Shown here one piece after another: positions 1-64,000 of a DNA stretch of 64,000 nt. The position numbers and the translations under genes were made by a program. Each line of letters opens with the position of its first letter. Positions within the stretch are counted from its first letter, which is position 1. Below the pieces are notes generated by a model. The model did not search any database and was not told the origin of the DNA. It saw only the letters and a program-made list of their open reading frames with translations. Source of the stretch: Candidatus Babeliales bacterium (lineage in GTDB: Bacteria > Babelota > Babeliae > Babelales > JANWKD01); NCBI GenBank assembly GCA_963762115.1, contig CAVXJH010000007.1, positions 95,635 through 159,634 on the forward strand, given 5' to 3'.

Positions 1-930
1 GACGCCGGAACCTTTATTCAAAAAGGTAAACTCGAACAATTATTTGAACTTTGCGAAAAACATGACATTGATGAAGTTATTATTTCTGAACCAATTTCAC
101 CGCAACAAGAACGTAATTTACGCGATCACTTGCATAGAAAAGTTTTTGATAGAACACAACTCATTTTAGAGATTTTTGAAAAGTCAGCTCATTCAGCTGA
201 GGGTAAAACTCAAGTACAGATTGCTATGTTACAACACAAAAAATCTCGCCTTTCTGGCAGAGGTGTTCATTTAGCGCAACAATCTGGCGCAGCAGGAACC
301 ATGGCCGGCGCTGGTGAAACAGCAAAAGAACGCGAACGCCGTCACATTGAAGATGATATTTTAAAATTAAAAAAGCAACTTCTCAGAATTCATCAAACCC
401 GCGATACGCAACGCAAACAACGTTTAACCCATGACGTTCCTTTAATGTGTTTAATTGGTTATACCAATGCTGGCAAATCGACCATTTTAAATGCGCTTAC
501 TAAAAGTGATGTTTTAGCCGAAGATAGATTGTTTGCTACGCTTGATACAACAACGCGACAATTATTCATTAATGGGAAAAAGAAAGGCGTCCTTTCTGAC
601 ACTGTTGGCTTTATTCAATTGCTTCCACCAAAATTAATTGAAGCATTTAAATCAACACTCATGGAATTACAATATGGAGATTTGTTGCTTCATGTAGTTG
701 ATATCGCTGATCCTAACTGGGAAAATCATATTCATGTTGTTGAGCAAATTTTAGAAGATTTAGAAGTTGAAAAGCCGACACTCTATATTTTCAACAAGGT
801 TGATAAGATCACTGTAACACCTGCCTTACAGGATTTAACTGATAAATATCAGCCGCATGTTTTTGTTTCTTCAAAAACTAAAGAAGGATTAAAGCCTCTT
901 ATTGATTATATTGAACACTGGGAATTATAA
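1..930 (+). CDS. hflX: GTPase HflX (5'-truncated by window edge)
   Basis: Frame open from base 1 (DAGTFIQKGKLEQL...); DRTQLILEIF, G1 GYTNAGKST, LFATLD, DTVGFI, NKVD motifs. Confidence 0.95.
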   Translation, partial: DAGTFIQKGKLEQLFELCEKHDIDEVIISEPISPQQERNLRDHLHRKVFDRTQLILEIFEKSAHSAEGKTQVQIAMLQHKKSRLSGRGVHLAQQSGAAGTMAGAGETAKERERRHIEDDILKLKKQLLRIHQTRDTQRKQRLTHDVPLMCLIGYTNAGKSTILNALTKSDVLAEDRLFATLDTTTRQLFINGKKKGVLSDTVGFIQLLPPKLIEAFKSTLMELQYGDLLLHVVDIADPNWENHIHVVEQILEDLEVEKPTLYIFNKVDKITVTPALQDLTDKYQPHVFVSSKTKEGLKPLIDYIEHWEL

Positions 931-955
931 ATTACTTTTAAAATAGTTCATAAGG

Positions 956-996
956 CTCTTCCAAAATAGTTTTTAGTTTACTAGAGTAACTATCAG
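956..996 (+). promoter_or_regulatory. Putative sigma70-type promoter, copy 1 of a duplicated upstream element
   Basis: TTCCAA(959-964)-N17-TAGAGT(982-987); near-identical to 1312-1352. Confidence 0.6.
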
Positions 997-1037
997 AGCA
1001 TTCAATAATCATTTTTTCTAATAAAGGAAGTATTTTT

Positions 1038-1277
1038 ATGAAGAAATTCTTTTATCTCGGTTTTATTGTATTTTCTATGATTTCAAGCTCAAAAAGCAAT
1101 TGTATGTCTAAAGAAAATAAAGTGTCTCATGAAGAAGCAAGAACCGCCACGACAACACTTATTCGCTATTTTATGCAAAAACAAGAAAATAAACACATTA
1201 AGAACATGGTACGTGATGCCTATGCCATATCAAAAATAGGTCTAAAAGATGGCGAAAAGATTAAAGCTGCTCTCTGA
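1038..1277 (+). CDS. Small secreted protein (signal peptide followed by Met)
   Basis: MKKFFYLGFIVFSMISSSKSNC|MSK; AAGGA RBS upstream. Confidence 0.7.
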   Translation: MKKFFYLGFIVFSMISSSKSNCMSKENKVSHEEARTATTTLIRYFMQKQENKHIKNMVRDAYAISKIGLKDGEKIKAAL

Positions 1278-1311
1278 TTATATTTAATACTACCATGCTG
1301 CATCATAAAGA

Positions 1312-1352
1312 CTCTTCCAAAATAGTTTTTATTTTACTAGAGTAAAAATCAG
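1312..1352 (+). promoter_or_regulatory. Putative promoter, copy 2
   Basis: TTCCAA(1315-1320)-N17-TAGAGT(1338-1343). Confidence 0.6.
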
Positions 1353-1390
1353 TTCATCTAATAACCACTTATACTCTAAGGAGTGTTCTT

Positions 1391-2296
1391 ATGAAGAAGT
1401 TTCTCTATCTTAGCTTAACCGGCTTAATGGTTTTAAGCACAACAACACGTTGCATGGAACAAATTATTAAAGCCGATGAAGAAGCACAAAAAGATGGAAG
1501 TGTGCAAACAATAATCTTAGAATCAGAAAATGCATTAAAAGTACAGGGACCACAATTACCAGCAAAAAAAGAAGTGATTCAAGCGTTCTTGGAAGCCTAT
1601 GTTGTTGTCTCAACGATGGGCCGTTATGGCGTTGCATCATCAGAACCATTTGCAATAATGAAGGAATCATACGCCACCGTTAAGGCCATTAACAAAGGTG
1701 ATAAAGAAAAAACACGATTAGAATTATTTGATGGCTATTGCAGTGCTGATGAAGAATATTATGAAAAAGGACTTGACGACGAAGAAAAAACCGCTCAAAA
1801 AATTAAAGCTATTGACTCACTCGTAGCATTAAGATATCAATCAAAACTTAATGACAATCAAAAAAAACATGCCGCATTAATGCAAAGAAAAGAAGAACTA
1901 ACTAAAACTATTAAAGAATTACTCAATAAAAAAACCGCTATTCAAGAAAAATTGCGTGAAAAAGAAGAAGAAAAATCGCTTCTTGAAAAGGTTAACGCCA
2001 TGCATCATAACTCTAAAGAACAAGAAAACTCCTTACTTCGTTCGCGCAAAGAAACATTAACTGAAGAAATAAAAGCTATTGATGAACGCATTGCAAAACA
2101 CAAAGAAGAATCTAATGCTTTACTTGAAGGTGATGTAATGCAAAGCGTGGTTGCAGATGCTATAAAAGACCATTCCGATGTTGAAGCTGGTCTTTTAGAA
2201 AAAAAAGCAGAATTACAAGCAAAATTCGATAAAATTAATGCTGTTATTGAAAAGCTAGAAATACCAAAGACTGGTTGGTTTGGTAATTGGCTATAA
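1391..2296 (+). CDS. Secreted coiled-coil protein, candidate effector
   Basis: Signal peptide ...TTTRC|MEQ; long K/E-rich coiled coil; aromatic tail TGWFGNWL; AAGGAG RBS. Confidence 0.8.
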   Translation: MKKFLYLSLTGLMVLSTTTRCMEQIIKADEEAQKDGSVQTIILESENALKVQGPQLPAKKEVIQAFLEAYVVVSTMGRYGVASSEPFAIMKESYATVKAINKGDKEKTRLELFDGYCSADEEYYEKGLDDEEKTAQKIKAIDSLVALRYQSKLNDNQKKHAALMQRKEELTKTIKELLNKKTAIQEKLREKEEEKSLLEKVNAMHHNSKEQENSLLRSRKETLTEEIKAIDERIAKHKEESNALLEGDVMQSVVADAIKDHSDVEAGLLEKKAELQAKFDKINAVIEKLEIPKTGWFGNWL

Positions 2297-2318
2297 ATTA
2301 AACTATTAGAAAGTAATG

Positions 2319-2346
2319 AAGAGCCCATCAATTGATGGGCTCTTTT
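2319..2346 (+). terminator. Intrinsic terminator
   Basis: aagagcccatc-aatt-gatgggctctttt hairpin plus T tract. Confidence 0.8.
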
Positions 2347-2380
2347 ATTTGATATCATTCTTATCAATTCACAATCATAT

Positions 2381-2420
2381 CTTCCAAAAAAAATACTGTT
2401 GTACTATAGTAGGTGCAGTT
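2381..2420 (+). promoter_or_regulatory. Putative promoter, diverged copy 3
   Basis: TTCCAA(2382-2387)-N17-TATAGT(2405-2410). Confidence 0.55.
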
Positions 2421-2461
2421 TCAATAAACTATAACTATCACCATTAAGGAGTATTCTTGTT

Positions 2462-3811
2462 ATGAAGATTTTATATTCCACCCTTGCATTATTATTATAT
2501 ATAAACGCGCCATTATACTGCATGGAAGAAGAACAAAGGCAACTCGGCTTTCCATCTTCTAGTAATAATAATGATGCGGATATTTCTGAGTTCTTCTTAG
2601 CTGATGCTGCAGAACAAAGCGGCGTCCCTTTAAAACGAACGCATACTAAAGGCCCTTCAACAATTTTTATGGAACGTGTTGACACACACAATCATGAAGA
2701 AGCAAGCGACATAACAACAGGCTTTTTTGCAATGCCAACAAAAGAGGCGGGAAGCGATGAATACGCACAAGAAGACGTAGATAATGATCCAACTGAAAAA
2801 AAATCTACAATATTGATAACAAAAATATTTGAAGAACATGTAATTCCACAATCCAACGAAAATAACAATAATCAAGGACCACAAATGACTCCCTTGATTC
2901 CACAATTATTTGATAAAATCGAAGATCATAAACAAAAAAGCAATTTTTCTTGGACAAAGATACTTGAAATATTTAAAGCTGATGATGAACGACAAAAAGA
3001 ATTACTCGGTGATAATAATTTATCAGAAGTTATTTCCAGGTCACAGAACGAAACTTTAAAAGTATATTATTCTAGCCTTGCACATCTTGGAGAATTGACA
3101 GAACTTTTCTGGATCTTAAAAAGCAAATTATCAAAAATGCCTATTGAGGAAAAGAAACTGTCGGTTGAATTTGAGCATAAAAACTACATATATGCGGGCA
3201 TAATTAAAAGATGCAGTAACAATAAAGAAGAAGCAAAAGCACTCTTATTAGGAGTCGCTGATTATGAAAGTGACGAAGAAAAAATTATTGATGGCGATCT
3301 AGAAAATGATGAACCTGGTGTATATCGTTTATCAAAAAACATTTTGACCTATGCATTACCAGCTTTGACAAAACGAATAAATGAAAATCAAGCATCTGTT
3401 GATAGTTCTATACAAGAAAAAGAGCTCATAGATAATAAAATAGCTGTATTAGAAAAGCAAAAACAAGAAGTTTTAGCAAAATTAAATCAAGAACTCACCA
3501 ATAAACGACAATTAAAACAAGCAGAATTGATCATTAAACAAGAAAGAGAAACCCAAAGAGAATATTTATTAAGAAAACAAGCAACATTAAAAAAAGCTAT
3601 AGTTTTTCTAGAAGATAAAATTAATGATTTATCACATCAAAGCGAAGAAGCAGTACTACAACAAGCAAATGACAAAAAAATATTATTAAACAAACAAAAA
3701 AAAGCAACCGAAGAACAACTGAGCAAAACAAAATTAATATTAGCTGATCTTGAAAAAAATTTAAAAAATTTTGATACTCCAACTGGCTACAAGCTTTGGA
3801 GAGGAAAATAA
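2462..3811 (+). CDS. Secreted coiled-coil protein, probable paralogue of 1391..2296
   Basis: Signal peptide ...APLYC|MEE; acidic YESDEE motif, coiled coil, tail TGYKLWRGK. Confidence 0.8.
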   Translation: MKILYSTLALLLYINAPLYCMEEEQRQLGFPSSSNNNDADISEFFLADAAEQSGVPLKRTHTKGPSTIFMERVDTHNHEEASDITTGFFAMPTKEAGSDEYAQEDVDNDPTEKKSTILITKIFEEHVIPQSNENNNNQGPQMTPLIPQLFDKIEDHKQKSNFSWTKILEIFKADDERQKELLGDNNLSEVISRSQNETLKVYYSSLAHLGELTELFWILKSKLSKMPIEEKKLSVEFEHKNYIYAGIIKRCSNNKEEAKALLLGVADYESDEEKIIDGDLENDEPGVYRLSKNILTYALPALTKRINENQASVDSSIQEKELIDNKIAVLEKQKQEVLAKLNQELTNKRQLKQAELIIKQERETQREYLLRKQATLKKAIVFLEDKINDLSHQSEEAVLQQANDKKILLNKQKKATEEQLSKTKLILADLEKNLKNFDTPTGYKLWRGK

Positions 3812-3832
3812 ATTTATAGAAAGCCCATCGAC

Positions 3833-3872
3833 AAAAAAAGAGCTCATCTTTCATTGATGAGCTCTTTTTTTT
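3833..3872 (+). terminator. Intrinsic terminator (possibly bidirectional)
   Basis: aaaaaaagagctcatc...gatgagctcttttttt. Confidence 0.8.
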
Positions 3873-3947
3873 GTTTGCTTAAGCATACAAAATCAATTAT
3901 TCTTGAATTCTAGAGTATTACAACACCATTTTTATGCATATAGAATC

Positions 3948-6191
3948 ATGAACCATCAAGAATCATTCAATCATTTTTTTTCAACACAACTTAATCCTGC
4001 ACAACAACAAGCAGTCGCGCAAAAAGATGGCTCATTGCTTATTATTGCCGGCGCAGGTTCAGGAAAAACACGGGTGATTACTTCGCGTATCATCAATCTT
4101 ATGCTTAATGAACACGTACCTCCCTATGCGATTGTTGCCCTTACGTTCACTAATAAAGCAGCAATTGAAATGAAAGAAAGAATCGCTGCCATGCTTGGCA
4201 GTGGTCCCAAACCCTTTATTGGCACCTTTCACGCTTATTGCCTACATTTACTCAGAACCAATCCTCATTTGGCACCATTTTCCCCTTTTGCAATTCTTGA
4301 TGCTGACGACCAACAAAGCATGTTACAAGGATTAATTAAACGTGCGAAAATAGAAAAAAAAATTACCGCTAAAAATCTTGGTTACCAAATTTCTATGAAA
4401 AAAAATAGCGGTACGCAGCAACCTGAGCACGCACTGTCGCAACAAGAGCAAATTTTTGAACAACTCTATGCAGCATATGAAAAAGAAAAAAAATTAAACA
4501 AGGTTATTGATTTTGATGATTTATTAATTGAAGTAAATAAATTATTTGCTAATAATGTTAGCTTTAAAGAAAAATTCCAGGCAAATGTGCGGCATATCTT
4601 AGTTGATGAATATCAGGACACAAACAACATACAGCACACATTGTTAAAACATATGACCCTTATTAATAATCAACAATTTACTGTCGATTCTTTATGTGTT
4701 GTTGGTGATGAAGATCAATCAATTTATTCATGGCGTGGTGCAACTGTTGCTAATATTATGAATTTTACCAGCGATTTTCCAAACACAACCATTGTTAAAA
4801 TCGAACAAAATTATCGCTCTGTGCAACCAATTTTGCAAATTGCCAATCAGGTAATTCAGCACAACACCTATCGCAACCCAAAAAATATATGGTCAAAAAA
4901 AGAAGCACACGATCGAGCACGAATTATAACCTGCTTATCAGGCTATCAAGAAAGTGAAGCATTTGCCCATTTAGTTAAAATCGTGCGAAAAGAAAAAAAA
5001 CAACAAACAATTGCCATTTTATATCGTGCACATTATCAATCTCGCATGATTGAAGAAGCGCTCATTCGCCATTCAATACCCTATAAAATAATTGGTGGCA
5101 TTCAATTTTATGAACGCAAAGAAATAAAAGACATTCTCGCTTACTTGCGCTTGATAGCAAATTCTTTTGATCGCATTTCATTTTTTCGTATTTATAATGT
5201 TCCCCAACGAGGCTTAGGTAAAAAATTTGAAGAAGAGTTCGATGCTTGTTGGCAACAAGAACCGTTATTCACTTTTTTTGAAGTTGGCCAACAATTAGTC
5301 AATGCAGGAGAATTATCGGGTAAAAAAGCAGCCGAAATGCAAGATTTTATTGCTCTTATTCAGGCACTTAATTATGAATCGAAACCTTCTGATTGTATTA
5401 ATCATATTCTTGCAACAACACAATATTTTTCATATTTAAAAGCAACATTTGATCCGGTTGAAGCTGAAGCAAAAATTGAAAACGTTAAAGAATTATTGCG
5501 TGCTGTTGCCTATTTTGAAGAACAAGGCATCAACACTGTTGCTTTACTATTACATGAAATCACCTTAATGCAAGAGAAAATTGCCTTAAGTAAAGATCAT
5601 CATGACCACGTGCAACTCATGACTTTGCATGCAGCAAAAGGACTCGAGTTTGACATCATTGCTTTGTCAGGATTAGAAGAAGGTCTTTTTCCCAGCACAC
5701 ATTCTTTATATGATCCTGCAAGCATAGAAGAAGAGCGACGTTTGTTTTATGTTGGTATTACTCGAGCCAAAGAACATATTTTATTTTCCCATGCTCGTTA
5801 TCGTTATACCTTTGGCACTATGAATGATCAAACTTCTTCACGGTTTCTAGATGAAATTCCTGAACATCTTGCACATCGCTCTGATGCATCAGGTTGGGAT
5901 ACGCTGCAATCTTCGTCTTTTTTTTCTCAATGGCTTGGCACAGAAATGCCAGAAAAACGTTCTCCGATTATTACCTTTGGAGCGGCAAAAACAATTAATG
6001 CACAACAATCATCAGAAAAAGCTCCCGAAAGCTCAATCGCTTGGCGAGAAAAACAATCCGTGCGACATCCAAAATTTGGTCTTGGCATTATAAAAAGTCT
6101 TGAACGAAAAGACAGTACAACAGTCTATGCTGATGTACAATTCAAAACGGGACTCAAAAAAATAAAAGCCGACTTTTTAAAGCCGGCTTAA
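3948..6191 (+). CDS. pcrA: ATP-dependent DNA helicase UvrD/PcrA
   Basis: AGAGSGKT, TFTNKAA, DEYQD, GDEDQSIYSWRG, HAAKGLEF, EERRLFYVGITRA; C-terminal VRHPKFGLG Tudor-like domain; start moved to ATG 3948. Confidence 0.95.
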   Translation: MNHQESFNHFFSTQLNPAQQQAVAQKDGSLLIIAGAGSGKTRVITSRIINLMLNEHVPPYAIVALTFTNKAAIEMKERIAAMLGSGPKPFIGTFHAYCLHLLRTNPHLAPFSPFAILDADDQQSMLQGLIKRAKIEKKITAKNLGYQISMKKNSGTQQPEHALSQQEQIFEQLYAAYEKEKKLNKVIDFDDLLIEVNKLFANNVSFKEKFQANVRHILVDEYQDTNNIQHTLLKHMTLINNQQFTVDSLCVVGDEDQSIYSWRGATVANIMNFTSDFPNTTIVKIEQNYRSVQPILQIANQVIQHNTYRNPKNIWSKKEAHDRARIITCLSGYQESEAFAHLVKIVRKEKKQQTIAILYRAHYQSRMIEEALIRHSIPYKIIGGIQFYERKEIKDILAYLRLIANSFDRISFFRIYNVPQRGLGKKFEEEFDACWQQEPLFTFFEVGQQLVNAGELSGKKAAEMQDFIALIQALNYESKPSDCINHILATTQYFSYLKATFDPVEAEAKIENVKELLRAVAYFEEQGINTVALLLHEITLMQEKIALSKDHHDHVQLMTLHAAKGLEFDIIALSGLEEGLFPSTHSLYDPASIEEERRLFYVGITRAKEHILFSHARYRYTFGTMNDQTSSRFLDEIPEHLAHRSDASGWDTLQSSSFFSQWLGTEMPEKRSPIITFGAAKTINAQQSSEKAPESSIAWREKQSVRHPKFGLGIIKSLERKDSTTVYADVQFKTGLKKIKADFLKPA

Positions 6192-6211
6192 AATTCACTA
6201 TTTTTGATGTA

Positions 6212-6706
6212 TTATTTTGGCATGCGCTTAACGACAAATGCGCGTAACATCCACGCCATTTTTTCTTGTGTTTCAATAAGATCCGTTAAAAAATTACTCG
6301 TACCAGCATCAGCATATTTATCAAGTGTTATACCAATATCTTTACGAATTTGCTTAATAATTGCTTCATGATCACGTAATAATTGATGCAACATTTCATG
6401 AGCACTCTTGCCCTCACCAAAAAGAGACTCATCAAGAATAGTTAATTTATGAAACTCTTTTAATGAGGCAATTGTTTTCCCGCCAACAGTACGTGCGCGT
6501 TCAGCGACATCATCAATGATATCAAAAAGCTCTTCATATTGCTTTTTAAAAAATAAATGAAGTGGATAAAAATCCTCACCAACAACATTCCAATGATAAT
6601 TTAATGTTTTAGTATATAAAACATATTCATTAGCTAAAAGTTTGTTCAAAATTTCAGCAACATTGCTACAATTTTTTTCTGTTATGCCAATATCTGCTTT
6701 TTCCAT
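6212..6706 (-). CDS. dps: Dps family DNA-protecting ferritin
   Basis: LYTKTLNYHWNVVG, LHLFF, DDVAER, EKMAWML. Confidence 0.95.
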   Translation of the reverse strand: MEKADIGITEKNCSNVAEILNKLLANEYVLYTKTLNYHWNVVGEDFYPLHLFFKKQYEELFDIIDDVAERARTVGGKTIASLKEFHKLTILDESLFGEGKSAHEMLHQLLRDHEAIIKQIRKDIGITLDKYADAGTSNFLTDLIETQEKMAWMLRAFVVKRMPK

Positions 6707-6902
6707 TTTTTCCCTTTACATAAAAAAATTTTATATAAGTTTTTTACCGCAACAAATAACATTTTATCAGCAAATATAATTACATTGCAACAAGTTAACA
6801 ACACCCGATAAAACATTGTATAGTTTTTACTCTTTGCTAAAATACCTCAGCGATGAATAATATCATTTCATAATTATGTATAAACACCTTCAATCACGTT
6901 TA

Positions 6903-6931
6903 TTGACGATTCAAATTGAAAATAATATAAT
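6903..6931 (+). promoter_or_regulatory. Sigma70-type promoter for the zinc-finger gene
   Basis: TTGACG-N17-TATAAT. Confidence 0.6.
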
Positions 6932-6989
6932 TAAAAAACACAAATCAAGACATTAAATAAATTAAAATCAACTAACAGATGGAATTCTT

Positions 6990-7796
6990 ATGAAAAAACT
7001 CTTAAAATTTATTTTTATATCACTCTTAATGATGCATGCACCTTTATGGGGAATGGAAGCCCAATCTAAAAAAACTAATGAATTAATGCAAGAATGTTAT
7101 TGTGGTAGTATAGTTGCACAACATAGATTACGCTATCACATTGATGGGTACCACGCTATTGTTATAAAGGGGAAAAAAGAATATCTATGCCCTAAAGAAG
7201 GTTGTCAATTTAAACCCTTTTCTAAAACAACTCACGTCATTCATCATTTGATGGTAGAACACAAATTTTTTGATTTTACAAAACCTGGAAATCATGAACC
7301 TGAATCAAAACAAGAGGCACAAGCTAAAACAGATGAATCAGTCTTCAGCAGCGCTGATTTATGGAGTGCTGAAAACAATAACGAAGCAACCAACATTAAA
7401 AAATATTGCCAATGCGGAAAAAGATGGCCTCAAGATAAAAGAGAGGCACAACTTCAGCACATTAGAACACATCATTGTGAGATGACTAATTTTGTAAAAA
7501 CATTTATCTGTCCAAACTGCTCTTTTCCAGGTAAAACGGCAGAAGTTGTATTAGAACATAATAAAATCCATACTACCAATAAAAATCAAACTCCTCCCCC
7601 TTCTAAAAAAATCAAAAAAAAAGAATCAAAAAAATCTCAAAGGTTAATAACCATTTTGCCAAATGCACTCCAGCAAACTTCAGTCCCTTTTGAAAATGTT
7701 ACAAACCTACCAAATGACAATGATCAGAAACTCTTAGAGATTTTTTTAACCTATAATTCAGGAGAGCTTGAAGAATTATTTCCAATGATAAACTGA
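6990..7796 (+). CDS. Secreted C2H2 zinc-finger protein with NLS-like segment
   Basis: Signal ...APLWG|MEA; four C2H2-like units (e.g. CPKEGC..HLMVEH, CPNC..HNKIH); PPPSKKIKKK. Confidence 0.8.
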   Translation: MKKLLKFIFISLLMMHAPLWGMEAQSKKTNELMQECYCGSIVAQHRLRYHIDGYHAIVIKGKKEYLCPKEGCQFKPFSKTTHVIHHLMVEHKFFDFTKPGNHEPESKQEAQAKTDESVFSSADLWSAENNNEATNIKKYCQCGKRWPQDKREAQLQHIRTHHCEMTNFVKTFICPNCSFPGKTAEVVLEHNKIHTTNKNQTPPPSKKIKKKESKKSQRLITILPNALQQTSVPFENVTNLPNDNDQKLLEIFLTYNSGELEELFPMIN

Positions 7797-7811
7797 TCAA
7801 TTTAAATTAAA

Positions 7812-8435
7812 TTATTTGAATCGATCAGGCTGTATGATGCCACCAGAAATAATCAAAGACATTGCTTCCTGACGACTTAAATCGATGGAAATAATATCTT
7901 TTTCAGCAATCTGAATGAGAAAACCACTTGTTGGATTGGGAGTTGTGGGAATAAAAACATAGAAAAACTTTTCTTGCGTGAACGGCAAAATTTGTTGAGG
8001 AATTTCACTCGTTAAAAAACCAATGCTATAACTAACTGCCGTTGGAAAAGGAACAACAACAACTTTTTTGAATGCTAATTCACTTTGCGCACTAAACGCA
8101 TTAACCAATTGCTTAAATCCGCCGTACACTTGCTTCATAAGGGGAATTTTGAAGAAAATCTTCTCAAGAAAATGTATTATTGGTTCTAAAAATAAAAGTC
8201 TTATAAGGAGACCGAAAAAAAATATCGCGCCTATTACAAAAAAAAGTTGTGAACCAGGAATAGACCTTAAATACGCAGGTTCCCATTTATAGACTGGTTC
8301 AAGCCATGAATTAATAAGACGAAATGAGAAAATAAACAAGGCAATTGTTAAGGTAAATGGCAATAAAGTAAAAAGCCCGCTTAAAAAAAGTGTTTGAATA
8401 TCATGCCATATTTTATAAAAATATTTTTTTTTCAT
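7812..8435 (-). CDS. DUF502 family membrane protein
   Basis: FLSGLFTLLP, KIPLMKQVY, VFIPTTPNPTSGF, EAMSLIISGG. Confidence 0.9.
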   Translation of the reverse strand: MKKKYFYKIWHDIQTLFLSGLFTLLPFTLTIALFIFSFRLINSWLEPVYKWEPAYLRSIPGSQLFFVIGAIFFFGLLIRLLFLEPIIHFLEKIFFKIPLMKQVYGGFKQLVNAFSAQSELAFKKVVVVPFPTAVSYSIGFLTSEIPQQILPFTQEKFFYVFIPTTPNPTSGFLIQIAEKDIISIDLSRQEAMSLIISGGIIQPDRFK

Positions 8436-8455
8436 TCTATGAATTCCTGCTCATG

Positions 8456-9787
8456 TTAATCTAATAATTGTAAAAGTTGTTTTGAAAGTTGATTACCAAT
8501 AGCTTGAGCATGGTCATAATCAGCATCCTCAATCATAATACGTAATAAATGTTCAGTTCCAGAATAGCGTACAACTAGTCTTCCTTCAATAAGTAATTGC
8601 TGATTTGCACAAATAATTTGGGCAAGCGGTTCAGAACTAAGATCTTTTTTATGTTCAATAGGTACATTTATGATTATTTGAGGAAATTTAACAAAGGTAA
8701 TCATATCCCAATTATTCAGGAGCATAATCGTTTCTAATAAGCGCAACGCAATAAAAACACCATCGCCGGTGTTTAAATAATCCCGTGCAATAATATGGCC
8801 CGAAGGTTCCCCACCTAATAATACATCATGTTTTACCATCGCCATTGCAACGTATTTATCGCCTACTGAAGTTCTAATCAATTTTTTTTGTGATTTATGC
8901 AAAAATATCTCAAAGCCGTGATTCGTCATGCTCGTGCCAACGATGGTGGAATTCTGTTCGTATAATGGATGCTGCATCAATAATGCTAAAATATCATCAC
9001 CATTTTTCAATTGACCATAGCGATTAACGGCAACAACTCGATCTGCATCGCCATCAAACGCAAAACCTATATCAGCGCCAAGTTCAACAACCGTTTTTTG
9101 TAAGATTTCCGGATAAACTGCTCCACAACCTTTATTAATATTAAAGCCGTTTGGTTGATCATATATAACAATCACCTCAGCACCAAACAACCTAAATAAA
9201 TAAGGAGCAACTTTATAGGCTGCGCCATTGGCACAATCCAATACGATTTTTTTTCCTTCCAAAAATTGGAGACGAAAAAATTTCGCTATAAAATCAACAT
9301 AATTTTTTTCAGCTTGATGCCAAACAATATCAAGACCGAGAGAAGTATAATCTGCATTTTCACCCTGTTCATAAAAGTACCGAGTAATGAGCATCTCATC
9401 ATCCAATGATATCTTTCCCTGAACACCATCAACTAATTTAATGCCATTATCATAATAAGGGTTATGGGATGCTGAAATAATAATGCCAGCATTAAAAAAT
9501 AAATTTTGATTCAATAACTGAACAACAGCAGGTGAAGGAAGAACATCGCCATCATATACCTTGACCGGATGTAACATGAGTCCACTCTTAAGAGCAGCTT
9601 TAACAAAAGAACAAGAGACTCGTGTATCATGCACTAATAAAAAAGACGGATTTCTTCCATATTTTTTTTGGGCCCATAATGAAATTGCATTTCCTAATCG
9701 TTGCAATCCATCAATTGTTAACGGAGGGATGCCCACGCATCCTCGAATGCCATCTGTTCCGAAAAGATTCTTCATATCATCTACCAT
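8456..9787 (-). CDS. glmM: Phosphoglucosamine mutase
   Basis: FGTDGIRG, ISASHNP, DGDADR, GGEPSGH, RYSGTE. Confidence 0.95.
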   Translation of the reverse strand: MVDDMKNLFGTDGIRGCVGIPPLTIDGLQRLGNAISLWAQKKYGRNPSFLLVHDTRVSCSFVKAALKSGLMLHPVKVYDGDVLPSPAVVQLLNQNLFFNAGIIISASHNPYYDNGIKLVDGVQGKISLDDEMLITRYFYEQGENADYTSLGLDIVWHQAEKNYVDFIAKFFRLQFLEGKKIVLDCANGAAYKVAPYLFRLFGAEVIVIYDQPNGFNINKGCGAVYPEILQKTVVELGADIGFAFDGDADRVVAVNRYGQLKNGDDILALLMQHPLYEQNSTIVGTSMTNHGFEIFLHKSQKKLIRTSVGDKYVAMAMVKHDVLLGGEPSGHIIARDYLNTGDGVFIALRLLETIMLLNNWDMITFVKFPQIIINVPIEHKKDLSSEPLAQIICANQQLLIEGRLVVRYSGTEHLLRIMIEDADYDHAQAIGNQLSKQLLQLLD

Positions 9788-9801
9788 TCCTACGTTATTT
9801 A

Positions 9802-10182
9802 TTAATCATTTTTCATCACTTTAATTATTACTGGTGATGGAGAATAGTGTAACAGCTTAATTCGTTCAGGCAAAAATAATGTATCACGAGAAACAGAAAT
9901 AGGATAATTACCTTGTACAAAGTTTTTACAATCAAGATGAACCGCAAGTTCATGCAAAGACATCAACAGCAAATCACTTTTATAACCAAATAGAGCAACT
10001 GAAATTGATTCGGGCGCATCTATCTTAATAGCTTCATTGCCATAAAAACAAAGTGGCACACGCAAGGTAATCGTTTGCAATTGATGATAGCTCATACTAT
10101 GCCATAACCAATACCCTAAAATAAGCGCATTTATTTTAAGACTGTGTTTGTTCAAAAGAAGATTTCTGAGCGAAAGATTCAT
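9802..10182 (-). CDS. Short CdaR/YbbR-like protein
   Basis: N-terminal TM (KINALILGYWLW) plus one YbbR-like beta domain; lies between the cdaA-like gene and glmM. Confidence 0.65.
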   Translation of the reverse strand: MNLSLRNLLLNKHSLKINALILGYWLWHSMSYHQLQTITLRVPLCFYGNEAIKIDAPESISVALFGYKSDLLLMSLHELAVHLDCKNFVQGNYPISVSRDTLFLPERIKLLHYSPSPVIIKVMKND

Positions 10183-11011
10183 TAAAAACTCCCTTTAATG
10201 GTGATGAACCATTTTTCTTATGTTCTTTGGGGTATTGAGTAATACTTTTTAAGAGCGCAACTACTGTCGCAGCAGGCAGGTGCTGCATCATTTTTCCTTG
10301 CATAATCAACGTGAATAATCTTTCTTCGGGTTGTATTTGTAGTATAAGAGCATCGGTTTTATGCGTGATTGCTAAAGAATATTTTTGCCACGACTCAAGC
10401 AACTCATCTTCCAAAATCATAGTATTCAGTTCACATCGCCATGATGCATTAATACTTTTTAGATGACCAGAACTTTCAATCACTATCATTTTTGATGCAT
10501 CAAAACGAGGACTATCAATAAAAACTTCTAATAATTCTATTTCCAGTGAAGCATTAACCAAAAAAGGCACTGCCAAATATGGTTGAATCATATCATACTG
10601 CTCAATAACAACCAATAACTGTTTATTGGTGTTAACAGCATGCAAACATCCCCGCATTAAAACTTCAATCCAATCATTTTTAACCGACTCAATCTTTGTA
10701 TGCACTCTACTCAATGTTATAAAATTTTTCTGCAAGATCTGTTGATGAAAAAATATAAAAAGCATGAAGATAAAAGGAGCAGCATACATAAGTAAAAAAT
10801 TAACAGAAAAAAAACCTAATAATTGTGATGCGCACATTGCTAAGCAATAACCATAAAACGGCAACACAAGATTTTTTTGTTTATCACTAGCCAACCATAC
10901 TGAAAAATAATAAATCACTACAGAATAACAAATAATTTCAATACCATCATACCACCGCAATAACCAAAAAAATGGTAACAATTTCGATACGTAGTATAAG
11001 AAATCCATCAC
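10136..11011 (-). CDS. CdaA/DacA-like diadenylate cyclase homologue with degenerate catalytic motifs
   Basis: Three N-terminal TMs plus DAC-like scaffold (LLVVIEQ, NASLEIELLEVF, AITHKTDALIL); no DGA or RHR motif; cdaA-cdaR-glmM synteny. Confidence 0.7.
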   Translation of the reverse strand: MMDFLYYVSKLLPFFWLLRWYDGIEIICYSVVIYYFSVWLASDKQKNLVLPFYGYCLAMCASQLLGFFSVNFLLMYAAPFIFMLFIFFHQQILQKNFITLSRVHTKIESVKNDWIEVLMRGCLHAVNTNKQLLVVIEQYDMIQPYLAVPFLVNASLEIELLEVFIDSPRFDASKMIVIESSGHLKSINASWRCELNTMILEDELLESWQKYSLAITHKTDALILQIQPEERLFTLIMQGKMMQHLPAATVVALLKSITQYPKEHKKNGSSPLKGVFNESFAQKSSFEQTQS

Positions 11012-11191
11012 TAACTCCTTTTTATGCTTTTGAACTTCTTTTTATCATTACTCTAGAAAAAGTTTTTACTTTTGAATAGCACCGATCATTTTTTTGATAA
11101 AAAATTAGAAAAAGCTTTTTTATCAGTTATTATTATTCATAAGAATTCGATATACAAATTTAATGATATTGGTTGATAATTAAAATAATCA

Positions 11192-11367
11192 AAATGTCAT
11201 TGCGAGCCAACATTGTTGGCGTGGCAACCCAGATTATAATGTTCTCTATAAAAAAACATTATAAAAAAGCCACTAAATCGTTGGTTTAATCAACAACTCA
11301 ATGAAATAATAAATAGAATTCTATTTTACTGGGTTGCCACGGCACAATGTGCCTCGCAATGACATTT
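11192..11367. repeat. Palindromic MITE/RPE-like element
   Basis: aaatgtcattgcgag...gtggcaacccag and ctgggttgccac...ctcgcaatgacattt form nested inverted repeats around an AT-rich core. Confidence 0.8.
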
Positions 11368-11459
11368 CCGACTACCTTAATTATCGTACAATTAGTTTAT
11401 CACATGCATCGAATGCATTTATTACTCAGTACATAACCTCTTACCATGGAATAATAACA

Positions 11460-12464
11460 ATGAACAAAAAACAAATTATTTTAACCGGCGATCGCCCAAC
11501 AGGCCCATTACATCTTGGTCATTATGTTGGTTCCCTAGCAAATAGAGTTGCCTTGCAAAAAGATCATACGCAATTTGTTATGATCGCGGATGCGCAAGCA
11601 CTCACTGATAATTATGAACATCCTGAAAAAATTCACGATGCCGTATTCCAAGTTGCTCTTGATTACCTTGCTGTAGGCATTGATCCTCAACTCAGCACTA
11701 TTTTTATTCAATCTATGATTCCTGCACTTGCTGAGTTAACTTTATATTATTTAAATCTTGTTACCGTTAACCGCCTGCGAAGAAATCCAACGGTAAAAAC
11801 TGAAATTCATCAAAAAGGATTAGAAGAACATCTTCCTGCTGGTTTTTTAATGTATCCCGTCAGTCAAGCTGCTGATATAACAGCATTCAAAGCTACCTTA
11901 GTACCTGTTGGCGAAGATCAAATTCCTATGATTGAACAAACCAACGAAATTGTGCGCACTTTTAACCGCATTTATAAAACTGCAGCATTAGTTGAAACGC
12001 AAGCATTAGTTCCACAATTTGCCCGATTGCCCGGTATGGATGGAAAAGCAAAAATGAGTAAATCATTGGGAAATGCACTCTACCTTTCCGATTCACTTGA
12101 ATCGGTACAACAAAAAATAAAACAGATGTATACCGATGCAACTCACCTGAAAATCAGCGATCCAGGAAAAGTAGAAGGTAATGTGGTGTTTTCATACCTT
12201 GATGCTCTTGATCCTGATAAAGCTTCCGTTGCCGCGCTCAAAGAACAATATCAACGCGGTGGTCTTGGTGATATGACTATCAAAAAAAGATTATTTGAAG
12301 TGTTAGAATCTTTTCTAAAACCAATACAGGAACGCAGAAAGGCATTAGAACACGATCGCACGTATGTTATGTCCATTTTGCAAAAAGGAACTGCCCATGC
12401 AAATGATATTGCCGAGAAAACATTAGATGAAGTAAAATCTGCCATGCATTTACATTATTTTTAG
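11460..12464 (+). CDS. trpS: Tryptophanyl-tRNA synthetase
   Basis: [34 protein letters not shown]; start moved to ATG 11460. Confidence 0.95.
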
Positions 12465-12546
12465 AACAATCTTGCGATTCTTCCCTTTTTTATATTTTTT
12501 TTGCTAGAGTAGAAAAAATAGTATAAAAAATTAAGGGGAAATAGGT

Positions 12547-13137
12547 ATGACACAGCAAAAAAAAACATCTTCATATACCATTGGCATTGGATTGTTTTTA
12601 TTTATACTTTTAATTATTACTTGCATTGCTTACTGGCAACAAGTTCGTTTATTTCCCGAGCAAATGATGTCAAATGATATCAATCAACTCGCTATGATTT
12701 TTAATAAAATTAATGATACCTGTGGCATTCTTGATTTTCAATCTGACCATACTGAAGTTGATTTTTTAAATGTCATCGCCTTTAAAGGTTCAGAAGTCGG
12801 CGCAATGAACTTAAAATTTTCTTCAAAATGGGAAGGCCCCTACGTAAGAGATAATCCTACCATTCAAGAAAAACACTACCAAATTGTTAAAACTAAAAAG
12901 GGCTACTTTATTATTCCTGGCAATGGCGTTGCCTTAAAAAATGGCCTAGTTATAGGAAAAGATATCATTATTGATAAAAATACCGATATTACCGAGCTTA
13001 TACGAAATAAATCATTAGTTGATTCGGCCGGTAAGCCTTTAGCCCTGCCCATACCTACCCTTAATCTGCCCTCATCCATCCTTCTAGAAGACCTCTTTAT
13101 GTATGCCTCCCATAAATTACCCTTTTTAAGGGCTTAA
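12547..13137 (+). CDS. Membrane-anchored pseudopilin/GspG-like protein
   Basis: Basic N-terminus plus one TM, helix with DINQLAMI, WEGPYV resembling GspG WxGPY; no canonical G|F prepilin site. Confidence 0.45.
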   Translation: MTQQKKTSSYTIGIGLFLFILLIITCIAYWQQVRLFPEQMMSNDINQLAMIFNKINDTCGILDFQSDHTEVDFLNVIAFKGSEVGAMNLKFSSKWEGPYVRDNPTIQEKHYQIVKTKKGYFIIPGNGVALKNGLVIGKDIIIDKNTDITELIRNKSLVDSAGKPLALPIPTLNLPSSILLEDLFMYASHKLPFLRA

Positions 13138-13331
13138 TAGAGACGTTACAGGTTAAAAGGCCTGTTTAAACCTATAAAAAACGACCTTTTTAGAGGGTCA
13201 ATACCTATCAATTTTTAACCTAAAATTAATTTTCTTATTGCAATTATTTTTTATCGATATATACTTATTTTATATAAACATAATTCTATTATTGATTTTT
13301 TTTATAGCTAAAAAAACAGGAGTTTTAAGCG

Positions 13332-15083
13332 ATGTTAAACAAAAAACTACTTTTATCAATTATTTTTTCATGCCTCACTTATTCAGGCATGCAGGCTATG
13401 GAGGCTTTGTCATTGGAAGAACCTAAAGAAAATGAAGCACACGTTCTTAACGATAATGATATAGTCACTATTCAATTAACCTACAATTTTAAACAAGAAA
13501 AAGAATATGATAAAACAATGTATCAACCTAAAGATAATGACGATTATAACATCAATTACGAGGTAACAGTACCATATAAAATTATTAAAACATGTTCGTT
13601 ATTACGACGTGATATCTCTCATGAAAATACCATTATCACCATTCCTGCCACCGATATTTCTATAGAAATGTTTAAATTTATTTTAGATTTGCTCAATATA
13701 TATTCCGATGATCAATTAACAAATGAGATCAAAATACAAAAAATACACGAATTAATAAAAAACAATGAAGAAAAACTTTTTCAATTACTTGATGCAGCTA
13801 ATTATTTGAATTGTGAACCAATCTATAATGCAGCGAGTCATATTATGACACAAAAACTTGAAAGCTTAATTTTTGAAAAAAATAATTTGGCAGAAGCTCT
13901 TGCATTAGCAAAATACATCAAAAAGAAAACCAATCATTATTACAAAATATTTGAATATTTATGTGATACTTCAAAATATAAAACTGAAATCAAAGCAATT
14001 GTTAAATCAATACAAGCGTTGGAAGAAACTGAAATTATTAATTCAATATGCTTTTCTCCAGATAATAAAACACTTGCTTATACACGTATCCCAAACGATA
14101 CCGCCATAAAACTCTGGAACATTAGCAATGATGAACACTCATCAATGCCAAAAATAGATAATTTTAACATCGGGTCAATCAATTTTTCTCATGATGGCAC
14201 AAAAATCGCTTCAGGTTCTTGGAATGGCAACATAAAAATATGCGATGTAAATTCAGAAACCTGTTTAATCGATCTACAAGGACATACAACTTGGGTAACT
14301 TCAATATCTTTTTCTCATGATGATACTAAACTTGCATCTGCTTCTCATGATAACACCATAAAAGTATGGGATGCTAAAACGGGTGAATGCATATCTACTT
14401 TCCAAGAAAATGATCGAGTTCTCTCAGCCTGTTTTTCACCTAATAGCAAAATTCTTGCTTCAGCTTCCAAAAATTTTATAAAATTATGGGAAGTTTCATC
14501 GGGGAAACAGCTACAAATCCTTAATGGTCATAACAATGAAATTAGGAACATTTGTTTTTCCCCAGACGGCACAACAATTGCTTCATCTTCTCTAGATGCA
14601 ACGGTAAAAATATGGGATACATCTTCTGGAAATCTTTTAAAAACTTTAGAGGGCCACAAAAGATCCATACCTTCTGTTTGCTTTTCTCCTGATGGCACAA
14701 TAATTGCTTCCGGTTCTTTCGATAGAACAATAAAAATATGGGATGCGTCTTCTGGAAAATACTTACAAACGATCAAAGATACCGGCCAAGTTCGCGCCAT
14801 GTGCTTTTCTTCTGATGGCAAACTTGCTAAAGGATGTAATGAAAAAAATATACAGATTTTTACTTTTCATGATCTCAAGAAAGAGTTCAATCTTTCTACT
14901 TTACTATTGCTTGAATATTTGATGTATCATAAGGAACATAATTCATTACCAGCATTATCACAACTTGATCCATCCATGCAAGGATTATTCTTGTTGTTAC
15001 CAGAAGCATTCCAAAAAATGTTTACCGATATGCCTGCAACTAACGATGTTCCCACAACAAAGTCTAACTGCTTAGTTAGTTAA
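13332..15083 (+). CDS. Secreted Skp1/BTB-like + WD40-repeat protein with C-terminal CaaX (CLVS)
   Basis: Signal ...SGMQA|MEA; LFQLLDAANYLNCEPI; about 7 WD40 repeats (GH...FSPDG...ASGSFDRTIKIWD); ends KSNCLVS. Confidence 0.9.
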   Translation: MLNKKLLLSIIFSCLTYSGMQAMEALSLEEPKENEAHVLNDNDIVTIQLTYNFKQEKEYDKTMYQPKDNDDYNINYEVTVPYKIIKTCSLLRRDISHENTIITIPATDISIEMFKFILDLLNIYSDDQLTNEIKIQKIHELIKNNEEKLFQLLDAANYLNCEPIYNAASHIMTQKLESLIFEKNNLAEALALAKYIKKKTNHYYKIFEYLCDTSKYKTEIKAIVKSIQALEETEIINSICFSPDNKTLAYTRIPNDTAIKLWNISNDEHSSMPKIDNFNIGSINFSHDGTKIASGSWNGNIKICDVNSETCLIDLQGHTTWVTSISFSHDDTKLASASHDNTIKVWDAKTGECISTFQENDRVLSACFSPNSKILASASKNFIKLWEVSSGKQLQILNGHNNEIRNICFSPDGTTIASSSLDATVKIWDTSSGNLLKTLEGHKRSIPSVCFSPDGTIIASGSFDRTIKIWDASSGKYLQTIKDTGQVRAMCFSSDGKLAKGCNEKNIQIFTFHDLKKEFNLSTLLLLEYLMYHKEHNSLPALSQLDPSMQGLFLLLPEAFQKMFTDMPATNDVPTTKSNCLVS

Positions 15084-15108
15084 CAAGCAAAATAAATAAT
15101 TTTAAACA

Positions 15109-15143
15109 GAAAGAGCCGTGTTATATATAACACGGCTCTTTTT
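15109..15143 (+). terminator. Intrinsic terminator
   Basis: aaagagccgtgttat-at-ataacacggctcttttt. Confidence 0.8.
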
Positions 15144-15153
15144 ATGCTAATTT

Positions 15154-15246
15154 TTATAAAAAATTGAGAAAGAAATGTTCGAAATATGGCGAAATGCCAT
15201 TTTTAATATTCCAATCAATTGTTGTAATTTGATTATGCGCACTTTT
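15154..15246 (-). pseudogene. Duplicated 3'-end fragment of the holA-like gene
   Basis: Translates KSAHNQITTIDWNIKNGISPYFEHFFLNFL* versus KNAHDQITTIDWNIKNGISSYFEHFFLNFFK* at 16763-16858. Confidence 0.85.
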
Positions 15247-15294
15247 ATTAAACACGCTTTTTTCTTTTTATAATTTTTATTCTCAATTTTTCAA

Positions 15295-15636
15295 TTAAAA
15301 ATTTAGTTGTTCTTGTAACTTTAACCAATACTGTTCAAGTTTTTGATACATTACATGCTCTTTGTCTTTACGATTGCCAAACGATGTGCATTGAGTCGTT
15401 TCATTGTTAATAGGATAACTCATCCAACCAGAATACGATACAGATCCCTTTTCTTTATCTACACATTTACTAACAACAAGTTCTGCTCTTTTTTCTTCAT
15501 TTGTTTGAGTAAGAACTTCACGCACACATAATGTATCTTCATCAGTTTCTTTAGTTACCTTACCACCACATTCCATGGCTGATGCCGAAAAAAATAAACC
15601 TAAACTAATACTCAACATTGCACTATATAGTTTCAT
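15295..15636 (-). CDS. Small secreted protein, tandem paralogue 1
   Basis: MKLYSAMLSISLGLFFSASA|MECGGKVTK...E.LTQ...YSG...LE.YW..L. Confidence 0.85.
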   Translation of the reverse strand: MKLYSAMLSISLGLFFSASAMECGGKVTKETDEDTLCVREVLTQTNEEKRAELVVSKCVDKEKGSVSYSGWMSYPINNETTQCTSFGNRKDKEHVMYQKLEQYWLKLQEQLNF

Positions 15637-15673
15637 AGTATTCCTTATGTTTGCATTACCATGATAAAATTTA

Positions 15674-16033
15674 TTATTCTACTTGAGAGTTTAAATCGTC
15701 CCAAAGACTCTCAAGCTTTTTATGATTTTCGTCTGTCATTTCATTAAAATCACCTAAACACTTTTGCTTCATGATTGGCTCACCTTCACTCTCATCTTTT
15801 TCAATTTTATCATAAACCTCTACGCCAGAATATGCTGCAAATTTCGTCTCTTGATTAATTCTCTTAGTCACACAAAGATATGTCCCATCTTCAGTATTTT
15901 CTTGCGTAAGAATTTCATATACGTATGATGTATCTTCATCAATTGATTTAGTTACTTTACCACCACGATGCATAGCTGATGCCGAAAAAAATAAACCTAA
16001 ACTAATACCCAACATTGCACTATATAGTTTCAT
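15674..16033 (-). CDS. Small secreted protein, tandem paralogue 2
   Basis: MKLYSAMLGISLGLFFSASA|MHRGGKVTK; same motifs. Confidence 0.85.
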   Translation of the reverse strand: MKLYSAMLGISLGLFFSASAMHRGGKVTKSIDEDTSYVYEILTQENTEDGTYLCVTKRINQETKFAAYSGVEVYDKIEKDESEGEPIMKQKCLGDFNEMTDENHKKLESLWDDLNSQVE

Positions 16034-16051
16034 AGTATTTCCTTTGTTAAA

Positions 16052-16135
16052 TTAGGACTTGAATGCATGCGTTTAATTCTAATCAAAGAACTTCCAAATT
16101 TATAGCATGTTCACCTGGATCTTTTTTTTTAATCA
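16052..16135 (-). pseudogene. Decayed C-terminal remnant of a fourth paralogue
   Basis: Reads ...NLEVL*LELNAC versus RLETLWSELNSQ; nucleotide similarity to 16273-16320; Trp codon changed to TGA. Confidence 0.6.
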
Positions 16136-16200
16136 TTTCACCACCAAAACAACGTTTTATTTTAGCAGAATAAAAAAAAATAACTTTAATATGAACGCTA

Positions 16201-16246
16201 AAAAGAAAAGAGGCGTGCTCTTATAAAGCACGCCTCTTTTCTTTTT
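16201..16246. terminator. Bidirectional intrinsic terminator
   Basis: aaaagaaaagaggcgtgct...agcacgcctcttttctttt. Confidence 0.8.
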
Positions 16247-16272
16247 ATAATTTTTATTCTCAAACTTTTAAA

Positions 16273-16641
16273 TTAAGATTTTATTTGAGAATTTAATTCT
16301 GACCAAAGAGTTTCAAGTCTTTTATAACCATCACTTGTTTTATCATCAAAATCGCCTAACCATGTTTGATTAATTCCAGACAAAATATCATATGTTGAAG
16401 TTTTTTCATCATAAAACAAATCGCCAATTATACCGGAATATGATAATGCTTTTGTTTCTTTATTTTCTCGTTTACTAATAAAAAGATACTTTTGTTCTTG
16501 GTCATTTTTTTGAGTTAAAGTTTCACGTATAAATTTCTTTTCATCTTGTATCTTCTTAGTTACTTCACCACCGCACGTCATGGCAGATGCCGAAAAAAAT
16601 GAACCTAAACTAATACCCAAAATTGCAATATATAACTTCAT
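16273..16641 (-). CDS. Small secreted protein, tandem paralogue 3
   Basis: MKLYIAILGISLGSFFSASA|MTCGGEVTK; same motifs. Confidence 0.85.
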   Translation of the reverse strand: MKLYIAILGISLGSFFSASAMTCGGEVTKKIQDEKKFIRETLTQKNDQEQKYLFISKRENKETKALSYSGIIGDLFYDEKTSTYDILSGINQTWLGDFDDKTSDGYKRLETLWSELNSQIKS

Positions 16642-16762
16642 AGTATTCCTTTTAATTATAAAGATTATTCTTTAGTCAATGTTCATTGAACATCACATGG
16701 GAAAAATATCACTAAAATCTAAAAACTTCAAGAAACGATTAATTAAAGATGCACATTACAAT

Positions 16763-17701
16763 TCATTTAAAAAAATTGAGAAAGAAATGTTCAAAATAGG
16801 AAGAAATACCATTTTTGATATTCCAATCAATGGTAGTTATTTGATCATGTGCATTTTTAAGTTCAATCAAATTCACACTTCGCCAATCTTTCTGCACAAA
16901 AGAAAAAGGAAGGCGAAACGCACTTTTTTTTGCTTGCGCAAAGTCTTTTTTTTGCATTAATTCAACAAAACAATAAGCACGAAAAAGTTGTTCAGACCAG
17001 TAGGTCGTCCAAAAAACATCGCCATAATCATCTTTAATGGCATGCCAAAGTTTAAAAAATTCTCGATCTTGTTTTGCAAAAAAATAGCTACTCAAAGTAA
17101 ATAACGATTTTTCTGGCACCATAAGCGCATCAAATAACTCTGCAACGTCACCATCAATTTTAGAACCTAACACAAGTGCATAGTTCATCAATAAACATGC
17201 ATTCTCAAGTGAAAGAAATTTATATTTTCTAAAAAACGAAAGCACAACCTGGCTTTTAGCCTTAGTGGCATATTCAGGAAAAAATAATGAAAATAATTGT
17301 ATATATAATTCAAGATCAATATCATTGGGAAGCTCTACAGCGTGAATTTTGGCAATTAATGGTTTGTCAGTAAAAAAATGTAATGTATGCGGCCCTTCAT
17401 ACTGCTCAAAATAACTTTGCAAGTTTAATTGTTGTTTAGCATCAAGACCAATAAAATCAGTAAGCCAGTAAAAATAATTTGTTCCCAAGAATGACATTTC
17501 TAAATGCGATTTATAAGAAAGATCGTGCACAATATTTTCACAATCTAATGATTGAATTATATATTCATTTTTTTTGTACACTTGTTTTAAATGATAAAAA
17601 AATAGTGCGGGATATTTTTTACCTACAAAGCAAAAAACTGGCGGTAGTTTCCTACTTCCAGTTTTATCAGGTAATATGCTAAGAAATGCAATAAAATCCA
17701 T
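16763..17701 (-). CDS. holA: Divergent DNA polymerase III delta subunit-like protein
   Basis: About 310 aa; N-terminal VFCFVG, MSFLG; C-terminal helical domain ending IDWNIKNG (cf. HolA D..IKTG). Confidence 0.6.
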   Translation of the reverse strand: MDFIAFLSILPDKTGSRKLPPVFCFVGKKYPALFFYHLKQVYKKNEYIIQSLDCENIVHDLSYKSHLEMSFLGTNYFYWLTDFIGLDAKQQLNLQSYFEQYEGPHTLHFFTDKPLIAKIHAVELPNDIDLELYIQLFSLFFPEYATKAKSQVVLSFFRKYKFLSLENACLLMNYALVLGSKIDGDVAELFDALMVPEKSLFTLSSYFFAKQDREFFKLWHAIKDDYGDVFWTTYWSEQLFRAYCFVELMQKKDFAQAKKSAFRLPFSFVQKDWRSVNLIELKNAHDQITTIDWNIKNGISSYFEHFFLNFFK

Positions 17702-17704
17702 TAT

Positions 17705-18493
17705 TTATAACGACGTTTCGTCTAAACGCATTCTAATACTATTGAAAGGTTGCTTATTAGATTGAGTTTGTTCTTGTTGCCTATTACTCATACTAAAAAT
17801 TTCTTCTACGCCTTTTTGTGCTAATAAGCGCATTTTTTCAACTTGGTTCCATGCGATTGGTTTTTGTTCAGATGAACCTTGTAATTCAACAATATTCCCC
17901 GAACGAGTAAGCACAAAATTAAAATCAGCATCAACAGAACTATCTTCAGCAAAATCTAAATCAAGCAATAGAATGTTATCTTTAACGCCAACAGAAATAG
18001 CAGCAAGATCATCTCGTATAATCGTTGTTGTTATCTTGCCAAGTGCCAGCCAACGCTCAACAGCAATTTTTAAAGCAATAAAAGCACCGCTAATACAAGC
18101 AGTGCGTGTTCCACCGTCTGCTTGCACAACATCGCAGTCAACAACTATGGTTCTTTCACCAAGTTGATCAAGTGATACAACCGAACGTAACACTCGACCA
18201 ATCAAACGTGAAATTTCAATAGATCTGCCATTTTGTTTGAAAGCAGTTTCACGTTCTTTACGCGTATGCGTTGCTGTTGGCAACATGGAATATTCAGCAG
18301 TGAGCCAACCAACCTTTTTACCTTTTAAAAAAGGTGGAACATTATTTTGCAGCGTTATAGCACACAAAACTTTTGTTTTTCCCAATTCAAGAAAAACCGA
18401 AGCAGAGGCATATTCAAAAACATCATACATAATGTTCAAAGGCCGGATTTGATCAAAATCGCGGCCTTGTGTTCTTATAACCTTAGTTTCCAT
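17705..18493 (-). CDS. rph: Ribonuclease PH
   Basis: GWLTAEYSMLP, GRSIEISRLIGR, DCDVVQADGGTRTA. Confidence 0.97.
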   Translation of the reverse strand: METKVIRTQGRDFDQIRPLNIMYDVFEYASASVFLELGKTKVLCAITLQNNVPPFLKGKKVGWLTAEYSMLPTATHTRKERETAFKQNGRSIEISRLIGRVLRSVVSLDQLGERTIVVDCDVVQADGGTRTACISGAFIALKIAVERWLALGKITTTIIRDDLAAISVGVKDNILLLDLDFAEDSSVDADFNFVLTRSGNIVELQGSSEQKPIAWNQVEKMRLLAQKGVEEIFSMSNRQQEQTQSNKQPFNSIRMRLDETSL

Positions 18494-18496
18494 TAT

Positions 18497-20593
18497 TTAC
18501 TTACTTGTTGATTCGTCGGGGACAATTTTAAGACGAATACGACCATTTGATTCGTCATATTCAACAACTTCCACCGTTAAAGGATCATTAATTGGGTATT
18601 CTTTTGTTAAGTTTTGTTGTTTATTTCTTGGAATAGCTGAAATATGAACAAGCCCATCAACACCAGGAACTAATTCAACAAACAAGCCGAATTCAGCAGT
18701 TCGCTTTATTTTTCCATGATAAATGGTGCCAGCTTCAATTTTACCACCCAATACCTTGACCCACTCAATTGCCATATCCATTTTAGGACCAGGATGACCA
18801 AAGATTTTGACTAAACCATCGCCTTCAATATCAATCGTTGTACCAGTTTTTTCGATAATTTCACGAATGGTTTTACCACCTGTTCCAATTATTGCACCAA
18901 TTTTATCAGTAGGAACTTTAAAAGAAACAATGTGCGGTACAAGTTCAGATAATTGAGCTGCAGGTGCAGACATAACTTTTTGCATTTCTTTCAAAATGTG
19001 ATGGCGACCTTGACGAGCTTGTGCTAACGCAGATTCAAAAATATTACGTGGCAAACCACCTTTATATTTAATATCCATTTGAATCGCTGTAATACCTTGC
19101 TCAGTTCCAGTAACTTTAAAATCCATTAACCCAAATGCATCTTCGATACCGCTGATGTCACTAATTGTTTGGAATTTTCCATCAGAACTTCCCAATAATC
19201 CCATAGCAATACCACTTACCATTTTGGTAATAGGAACACCAGCATTCATTAATGCCATTGTTGAACCACAAACCGTTGCCATTGATGTTGAACCATCAGA
19301 TTCCAACATATCAGCAACGATACGAATGGTGTATGGAAATTTTTCTTTATTAGGAAGTACATTTTGCAACGCAGAAATTGCTAAATAACCATGCCCAATT
19401 TCACGTCTTCCCGGACCACGATTCGGACGAACTTCACCAGTGGAAAAAGAAGGGAAATTATAATGTAACATAAACGATTTTTCAATCGTATTTCCCATTA
19501 AATCTTCAACTTTTTGTTCATCTTGACCGCCACCAAGAGTCACCGTCACTAATGCTTGTGTTCTACCACGATTAAATAACGCTGAGCCATGAGTGAATGG
19601 AAGCAAGCCTACTTCAGTACTAATAGCACGAATTTCATCAAAAACTCTACTATCAATACGCTTACCAATTGCAAAGGTTAAATCAGTAATTTTTACTTTC
19701 AAAACACTATCAACAACATAGGCAAGCATTTTATCAGAAAATTTTAATTCTTCGATTTCTTTTGCATGCAACGTTTTAAATTCTTCTGTTAATGCATCAA
19801 TAGCAGCAGCACGTTTTAATTTATCAGGCATAAAAGTTGTCTTAACGCGCTCGGTCGTTAAAAATTCATCAACTTTTGTCTGCCAAGCATCCCAATTGAA
19901 ATGTTCATTAATCGGTTCTTTTGCAACACCTACTTGATTTTGAATTTCTTCTTGCCAAGCAACTTGTTTTTGAATTAATACATGTGCTTTGAAAAAAGCA
20001 TCAACCATTTGATCTTCAGAAATTTCATTGGTAGAACCTTCCACCATATTGATACCTTCTGAAGTACCTGCAACAACAATTTTTACGTCTGATTGCGTTG
20101 TTTGTGTATACGTAGGATTCATTACCCAAGCATTATCCAAACGACCAACTTCAGTAATACCAACAGGTCCTAGAAAAGGAATTCTTGAGATCGTTAACGC
20201 TAATGAAGCAGCAAATAATGCACAAGTATGTGGCTGATGTTCTTTGTCAACTGAATAGACAGTAACTAAAAGTTGTATTTGATCAAAATAATTCACCGGA
20301 AACAAAGGACGAATTGCACGATCAATTAAACGACCAGTTAAGATTTCTTTATCAGTTGCCCTGCCTTCACGCTTAAAATAACCACCAGGAATTTTGCCTG
20401 CAGCAGCAAATTGTTCTCGATAGTCAACTGTTAATGGTAAAAAACCAGGAAATTCTGATGAAGGAGCAGAAACTACAGTTGCTAATACAACAGTGCCCCC
20501 TTGTTTTAACCAAACAGCACCATCAGCCTGAGCTGCAAACTTACCTATCTCTACTTCATAATCAAAATCTTTTAAATAAAATTTTTTTACCAT
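18497..20593 (-). CDS. pnp: Polyribonucleotide nucleotidyltransferase
   Basis: FLPLTVDY, RLIDRAIRPLFP, RREIGHG, KH and S1 domains. Confidence 0.97.
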   Translation of the reverse strand: MVKKFYLKDFDYEVEIGKFAAQADGAVWLKQGGTVVLATVVSAPSSEFPGFLPLTVDYREQFAAAGKIPGGYFKREGRATDKEILTGRLIDRAIRPLFPVNYFDQIQLLVTVYSVDKEHQPHTCALFAASLALTISRIPFLGPVGITEVGRLDNAWVMNPTYTQTTQSDVKIVVAGTSEGINMVEGSTNEISEDQMVDAFFKAHVLIQKQVAWQEEIQNQVGVAKEPINEHFNWDAWQTKVDEFLTTERVKTTFMPDKLKRAAAIDALTEEFKTLHAKEIEELKFSDKMLAYVVDSVLKVKITDLTFAIGKRIDSRVFDEIRAISTEVGLLPFTHGSALFNRGRTQALVTVTLGGGQDEQKVEDLMGNTIEKSFMLHYNFPSFSTGEVRPNRGPGRREIGHGYLAISALQNVLPNKEKFPYTIRIVADMLESDGSTSMATVCGSTMALMNAGVPITKMVSGIAMGLLGSSDGKFQTISDISGIEDAFGLMDFKVTGTEQGITAIQMDIKYKGGLPRNIFESALAQARQGRHHILKEMQKVMSAPAAQLSELVPHIVSFKVPTDKIGAIIGTGGKTIREIIEKTGTTIDIEGDGLVKIFGHPGPKMDMAIEWVKVLGGKIEAGTIYHGKIKRTAEFGLFVELVPGVDGLVHISAIPRNKQQNLTKEYPINDPLTVEVVEYDESNGRIRLKIVPDESTSK

Positions 20594-20626
20594 TAGAAGA
20601 ACCTATTATCGAGTGAAAATTGCATG

Positions 20627-20905
20627 TTATTTTCTGAGCCCCAAGCGAGAAATAATCTCTTTATATTTATTTATATCTGTTCTTTCTAAGTAAAGTAAAC
20701 ACTTTTTTCTTTTACTCACAATTTGCAAAAGACCTCTTTTGGAACCATAATCCTTGTGATTACCTTTGAAATGCAATGCAAGATTTTCAATGTGTTTTGT
20801 TAATAAAGCTACCTGAACTTCAATTGACCCTGTATCGGTGTCATGTTGCTTGAAATCATTGATAATTTTATTTTTTTCTTCCTTATGTATCATACTCTTA
20901 TACAT
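20627..20905 (-). CDS. rpsO: 30S ribosomal protein S15
   Basis: DTGSIEVQVALLT, HKDYGSKRGLL, LGLRK. Confidence 0.97.
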   Translation of the reverse strand: MYKSMIHKEEKNKIINDFKQHDTDTGSIEVQVALLTKHIENLALHFKGNHKDYGSKRGLLQIVSKRKKCLLYLERTDINKYKEIISRLGLRK

Positions 20906-20935
20906 CCTATTATAACGTTATATATTAATCTAAAC

Positions 20936-21011
20936 TGGTAGGCACGAGCGGATTCGAACCGCTGACCCCTGCTACGTCAAAGCAGTGCTCTACCAACTGA
21001 GCTACGCGCCT
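20936..21011 (-). tRNA. tRNA-Val(GAC)
   Basis: Cloverleaf, anticodon arm ctgct-tt-GAC-gt-agcag, CCA end. Confidence 0.95.
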
Positions 21012-21032
21012 TCCAAACTCTTTTATAGAGTT

Positions 21033-29463
<8,431 letters not shown>

Positions 29464-29548
29464 TAAACTGTTCCTCCCTATATCAAAAATCGCTTTTTCA
29501 AATCCATCGATCAACCCGACTAAATTACTCTGTCCTTAAAATCTAGAA

Positions 29549-29929
29549 CTATGCCAATTCGACTTTTGCTCCGGCAGCTTCTAATGCTTCTTTCATTTTT
29601 TTAGCGTCATCTTTTGATGCAGCTTCAGCAATAACAGTAGGCGCTTCTTCAACAGCTTTTTTCGCTTCTGTTAAACCCAAAGTTGTAACTGAACGCAAAG
29701 CCTTGATTGTTTTAATTTTTTCAGGGCCACCATCTTTTAAGGTTACCTTGTATTCAGATTTTGCTTCAGCTTGAGCAGGAGCTTCTGCAGCAGATGCAGC
29801 AGGTGCAGCAGCAACAGGCATAGCAGCCGAAACACCAAATTTTTCTTCTAGAGCCTTAACAAGTTCTGCTAATTCTAAAACTGACATACCACCAATTTGA
29901 TCAATAATTTGCTCATATGACTTTGCCAT
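29549..29929 (-). CDS. rplL: 50S ribosomal protein L7/L12
   Basis: [31 protein letters not shown]. Confidence 0.98.
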
Positions 29930-30014
29930 TGAGATCTCCGATAATAAATAAAAAAATCAAACTAACTACTAACTAAATATTACTTCAAAAACGTAGACTG
30001 CCCCTTGATTATCA

Positions 30015-30539
30015 TTACGATTCAGATTTTTTTTGCTCAATCGCCTTCAACACTAAAAGCAACTTAACAAGCATTGAATGCAATGTACCTACTAAGCCTA
30101 CAATTGGAGAATTTAAAGCACCACAGACTTTTGCCAAAAGAATTTCTCTTGAAGGCAAAGATGCCAAGACAATAACTGAATCTTTGCTCAATATTGTCGT
30201 ATCCATACGTCCAGCCAAAACGCTTAACTTTTGGTTTTGCTTTGAAAAATTGCATAAAACTTTAGCAACAGCTGGCGCTTCTTGATCAACGAAAACAATA
30301 CCAACTTGATCTTTTAAGAAAGGAATTAACCCTTCAACAGAAGGAAGGCCATGAACAGCTCGTTTTATTAAAGAAACTTTCGCAACTTTAAATGTACCAC
30401 CCTTATCACGAAGCTCTTTGCGCAAAGAAGTAACCTGTGCAACATCCAAACCTTTATAACCAACTAAAAAAGAAGTTTGGTTCGTAGCAAAGTCACTTTT
30501 TAATGCCTCAACAATATGTTCTTTTTCTTGACGATTCAT
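30015..30539 (-). CDS. rplJ: 50S ribosomal protein L10
   Basis: MNRQEKE, YKGL...LRKELR, LASLPSRE; start moved to ATG 30539. Confidence 0.95.
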   Translation of the reverse strand: MNRQEKEHIVEALKSDFATNQTSFLVGYKGLDVAQVTSLRKELRDKGGTFKVAKVSLIKRAVHGLPSVEGLIPFLKDQVGIVFVDQEAPAVAKVLCNFSKQNQKLSVLAGRMDTTILSKDSVIVLASLPSREILLAKVCGALNSPIVGLVGTLHSMLVKLLLVLKAIEQKKSES

Positions 30540-30561
30540 TATATAATACCTTCTATCGGAA

Positions 30562-31260
30562 TCAAACTCTAACCACATCTTCTGCTGCAACCGGAACTCC
30601 AACACCCATGGTAGAAGCAACAGTAACTTTTCGAATATATTTACCTTTTGATGTTGGTGGCTTGGCTGCAACTAAGGCCCTAACAAAAGAATTCAAATTT
30701 TCCTGCAATTTAGTGGCTTCAAAAGAAACCTTTCCAAAGGAAAAATGAACAATGCCATTCTTGTCATTCTTAAAAAAGACGCGGCCTTTTTTTAAATCTT
30801 GAACAATATTTGCAACGTCAAAAGTAACGGTGCCAACTTTTTTGTTTGGCAACAAACCTTTTGGTCCTAATGTTTTTGCAAGCTTTCCAACTGCGCCCAT
30901 TACATCTGGTGTTGCAACGGCAAAATCAAAATCTAACCAACCAGCAGCAATTTTATCAATTAAGTCATCGGTGCCAACAAAATCAGCCCCGGCCTTACTT
31001 GCTTGCTCTGCATAATCACCTTTAGCAAAAACTATTACTCTAACCTTTTTGCCAGTTCCATGCGGCAACAATACTGAACCCCGCACTACTTGCTCACCCT
31101 TAGATGCATCTATACCCAAATTAACATGAATGTCGACAGATTCATCGAATTTGGCATATGCCAATTCTTTTACTTTTGCCAAACTTTCAGCTAAAGAATA
31201 ACTTTTATCCGGCGTTATTTTTTCTTTGGCTGATCTATATTTTTTACCATGCATTGCCAT
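30562..31260 (-). CDS. rplA: 50S ribosomal protein L1
   Basis: KFDESVD, VRGSVLLPHGTG, LGPKGLLPN, STMGVG. Confidence 0.97.
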   Translation of the reverse strand: MAMHGKKYRSAKEKITPDKSYSLAESLAKVKELAYAKFDESVDIHVNLGIDASKGEQVVRGSVLLPHGTGKKVRVIVFAKGDYAEQASKAGADFVGTDDLIDKIAAGWLDFDFAVATPDVMGAVGKLAKTLGPKGLLPNKKVGTVTFDVANIVQDLKKGRVFFKNDKNGIVHFSFGKVSFEATKLQENLNSFVRALVAAKPPTSKGKYIRKVTVASTMGVGVPVAAEDVVRV

Positions 31261-31281
31261 AATTAATAGCCCCAACTTCGA

Positions 31282-31704
31282 TTAAAAAACCTTTATTCCC
31301 ATACTACGAGCAGTTCCAGCCACAATTTTTTTAGCCTCTTCTATATCAATAGAATTGAGATCGGGCATCTTAACTTTGGCTATGTCTTCAATATCTTTCC
31401 AAGAAATTTTTCCAGCCTCTTCAACGCTAGGCTTTGATGCGCCCTTTGCGATATTAATTTTCTTCTTTATTAATTCGGACGTTGGAGGTGTTTTTATGAT
31501 AAAATCAAAAGTTTTATCTTTATAAACAGTAATTACTACAGGAACTGTTTGACCTTTTTTACTTGCGGTCTCTGCATTAAACTTTTTGCAGAAATCCATA
31601 ATATTAAGACCGTGAGGTCCAAGAGCAGAGCCAACAGGTGGAGCAGGCGTTGCCGCGCCCCCGGCTATCAACACTTTAATTTTTGCTTTAATTTCTTTTG
31701 CCAT
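31282..31704 (-). CDS. rplK: 50S ribosomal protein L11
   Basis: [27 protein letters not shown]. Confidence 0.98.
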
Positions 31705-31721
31705 TATAAACCTACTGACAT

Positions 31722-32246
31722 TTAGCGTTTTACTTGATCAAATCCCAATTCTACAGGCGTCATTCTGCCAAAAATACTTACCATTACAACTAGCTTCTCA
31801 TTCTCTTCTTCAATTTTATCAATAATACCAACAAACCCTGCAAATGGTCCTTCAGCAATTTCAACTTCGCTCCCAACAACAAACTCACTCTTTTTAGGAG
31901 CAACCGCAACCTCACCCTTAATTTGAGATATAATCCTATCAATCTCTTTTTGAGAAAGAGGCGTTGGCGTTGAACCACCTAAAAAACGAATAATACGTGG
32001 CGTTGTTGTAACCAAACGAATTGCTTCTTGAATAGGCTCCATTTCAACAAACAAGTAGCCCGGAAACAATTGATGCTCCCCTTTTGAGGCATCAACAGCT
32101 TCAAACATTTGCTTTAATTTCGCGGTTGGTATCAAAACCTCGCCAAAATATTCAGCAAGACCTTCTTCAGAAACGCGACGTAGCAAATCTGATTTTATCG
32201 CTTCTTCATACCCAGCGTATATTTGAGCAACATACCAACGTTTCAT
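31722..32246 (-). CDS. nusG: Transcription factor NusG
   Basis: [32 protein letters not shown]. Confidence 0.97.
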
Positions 32247-32289
32247 TGTTTATCCGTTCATAGCATCTTTTTGCTTTAAGCTGTAATTA

Positions 32290-32469
32290 TCAGAAAATTT
32301 GTTGAGCAAGCCTATAAAATATAAAATCTATAATGCCTAGATAGATCGAAAATGCTGTAACAAGCAACAGCACAATAATTATCGAGCCAACAAGCTCATC
32401 GAACTTTGGCCAAATTATCTTAGAGAGTTCAACTTTAACTTCACTTAAAAAGTGACTAACATTTTTCAT
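32290..32469 (-). CDS. secE: Preprotein translocase SecE (below ORF-track cutoff)
   Basis: Manual translation MKNVSHFLSEVKVELSKIIWPKFDELVGSIIIVLLLV...GIIDFIF; upstream of nusG. Confidence 0.92.
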   Translation of the reverse strand: MKNVSHFLSEVKVELSKIIWPKFDELVGSIIIVLLLVTAFSIYLGIIDFIFYRLAQQIF

Positions 32470-32518
32470 TACACACCAAAAAGCACCGCAACCTTATTTT
32501 TATTATCTCAACTTTTCT

Positions 32519-32595
32519 TGGCAGGCCAGGAGGGATTCGAACCCCCAACCCGCAGATTTGGAGTCTGCCGCTCTACCAATTAGAGCTACTGGCCT
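32519..32595 (-). tRNA. tRNA-Trp(CCA)
   Basis: Anticodon arm gcaga-ct-CCA-aa-tctgc; CCA end. Confidence 0.95.
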
Positions 32596-32603
32596 CCAGA
32601 AAC

Positions 32604-32759
32604 TTATTTTGTTTCCTTGTGAGGATTATGCTTCCGACAACGAAAACAATACTTACTTAATTTTAAGGACCCAACAGTTCTTTTACCAGCAACTTGCGTA
32701 TAATTACGTTCTTTGCAGGCTTCGCATGATAAGTGGGTCGTGACTCTATTTTTTGCCAT
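32604..32759 (-). CDS. rpmG: 50S ribosomal protein L33 (zinc-binding form)
   Basis: Manual translation [20 protein letters not shown]...[16 protein letters not shown]. Confidence 0.95.
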
Positions 32760-32809
32760 AATTTTTTACCAATTACATTCAACTGATTACAGTAAATTAA
32801 TCCTTCTCA

Positions 32810-32885
32810 TGGAGCCCGCGATCGGATTTGAACCGATGACCTCTCCCTTACCAAGGAAGTGCTCTACCGACTGAGCTACGTGGGC
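32810..32885 (-). tRNA. tRNA-Thr(GGT)
   Basis: Anticodon loop tt-GGT-aa; CCA end. Confidence 0.95.
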
Positions 32886-32983
32886 CAAAAAACACATGAT
32901 TACACATGAGTTATGTTCTAGAATAAATAAAAAATAAGAAAAACACAAATTGTTTTACGGTAAATTTATTTACTCTTTTTTTT

Positions 32984-33059
32984 TGGAGCTGGCGACTGGA
33001 CTTGAACCAGCGACCTGCTGATTACAAATCAGCTGCTCTACCAACTGAGCTACGCCAGC
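32984..33059 (-). tRNA. tRNA-Thr(TGT)
   Basis: ctgat-tt-TGT-aa-tcag arm; CCA end. Confidence 0.95.
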
Positions 33060-33085
33060 AAAAAAAATACTTTTTGCCCATTATT

Positions 33086-33161
33086 TGGAGCGGGAAACGG
33101 GGCTCGAACCCGCGACCTACAGCTTGGAAGGCTGTCGCTCTACCAATTGAGCTATTCCCGC
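33086..33161 (-). tRNA. tRNA-Gly(TCC)
   Basis: Anticodon loop ct-TCC-aa; GCGGGA acceptor stem; CCA end. Confidence 0.95.
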
Positions 33162-33195
33162 ACATTTAATGTCAACTTTTCTACTTTATTAAGCA

Positions 33196-33359
33196 AAGCT
33201 TGAACGAAAGAAGCCCGTCGCAGCTGTTGCAATTTAATATCAATTGCTTCGAACATGAAGCTATGCCGGGCAGTCTTCTTGATTGGCCAATTAAACTTTT
33301 ATTATATAAAACCATTTAAATTGGCGAAGCCAGGCGAAGCTCGCAAGAGCGAAGACTGG
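33196..33359 (-). repeat. GC-rich palindromic element abutting the tRNA-Tyr 3' end
   Basis: Minus strand ccagtcttcgctcttgcgagcttcgcctgg, then tgcccggcatagct...agctgcgacgggc; hairpin-forming, GC-rich against the AT-rich spacers. Confidence 0.55.
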
Positions 33360-33442
33360 TGGTGAGAGAAGGATTCGAACCTTCGAAGGTATAAACCAAC
33401 GGATTTACAGTCCGTCCCCTTTGACCGCTCGGGAACCTCACC
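33357..33442 (-). tRNA. tRNA-Tyr(GTA)
   Basis: acgga-ct-GTA-aa-tccgt; long variable arm; CCA end. Confidence 0.95.
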
Positions 33443-33520
33443 AATGAAATCAATGATATTGTTTTTCTCAAAGATTTCAACTATTTTATCAAAATTCTTG
33501 CAAATTTTATACTCTTTATT

Positions 33521-33790
33521 TTAAGAATCCTCTTTTTTTTCTTCAGCTTTCAATAAAGTAAGTTCTTCTTTTAAAATTTCTTTTACTTCATCAACGCAAC
33601 TGCTACAGCCGGTTCCCACTAAAAGCTCATCAGAAATTGCCTCATACGTTCTGCATCCTTTTTTAATTGATGAACAAATTTCAGAATACATCACCCCCAT
33701 GCACGTGCACACCAAATAATCAGGCTTTGACAATAAAGGACTTTTCGAATCCACCGTTAGCTCCTCTAAAATATTATTTTTATTGCTCAT
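33521..33790 (-). CDS. BFD-like [2Fe-2S] protein
   Basis: VCTCMGV...GTGCSSC. Confidence 0.85.
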   Translation of the reverse strand: MSNKNNILEELTVDSKSPLLSKPDYLVCTCMGVMYSEICSSIKKGCRTYEAISDELLVGTGCSSCVDEVKEILKEELTLLKAEEKKEDS

Positions 33791-33959
33791 TTGCGTCTTT
33801 TTAGTATACTCAGAAATGCAATTTGCATAAACAATATTTTTTTATATCAACAAAAAAATCAAATCAAGAATAGAGGAGCCATCACCAACAAGCCTACAAA
33901 AAAATTCAGTAATTTTATTTACAATAATAACAACACTTATTTTTAAGGTTATTTCATTC

Positions 33960-36170
33960 ATGACATGTACTAACAACAAATTCAAATATAGCATTCTATT
34001 GCTTTCTCTTTTCGCCACCCTTCATGGCACAGAACAGCAAACATCAATTTTTAAAACCGTTAAAGAACTTCATGTACCCTCACTCGATTTGCCATCAGAA
34101 ATTGCAAAACCAACAATAATTTCTGAAAAAGATAAAGCAAAGTTAACGTTACAAGTTAATCTTCTCACCTCTGATCAAATAATTCCTATGATTTATGACT
34201 TATGTGCAGAACACCTACAATCAGAAAATTACGCAAAAGCTAAAACTGATTCGACATTTTTATCAAAAATGGAACTTTTTGCTGGCGGTGAACATAAAAA
34301 AGATAGTCTTTTAAATAAAATTGATCATACCAAAACCAGTTTTGGCAAAGCACTTCTTGCTCTTCAATTAGCAGAGCCTATTCATGATGTTAACATTCTT
34401 TCCCTGCGTCAAGAATTAGTAAAAACGCTTATTAATGATCCAGCATTGATGCAGAAAATTGAGGAACAATTAACCGTAATGGCTGCCGCTGAACCTTATC
34501 TATTCTCCTACTTTGAACAAGAAAATTCAGTTAATGAAGAATTATTTAAAAAGGTCTATTTTAACGAATGGTTAAACTTTCTTAATACCAGTGCAACGGC
34601 TTTAGAAATAAGTACTCGAATTGGCAATGCTGGATCACTCTTTTTTGCAACATTGTTTCCAAACTATGGCATGTTATTAGCAACCGGCGTCAACTACGGG
34701 CTTGCACAAGAAAAGTTCGCAACGGATCAATGGCGCAGCAAAACCACCGGATATCCAGCCACAGTTCCTCAGCCAACTTTTGGCAAATCTTTTGTTAAAA
34801 CGGTTAAACAAATTCCAGATCTCATCAAAAGTGTTGATCCCCGCAAAAAAGCTTTTAAAGAAATATCATATACAGAATTAAACGATCAGCGCAAAGCAAC
34901 TTCTTATTATAATCCACAATATGAAGAAATCGTTCAAAAAATGCAACCTAAAACACTAGGCGATGTACTTCATTCTATGGATTATGAGGCATCACAAAGC
35001 CCTGAAGCAGCCAAAGCTATCAACGGATTAAAAATAACAATTGCAGGTGTCAGCGCCTTTGTTATTGCATCACAAGCATATTTAACATACACAGCAGTAA
35101 AAAACGAACTTTTAAAAAGAGATATTTCAAATTATTTACAAACAAAAATGATTGCCGTTGCTTCATATCTCAATGCGGCAAAAGAATTATATGAATTAGC
35201 ACAATTAAACCCTGTTTTATCAACAATTCCAGGATTACATCATATTGAAGCATTATTTAATCCAAATGCTCTGCACTCTTCTGATTTAAAAAGCTTGATT
35301 CGCCTGCTTGATCACAACACTTTCACCGGTGAAGCATCGATTGCATCACTAACAGGACGTGTTCTTGCTGCACATCAATTAATGAAAAAAGTTAAGCATG
35401 AATTAATACCTGCCTGCGCTGCAGCAAGCACCTTTGATGTCTATTTTTCAACAGCTAAACTATATACAAAATTTGAAAATCAACGTGTTCGCTATACCTT
35501 TGCAAACTATATTGTTGGCACTAATGCTCCTTATGCCAATCTAAAAAGATTCTGGAATCCTGGCGTTGATGCAAACATTGTAGTAGCAAATGATATTATC
35601 TTTGGTGTAGAACAACCAAACAATATCATTCTTACCGGGCCAAATACCGGTGGAAAATCAACGGTAATCAAAAGTGCATTGATTAACCTCTTGCTAGCTC
35701 AAACTATCGGCATTGCACCGTGTGATGAAATTACCTTTACTCTTTTTGCCGTTCTTAATTGCTATCTTAATATTACCGATGACCTTTCAGCGGGTGTTTC
35801 ACTCTTTAAGGCGGAAGTATTACGAGCAAAAGCATTAATAGAAGCAATCAGAAAACTAGAAGCTGGACAATTTAGCTTTACCATTATGGATGAAGTATTT
35901 AGCGGTACCTCACCAAAAGAAGGTGAAGAAGCAGCTTATATGTTCGCAAAAGAGCTTGGCATCATGCAAAGCAGCATCTGCACTATTGCAACACACTTTC
36001 CAAAGCTAACTGAACTTGAAGACATGAAAAAATTCAAAAACTATCAAGTAAAAGTCTGGAAAGATGAAAACAATAATTGGGTTCGTCCTTTCAAACTTGA
36101 AGAAGGAAAATCAACCTTAAATATCGCAATGGATCTTCTTGAAGAAGCAGGAATTTTTAGTCACGCATAA
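33960..36170 (+). CDS. MutS-family ATPase (domain V) with signal peptide
   Basis: Hydrophobic N-terminus; IDHTKTSFGK, GPNTGGKST, SLFKAE, IMDE, ATHF. Confidence 0.85.
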   Translation: MTCTNNKFKYSILLLSLFATLHGTEQQTSIFKTVKELHVPSLDLPSEIAKPTIISEKDKAKLTLQVNLLTSDQIIPMIYDLCAEHLQSENYAKAKTDSTFLSKMELFAGGEHKKDSLLNKIDHTKTSFGKALLALQLAEPIHDVNILSLRQELVKTLINDPALMQKIEEQLTVMAAAEPYLFSYFEQENSVNEELFKKVYFNEWLNFLNTSATALEISTRIGNAGSLFFATLFPNYGMLLATGVNYGLAQEKFATDQWRSKTTGYPATVPQPTFGKSFVKTVKQIPDLIKSVDPRKKAFKEISYTELNDQRKATSYYNPQYEEIVQKMQPKTLGDVLHSMDYEASQSPEAAKAINGLKITIAGVSAFVIASQAYLTYTAVKNELLKRDISNYLQTKMIAVASYLNAAKELYELAQLNPVLSTIPGLHHIEALFNPNALHSSDLKSLIRLLDHNTFTGEASIASLTGRVLAAHQLMKKVKHELIPACAAASTFDVYFSTAKLYTKFENQRVRYTFANYIVGTNAPYANLKRFWNPGVDANIVVANDIIFGVEQPNNIILTGPNTGGKSTVIKSALINLLLAQTIGIAPCDEITFTLFAVLNCYLNITDDLSAGVSLFKAEVLRAKALIEAIRKLEAGQFSFTIMDEVFSGTSPKEGEEAAYMFAKELGIMQSSICTIATHFPKLTELEDMKKFKNYQVKVWKDENNNWVRPFKLEEGKSTLNIAMDLLEEAGIFSHA

Positions 36171-36176
36171 ATAACA

Positions 36177-36210
36177 AAAAAGGCGAAAGAGAATATTCTC
36201 TTTCGCCTTT
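36177..36210. terminator. Bidirectional terminator
   Basis: aaaggcgaaagagaat/attctctttcgccttt between convergent genes. Confidence 0.75.
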
Positions 36211-36224
36211 AAAAGTAATCAATA

Positions 36225-36680
36225 TTAAGCAATCAGTTTATAAGTAACAATTCTTTGTTCCAAATTATCAACATCATAATCTAAATGTATTTCACAAATT
36301 TGATGTTCTAACAATGGTTCGATTATTTCGGGCCATTCAATAAAAGCCCAACTATTTTCTTCAAACAACAATTCATCAAATCCCAATTGTAAAAACTCAT
36401 CGAGGTTAGCTAAACGATAAAGATCAAAATGGTGCAATAACTCATGCTTATCATTTTCATAGGTATTAACATACCCAAATGTCGGACTTGTAACCGCTTC
36501 ATGCACACCAAATCTTTTTAATAACGCTTTCACCAGGGTTGTTTTTCCAGCACCAAGATCACCAGTAAAAGTATATATTTTACAAGCATCTTTAAGAACA
36601 AAAAGATCATTAACAAGCTTATTTAAATCATCTAAATTATATGTTTGGGTAACTTCTTTTATTATTGTTTTCATTAGCAT
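36225..36680 (-). CDS. tsaE: tRNA t6A biosynthesis ATPase TsaE
   Basis: GDLGAGKTT, VTSPTF, HFDLYRL, IEWP. Confidence 0.96.
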   Translation of the reverse strand: MLMKTIIKEVTQTYNLDDLNKLVNDLFVLKDACKIYTFTGDLGAGKTTLVKALLKRFGVHEAVTSPTFGYVNTYENDKHELLHHFDLYRLANLDEFLQLGFDELLFEENSWAFIEWPEIIEPLLEHQICEIHLDYDVDNLEQRIVTYKLIA

Positions 36681-36691
36681 ACTTTTATTTT

Positions 36692-37273
36692 TTATAGTTT
36701 TTTTAATTTTTCTAATAAAAATCGTTCTTTTTTAGAAACCACTTTTTCTTTATGAAGCGGCTTTGTTGCATTCTCTTCTTTTTTCCCATCTCTTAATGGG
36801 TTTAATGATGCCATAAGTTCATCAAGATCTTTATCTTTTGTATCAGTTGTCTTATAGAACGGCTGTTGTGCCATTTTTTTTGTAACAACATTTTGATAAA
36901 GTGCCTGTTCAAGCAAATTAAGAAAGACTCTTGAATCAATAGAGGTAATCGAACGTTGTGCCGCAAACAGATTTAATTCTCTATCACTTGAAACAAGCGC
37001 AATGTCATTATTCTTATGATCTTCAAGATAACCTTTGATATAATCATCTGCAGATTTATTTTTACCAACATAGAGTACCTTCATTTTTGATGAAGGATTA
37101 AATGTTTCTGACGATAACGACATTCCGCCATCAAAAATCAACTGTATGATATGGTTCTTTTTATGCGCATAGCGACAGAGCTTTTTAATAAATTGCTCCC
37201 TCTGATTTTCGCTTGCATAAACGGTTCCCAACTGTTTTTTAAGGACATTATAACCATCAATAACTAATATCAC
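36692..37273 (-). CDS. NYN/YacP-like nuclease
   Basis: VIDGYN, IFDG, SADDYI, VSSDRE. Confidence 0.85.
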   Translation of the reverse strand: MILVIDGYNVLKKQLGTVYASENQREQFIKKLCRYAHKKNHIIQLIFDGGMSLSSETFNPSSKMKVLYVGKNKSADDYIKGYLEDHKNNDIALVSSDRELNLFAAQRSITSIDSRVFLNLLEQALYQNVVTKKMAQQPFYKTTDTKDKDLDELMASLNPLRDGKKEENATKPLHKEKVVSKKERFLLEKLKKL

Positions 37274-37454
37274 GTATGCACTACAATCTTTAATTATATT
37301 TTAATGTATGTTAGTAATCTTTTTTATTGTAAACTATTTTTAAGATAAAACGATAGTTTTCCATAATAGTAAACAAATATTAAAGATTTGATTTGCAAAA
37401 AAGAGCAAGAATCTATACAGTAAAAATTATTGAAGTACTATTTGTAGTTAGGGA

Positions 37455-38312
37455 ATGTTCATGGCACAACTTATTCAAATGCGTCGACGCATTAAAGCAA
37501 TAGAAACAATAAAAAAAATTACGCACGCTATGCGCCTTATTGCCATGTCAACTCATTTACGGCTACGAGCAAAAAAAAATACCGTTGATTTTTTCAACAA
37601 TGAAATCACTTCGTTATTTGCTCATCTCTCTGTTTTAGAAAAAAAATGGGACCACCCACTCCTTAAAAAACAAAAATCCCCTGGTAAAACGTTAGTCATT
37701 CTTGTCGGTTCACAAAAAGGGCTTTGCGGCAACTTTAACACGGCATTATGTGCTTTTTTTGAACGAGAATTATTGAATCACGCCCAGGAGGATATAGAAA
37801 TTATCGCTGTAGGCAAAAAAATAGCTGAATATCTTCAAAAAAAACCTAACATTATCAAAGCTTTTAATGAGTTCAACACAAATAACTTACAAGCAATGAC
37901 GCAAGCAATCATTAATCACATCGTCAATTCAAAAGGCGCCTATAGTTCAGTGATACTCTATAGCAACATCTCAAAGTCATTTTTTACCCAAAAACCTCAA
38001 CAAACAACGTTAATTCCCCTGTCAACTCAAACAGCAAACATAAAACCTTCAGAGGATCTCCTTTCAGAATATGTTTGGGAACAAACACCAGAAGAAATAA
38101 TGAACTTTGTTATTGATCAACTGTTGTATAACACTCTCTACTACCTTCTCTTTCAATCCCTCATTGCCGAACAAGCATCACGCTTTATTGCTATGGATAA
38201 TTCAACAAGGAACGCGAGCAAATTACTTGATACCATGCGTTTAAATTATAATAAACTGCGTCAAAGCAAAATTACTCGCGAACTCACTGATCTAGCTGGT
38301 AGTTTTTTTTAA
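37455..38312 (+). CDS. atpG: F1 ATP synthase gamma subunit (stand-alone)
   Basis: KKITHAMRLIA, KGLCGNFN, EQASRFIAMDNSTRNA, NKLRQSKITREL. Confidence 0.95.
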   Translation: MFMAQLIQMRRRIKAIETIKKITHAMRLIAMSTHLRLRAKKNTVDFFNNEITSLFAHLSVLEKKWDHPLLKKQKSPGKTLVILVGSQKGLCGNFNTALCAFFERELLNHAQEDIEIIAVGKKIAEYLQKKPNIIKAFNEFNTNNLQAMTQAIINHIVNSKGAYSSVILYSNISKSFFTQKPQQTTLIPLSTQTANIKPSEDLLSEYVWEQTPEEIMNFVIDQLLYNTLYYLLFQSLIAEQASRFIAMDNSTRNASKLLDTMRLNYNKLRQSKITRELTDLAGSFF

Positions 38313-39638
38313 AATAATATTCGCCCCCAATAAGGCAAGTTTTTTTTCAAGTGATTCATAACCACGTTTCCAATGATGAATTCCCGTCATCACTGTTGTA
38401 CCTTTAGCTGCTAACCCCGCCAACACTAAAGCACACGATGCGCGAATGTCAGTTGCAATAACTGAAGCACCATAAAGCGCATCAACACCGGTTACTAAAA
38501 CACGATCTCCATTCACGGTAATTTGTGCACCCATTTTTTGTAATTCACGCACATGAAGAAAGCGATTTTCAAATACCGTTTCATGAATAACACTTTTACC
38601 TTCTGCCAAACATTGAACGGCCATCATTGATGCTTGCAAATCTGTTGGGAATCCAGGGTATGGACCTGTTGTAAAAGATACAGCGCGGGGTTGTTTTGTT
38701 GCATGGAGCGTAATTCCTTTTCCCGATTGACCTATCAATAAGGAATGTCCCATTTCCTGCAGTTTTAATAAAAATACTTCCATTACAGAAGCATCAGCAT
38801 CGGGTAACGAAATTGTTCCGCCTGTTACTGCTGCTGCTAACAATAACGCTCCTGCTTCAAGCCTATCATACATAACATGATGATTAATAGGACGTAATGC
38901 AGCAACCCCATGAATTTCGATAGTTGCTGGTGGCAAAACTTCAATATGCGCGCCCATAGCTCTTAAAACGGTTATCAAGTCTAAAACTTCTGGCTCCAAT
39001 GCAGCATTTATAATGTGTGTTACTCCTGGTGTTAATGCTGCTGACATCATTAAATTTTCTGTCGCACCAACACTTGGATATTCTAAAACAAGTGTCGCTG
39101 CCTTTAACTTTTTTGTTACACCGATTAAAAAATCACCATCGATGGTATAATCAACATTCATTTTTTCAAAATTCTTAATATGAAAATCAATCGGCCGATC
39201 ACCAATAGCACAACCGCCAGGCAAGGCGATTTCTGCTCGAGAGAAACGTGCCAACAAAGGCCCCATAACCAATATTGAAGCTCGCATTTTCTTCATAATG
39301 GTAGGATTAACTTTATAACTATTAATAAAGCGCGTATCAACTTCGAGCATATTTTTATCAGCATAAAAAATAATCTGGGCACCCAAATCACGTAATAATT
39401 CAATCATTTGTAAAACATCATCGGAACAAGGAACATTTGTTAAAACAGAAATTCCTTCAGTTAAAATCAGTGATGCAATAATAACCAAAACGGCATTTTT
39501 TGCCCCTGTTAATTGACTTTCACCTGCCAATCCTAATGATTGCTCAACAGTAAGTATTGCGTCAGTTGTTTGTGCAATGTTTGCATGATTATGCGTTATG
39601 TACTGCGTGGTTGATTGATTATCAAAACCTGTGTTCAT
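38292..39638 (-). CDS. murA: UDP-N-acetylglucosamine 1-carboxyvinyltransferase
   Basis: GAKNA, MRASILVMGPLL, LPGGCAIG, SVGATEN, PGFPTDLQ. Confidence 0.97.
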   Translation of the reverse strand: MNTGFDNQSTTQYITHNHANIAQTTDAILTVEQSLGLAGESQLTGAKNAVLVIIASLILTEGISVLTNVPCSDDVLQMIELLRDLGAQIIFYADKNMLEVDTRFINSYKVNPTIMKKMRASILVMGPLLARFSRAEIALPGGCAIGDRPIDFHIKNFEKMNVDYTIDGDFLIGVTKKLKAATLVLEYPSVGATENLMMSAALTPGVTHIINAALEPEVLDLITVLRAMGAHIEVLPPATIEIHGVAALRPINHHVMYDRLEAGALLLAAAVTGGTISLPDADASVMEVFLLKLQEMGHSLLIGQSGKGITLHATKQPRAVSFTTGPYPGFPTDLQASMMAVQCLAEGKSVIHETVFENRFLHVRELQKMGAQITVNGDRVLVTGVDALYGASVIATDIRASCALVLAGLAAKGTTVMTGIHHWKRGYESLEKKLALLGANIILKKTTS

Positions 39639-39831
39639 TGCTTAATTATCCTAGCTTGTATAATTTTCATCAAAAAAACGCAGAGTACTCTTTTACCAAT
39701 ATTTTATAATAAAATTATTTGTCAAAAGTAATATAAAACGTATTCTTTTACAAGAGTATCCTCAGTATTTACTCTTTAATTATAGATAAAAAATATTAAT
39801 TACCAACCCTTAAAAAAATAAAGTAACCATC

Positions 39832-40422
39832 ATGCAACACGACATAAAATCAAAAGGTATCCTTGAAGTAATTTGCGGCTCAATGTTTTCTGGAAAATCT
39901 GAAGAGCTCATTCGACGAATCAAACGAGCACAACTTGCAAAATTAAACGTTGTGGCATTTAAACATAGCTTAGATGATCGCACAACTATTGAACATGTTG
40001 CTTCACACAACGGCACCATGCTCAAGGCAATTGCCATTAAAGACCCTCAAGAAATAATGGATTTTGTCACCCCAGAAACCGTTGTTGTCGGCATCGATGA
40101 AGTACAATTTTTTTCCACGGCAATTATTAACGTCATTTGTAATCTTATTAATGCCGATAAGCGAGTTATTGTCGCAGGCCTCGATTTAGACTTCAAAGGA
40201 CTTCCTTTTGGGTGTATGCCAATCTTACTTGCCATTGCGGACTCTGTTACCAAATTAAAAGCAATTTGCATACAATGTGGCAAAGATGCACACTTTACTC
40301 AACGTTTGGTAAACGGAAAACCAGCACGCTACGATGACCCTATTGTTTTAATTGGTGCACAAGAAAGTTACCAAGCTTGTTGTCGTACCTGCCATAGCAT
40401 TGATCGATCGCCAGTATTTTAA
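39832..40422 (+). CDS. tdk: Thymidine kinase
   Basis: GSMFSGKSEELIRR, IDEVQF, VAGLD, zinc-binding Cys. Confidence 0.96.
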   Translation: MQHDIKSKGILEVICGSMFSGKSEELIRRIKRAQLAKLNVVAFKHSLDDRTTIEHVASHNGTMLKAIAIKDPQEIMDFVTPETVVVGIDEVQFFSTAIINVICNLINADKRVIVAGLDLDFKGLPFGCMPILLAIADSVTKLKAICIQCGKDAHFTQRLVNGKPARYDDPIVLIGAQESYQACCRTCHSIDRSPVF

Positions 40423-40423
40423 T

Positions 40424-41761
40424 ATGAGTAAGCAAAAAATAGAATTTTATTGTACCAACTGTGATTATAGACCACCCAAATGGCTTGGTTGTTGTCCTGA
40501 ATGCCAAGAATGGGGAAGTATTGCAGAAAAGCAACCGCCAAAACATACAGCAACCAACAATGGTGGCACCGCTTCTCTAACAACACTTGATACCATCGTT
40601 TCTGAGAAAAGAAGACGTATGCTTTCAGGTATTCATGAGTGGGATCGCGTTATGGGCGGTGGTATTATGCCAGGATCTTTGCTTATTTTAACCGGTGATC
40701 CCGGCATTGGAAAATCAACATTATTACTACAAGTTGCTCATCATCTTGCACAAAAATATACCGTTTTTTATTTTTCATCCGAAGAATCGTTAGAACAAGT
40801 CTCCATGAGAGCAGAACGCTTACAATGCAAAAACACAAAACTTTTATTTTCAGATCAAGGCGACCTTGAGACCATTATTTCAACAGCGGAACAAAAAAAA
40901 CCTGATTTAATTATTATTGACTCAATTCAAAATTGTTACTCACCAACAACACAAACAATTCCCGGTACCGTTGGGCAATTACGCGAAGCAGCATTTCATG
41001 TCATGCGCCTTGCCAAAGAAAACACAATCACCGTTATTTTAACAGGCCATATCACCAAAGAAGGCACCATGGCAGGCCCTAAAATGCTAGAGCACATGGT
41101 TGATGCCGTATTCTATTTACAAGGTGAAGATCGCTGGCAAACGCGCGTGTTGCGATCAGTAAAAAATCGTTTTGGCGGTATTAACGAACTTGGTTTTTTT
41201 GAAATGCAAGAACATGGCATGCAAGAAGTCGCCAACATCAATCAACAATTATTAAACGAAGCATCATATGCACCAGGATCAATGCTTATTAGTTATATTG
41301 AAGGCTCAAGACCATTGTTAATTGAACTACAAGCCCTCACTATTGCTTCAAAATTTGGCATGCCGCAAAGAGTTATTTCCGGCATAGATCAAAAACAAGT
41401 CATTATTATTGCTGCAATTTTGGAAAAATATTTACATATCAAATTTAGCTCGCAAGATATTTTTTTCAAAATAAGCGGTGGTTTTAAAATTAAAGAAAGC
41501 GGCATTGATTTGGGAATAGCTCTTGCACTTCTATCAAGTTATTTTCAAAAACCATTACCTGAAAAATCAATTGCTCTTGGAGAAATTAGTTTAACAGGAC
41601 AAATAAAACCAATTAATCAAATTGGTATTCATGCAACGGAAGCACAAAAATTTGGCATTGAAAAAATTTTAGTTGCAAAAAATCAAAAACTTGAAAAAAG
41701 CTCTACCTCAATTTTAAGATTTGGCACCGTTTATGAATTACTTACCCTGTTTAATGATTAA
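40424..41761 (+). CDS. radA: DNA repair protein RadA/Sms
   Basis: C4 zinc finger, GDPGIGKSTL, KNRFG; start moved to ATG 40424. Confidence 0.96.
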   Translation: MSKQKIEFYCTNCDYRPPKWLGCCPECQEWGSIAEKQPPKHTATNNGGTASLTTLDTIVSEKRRRMLSGIHEWDRVMGGGIMPGSLLILTGDPGIGKSTLLLQVAHHLAQKYTVFYFSSEESLEQVSMRAERLQCKNTKLLFSDQGDLETIISTAEQKKPDLIIIDSIQNCYSPTTQTIPGTVGQLREAAFHVMRLAKENTITVILTGHITKEGTMAGPKMLEHMVDAVFYLQGEDRWQTRVLRSVKNRFGGINELGFFEMQEHGMQEVANINQQLLNEASYAPGSMLISYIEGSRPLLIELQALTIASKFGMPQRVISGIDQKQVIIIAAILEKYLHIKFSSQDIFFKISGGFKIKESGIDLGIALALLSSYFQKPLPEKSIALGEISLTGQIKPINQIGIHATEAQKFGIEKILVAKNQKLEKSSTSILRFGTVYELLTLFND

Positions 41762-41769
41762 GCAAAGAT

Positions 41770-42324
41770 TCATTGAACAATACATTTTTGATTAGCATTT
41801 TTCTTCTTTGCAGGCATAGACAATCCACCGATTTTTCCAAGCAATACATTAACAACGCCTTGATTATTACCAGCACAGGCAATTGCTAAAAACGTCAGTT
41901 CATCTTCTATAGTTCCCAAGTCAATATCATTTTCTAAAAGTAATTGTGCTGAATCTTCATGCCCCTCAGATACACACGAACATAACAATTTCTGCATAAT
42001 CATTTGTTTATGTTCAGGATGTATCAAAAATAAATATGCTTCAGTTGTTTGTCGAATAGCAGTAACACCGGTCTTTTGAAGGTCAAATGCACACATCGAT
42101 AATGCATTTTTTTCATATAACTCTTTTGCTTCAAGCAACGTTAAAAATTCAGGCTTAAATTTTTCAAAGTTTCCTGAAAAAGTATTAACTTGTTCAGAAG
42201 TTAACTCCGAAGCCAATAAGGCCATATAATAAGCCGATTTATTCAATTTTTTATACTCCATAGAAAAAAGTAACAACATAGGTAAGTTCAACAAAAAAAA
42301 GAATGGAAATATTTTTTTCTTCAT
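41770..42324 (-). CDS. Secreted ankyrin-like protein with polybasic CaaX tail
   Basis: Signal ...LLLFS|MEY; ankyrin-like units (EGHEDSAQLLLEN; TFLAIACAGNNQGVVNVLL); ends AKKKNANQKCIVQ. Confidence 0.8.
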   Translation of the reverse strand: MKKKIFPFFFLLNLPMLLLFSMEYKKLNKSAYYMALLASELTSEQVNTFSGNFEKFKPEFLTLLEAKELYEKNALSMCAFDLQKTGVTAIRQTTEAYLFLIHPEHKQMIMQKLLCSCVSEGHEDSAQLLLENDIDLGTIEDELTFLAIACAGNNQGVVNVLLGKIGGLSMPAKKKNANQKCIVQ

Positions 42325-42498
42325 AATAAACCTCAAAAAATAGCTGTTTTTTGCTTTTTTAACCTATCACAGAAATAACTTTTGCTGCAATACCATAATA
42401 ATTAAAATTAACTTGACAGTTTGAATTATTATGGTACAATACTATTGTTATAATATATTTTTCTTAAAAATATTAATTATTTAAAAAGGACACAAATT

Positions 42499-42774
42499 AT
42501 GAATACATTAAATAAAATATTTTTCCTTATTGTAGGAACAATCAGTTTAAATGCTTTTGCAATGGAAAATGACGATAGAACACAATTAGAGTTTGCGCGA
42601 AGCTTGTTAAGAAGAAATAGATCTGAAGATCTTTTTCCTTTTCCTAAAATGACTAAAGAAGAATTAGAAGCTTTAGAAGATGATATCACCGCAGAATTAG
42701 CTAAAATCGACGACATGTTCATTTTTCCAGAAGACAAGGACAAGCAAGACAATAACGACGAAAAAAAATCATAA
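42499..42774 (+). CDS. Small acidic secreted protein
   Basis: Signal ...SLNAFA|MEN; AAGGA RBS; TTGACA-N16-TACAAT at 42413-42440. Confidence 0.8.
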   Translation: MNTLNKIFFLIVGTISLNAFAMENDDRTQLEFARSLLRRNRSEDLFPFPKMTKEELEALEDDITAELAKIDDMFIFPEDKDKQDNNDEKKS

Positions 42775-42936
42775 AATAAACAAACTATCACGATTTTTTA
42801 TAGCCAATGAAAAGATATATGCTTTCATTGGCTATTTCTATAATTAAACAAATCACCTTTTTTTCTATCGACAAAATATCTATTCCTTGTATTTTTAATA
42901 TCATTATTAGATTTATATAAAAATAAGGATAGATGT

Positions 42937-45900
42937 ATGCATTATCGCTTTCATGGTTTAACAAAAACACCTTTGTTTTGGCTCGCTTTTCTTTTTATTT
43001 TTTTATCTGGTAGTTGGTTTTCATTTCATTACTTTTCTCAAGCATTTCCCATCATTGATCTTGAAATAACGATGGATAGACAAAATGCACTTAGTGCAGC
43101 AAAAAAACTGAGCGAGCAACATCATTGGGGTCCATCAGATTTTAAACAAGCCGCATCATTTGAAGTGGATAATGAAACTAAAAATTTCATAGAATTAGAA
43201 GGTGGAGGGTTATCAAAATTTAAAGAAATACTCAAAGATCATGATTATTCACCATATACATGGTCTGTTAGACAGTTCAAAGAATATACCGTCAATGAAG
43301 TAACCATTTTTTTCACTCCTGAAGGAAGGCCTTATGGTTTCAAAGAAACTATAGCAGAAGATAAACAGGGTCCTGCTCTTTCTCAAGATCAGGCACGTGC
43401 ATTAGCAATTGCCCAAGCAACGCAAGATTGGCATATTGATTTTACTCATTTTGCACAAGCAGAAACTTCTCAAGAAATTAGACCTAATGGGCGAATTGAT
43501 CATACTTTTGTTTATGAACACACTGATAAAAAAATTGGTGAAGCTCCTTATAGGCTCACGTTAGTTATTAGCGGAGATACCTTTACCCAATTAAAACGAT
43601 CAATAAAAGTTCCAGAAAATTTTACCCGCCGCTATCAAGAAATGCGCTCAAGTAATAATATGATTGCTTTTATAGCACTCGTAGCAATAATTATTTTATA
43701 TGTTTTTGGTGGCTTCATTGCTCTCTTTTATTTACTCAGAAGACGATGGTTATTATGGAAAATTCCTCTCATTTTTGGCATCATAATCGGCATATTACAA
43801 GCAGCAGTTCTTCTCAATGAACTTCCTCTTTATTGGAAAATATATCCGACATCACTTTCACTGCAAAGCTTTATAGGACAAATTCTTCTACAAACATTTA
43901 TCATATGCTGCGCCTATTGCTCAATTGGAACGCTTATTATCATGCTTGCTGAAAGTTTATCACGAAAAGCATTTGGTCATCATATTCAATTATGGCGTGT
44001 TTGGAGTAAAACCGCGGGGCATTCACTACAGATTATTGGACGCACTATCGGCGGCTATTTGATTCTTGGTTTTGATTTTGCCTTTGCCATTGGACTCTAT
44101 TATGTTACCTTACGTTATTTTGGCTGGTGGTCACCTTCTGAAGAACTCTATAACCCTAATATTCTTGCACATTATCTTCCATGGCTTTCACCGCTTGTTC
44201 TTTCATTTTCTGCTGGTTTTTTGGAAGAATGTCTCTTTCGAGCAGTCCCTCTTTCCTGTGCTGCTCTATTAGGAAATCGATTTGGTAAACGTACTTTATG
44301 GATTACCGGTGCCTTTATTCTTCAGGCAATAATTTTTGGTGCCGCCCATGCGAACTATCCGGCTCAACCGGCATATGCACGTCTCATCGAACTCATTATT
44401 CCTTCTTTTGTTTTTGGCGGAATCTATTTACAATTTGGCCTGTTAACTTCAATAATTTCACATTATATATATGATGTTGTTTGGTTTGCCTTACCAATTT
44501 TTGTTTCTTCAGCACCAACTATTTTTTTTGATAAAATAATTATTATAATCGGTATTCTATTACCTCTCCTTGTTGTTATATTCAGAGTTATACAAGCTAA
44601 AAAGATAACGACCTTACCAACCTATTTTTATAATAAGGCTTGGCAAGCACCAGTAGAACATCACGACAATGCTCCCCATGAAAAAATAAACAAACCTACT
44701 ATAAAAAAATTAAATAGTTATTATTTTTATAGTATTTTTAGCATAGGTTGTTTTGCCTTATTACTATGGAGTTTAACAACTCATTTTCATCACCATGGAC
44801 TACCTGTTGAATTAAATCGACAAGAGGCTATAAAAATAGCTCAAAATAGCATTGACGAATCAACGCCTCATTGGCAGCCTTTATCCAATGTTATGAAAAA
44901 TTTACCAACTCAAGAAGAAGAACAAAAAATGCAACATCTTTTTGCTTGGAGAACAGCAGGAAAAAATGCCTACCAACAATTATTATCAGAAAATTATTTG
45001 AAACCTTATGCTTGGTTTATTCGATTTGTTCATTTTAATGGTGATGTAACGCAAAGAGCCGAAGAATACCAAATAACCTTGAGACAAAAAAATACTCTTA
45101 TTGAAAAAAAACATATTTTTGCTGAAAATGCCTTCCTCCCTTCTTTATCTCTTGAAGAGGCACGCAAAAAGACTCACGAAGTTTTACAAAATAATTTTAA
45201 TATTATGCCAAACACAGCAACCGAAATTTCTGCTTCTCCCAAAAAACAACCTGAACGAACTGATTGGGTCTTTATTTATAAAGTACCATCTACGGTTAAT
45301 TTGCAAGATGGACAACAGCGCATTACTATCTCTCTTGCTGGCGATCAAGTCAATGATGCTTATCAATCACTCTTTGTGCCTGAAACATGGAAACGTGAAT
45401 ACACAGAGCAAAAAGCTTATGAAGGCATTATAAAAACATTATCTGATTTTATTTTTATAATCATTATGGTTTGTGCCATCGCTTTATTAGCCACTCAATT
45501 CAATTTTCATTATTTTTCATGGCAAGCATTTTTAATTTTCTTTAGTATTCTCTTCATTAAATCGCTAATTCAGACGTATAACATTTGGCCAACAGCTGAA
45601 ATATATTTTTCCACCATTGAACCATTTGATCATCAATTATGGCAAACATTACTTTTGTGGTTTATTATCGCCTTAGGAAAATCAGCGTTAATTGGCATTT
45701 TGGCTGCTGCAATCATATCCATATATATGAAATCATCACAATTTAAAGAAAATTTATTTTCTCGAATAATTATTGCTCTCAGTACCGGAACTTTAGTAGC
45801 TAGTTTCCATAGCATACTTGGTTATTTTACTCATCCTCGCACACCCTTATTACCCGATTTTGCTCCGGCAGGTGCTTATTTCCCCGCTTTGAGCGCAGGA

Positions 45901-46323
45901 TTACTCAATCTAACTTTCTTTATAGAAACAACAACCATATTCATGGCCCTCATAGTTGCTTGTGATATTTTCACCAATGGATGGCAACAACGAAAAATAT
46001 ATTTCATCGCCCTTTCTTCATTGCTTGGTATCGTATTTATGGGGCACAACATAGAAGCTTCAACTCTTATGCACTGTGTAAGTGGGGGAATTATTCTTGG
46101 TTTGCTTTTTTGCACAGCATACGTTTATATACTCCGCTTTGATAAAAATATATTGCCCTGTGTTATTGGGGCATATATTCTTTTAAACACCTTTCAACAA
46201 ATGTTTTTTAATGCTTATTCTGGTGCATTTCTTGGCGGTGTTATAAGTAGTATACTCATTATCACTATGATACTGCTTTGGTTATGTATCTTACAGAAAA
46301 ATGATCGACAAAGCATACAATAA
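42937..46323 (+). CDS. Large CPBP (Abi/CAAX protease) family intramembrane metalloprotease
   Basis: EECLFR, FGAAH, SHYIYD motifs; many TMs; two similar extracytoplasmic domains. Confidence 0.85.
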   Translation: MHYRFHGLTKTPLFWLAFLFIFLSGSWFSFHYFSQAFPIIDLEITMDRQNALSAAKKLSEQHHWGPSDFKQAASFEVDNETKNFIELEGGGLSKFKEILKDHDYSPYTWSVRQFKEYTVNEVTIFFTPEGRPYGFKETIAEDKQGPALSQDQARALAIAQATQDWHIDFTHFAQAETSQEIRPNGRIDHTFVYEHTDKKIGEAPYRLTLVISGDTFTQLKRSIKVPENFTRRYQEMRSSNNMIAFIALVAIIILYVFGGFIALFYLLRRRWLLWKIPLIFGIIIGILQAAVLLNELPLYWKIYPTSLSLQSFIGQILLQTFIICCAYCSIGTLIIMLAESLSRKAFGHHIQLWRVWSKTAGHSLQIIGRTIGGYLILGFDFAFAIGLYYVTLRYFGWWSPSEELYNPNILAHYLPWLSPLVLSFSAGFLEECLFRAVPLSCAALLGNRFGKRTLWITGAFILQAIIFGAAHANYPAQPAYARLIELIIPSFVFGGIYLQFGLLTSIISHYIYDVVWFALPIFVSSAPTIFFDKIIIIIGILLPLLVVIFRVIQAKKITTLPTYFYNKAWQAPVEHHDNAPHEKINKPTIKKLNSYYFYSIFSIGCFALLLWSLTTHFHHHGLPVELNRQEAIKIAQNSIDESTPHWQPLSNVMKNLPTQEEEQKMQHLFAWRTAGKNAYQQLLSENYLKPYAWFIRFVHFNGDVTQRAEEYQITLRQKNTLIEKKHIFAENAFLPSLSLEEARKKTHEVLQNNFNIMPNTATEISASPKKQPERTDWVFIYKVPSTVNLQDGQQRITISLAGDQVNDAYQSLFVPETWKREYTEQKAYEGIIKTLSDFIFIIIMVCAIALLATQFNFHYFSWQAFLIFFSILFIKSLIQTYNIWPTAEIYFSTIEPFDHQLWQTLLLWFIIALGKSALIGILAAAIISIYMKSSQFKENLFSRIIIALSTGTLVASFHSILGYFTHPRTPLLPDFAPAGAYFPALSAGLLNLTFFIETTTIFMALIVACDIFTNGWQQRKIYFIALSSLLGIVFMGHNIEASTLMHCVSGGIILGLLFCTAYVYILRFDKNILPCVIGAYILLNTFQQMFFNAYSGAFLGGVISSILIITMILLWLCILQKNDRQSIQ

Positions 46324-46368
46324 CATTTGCAGTAAGGATGATCACATGCATTTATAAGCTCATCCTTA

Positions 46369-47427
46369 CTATTTTAACCACTTCTTAACTCTTTCAATTT
46401 TTTCAATCTGCTCAAATGCAAAAATGAGAGTTTTATCATAGCCAGGAATAATTGATTCAACAACAGTGTCAATAAAATATTCAATTGAAAAAACTAGCGC
46501 AGCGTCACTGGCAAAAAAATTGCGAATATTTTGTAAGTATTTATTATACTGCTCTTCCGGCATAGTTTTCAAAAAATAATATAACTCATCCAATGTTGCA
46601 AATTTTTCTCGAGCAATATAACAATTTGATGGAATATGCGCAGCGATATTTGCAGCACCAAGGTAAACAGGAACGCATCCCGCAACAAATGAATCAAAAA
46701 TCTTTTCGGTGATATAACCGCCATTATTACGCATGTTTTCGTAGCATATTGAAAATTTATATTGCTTCAAATAAGGAACTTTATGATCTACAAGACCTTT
46801 ATACGTAGAAAAAAAACGTGCATCCCAGCCGACACCATAAAAATCAAAATCTTCTGGAGCATTTTGTTCAAAATAATTAATGGCTCCTAAACGCTGAGAA
46901 TATAATTCAAGCGGATGTAACGAATTTTTATTGCATGAAATAAGCGTACACAATTTTTTTTGAGCGAATGGAACGACATCATCAATCATAGATAGCGCAG
47001 GTTGCGGATAATAGAATTTATGATATTTTTTCCCATCAACCAACCCATCAAACATAGTAAATACCCTGCCAAAAGCTTGATGCAAAATTCTATAATACGT
47101 ATGCGATAAAACGGTTGGCGGCTCCCACAAAAAAAGTATCCATTTTGCAACGTCATGATTAAATTCACTCGTATATGGTATTGTGTCAAATACAATTGTC
47201 TGTACCAATTCATTACATGCTTGCTCCATTGATACTACCTTGAATTCATATCCCAATGTATCTAATGCATCTCTTAAATCACATAAAGCTTTCATACAAT
47301 TATCACGTGCGTGAACATTAAAAAAACTGTTAGGATTTTCGCCTCCTGAAAGTGGCACTAAATTTATAGTAATAGCACTCATGGAATGCATCATAAAAAA
47401 CAAGAAAAATAGCTTATTTATGGTCAT
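46369..47427 (-). CDS. GT10 fucosyltransferase-like glycosyltransferase with signal peptide
   Basis: YKFSICYEN...GYITEKIFD...VPVYLG; WEPP; hydrophobic N-terminus. Confidence 0.85.
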   Translation of the reverse strand: MTINKLFFLFFMMHSMSAITINLVPLSGGENPNSFFNVHARDNCMKALCDLRDALDTLGYEFKVVSMEQACNELVQTIVFDTIPYTSEFNHDVAKWILFLWEPPTVLSHTYYRILHQAFGRVFTMFDGLVDGKKYHKFYYPQPALSMIDDVVPFAQKKLCTLISCNKNSLHPLELYSQRLGAINYFEQNAPEDFDFYGVGWDARFFSTYKGLVDHKVPYLKQYKFSICYENMRNNGGYITEKIFDSFVAGCVPVYLGAANIAAHIPSNCYIAREKFATLDELYYFLKTMPEEQYNKYLQNIRNFFASDAALVFSIEYFIDTVVESIIPGYDKTLIFAFEQIEKIERVKKWLK

Positions 47428-47435
47428 ACTTACAT

Positions 47436-49097
47436 CTATCTCTTTATAAATGATACTTGATATTCTGCATGCACAGATCGATTTATAATGGCACAAAAGG
47501 GGTTATAGTCTATTTTGAAGCCCTTATTAAATAAATCTAACAAGTACTCTGTTTCAATGTACATATGCGCATTATTGCGTTCTGTTTGAACAACATTCAA
47601 GGGAATATTAATTATCTTTGAACTTTGATAACAAAGACCGACTTTTTCATAATCAACAAATTCAGGAATAAACCAATTTCCCTCAAGGTTACTTGGGTTG
47701 GTATAATGCAGTTGATGCAATGCTTTAATAATAGTTTCTTTTTTATATAACGTCATATCAACACTATTTGGATAACGCCAATCATAAGAACCATCTTTGA
47801 AAGACCAAGCAAATATTTGATCGCCCACAGGAATTAATTTTGGAAGAGTATGAGATTTATTTGCCATATAACAATAAGTAATATTGGTACCCAATCTCAG
47901 AAAAAAGCCATATGCATGAGTCTTATCAAGAGCATGAATACAATCATTAATATCACAAAAATCTTTTACCATAATATCATCAACGGCAAAAATAATATGA
48001 TCATTTTTTCCACCTTCAACGATCTCTATGGTAAGCTTTTTAAAATCTTCCTGCGGAGAAATTTTAGATTGTTCAACAAAAACAACCGAAGGAAAACTTT
48101 TTCTCACCTCTCCATAGGCATCTGCGTACTCCTGATTATCAGCTCGCCCTAAAACAGTGACGGTCCCAAGATTCTTTACATACGCAAAAAGTGATTCTAG
48201 AAAACAATATAATTGCATTGGACGATTATAAGAAAAAACTAATACATCAGCTTTTGATGGTTCGACTTGATACTTTTTTATTGGTAAAGAACCCAAGGGT
48301 GTATATCTTTTTTTATTACGTAAAAAATTGAAATAATACAACTGTTGCTGCAAGCGAACTTTATAATCATTGAGATCATTGGCTGTATTATAGACATATA
48401 AAACGTCTTTAATGAATCTAACATGCTTACCGGCCATTTCCAAAATTGGCCAGAAAAATGCAATATCGCCCGCTGTTGGTAAAAATGCACCATTATCAAT
48501 TAAATCTTGTAATAAAATTTGTTTAAACAAACACGCTCTAAAAGTTCTCAAGTGTGTTGTTGGCAATGGTAATGCAAGATATCGCCAAAGGTTTTCATCA
48601 ACAATATTTTGACCAACCGGCCTACAATGACCAAGCGTATTGTTGGGATATTCCACATATTGACCATATGTAACCCAAACATTATCATCGGCGTATTCTT
48701 CATTAATACGATTTAAAACATTTTGATGGGCAAACCAATCGTCACCGTCAAGATGTACAATGATAACGTCATCTTTACAACGATGCACCGCATCCCAATG
48801 ATTTGCAAGTGCACCTTTGCGTACTTCATTATAAATTAACGCAACTCGATGTTCCGTGTCATATAATTCTAGTAAATATTGTATGTATTCATATGATCCA
48901 TCCGTTGAGCAATCAACATAATATAACACGGTAAAATTTTTATAATTTTGTTGCAAAATTGATATAATATTACGCTCGGCCCATTCTCGCGTATTATATG
49001 AAGGGACCACAACAACAATTTCTTGCTCTTCAAAAGCAAAAACATGATTCATAAAAAAAATCAAAACAAAATAACATAAATAAAATAATTTTTTCAT
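47436..49097 (-). CDS. Two-domain GT-A glycosyltransferase (GT2 plus second domain) with signal peptide
   Basis: VVVPSYN, DCSTD, LDGDD; second domain VFSYNRPMQL, FAVDD. Confidence 0.85.
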   Translation of the reverse strand: MKKLFYLCYFVLIFFMNHVFAFEEQEIVVVVPSYNTREWAERNIISILQQNYKNFTVLYYVDCSTDGSYEYIQYLLELYDTEHRVALIYNEVRKGALANHWDAVHRCKDDVIIVHLDGDDWFAHQNVLNRINEEYADDNVWVTYGQYVEYPNNTLGHCRPVGQNIVDENLWRYLALPLPTTHLRTFRACLFKQILLQDLIDNGAFLPTAGDIAFFWPILEMAGKHVRFIKDVLYVYNTANDLNDYKVRLQQQLYYFNFLRNKKRYTPLGSLPIKKYQVEPSKADVLVFSYNRPMQLYCFLESLFAYVKNLGTVTVLGRADNQEYADAYGEVRKSFPSVVFVEQSKISPQEDFKKLTIEIVEGGKNDHIIFAVDDIMVKDFCDINDCIHALDKTHAYGFFLRLGTNITYCYMANKSHTLPKLIPVGDQIFAWSFKDGSYDWRYPNSVDMTLYKKETIIKALHQLHYTNPSNLEGNWFIPEFVDYEKVGLCYQSSKIINIPLNVVQTERNNAHMYIETEYLLDLFNKGFKIDYNPFCAIINRSVHAEYQVSFIKR

Positions 49098-49118
49098 TAC
49101 TTCCCAACAGCCCAATTG

Positions 49119-50003
49119 TTAATGAACCATAGCCTCTGACTCAAGCCAACTACCAGCCCAATGATGCACAGCATAAGCTTCAGGTTTATCCCAAACATCT
49201 CGAGGCATGCCCTTTTGATTATATCCACACGGATAAAAATATGATGCTGGCAAAGCAATATCACGCAATCCAGATTTACCTGCAATGGCTAAAAAAGCGA
49301 GGGAAAAATGAATTGGCCCCGTTGCAACAATAATCTGCTGAATATCTTTTTTAGTTGGTAATTTTTCAATAGAATAATTCAAAATAGGATGATGTGGTAT
49401 CGACCCAATCAAGCCTATTCCCAATTGAGCCATATTAGTGTCGAGCGGTTGAATACCAATATAAAAATGGTAATAGTGATTGAAATCATCAATAGGTTTT
49501 AAGCATTCATAATCAACATCGAGATACACACCACCATATTGCTTTAATATTTCATAGCGCCAAATATCCGATTTTTGTCCATAATTTTTTGCAGCATCAA
49601 ATAGTTCTCTGTTTATAAAAGGAAACGTATCAAGATCTGCTTCAGTCCACACATAATAATCCCAATCTGGATGCATAGCCAACCATGATTGTTGATAGGC
49701 ACGATATTTTTCGGGAAGCTCATGACGTTCAGGATATTGACCCCCTAACCAAATCCAATGAAATTTCTTTTCAATTAAAGGAATTGGGGAAGGCGTTAGT
49801 TTTTTTGGTTCAAAGTGATGATACAAAAGTTCAAAAAAATCGAATAGTGATTTACATAACGGTTTTTCCAAAAGCTCTCGATAATGAACTGTTTGCATTG
49901 ATTCATGAAAATCAACCGAAGGAATAAGATTAACCTGATAATCAGCATTAGAATAAAAAATATGATTTATTAAAAGAAAAAAAAATAAGCTTTTTTTATA
50001 CAT
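49119..50003 (-). CDS. GT32/Och1-like glycosyltransferase with signal peptide
   Basis: HWIWLG, SDIWRYEIL..YGGVYLDVD, TGP, HHWAGSW. Confidence 0.88.
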   Translation of the reverse strand: MYKKSLFFFLLINHIFYSNADYQVNLIPSVDFHESMQTVHYRELLEKPLCKSLFDFFELLYHHFEPKKLTPSPIPLIEKKFHWIWLGGQYPERHELPEKYRAYQQSWLAMHPDWDYYVWTEADLDTFPFINRELFDAAKNYGQKSDIWRYEILKQYGGVYLDVDYECLKPIDDFNHYYHFYIGIQPLDTNMAQLGIGLIGSIPHHPILNYSIEKLPTKKDIQQIIVATGPIHFSLAFLAIAGKSGLRDIALPASYFYPCGYNQKGMPRDVWDKPEAYAVHHWAGSWLESEAMVH

Positions 50004-50735
50004 TTACACTCCTTCAGCATTAGTACAAAATCGTTTATTTCTAAAAATAAGATCATGTTCCAATCGAGCCAAAATAATAAAATTTCTCTCAAGAAGATAA
50101 TTAACCAATTCTATATCATCATAATTATCTTCAACACAAATAACATCTATTCGATCAAGATTAATTGATTGTATAATAGCATCTTCACCACCTTCAGTAT
50201 CTATACTCAAAATATCAACATGATCGATACTACATGCATCCAATAATGAATCAAGTTCGTAGCACATCACCGGGATAACTTCATATGAATCTTGGTTCTG
50301 ATTAACTTCATACTCAATGCGAGAAACATGGCGTGGATCATATTTTGAAGTTAAACCACTCAACATTTCACATGCACCTTTAATTTCTAAAAATTGATCT
50401 GCACCTTCTTTATCAGAAATACACCCTTGAATGCAAATGCAATTCGGTCTATTTTCCTTTAATGCAGCGAATGCTCGTGGTAACGGTTCAATACAAATAC
50501 ATTTCCAACCAAGTTGCTCAAAAAATAATGAATTACTAAATTTAACGCCATCATTTGCACCAATATCCACCATAACGCCATCATTTTTGTAGGGAAAAAT
50601 ATTTTTATGCATATATTCATCTTGGCCAACTTGACTATAATATTTTTCAATATGCCCATCATAGGCATAGCATGACGAATTATGCAAAGCAAACAATCCA
50701 AGGAAAAAACTCATTTTTTTTGAAAGTGCATTCAT
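50004..50735 (-). CDS. FkbM family methyltransferase with signal peptide
   Basis: YYSQVGQD, VDIGANDG, CIEP, SIDTEG. Confidence 0.88.
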   Translation of the reverse strand: MNALSKKMSFFLGLFALHNSSCYAYDGHIEKYYSQVGQDEYMHKNIFPYKNDGVMVDIGANDGVKFSNSLFFEQLGWKCICIEPLPRAFAALKENRPNCICIQGCISDKEGADQFLEIKGACEMLSGLTSKYDPRHVSRIEYEVNQNQDSYEVIPVMCYELDSLLDACSIDHVDILSIDTEGGEDAIIQSINLDRIDVICVEDNYDDIELVNYLLERNFIILARLEHDLIFRNKRFCTNAEGV

Positions 50736-50826
50736 ATACTAACTCTTTTTTATCAATTTTTTACATTACATTAGAAAAAAAATTCTACCACATTTTAGTG
50801 CGGCAACATGAAAATTGCAAATGCAA

Positions 50827-51054
50827 TTAGGAGTTGCATTCCTTAAATCTAGATTGCTGTATTCCTTCAATTATTATTAATTCGGTAAACATAGATAATG
50901 GTCTAATCCAAAAAGCATTATTACCAAATTTTTCATCATGATATAAAGCCTGATAAATAACACATTCTTCAAGAGTTTCTGTATGTCTTGCAAGAGCAAT
51001 CACTTTATATTTTTTTCCTTTATAATGTTCATAAGTTGCACTAATGATAACCAT
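50827..51054 (-). CDS. DUF1653 family protein
   Basis: YEHYKGKKY, ARHTETLE, VIYQALY, WIRPLSMF. Confidence 0.88.
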   Translation of the reverse strand: MVIISATYEHYKGKKYKVIALARHTETLEECVIYQALYHDEKFGNNAFWIRPLSMFTELIIIEGIQQSRFKECNS

Positions 51055-51120
51055 TAACAATCTCCTCATTAAAAAAAAAGCCCCAAGAGAGAACCCTTGA
51101 GGCTTTTTCAAATACACTCT

Positions 51121-51582
51121 TTATTTACGACGGATTAAACCAGCATGCGCTGAGAAATAAACCCATTTTTGAAACTCAGAAGGAATAACTTGTGCCAGCC
51201 ATGTCATTGCATTAGCAACAAATTCTTTTTTTTCTTTTAGATCAGTAATGCCAAATTCGTCCGCCAATGATCCAAGTAGTACATTTCCTCGATTTTTTAA
51301 ATGTACTTGTACTACTTGCATGATTTTTTCCATGCTTTTTTGCTCTTCTTTGCTATAATTTTGCAAAAGCCAATCTACGGTCATTTTATTCGAGGCTATA
51401 AGATCTTTCATAACTTCAGCTACCATTTTTGTCATGAGCATCATTTCCATACGTTGTTGTTGCTCTTCCTGAGACATTTCATCCATTGTTGAAACCTTCG
51501 ACATGTTTTGATCAGCATACATACCAAACGGAGCCGCAATAAGCCCAACAGCAATAATAATTTTCTTCAATAACAAATTCAT
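51121..51582 (-). CDS. Secreted hypothetical protein
   Basis: Signal ...FGMYA|DQN; helical, Met/Gln-rich. Confidence 0.7.
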   Translation of the reverse strand: MNLLLKKIIIAVGLIAAPFGMYADQNMSKVSTMDEMSQEEQQQRMEMMLMTKMVAEVMKDLIASNKMTVDWLLQNYSKEEQKSMEKIMQVVQVHLKNRGNVLLGSLADEFGITDLKEKKEFVANAMTWLAQVIPSEFQKWVYFSAHAGLIRRK

Positions 51583-51761
51583 AATAAATCCTCTCGTCTA
51601 AAAAATAAAAAATTACCTATTTTTATTGTAGCAGAAAACTAATGAATTGCATTTTTCAAAATATTTAAGAGGATAATAATCATTTTTTTTAATCCATTGC
51701 TATTTTAAATTAATATTTTGTATTATTTTCTTGTATAATATAATTATAAAAAAGGATAAAT

Positions 51762-53024
51762 ATGCAAATTATTATCTATCTTCTTACTGCTGCACTCTTT
51801 AGTTTCCCTGTTATAAACAGCGCGCAAATGATAAAACAATCGCCACCAAACATTAAAAATCCTTATGCAGTTTTACAAATTGAATTACAACAACTTGCAA
51901 AAACATTATCAGACTTGGAAAGTGCACTAAAAAAACCAACCTCAATTCAAAAATATACTCAAACACAAGCTTTATTAAGCATTCCAGCAATAAAAACAGA
52001 AGTATATAAACTATATCCTATACTTAAAGAAGAACGCGGAAAAAAATTCCTCAAGACTATTTTGAGGCTAGAAAAAAAATACAAAGACACTCATTATGCA
52101 TTTTATCATGCCTTTACAAAGGCATGGCTAGTGCCACAAGACCTTATGTTATCACTAACAAAAGGGCTACGCCCTCTAACATCTCGATTAACAAAATTTA
52201 GATTTTTGCGATGGCAAGAATTTGAAAAGCGAACAGCATCTGAGTTTCTTATGAAAGAAATCAGTTCAGAAGGACTAATCAATGACAATAGTCCTGAGCA
52301 CAGAGCTTCACTTCTTTCGGTAAATTTAGCATTATTTGGCAATGTTGGCTTTGAAGGAGAAAGTACCTTTGATTATTTTTTAAAACCAAAAAGCCATGCC
52401 ACGGTTAATCCTCAAATAATTCAAGATATCCTTAAAATATATGATGCTCCTGCAACATATCTTCAAGAAATATTAGATCTTGATGCAACATATCTTTCTC
52501 CTGAAAAAGCAAGTGGCGGCGCCCCTAAAGAACAAGTTTTATTACAAATTTTTATTCCAAAAAACTTAGTTGATGATATTGGTTATGTTGGCTGGGTTCA
52601 GGGTATTCCCTATGAAAAAGATTTAGTAGCGATGGTAGATAATTTATCAAGAACCTCTTTGGCAAAACATCCAACTTTTTTAACCGGAACAGAACCTATA
52701 TTAAAAGACATAAAAAAAAGGTTTAAAGAAAAAAAAGAAAAAGACCCTCTTTATGCTCAAATTATAAAACACATAAAGAAAGGCAAATTCAGATTATCAA
52801 CCTTTCTTGAAAAATATACCAATGAACCTGAAACTATTCCAAGTATACAGAATGTACAAGCACGATTGCTCTTTAGTAATGAATTATTATTAAATCCAAG
52901 CAGCGATATTCTCTTTTATTCGCATGACTTTATACCACAAAAAGATAAACAGCTTTACAAAATAGCATTAAAGAAAATTACCGATAAAATCATCAAAGCA
53001 AAATTAATGCCAAAGAAACCTTAA
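51762..53024 (+). CDS. Secreted hypothetical protein
   Basis: Hydrophobic N-terminus, AAGGA RBS, 420-aa ORF. Confidence 0.75.
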   Translation: MQIIIYLLTAALFSFPVINSAQMIKQSPPNIKNPYAVLQIELQQLAKTLSDLESALKKPTSIQKYTQTQALLSIPAIKTEVYKLYPILKEERGKKFLKTILRLEKKYKDTHYAFYHAFTKAWLVPQDLMLSLTKGLRPLTSRLTKFRFLRWQEFEKRTASEFLMKEISSEGLINDNSPEHRASLLSVNLALFGNVGFEGESTFDYFLKPKSHATVNPQIIQDILKIYDAPATYLQEILDLDATYLSPEKASGGAPKEQVLLQIFIPKNLVDDIGYVGWVQGIPYEKDLVAMVDNLSRTSLAKHPTFLTGTEPILKDIKKRFKEKKEKDPLYAQIIKHIKKGKFRLSTFLEKYTNEPETIPSIQNVQARLLFSNELLLNPSSDILFYSHDFIPQKDKQLYKIALKKITDKIIKAKLMPKKP

Positions 53025-53076
53025 GACATCTCAAATAACTAAGTACAAAAAGACATCTCAAATAACTAAGTACAAA
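53023..53076. repeat. Perfect 27-bp tandem duplication
   Basis: aagacatctcaaataactaagtacaaa x2. Confidence 0.9.
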
Positions 53077-53110
53077 AAAAAAGGCACTATCAAATTGATA
53101 GTGCCTTTTT
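53077..53110. terminator. Bidirectional terminator (end of rrn operon)
   Basis: aaaaaggcactatc-aaatt-gatagtgccttttt. Confidence 0.8.
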
Positions 53111-53117
53111 AATTTAA

Positions 53118-53234
53118 ACCTGGCAGTACTTACTTTTCCAGTCCGTTACCAGACAAGTATCATCAGCGTCGTAGACTTAACTGCCGTATTCGAGATGGGA
53201 ACGGGTGTTTCCCTACGACTATTTCCACCAGGAA
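53118..53234 (-). rRNA. rrf: 5S rRNA
   Basis: cctggtgg...cccgttcccatctcgaatacgg...ctgccagg on minus strand; ends approximate. Confidence 0.92.
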
Positions 53235-53372
53235 ATTTTTAGTTCATCGTTACTTTTATAGTGTAACAGATTATTCAAACTTTTCAAATTTTTCTTGCGA
53301 AGAAATATTTGTAACTTAAGCATATAGGTTTTATAGTTATTTACTGACCTGCAACGCCATAAAAAGTAAAAG

Positions 53373-56393
<3,021 letters not shown>

Positions 56394-56558
56394 ACAAATT
56401 TTATATGACTAAATGATCAGAAAATAACTAAAATTCTCATTATGAATTTGCTAGACGCTTAAGTTACAAATATTTCAAAGATCACAAGAAATTTTTTCTT
56501 TATCACGAGAATTTATATAAAAGAAGTATTAATAAAGCAACACCACTACCAAAAAAAT

Positions 56559-56634
56559 TGGTGGAGATGAGCGGAATCGAACCGCTGACCTTCCGCGTGC
56601 AAAACGGACGCTCTACCAGCTGAGCTACATCCCC
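56559..56634 (-). tRNA. tRNA-Ala(TGC)
   Basis: rrn spacer tRNA; GGGGA acceptor stem; anticodon TGC. Confidence 0.95.
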
Positions 56635-56712
56635 CTAGAAAATCTAGAAGCAACTTGGTAAGTAACAACCACTGCGGAACAGATCAATTTCCGTAAGACT
56701 TACGCCACATTT

Positions 56713-56789
56713 TGGTGGGCCTAAGTCGACTCGAACGACTGACCTCCCCGTTATCAGCGGGGTGCTCTAACCAACTGAGCTATAGGCCC
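56713..56789 (-). tRNA. tRNA-Ile(GAT)
   Basis: rrn spacer tRNA; anticodon loop ct-GAT-aa. Confidence 0.95.
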
Positions 56790-56942
56790 GCTTTATATAC
56801 TTAATTTAAACTTTTTATTAAGAACTAAATGTTATTCTTTAATAAAATTAAACTATTTTTAACACTTATGAGTCTTGCGAAAGACCTTATTATTTACACC
56901 TTAAGATTAAGAGCCGAAGCTCTTAAATCACTGTTTCTCCCT

Positions 56943-58487
<1,545 letters not shown>

Positions 58488-58655
58488 AAATTTATGATAA
58501 AGATATTTCGCAAAACTCATAAGCGAATTTTAGGATTTCTCGTGAATTTCAAAGAAACCAATCTTTGGATTCAAAAAGGCAAGAGACTTTTGCGACTTGT
58601 TTTCGGCGCGTCTTGCTTGCGATTTCAATCGATTTAATTTTTAAATACAAAACAA

Positions 58656-58683
58656 ATTATACATGTATTATATGCTAAGTCAA
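58656..58683 (-). promoter_or_regulatory. rRNA operon promoter
   Basis: TTGACT-N16-TATAAT with an upstream A-tract (UP-like). Confidence 0.7.
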
Positions 58684-58757
58684 CACTTTTTTTATTTTTT
58701 TTTAAAAAAACTTTTTTGACCATAAAAAAAAGGCTTATTTTATCACTTTTTTGTGAT

Positions 58758-59327
58758 CTATATCAGCTCTTTATTTACTATCGATTCAAGCTCCTGGAGA
58801 GCCTTTTCAAAGATGTCATTACATACAACATACTTAAAAAAATTTTTTTTCGATTTTTCTTGAATTTCTTTTTGTGCAAGCAAAATTCTTTTATTTATTT
58901 GCTCTAAATTTTCACTTTTTCTTAATAATAATCTTTTCTTTAATATCTCTATAGTGGGGACTGAAATCCAAATCAATATCGCTTCTGAAAAAAGAGTTGC
59001 TAGGGCTTGAGCCCCTTGGCTATCCAGAATCATCAAAAACGAACTTCCCCCCTCTAATAAGGAAACTATATTTTTAGGGGAGCCATAATAATTGCCGTAG
59101 GCCAAACTCCATTCAAGAAAAAAATCTTCTTCTATTTTTTGCTCAAACTGATCAATTGATAAAAAATGGTAATCTTCTCCATCAACATCGCCGAGCCTTG
59201 GTATTTTAGTTGTATAGGTTATTACACGCGACAACACATGGCTTTGTCCAATTCGCTCGATAAGCGCTGTCACCAATGAAGTTTTACCCGCCCCTGAAGG
59301 TGCGGCAATAATAAATAATTTACCCAT
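58758..59327 (-). CDS. gmk: Guanylate kinase
   Basis: APSGAGKTSL, TYTTKIPRLGDVDGEDYHF, YGNYYGS. Confidence 0.95.
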   Translation of the reverse strand: MGKLFIIAAPSGAGKTSLVTALIERIGQSHVLSRVITYTTKIPRLGDVDGEDYHFLSIDQFEQKIEEDFFLEWSLAYGNYYGSPKNIVSLLEGGSSFLMILDSQGAQALATLFSEAILIWISVPTIEILKKRLLLRKSENLEQINKRILLAQKEIQEKSKKNFFKYVVCNDIFEKALQELESIVNKELI

Positions 59328-59637
59328 AAAGTATTCAGAATTCCTTCCCAACTTCAATAGCTTACTACTATTTTAAGTAATATTTTATATTTGTCAAGAA
59401 TATAAAATTATGTTTTTTTATTTTTTTCCTAGATATTAATTATTCCAATAAAAACATGCAATTGAAACATTAATTGAATTATACCTTATTATATATACAA
59501 CAGAAAAATTATCACCATCAATTGAAAAAAGAGTGTATGCATATACTCTTTTTTATGCCAAAAAAACCATTTCTCTAGCTACAGAACTCATTACGATGGT
59601 ATACTTATCATACTTATTCGCACTAAAGGAATTATAT

Positions 59638-60726
59638 ATGCTAATTGATGACTTAAAAGATAAACTTAAATCGGTTGAACCTGATTTAATGGTGATACAA
59701 CAATATTGGAATAACGCACACCTAGAAGATGAGTTTCAAAACTTAACAACTATCAGCAAACAAGAAGATTTTTGGCAGAATGCACAACAGGCAGAAATCA
59801 GCAAAGAACTACAGCGCATTAAACTTCAACGTGATCATTATCTTCATACAATAACTTCACACAAAGAACTTTATGAACTCATTGATCTCTTTGCTACTGA
59901 TGAAAGCGAGTTACAAAAAATTCAAAATGATGTTTTTGAATTATGTCGCAGTATAAAAAAATTTAAAATTGATCTTCTTCTGAACGATCCACAAGATAAT
60001 GCCAATTGTTTTTTAACCATCAATTCTGGCGCTGGCGGAACAGAATCTCAAGACTGGGCAGAAATATTATTGCGCATGTATGTTCGTTTTTGTGAACGAG
60101 AAAAGCTCAATGCTCATATTCTTGATTATCAAGTGGGCGAAGGTGCTGGCATAAAATCAGCAACAGTATTTATCAAAGGCAAAAAAGCATATGGGCTCTT
60201 AAAAGGTGAACAAGGAGTTCATCGTCTTGTGCGCATTTCACCCTTCGATGCCAGCAAGCGGCGCCATACTTCTTTTGCTGCAGCAACCATTAACCCTGAA
60301 GTTGCCGATGTTGCCATAACAATTGACCCTAAAGATTTAAGGATCGACACCTATCGCGCAGGTGGTGCTGGCGGTCAACACGTTAACAAGACGGATTCTG
60401 CTGTACGCATTACCCACTTACCAACAAACATTGTTGTACAATGCCAAAATGAACGCTCACAATTACAAAACAAAGAAACTGCCATGAAAATGCTTATGGC
60501 AAAACTTGTTCAAAAACAAAAAGATGAAGAACTTGCAAAAGCAGCATCAATTCAAAAACAAAAAATTGAGTGGGGCTCACAAATTCGCTCCTATGTTTTG
60601 CATCCGTATAAAATGGTGAAGGATCACCGCACTGATTATGAATCGCCACAACCAGACCTTGTCCTTGATGGTGATATCATGCCATTCATTGAAGCATTCT
60701 TAATTGCACAAGGCGCACAAGCATAA
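59638..60726 (+). CDS. prfB: Peptide chain release factor 2 (no programmed frameshift)
   Basis: GAGGTESQDW, SPF anticodon mimic, GGQ, WGSQIRSY; AAGGA RBS before ATG 59638. Confidence 0.96.
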   Translation: MLIDDLKDKLKSVEPDLMVIQQYWNNAHLEDEFQNLTTISKQEDFWQNAQQAEISKELQRIKLQRDHYLHTITSHKELYELIDLFATDESELQKIQNDVFELCRSIKKFKIDLLLNDPQDNANCFLTINSGAGGTESQDWAEILLRMYVRFCEREKLNAHILDYQVGEGAGIKSATVFIKGKKAYGLLKGEQGVHRLVRISPFDASKRRHTSFAAATINPEVADVAITIDPKDLRIDTYRAGGAGGQHVNKTDSAVRITHLPTNIVVQCQNERSQLQNKETAMKMLMAKLVQKQKDEELAKAASIQKQKIEWGSQIRSYVLHPYKMVKDHRTDYESPQPDLVLDGDIMPFIEAFLIAQGAQA

Positions 60727-60735
60727 TATTCTTAA

Positions 60736-60785
60736 ATTAATAAAGAAAAAGCCTCATCGAGTGATGAGGCTTTTTCTTTATTAAT
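60736..60785. terminator. Bidirectional terminator
   Basis: attaataaagaaaaagcctcatc-gagt-gatgaggctttttctttattaat. Confidence 0.85.
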
Positions 60786-60794
60786 TTAAGAATA

Positions 60795-61409
60795 TTATGG
60801 AAGAATAATTGAATGCAATGTATTACGAGCATCTTTTAATGCCTGCATTCTTTTTTGCTCGAGAGCTTTTTGACCTGGTGTTTCAATAGTAATTGCCGGT
60901 GTTGAAAGTTTTAATGCTGCATCAGCAGGCTTTAAATCCAAAGCTTTTTTATTAATACGTTTAAAATCGTTTACATCTTGAGGCTTTAAAGTAAGCAAAG
61001 TACCCTTAAGCGTCATAATGGCAGGAGCTAAGTCAGCTATTGCGGCTTCAATATCAAGCAATAACGGTTGTATATCCGCTACCTTTAATGTTTGAGCTGC
61101 ACCGCCAAATTGCTTTATCTTTAACGCTGCCATAGTTTCTTGAAGATTTAACGCAATATCATATAATTCTTTTAAAACTTCAAAATTTTTATCAGCTGGT
61201 TTTAAATTTTTAAATTCTACTGAAGTCAAATCATAAAAACCTGATTGCGGCGCTGGCGGCAATGATCCTAGACTAGTTCCTGAACCATTTTTATGCATCG
61301 CCGGACCTGGGCCGTGTTGAATATTTACTGGCTTTGGCGCCATTGCAAAAATTGATAAGTTGCCCATCAAAACAAGGGCAACAACTGTTAAAAATAACAT
61401 TTTTTTCAT
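60795..61409 (-). CDS. Secreted hypothetical protein
   Basis: Signal ...NLSIFA|MAP; Pro/Gly-rich N-terminal region; internal repeat LKPAD/LKPQD/LKVAD. Confidence 0.8.
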   Translation of the reverse strand: MKKMLFLTVVALVLMGNLSIFAMAPKPVNIQHGPGPAMHKNGSGTSLGSLPPAPQSGFYDLTSVEFKNLKPADKNFEVLKELYDIALNLQETMAALKIKQFGGAAQTLKVADIQPLLLDIEAAIADLAPAIMTLKGTLLTLKPQDVNDFKRINKKALDLKPADAALKLSTPAITIETPGQKALEQKRMQALKDARNTLHSIILP

Positions 61410-61596
61410 AGAAACTCCTTTATTTGAATATTATCTTATTTTTAATTTAGCATCTATATAATTTAAAAATCAATAAATTATTGCAAACATGAAAATTAAA
61501 AATAATTAATTTTGTCATAGAGAAGTTTTGATAATCTGATATTCTTACATAAAATGCTTACTTATTTATACAAACCATGTTGTAATGAGGTGCCAA

Positions 61597-63205
61597 ATGA
61601 CATCAATGCTCTTAACAATTCTTTTTACCCTTCTCTTTTCCTGTCTTTCGACAGCAATTTTAAGTTATATTTCAATGGCAGTCATGCTTGGCCCGTGGAT
61701 TGATTCAACAATTGTGCTTGGTTCAAGCATGCTTTTTGCACTTTTTGCCCGAAAAATATCACTTTCAACGCGACAACAATCAATTGCTTTAGTGACCATT
61801 GGCGCTTCTATAGGCGGTATTGTTGCAACGGCATGTGGCTTTGCTTTTCCTACCTTATATTTTTTAGATAAAGAACTTTTCAATTCGTGGCTTGCACAGC
61901 CTCTTTATTTCATGTCGGTGATGGGCATTCTTGTTGTATGTGCTGGTGCTTTTGGCTTCTTGCTTGCTAACCTCTTTGAACATCGCTTTATGGTGGTGGA
62001 ACAATTACCTTTTCCCATTGGCGAACTCTCCTATAAAATGATTTCAGCGCAACAAAGTGGCACAAAAGCTAAAGAACTTTCTTTTGGCTTTATCCTCAGC
62101 GCCTTGTATAGCATTGCTGTCAAATACATTCCTGCCATACCAACGACAATCACCGCTTTTCCCGCTTTGTGCTATCAATGGTTCAAACTTCCCGCACTCA
62201 AAATAGCATTAGCTGAATTGCCTATGCTGTGGGCAATAGGCTTTATTGCCGGACACGGCATTGCAATTCCTATTGGCATAGGAATATTGGCAAAAAATCT
62301 CATCTGCAGCCCTGCTCACGCATCATGCTTTGCACATCTTCCATTTTGCGACTTCTAAGTTGCTTTTGCCGGCGGCATGGTCGCTTATGGCACTCTTATT
62401 AGTTTTTTGACCTTACCATCAAGCCTTTAAAGGATTTGGTGGCAAACAAAAAAATAATGAACAAAAAGAAAACCGGATCTTACCCAAAATTGCAATAAAC
62501 GAACTGATACAATGGGCTCTTTTTTTAACAATTACTTACACCTTTTTATCGTATTTTAACTTCAGCATTCTTTCCCAAGTTTATTTGTTACTGTGCACCA
62601 CAGCATGCACGTATCAACTCATTATTATTGGTGGAAAAATTGGCATTGCACCATTAGCACGCTATGCAACATTCGTTATGGTTCCTGGCATGATGCTTTT
62701 TGGATTTAACGCGTTACAAATCACGCTCGTTTCTGCTTTTGTTGAGATTTGTGGCGGTGTTGCTGTTGAAATATTATTTGGCCGAAAAGTTGCTCAATTA
62801 AGCTCATTACCACGTTTAAAAGTCCGCTTATTTCAATGGTTTGGGCTTCTGGTAAGTGCTTTGGCTATTGGCTTTTGCTTTTGGTTATTAATTACCAATC
62901 TAGGTCTTGGCTCGCCACAGCTTCTTGCTCAACGCAGTCAAGGACGAGCATTGTTAGCAATGGTAAAATCATTTGATTTCTTTGCAGTTATTTTAGGAGC
63001 ATTATTTGCTTCTATTCTTAAGGAATTAAAAATTAATGCCATCATGGTTCTTGGTGGTATTTTAATGCCAACTGAGCTAGCATTACCATTAGTATTTGGA
63101 GGATTATCAAGCTTACTGGTGAAAGATAAAGAATCAAACTATCCATTTTGGTCTGGTATTTTTGCTGCCAATTCATTGTGGATGTTTATTAAAATATTAT
63201 TATAA
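61597..63205 (+). pseudogene. OPT/YSL oligopeptide-transporter-like membrane protein, interrupted (TAA at 62356, frameshift near 62425)
   Basis: LPFPIG motif, many TMs, LLAQRSQGRA; reading continues in frame past the first stop and resumes in +1 frame. Confidence 0.65.
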
Positions 63206-63369
63206 TTTTTTAACAAAAAAGATTATAATGCCATAAAAACATGCTCATCAATCATCTAATAAAACTGTTTTCGGTTTTATTAGATTTTACATGCAAAAAG
63301 CATTAAAATGAAAAAAGCAGTGTAATAGAAATATGTTTAATCTTATTTAGTTTTTGACAAGGATTTTCG

Positions 63370-64000
63370 ATGAACATACAACAACCAAAAAGCCTTAGGC
63401 GATACATTGTTGAAGGTAATATTGGTGCGGGTAAATCTACTTTTTTACGCATCATCAGCAATGCCCTTGATGCTCAAATGGTGTATGAACCGCACGAAAA
63501 ATGGCAACAAGTCGGTGGCAGCGAAAATCTCCTTGATAAATTTTATCATGATACAACACGATGGGCTTACACGTTTCAATCATATGCTTTTATTACCAGA
63601 ATTTTAGAATGCGAAGCTGCTACCAAAAGATGTACTCAAGGCGTACAAATTTTAGAACGATCTGTCTATTCAGATCGCTATTGTTTTGCAAAAAACTGCT
63701 TTGAAATGGGCACCATGACGGCACTCGAATGGAAACTGTATCAAGAATGGTTTTTGTGGTTAGTAGAAACATTTGATCAAAAACCAGATGGTTTTATTTA
63801 TTTAAAAACTGATCCTGAAATCTGTTATCAACGAGTAACTAAACGTAAAAGATCAGAAGAAAACACGGTAGCATTAGACTACCTAAAAATGATACACACT
63901 AAACATGAAAATTGGTTGATACATAAAAAAGAAATAGCGCCATTATTGCAAGCAGTGCCCGTTTTAATCTTGGAATGTAATGCTGATATGTATTCGTTCA
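63370..64000 (+). CDS. Deoxynucleoside kinase (dNK/dGK family), 3'-truncated
   Basis: Manual translation MNIQQPKSLRRYIVEGNIGAGKSTF...EP...W...FQ...ERSVYSDRYCF...PDGFIYL...R. Confidence 0.92.
   Translation, partial: MNIQQPKSLRRYIVEGNIGAGKSTFLRIISNALDAQMVYEPHEKWQQVGGSENLLDKFYHDTTRWAYTFQSYAFITRILECEAATKRCTQGVQILERSVYSDRYCFAKNCFEMGTMTALEWKLYQEWFLWLVETFDQKPDGFIYLKTDPEICYQRVTKRKRSEENTVALDYLKMIHTKHENWLIHKKEIAPLLQAVPVLILECNADMYSF

Follow-up and report, generated by a model that had tools for sequence, protein, structure and literature searches.

Methionine behind the predicted signal-peptide cleavage site is a genome-wide trait of effector-like proteins in a Candidatus Babeliales bacterium

We found that methionine stands directly after the (-3,-1) signal-peptidase motif in 195 of 474 signal-peptide-like proteins, from 143 families, of a Ca. 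Babeliales genome (Dependentiae/TM6; a bacterial parasite of protists; G000). This +1 Met trait is real and genome-wide. About a third of called genes look exported, and about 40% of the predicted exported proteins, mostly effector-like ones, carry it. Genes and signal peptides were called with our own scripts and heuristic, not SignalP, and cleavage sites are predicted; the heuristic finds signals of n-h-c layout whose -3 and -1 residues are small, as in Sec/signal peptidase I substrates, but overlooks GTG starts and wrongly admits some membrane anchors and cytoplasmic proteins. Chance is excluded as the source of the pattern: 192 of the 292 Met at positions 18-28 come after a (-3,-1) motif, whereas for any other single residue the share is 3-19% (odds ratio 12.6, a count in which paralogues are not independent), and with one protein per family +1 Met is still present in 134 of 369 families. 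When Met and the +2 residue were masked, family-wise cross-validation recovered the Met site in 153 of 195 proteins. We discarded an EM model of the cleavage site, trained on proteins without the Met, because it settled on the hydrophobic core. The +1 residues of the genome (n=381) include 175 Met, 13 Ala, 11 Ser and 10 Gln. The Met class makes up 151 of the 326 proteins with no Pfam label; Cys content and length did not differ between Met and non-Met classes, and an ESM Atlas search with one N-terminal 40-mer gave no usable match.

The first-pass annotation had listed 11 such motifs in the window (the whole 64-kb stretch of DNA analysed), and all are present at the open reading frames it named. 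On the forward strand (arrow, predicted cut; then Met codon) they lie in a 79-residue exported protein at 1038..1277 (SNC↓MS, 1104-1106), the weakest case, with a polar c-region; a 301-residue K/E-rich exported protein with no Pfam match at 1391..2296 (TRC↓ME, 1454-1456); a 449-residue exported protein at 2462..3811 (LYC↓ME, 2522-2524); a 268-residue Cys/His-rich protein bearing the basic patch KKIKKK at 6990..7796 (LWG↓ME, 7053-7055); a 583-residue WD40 protein at 13332..15083 (MQA↓ME, 13398-13400), with the C-terminal CaaX box CLVS (15069-15080); and a 91-residue acidic protein at 42499..42774 (AFA↓ME, 42562-42564). The reverse strand carries three small paralogues at 15295..15636 (ASA↓ME, 15576-15574), 15674..16033 (ASA↓MH, 15973-15971) and 16273..16641 (ASA↓MT, 16581-16579), a 184-residue weak-ankyrin protein at 41770..42324 (LFS↓ME, 42261-42259) that ends in a basic patch and the CaaX box CIVQ (41773-41784), and a 204-residue protein at 60795..61409 (IFA↓MA, 61343-61341), where an alternative cut would leave Pro at +1.

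Met is residue 21-23 in all 11 proteins, and an AGGA/GAGG-like element, weaker at 6990, precedes the first ATG of each gene. Ten of the motifs obey the strict (-3,-1) rule; that at 13332, with Met at -3, obeys only the relaxed one. A rule-based predictor blind to Met placed the cut directly before it in 7 of the 10 proteins scored; for 1391, 13332 and 60795 it chose another site, and 1038 had been filtered out beforehand. The earlier family labels fared unevenly: WD40 stands, ankyrin at 41770 is weak (E 1.7e-4, below the cut-off), and C2H2 at 6990 fits a regex pattern and no Pfam model. A close homologue of the WD40 protein, P0015, retains LQA↓ME; in the homologue search 26 of 120 matches were signal-peptide-like, and +1 Met was seen only in the window protein and one close homologue. 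The matches of that search were mostly generic WD40 proteins. The exported proteins said to lack the Met indeed lack it at the motif: the MutS-like protein (33960..36170, forward strand; LHG↓TE) and the GT10, GT2, DXD glycosyltransferase and FkbM methyltransferase proteins on the reverse strand at 46369..50735 (46369, 47436, 49119, 50004). So do 51121, most likely cut after MYA, and 51762, where Gln precedes the Met.

The trait is bound to protein class. The annotation proposed that +1 Met marks an effector class, enriched over housekeeping proteins, and this was borne out: strict +1 Met occurs in 22 of 31 eukaryote-like-domain proteins, 8 of 58 enzymes and 3 of 33 envelope proteins (p 4e-7 for the first versus the last; all three envelope cases look like mis-set sites). 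By eye, the ankyrin family has it in 16 of 19 members and a beta-helix-containing family in 0 of 13. The envelope proteins show a flat +1 spectrum, with Glu, Asp, Gln, Lys, Leu, Phe and Tyr starts common. It is rather improbable that Babeliales LepB, or one of two LepB paralogues, simply prefers Met at P1'; the genome has two tandem LepB genes, and Leu, unusually common at -3, points to an atypical LepB, but such a preference sits badly with the flat envelope spectrum, with +1 Met in single-LepB genomes (6 of 17 in G001) and with one lepB copy at 47 of 54 lepB loci. LepB copy number did not track the trait.

The Met also behaves as a selected residue. Between same-genus orthologues the +1 residue is kept in 21 of 28 Met pairs (median identity 38%) but in only 11 of 71 non-Met pairs (median identity 56%); flanking residues drift while the Met stays, and none of the seven Met losses is to Ala or Ser. 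This persistence is one of several points against +1 Met as the fossil start codon of older genes fused to signal cassettes, an unlikely reading that the annotation had offered as its alternative. For a small number of enzymes and DnaJ proteins, the Met does lie within 5-11 residues of the domain start (beta-eliminating lyase, DnaJ). However, Glu is residue 2 in 6 of 241 ordinary genes against 107 of 192 proteins after +1 Met, which makes a relic start unlikely, a relic Shine-Dalgarno was found in 1 of 204 cases, and cytoplasmic-type enzymes with an added signal are mostly Met-less (8 of 58 with Met). As a maintaining force the fossil start is largely refuted, although it may explain the origin of some cases.

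It is very improbable that the ATG is used as a second translation start that yields a cytoplasmic isoform, or as a Kozak-type start for host ribosomes. A↓ME does yield GCN ATG G, a Kozak-like context; purine-initial Ser codons before Met, however, number 10 of 40 against 265 of 852 elsewhere, which shows no Kozak bias, and GTG or TTG does not stand in, Leu or Val at motif sites being followed by Glu in just 8 of 124. A Shine-Dalgarno of at least 4 nt precedes 104 of 204 first ATGs but 1 of 204 internal ATGs, so an internal start, which would have undone the original proposal, is unlikely. On the Shine-Dalgarno, Ser codon and residue-2 Glu counts we rejected the Kozak, internal-start and relic-start readings.

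Several Met proteins resemble effectors acting in the host cytosol. Host-prenylated bacterial effectors, which carry a C-terminal CaaX box and frequently a basic patch, are a known precedent. At least 11 signal-peptide-plus-Met proteins, among them 41770 and 13332, have such a eukaryotic box at the C-terminus; their prenylation is predicted. CaaX ends occur in 8 of 218 Met proteins against 0.16 expected, with three further such proteins missed by the heuristic. The comparison with non-Met signal-peptide proteins (3 of 256) is marginal (p 0.12; 0.049 with a basic patch), and at other Babeliales loci the enrichment is absent (5 of 128 Met versus 6 of 341), while in G074 all four CaaX proteins are Met-type.

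The residue after the Met is biased as well. E, D, N or Q stands at +2 in 155 of 195 Met proteins against 38 of 89 non-Met proteins, and hydrophobic residues in 10 of 195 against 19 of 89 (p 8e-5), as avoidance of Met-hydrophobic degrons would predict. NatB acts on ME-, MD-, MN- and MQ- starts. PMC10611716 calls ME- NatB-type and shows that unacetylated ME- and AI- peptides do not pull down UBR4, KCMF1 or UBR2, in contrast to MI, ML, MY and MF. Since ME- escapes UBR4/UBR2 binding in the unacetylated state, the Met-Glu signature noted in the first-pass annotation can be explained without NatB acetylation. In the eukaryotic N-terminal code (PMC10611716, PMC8037982), degrons include Met-hydrophobic starts as well as Glu, Asp, Gln, Lys, Phe and the like.

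As the best explanation, to which we give about an even chance, +1 Met (mostly Met-Glu) is selected as an N-terminus that eukaryotic N-degron ligases ignore, aiding survival in the host cytosol. The protein would be exported by Sec and cleaved by LepB before the Met, as the (-3,-1) motif predicts, and would cross the outer membrane probably through GspD/GspE/GspF-type machinery, the only secretion system found. CaaX boxes, ankyrin, WD40, RING, Skp1 and DnaJ domains and basic patches suggest arrival in the host cytosol. There, by the established human and yeast N-degron rules, which may not be those of the protist host, a free Met with an acidic or amide residue would be too bulky for host MetAP removal and unbound by Arg/N-degron recognins, while Glu, Asp, Gln, Lys, Leu, Phe, Tyr or Met-hydrophobic starts would be degrons; NatB acetylation by the host is possible but not required. 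Babela massiliensis grows inside a vacuole (PMC4378268), so a type II system (T2SS) alone fails to explain arrival in the cytosol. Some of the eukaryote-like-domain (7 of 31) and CaaX (three) proteins that lack +1 Met begin with a residue predicted to be a degron (His, Glu, Gln, Tyr, Asn). Free exchange of Met for Ala or Ser would be expected were every neutral start good enough; both are rare in this genome and no loss goes to either, which fits a specific reader better.

The rarity of that exchange also fits a tentative alternative in which the Met-(Glu/Gln/Asp/Asn) at the mature N-terminus would act as a linear sorting tag that the bacterium reads in a second export step, at one of its two GspD-type channels or a vacuole-membrane translocon. 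With about a third of genes apparently exported, sorting would be needed, and a fold-based T2SS signal would hardly cover the 143 unrelated families sharing the tag. Two secretins, two GspE-type ATPases and two GspF are encoded in the genome as a putative T2SS-type export route (the best matches, GspD and GspE, fall below NCBIfam cut-offs; there are GspF-family matches too), and a search for T3SS, T4SS and T6SS markers gave none. At least two secretins occur in 17 of 17 Babeliales, and lepB lies with a split gspE in a conserved cluster at about 45 of 56 loci. However, the tandem secretin pair is also present in two other Babeliales families (G040, G041) whose ankyrins mostly start with Ala, no consensus extends beyond +2, no candidate receptor was identified, and Met-less ankyrin and CaaX proteins coexist in the same genome. 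Host protection and a sorting tag, both raised at the outset, are still live, and the sequence data do not tell them apart.

The G040 and G041 ankyrins, which mostly use Ala, and the 7 of 31 Met-less eukaryote-like proteins of G000 show that +1 Met is not universal. Apparent +1 Met sites in G040 ankyrins were rejected, the Met lying at -3. The ankyrins of these two families start with M/A/S/T/G/V/P/C in 29 of 36 cases against 16 of 39 in control bacteria, and plasmid proteins of Ca. Paracaedimonas, a Holosporales amoeba symbiont, have Ser at +1 in 21 of 36. We counted both for host protection, as convergence on other N-degron-neutral starts; since Ala is the ordinary bacterial default at +1, the G040/G041 evidence is weak. 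In control bacteria +1 Met was found in 0 of 43 (Fusobacterium) and 0 of 12 (E. coli) proteins. Four further Babeliales families (f5, f7, f12, f13), with 3-10 signal-peptide-like proteins per genome, are too sparsely sampled to call; a Met-class AAA protein had orthologues in 4 of 81 genomes order-wide, and a short ankyrin protein gave no tblastn match on plasmids. A broader, tentative idea is that intracellular bacteria which export effectors by Sec write a destination code into the residues following the signal peptide: Ser in the Holosporales symbiont, and in Babeliales either Met-Glu (many members) or Ala. In Babeliales it would serve both as a linear T2SS-type or vacuole-translocon export tag and as host camouflage. 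If true, it would be a first linear signal for T2SS substrates and would allow effectors of uncultured symbionts to be predicted from sequence alone.

Babeliales devote a large genome share to exported proteins of no assigned function. Using sequence only, the +1 Met rule nominates about 200 proteins of this genome as candidate host-cytosol effectors, most with no Pfam match. It makes testable how Sec/T2SS substrates are picked for host delivery, and whether the N-degron pathways of the host are a defence to which the N-termini of bacterial effectors have adapted.

In the PEXEL pathway of Plasmodium, a vacuole-dwelling parasite, cleavage exposes an Ac-xE/Q/D N-terminus, a proposed sorting signal, on unrelated effectors. 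The proteolytic exposure of x-E/Q/D is alike; here it is the bacterial Sec/LepB system, with no RxL motif or plasmepsin, and a putative tag role. Some phytoplasma SVM signal peptides may be followed by Met. PMC8026896, which does not mention methionine, describes SVM (PF12113) as Sec signals on effectors released into host cells; in that case the signal cassettes are homologous and the bacterium lacks a cell wall. Known Babeliales secretomes likewise have Sec signals on ankyrin and other eukaryote-like proteins, and no secretion system besides a T2SS (PMC4378268, PMC6561590); their main texts do not mention methionine, and the B. massiliensis supplement has S↓M(E/Q/D), unremarked, in 6 of the 10 ankyrin rows viewed. 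As this cultured species shows the trait, a direct test is feasible. The Arg/N-degron and NatB/NatC code shares NatB-type starts and the escape of ME- from UBR binding, but concerns the host's initiator Met, whereas here a bacterial signal peptidase exposes an internal one. In the literature searched we found no +1 Met rule, the closest case being the Bacteroidetes Q-rule, under which signal peptidase I substrates share a lineage-specific +1 residue that may make the mature protein more stable, as has been proposed; it covers about 71% of substrates whatever the compartment and needs a periplasmic glutaminyl cyclase (PMC5837995, PMC10653852). In G000, Gln holds +1 in 10 of 381 proteins against 175 for Met. 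A limited search, which turned up two M24 peptidases and one exported, AAC(6')-like GNAT, found no bacterial modifying enzyme here. In contrast to the Q-rule, Met comes with a +2 bias and only effector-like proteins carry it (3 of 33 envelope proteins), with selection probably exerted by the host.

The source genome of the window, which it carries as C7:95635-159634, is 1.53 Mb long and 95% complete. Its LepB has 54 relatives in a sequence search, at 45-70% identity; the named ones are Ca. Babeliales, Babeliaceae, Dependentiae or TM6, and the others are labelled only 'bacterium' or 'Pseudomonadota'. Babeliales parasitize protists and are obligately intracellular (PMC6561590, PMC4378268). ORF calling yielded 1507 ORFs, and a rule-based heuristic (basic n-region and hydrophobic core, no later TM segment) retained 474 signal-peptide-like proteins. 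In the window, rpoC (21033-25181) is fragmented into ORFs 24747-25181, 24548-24859, 24280-24564 and 21033-24293, probably through long-read frameshift errors. The stretch from nusG to the tRNA cluster (32246-33521) is without a long ORF, and the sequence from 32246 onward resembles a short minus-strand secE.

Met is enriched directly behind the predicted cut. At positions 19-23 of the 474 proteins it makes up 7-9% of residues against a background of 1.8%, and it stays at 1-3% at the same positions of 752 control proteins. The (-3,-1) motif of small residues precedes 192 of the 292 Met at positions 18-28, and 3-19% of each other residue there. A Met-blind rule placed Met at +1 in 127 of 294 confident sites and at +2 in 3. 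A matrix with Met and +2 masked recovered 153/195 Met sites in family-wise cross-validation, which is consistency rather than proof, because the same motif defined its training set. Strict Met (Met directly after the motif) occurs in 195/474 proteins from 143 BLAST families, or in 134/369 with one protein per family; 195 is too low a count, because several clear cases miss the strict rule. All 11 motifs named in the first-pass annotation were found, with Met at residues 21-23, and the genome-wide enrichment at +1 that it proposed to look for is present at sites predicted by the heuristic. Thirteen Met-class paralogues with near-identical signal peptides form a tandem array (contig C6:349268-361600), with no Pfam match among those scanned. 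The commonest -3 residue is Leu (45/127 Met and 40/167 non-Met sites), the canonical motif being A-x-A.

The same annotation had allowed that the Met might be merely an internal translation start. This was rejected: a Shine-Dalgarno sequence of at least 4 nt precedes 104/204 first ATGs but 1/204 internal ones, the Ser codons before the Met show no Kozak bias, and Glu follows 107/192 internal Met, as compared with 6/241 ordinary genes having Glu as residue 2.

The suggested contrast between protein classes also held. A Pfam scan covered 422/474 proteins (first 450-500 residues), with classes assigned by hand; the class test omits 26 paralogues of the Met class and a further 26 proteins from outside the covered regions. 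Ankyrin, WD40, DnaJ, RING, Skp1 and C2H2 proteins had strict Met in 22/31 cases (of the other 9, 2 had Met at a relaxed site and 7 lacked it), versus 3/33 envelope proteins and 8/58 enzymes; the envelope set includes several anchors or lipoproteins, which are not SPase I substrates. Strict Met is also present in 151/326 of the rest, among which are the paralogues left unscanned and some false positives that are cytoplasmic. Signal peptides are found as well on many enzymes that normally stay in the cytoplasm, nearly all of them without Met: a MutS-like protein (window 33960-36170), glutamine synthetase, glucokinase, histone deacetylase, a DOT1-like methyltransferase and a MavL-like macrodomain. 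Basic NLS-like patches are somewhat more frequent in strict-Met proteins (45/195) than in the others (39/279; p 0.014).

The +1 Met is conserved. A genome of the same genus (800 kb sampled) had strict Met in 99/269, and the 126 reciprocal best-hit pairs comprised 32 in which both proteins had Met, 80 in which both lacked it and 14 discordant ones. Scored at predicted sites with Met masked, +1 was identical in 21/28 Met pairs versus 11/71 others, even though Met pairs were more diverged (identity 38% versus 56%); -2 was conserved in just 5/28. At the lepB loci of 54 Babeliales, Met occupied 32/139 predicted sites. Counts for individual genomes were 6/17 (G001), 6/27 (G005), 3/15 (G048), 3/28 (G049), 2/11 (G019), 1/8 (G007), 1/7 (G024), 1/24 (G040) and 1/25 (G041), with no Met in G008, G010, G043, G045 and G047, which were thinly sampled. 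In Babela massiliensis, S|M(E/Q/D) appears in 6/10 ankyrin rows (rows 11-20 of 126, supplement 9; PMC4378268). Controls had 0/43 (Fusobacterium, 400 kb), 0/12 (E. coli, 50 kb) and 0/8 (Cardinium plasmid). In small samples, with a predictor trained on the source genome, ankyrin proteins of G040 (5/12) and G041 (13/24) prefer Ala at +1, and Ca. Paracaedimonas plasmid proteins have Ser in 21/36, versus Ser/Thr in 5/39 controls (p 7e-5), a possible separate Holosporales 'S-rule' at predicted sites. Ala is at predicted +1 in 0/36 on the Ca. Paracaedimonas acanthamoebae plasmids (L246, L249, L250, L257-L260).

The sequences themselves show the pattern, its bias towards one class of proteins and its conservation. 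From these we infer that cleavage occurs before Met and that the proteins would reach the cytosol, where the exposed start may be what is selected. The +2 residue behind strict Met is E/D/N/Q in 155/195 and hydrophobic in 10/195. This spectrum matches starts that human N-recognins ignore: UBR4, KCMF1 and UBR2 are reported to bind MI, ML, MY and MF peptides, and unacetylated ME- and AI- poorly (PMC10611716). Glu exposed by signal peptidase is a known degron when the protein arrives in the cytosol (PMC8037982). The differing choice among intracellular lineages (Met, Ala, Ser) fits a host-side filter, and we give protection from host N-degron ligases about an even chance of explaining +1 Met. Met-to-Ala/Ser swaps are near absent in this Babeliales family, which fits a bacterial reader; a sorting tag recognized by the export machine, compatible with host protection, is a less likely explanation.

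No match to FHIPEP, VirB4 or VipB was found in the 95% complete genome, which has two GspD-like secretins, two GspE-like ATPases (one split) and two GspF-family genes. Each of the 17 Babeliales genomes examined carries two or more secretins, including a close pair; here two large GspD-like secretins lie in tandem, flanking PilM-like genes (locus L027:12001-19797, contig C6). The split gspE clusters with lepB in about 45/56 loci. The conserved lepB cluster (also at L043-L096) contains the split gspE, HU, a rhodanese lipoprotein, an M23 peptidase and TPR/Bat-like genes; in the source genome lepB is duplicated (L001/L007, C3:453700-459700). Of the Met proteins, 8/218 end in a CaaX box (0.16 expected), as do 3/256 of the signal-peptide proteins without Met; among the 920 genes that remain there are 5, of which 3 are missed signal-plus-Met proteins; other Babeliales loci showed no association with Met (5/128 versus 6/341). 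At least 14 exported proteins bear such boxes (CIIS, CIVQ, CLVS, CAVQ, CLIS), often behind a basic patch, and two lie in the window (15069-15080 and 41773-41784). The terms 'CaaX' and 'prenyl' are absent from the main text on Babela (PMC4378268).

The first-pass annotation was unsure whether the pattern was unpublished; the literature searched, which leaves out most subscription journals, yielded no description of a +1 Met in Babeliales. Babeliales effector-like proteins carry a real, selected and apparently unreported N-terminal code. The nearest known kind is the Q-rule (PMC5837995, PMC10653852), from which the Babeliales code differs in its residue, in its restriction to a class of proteins and in its probable agent.
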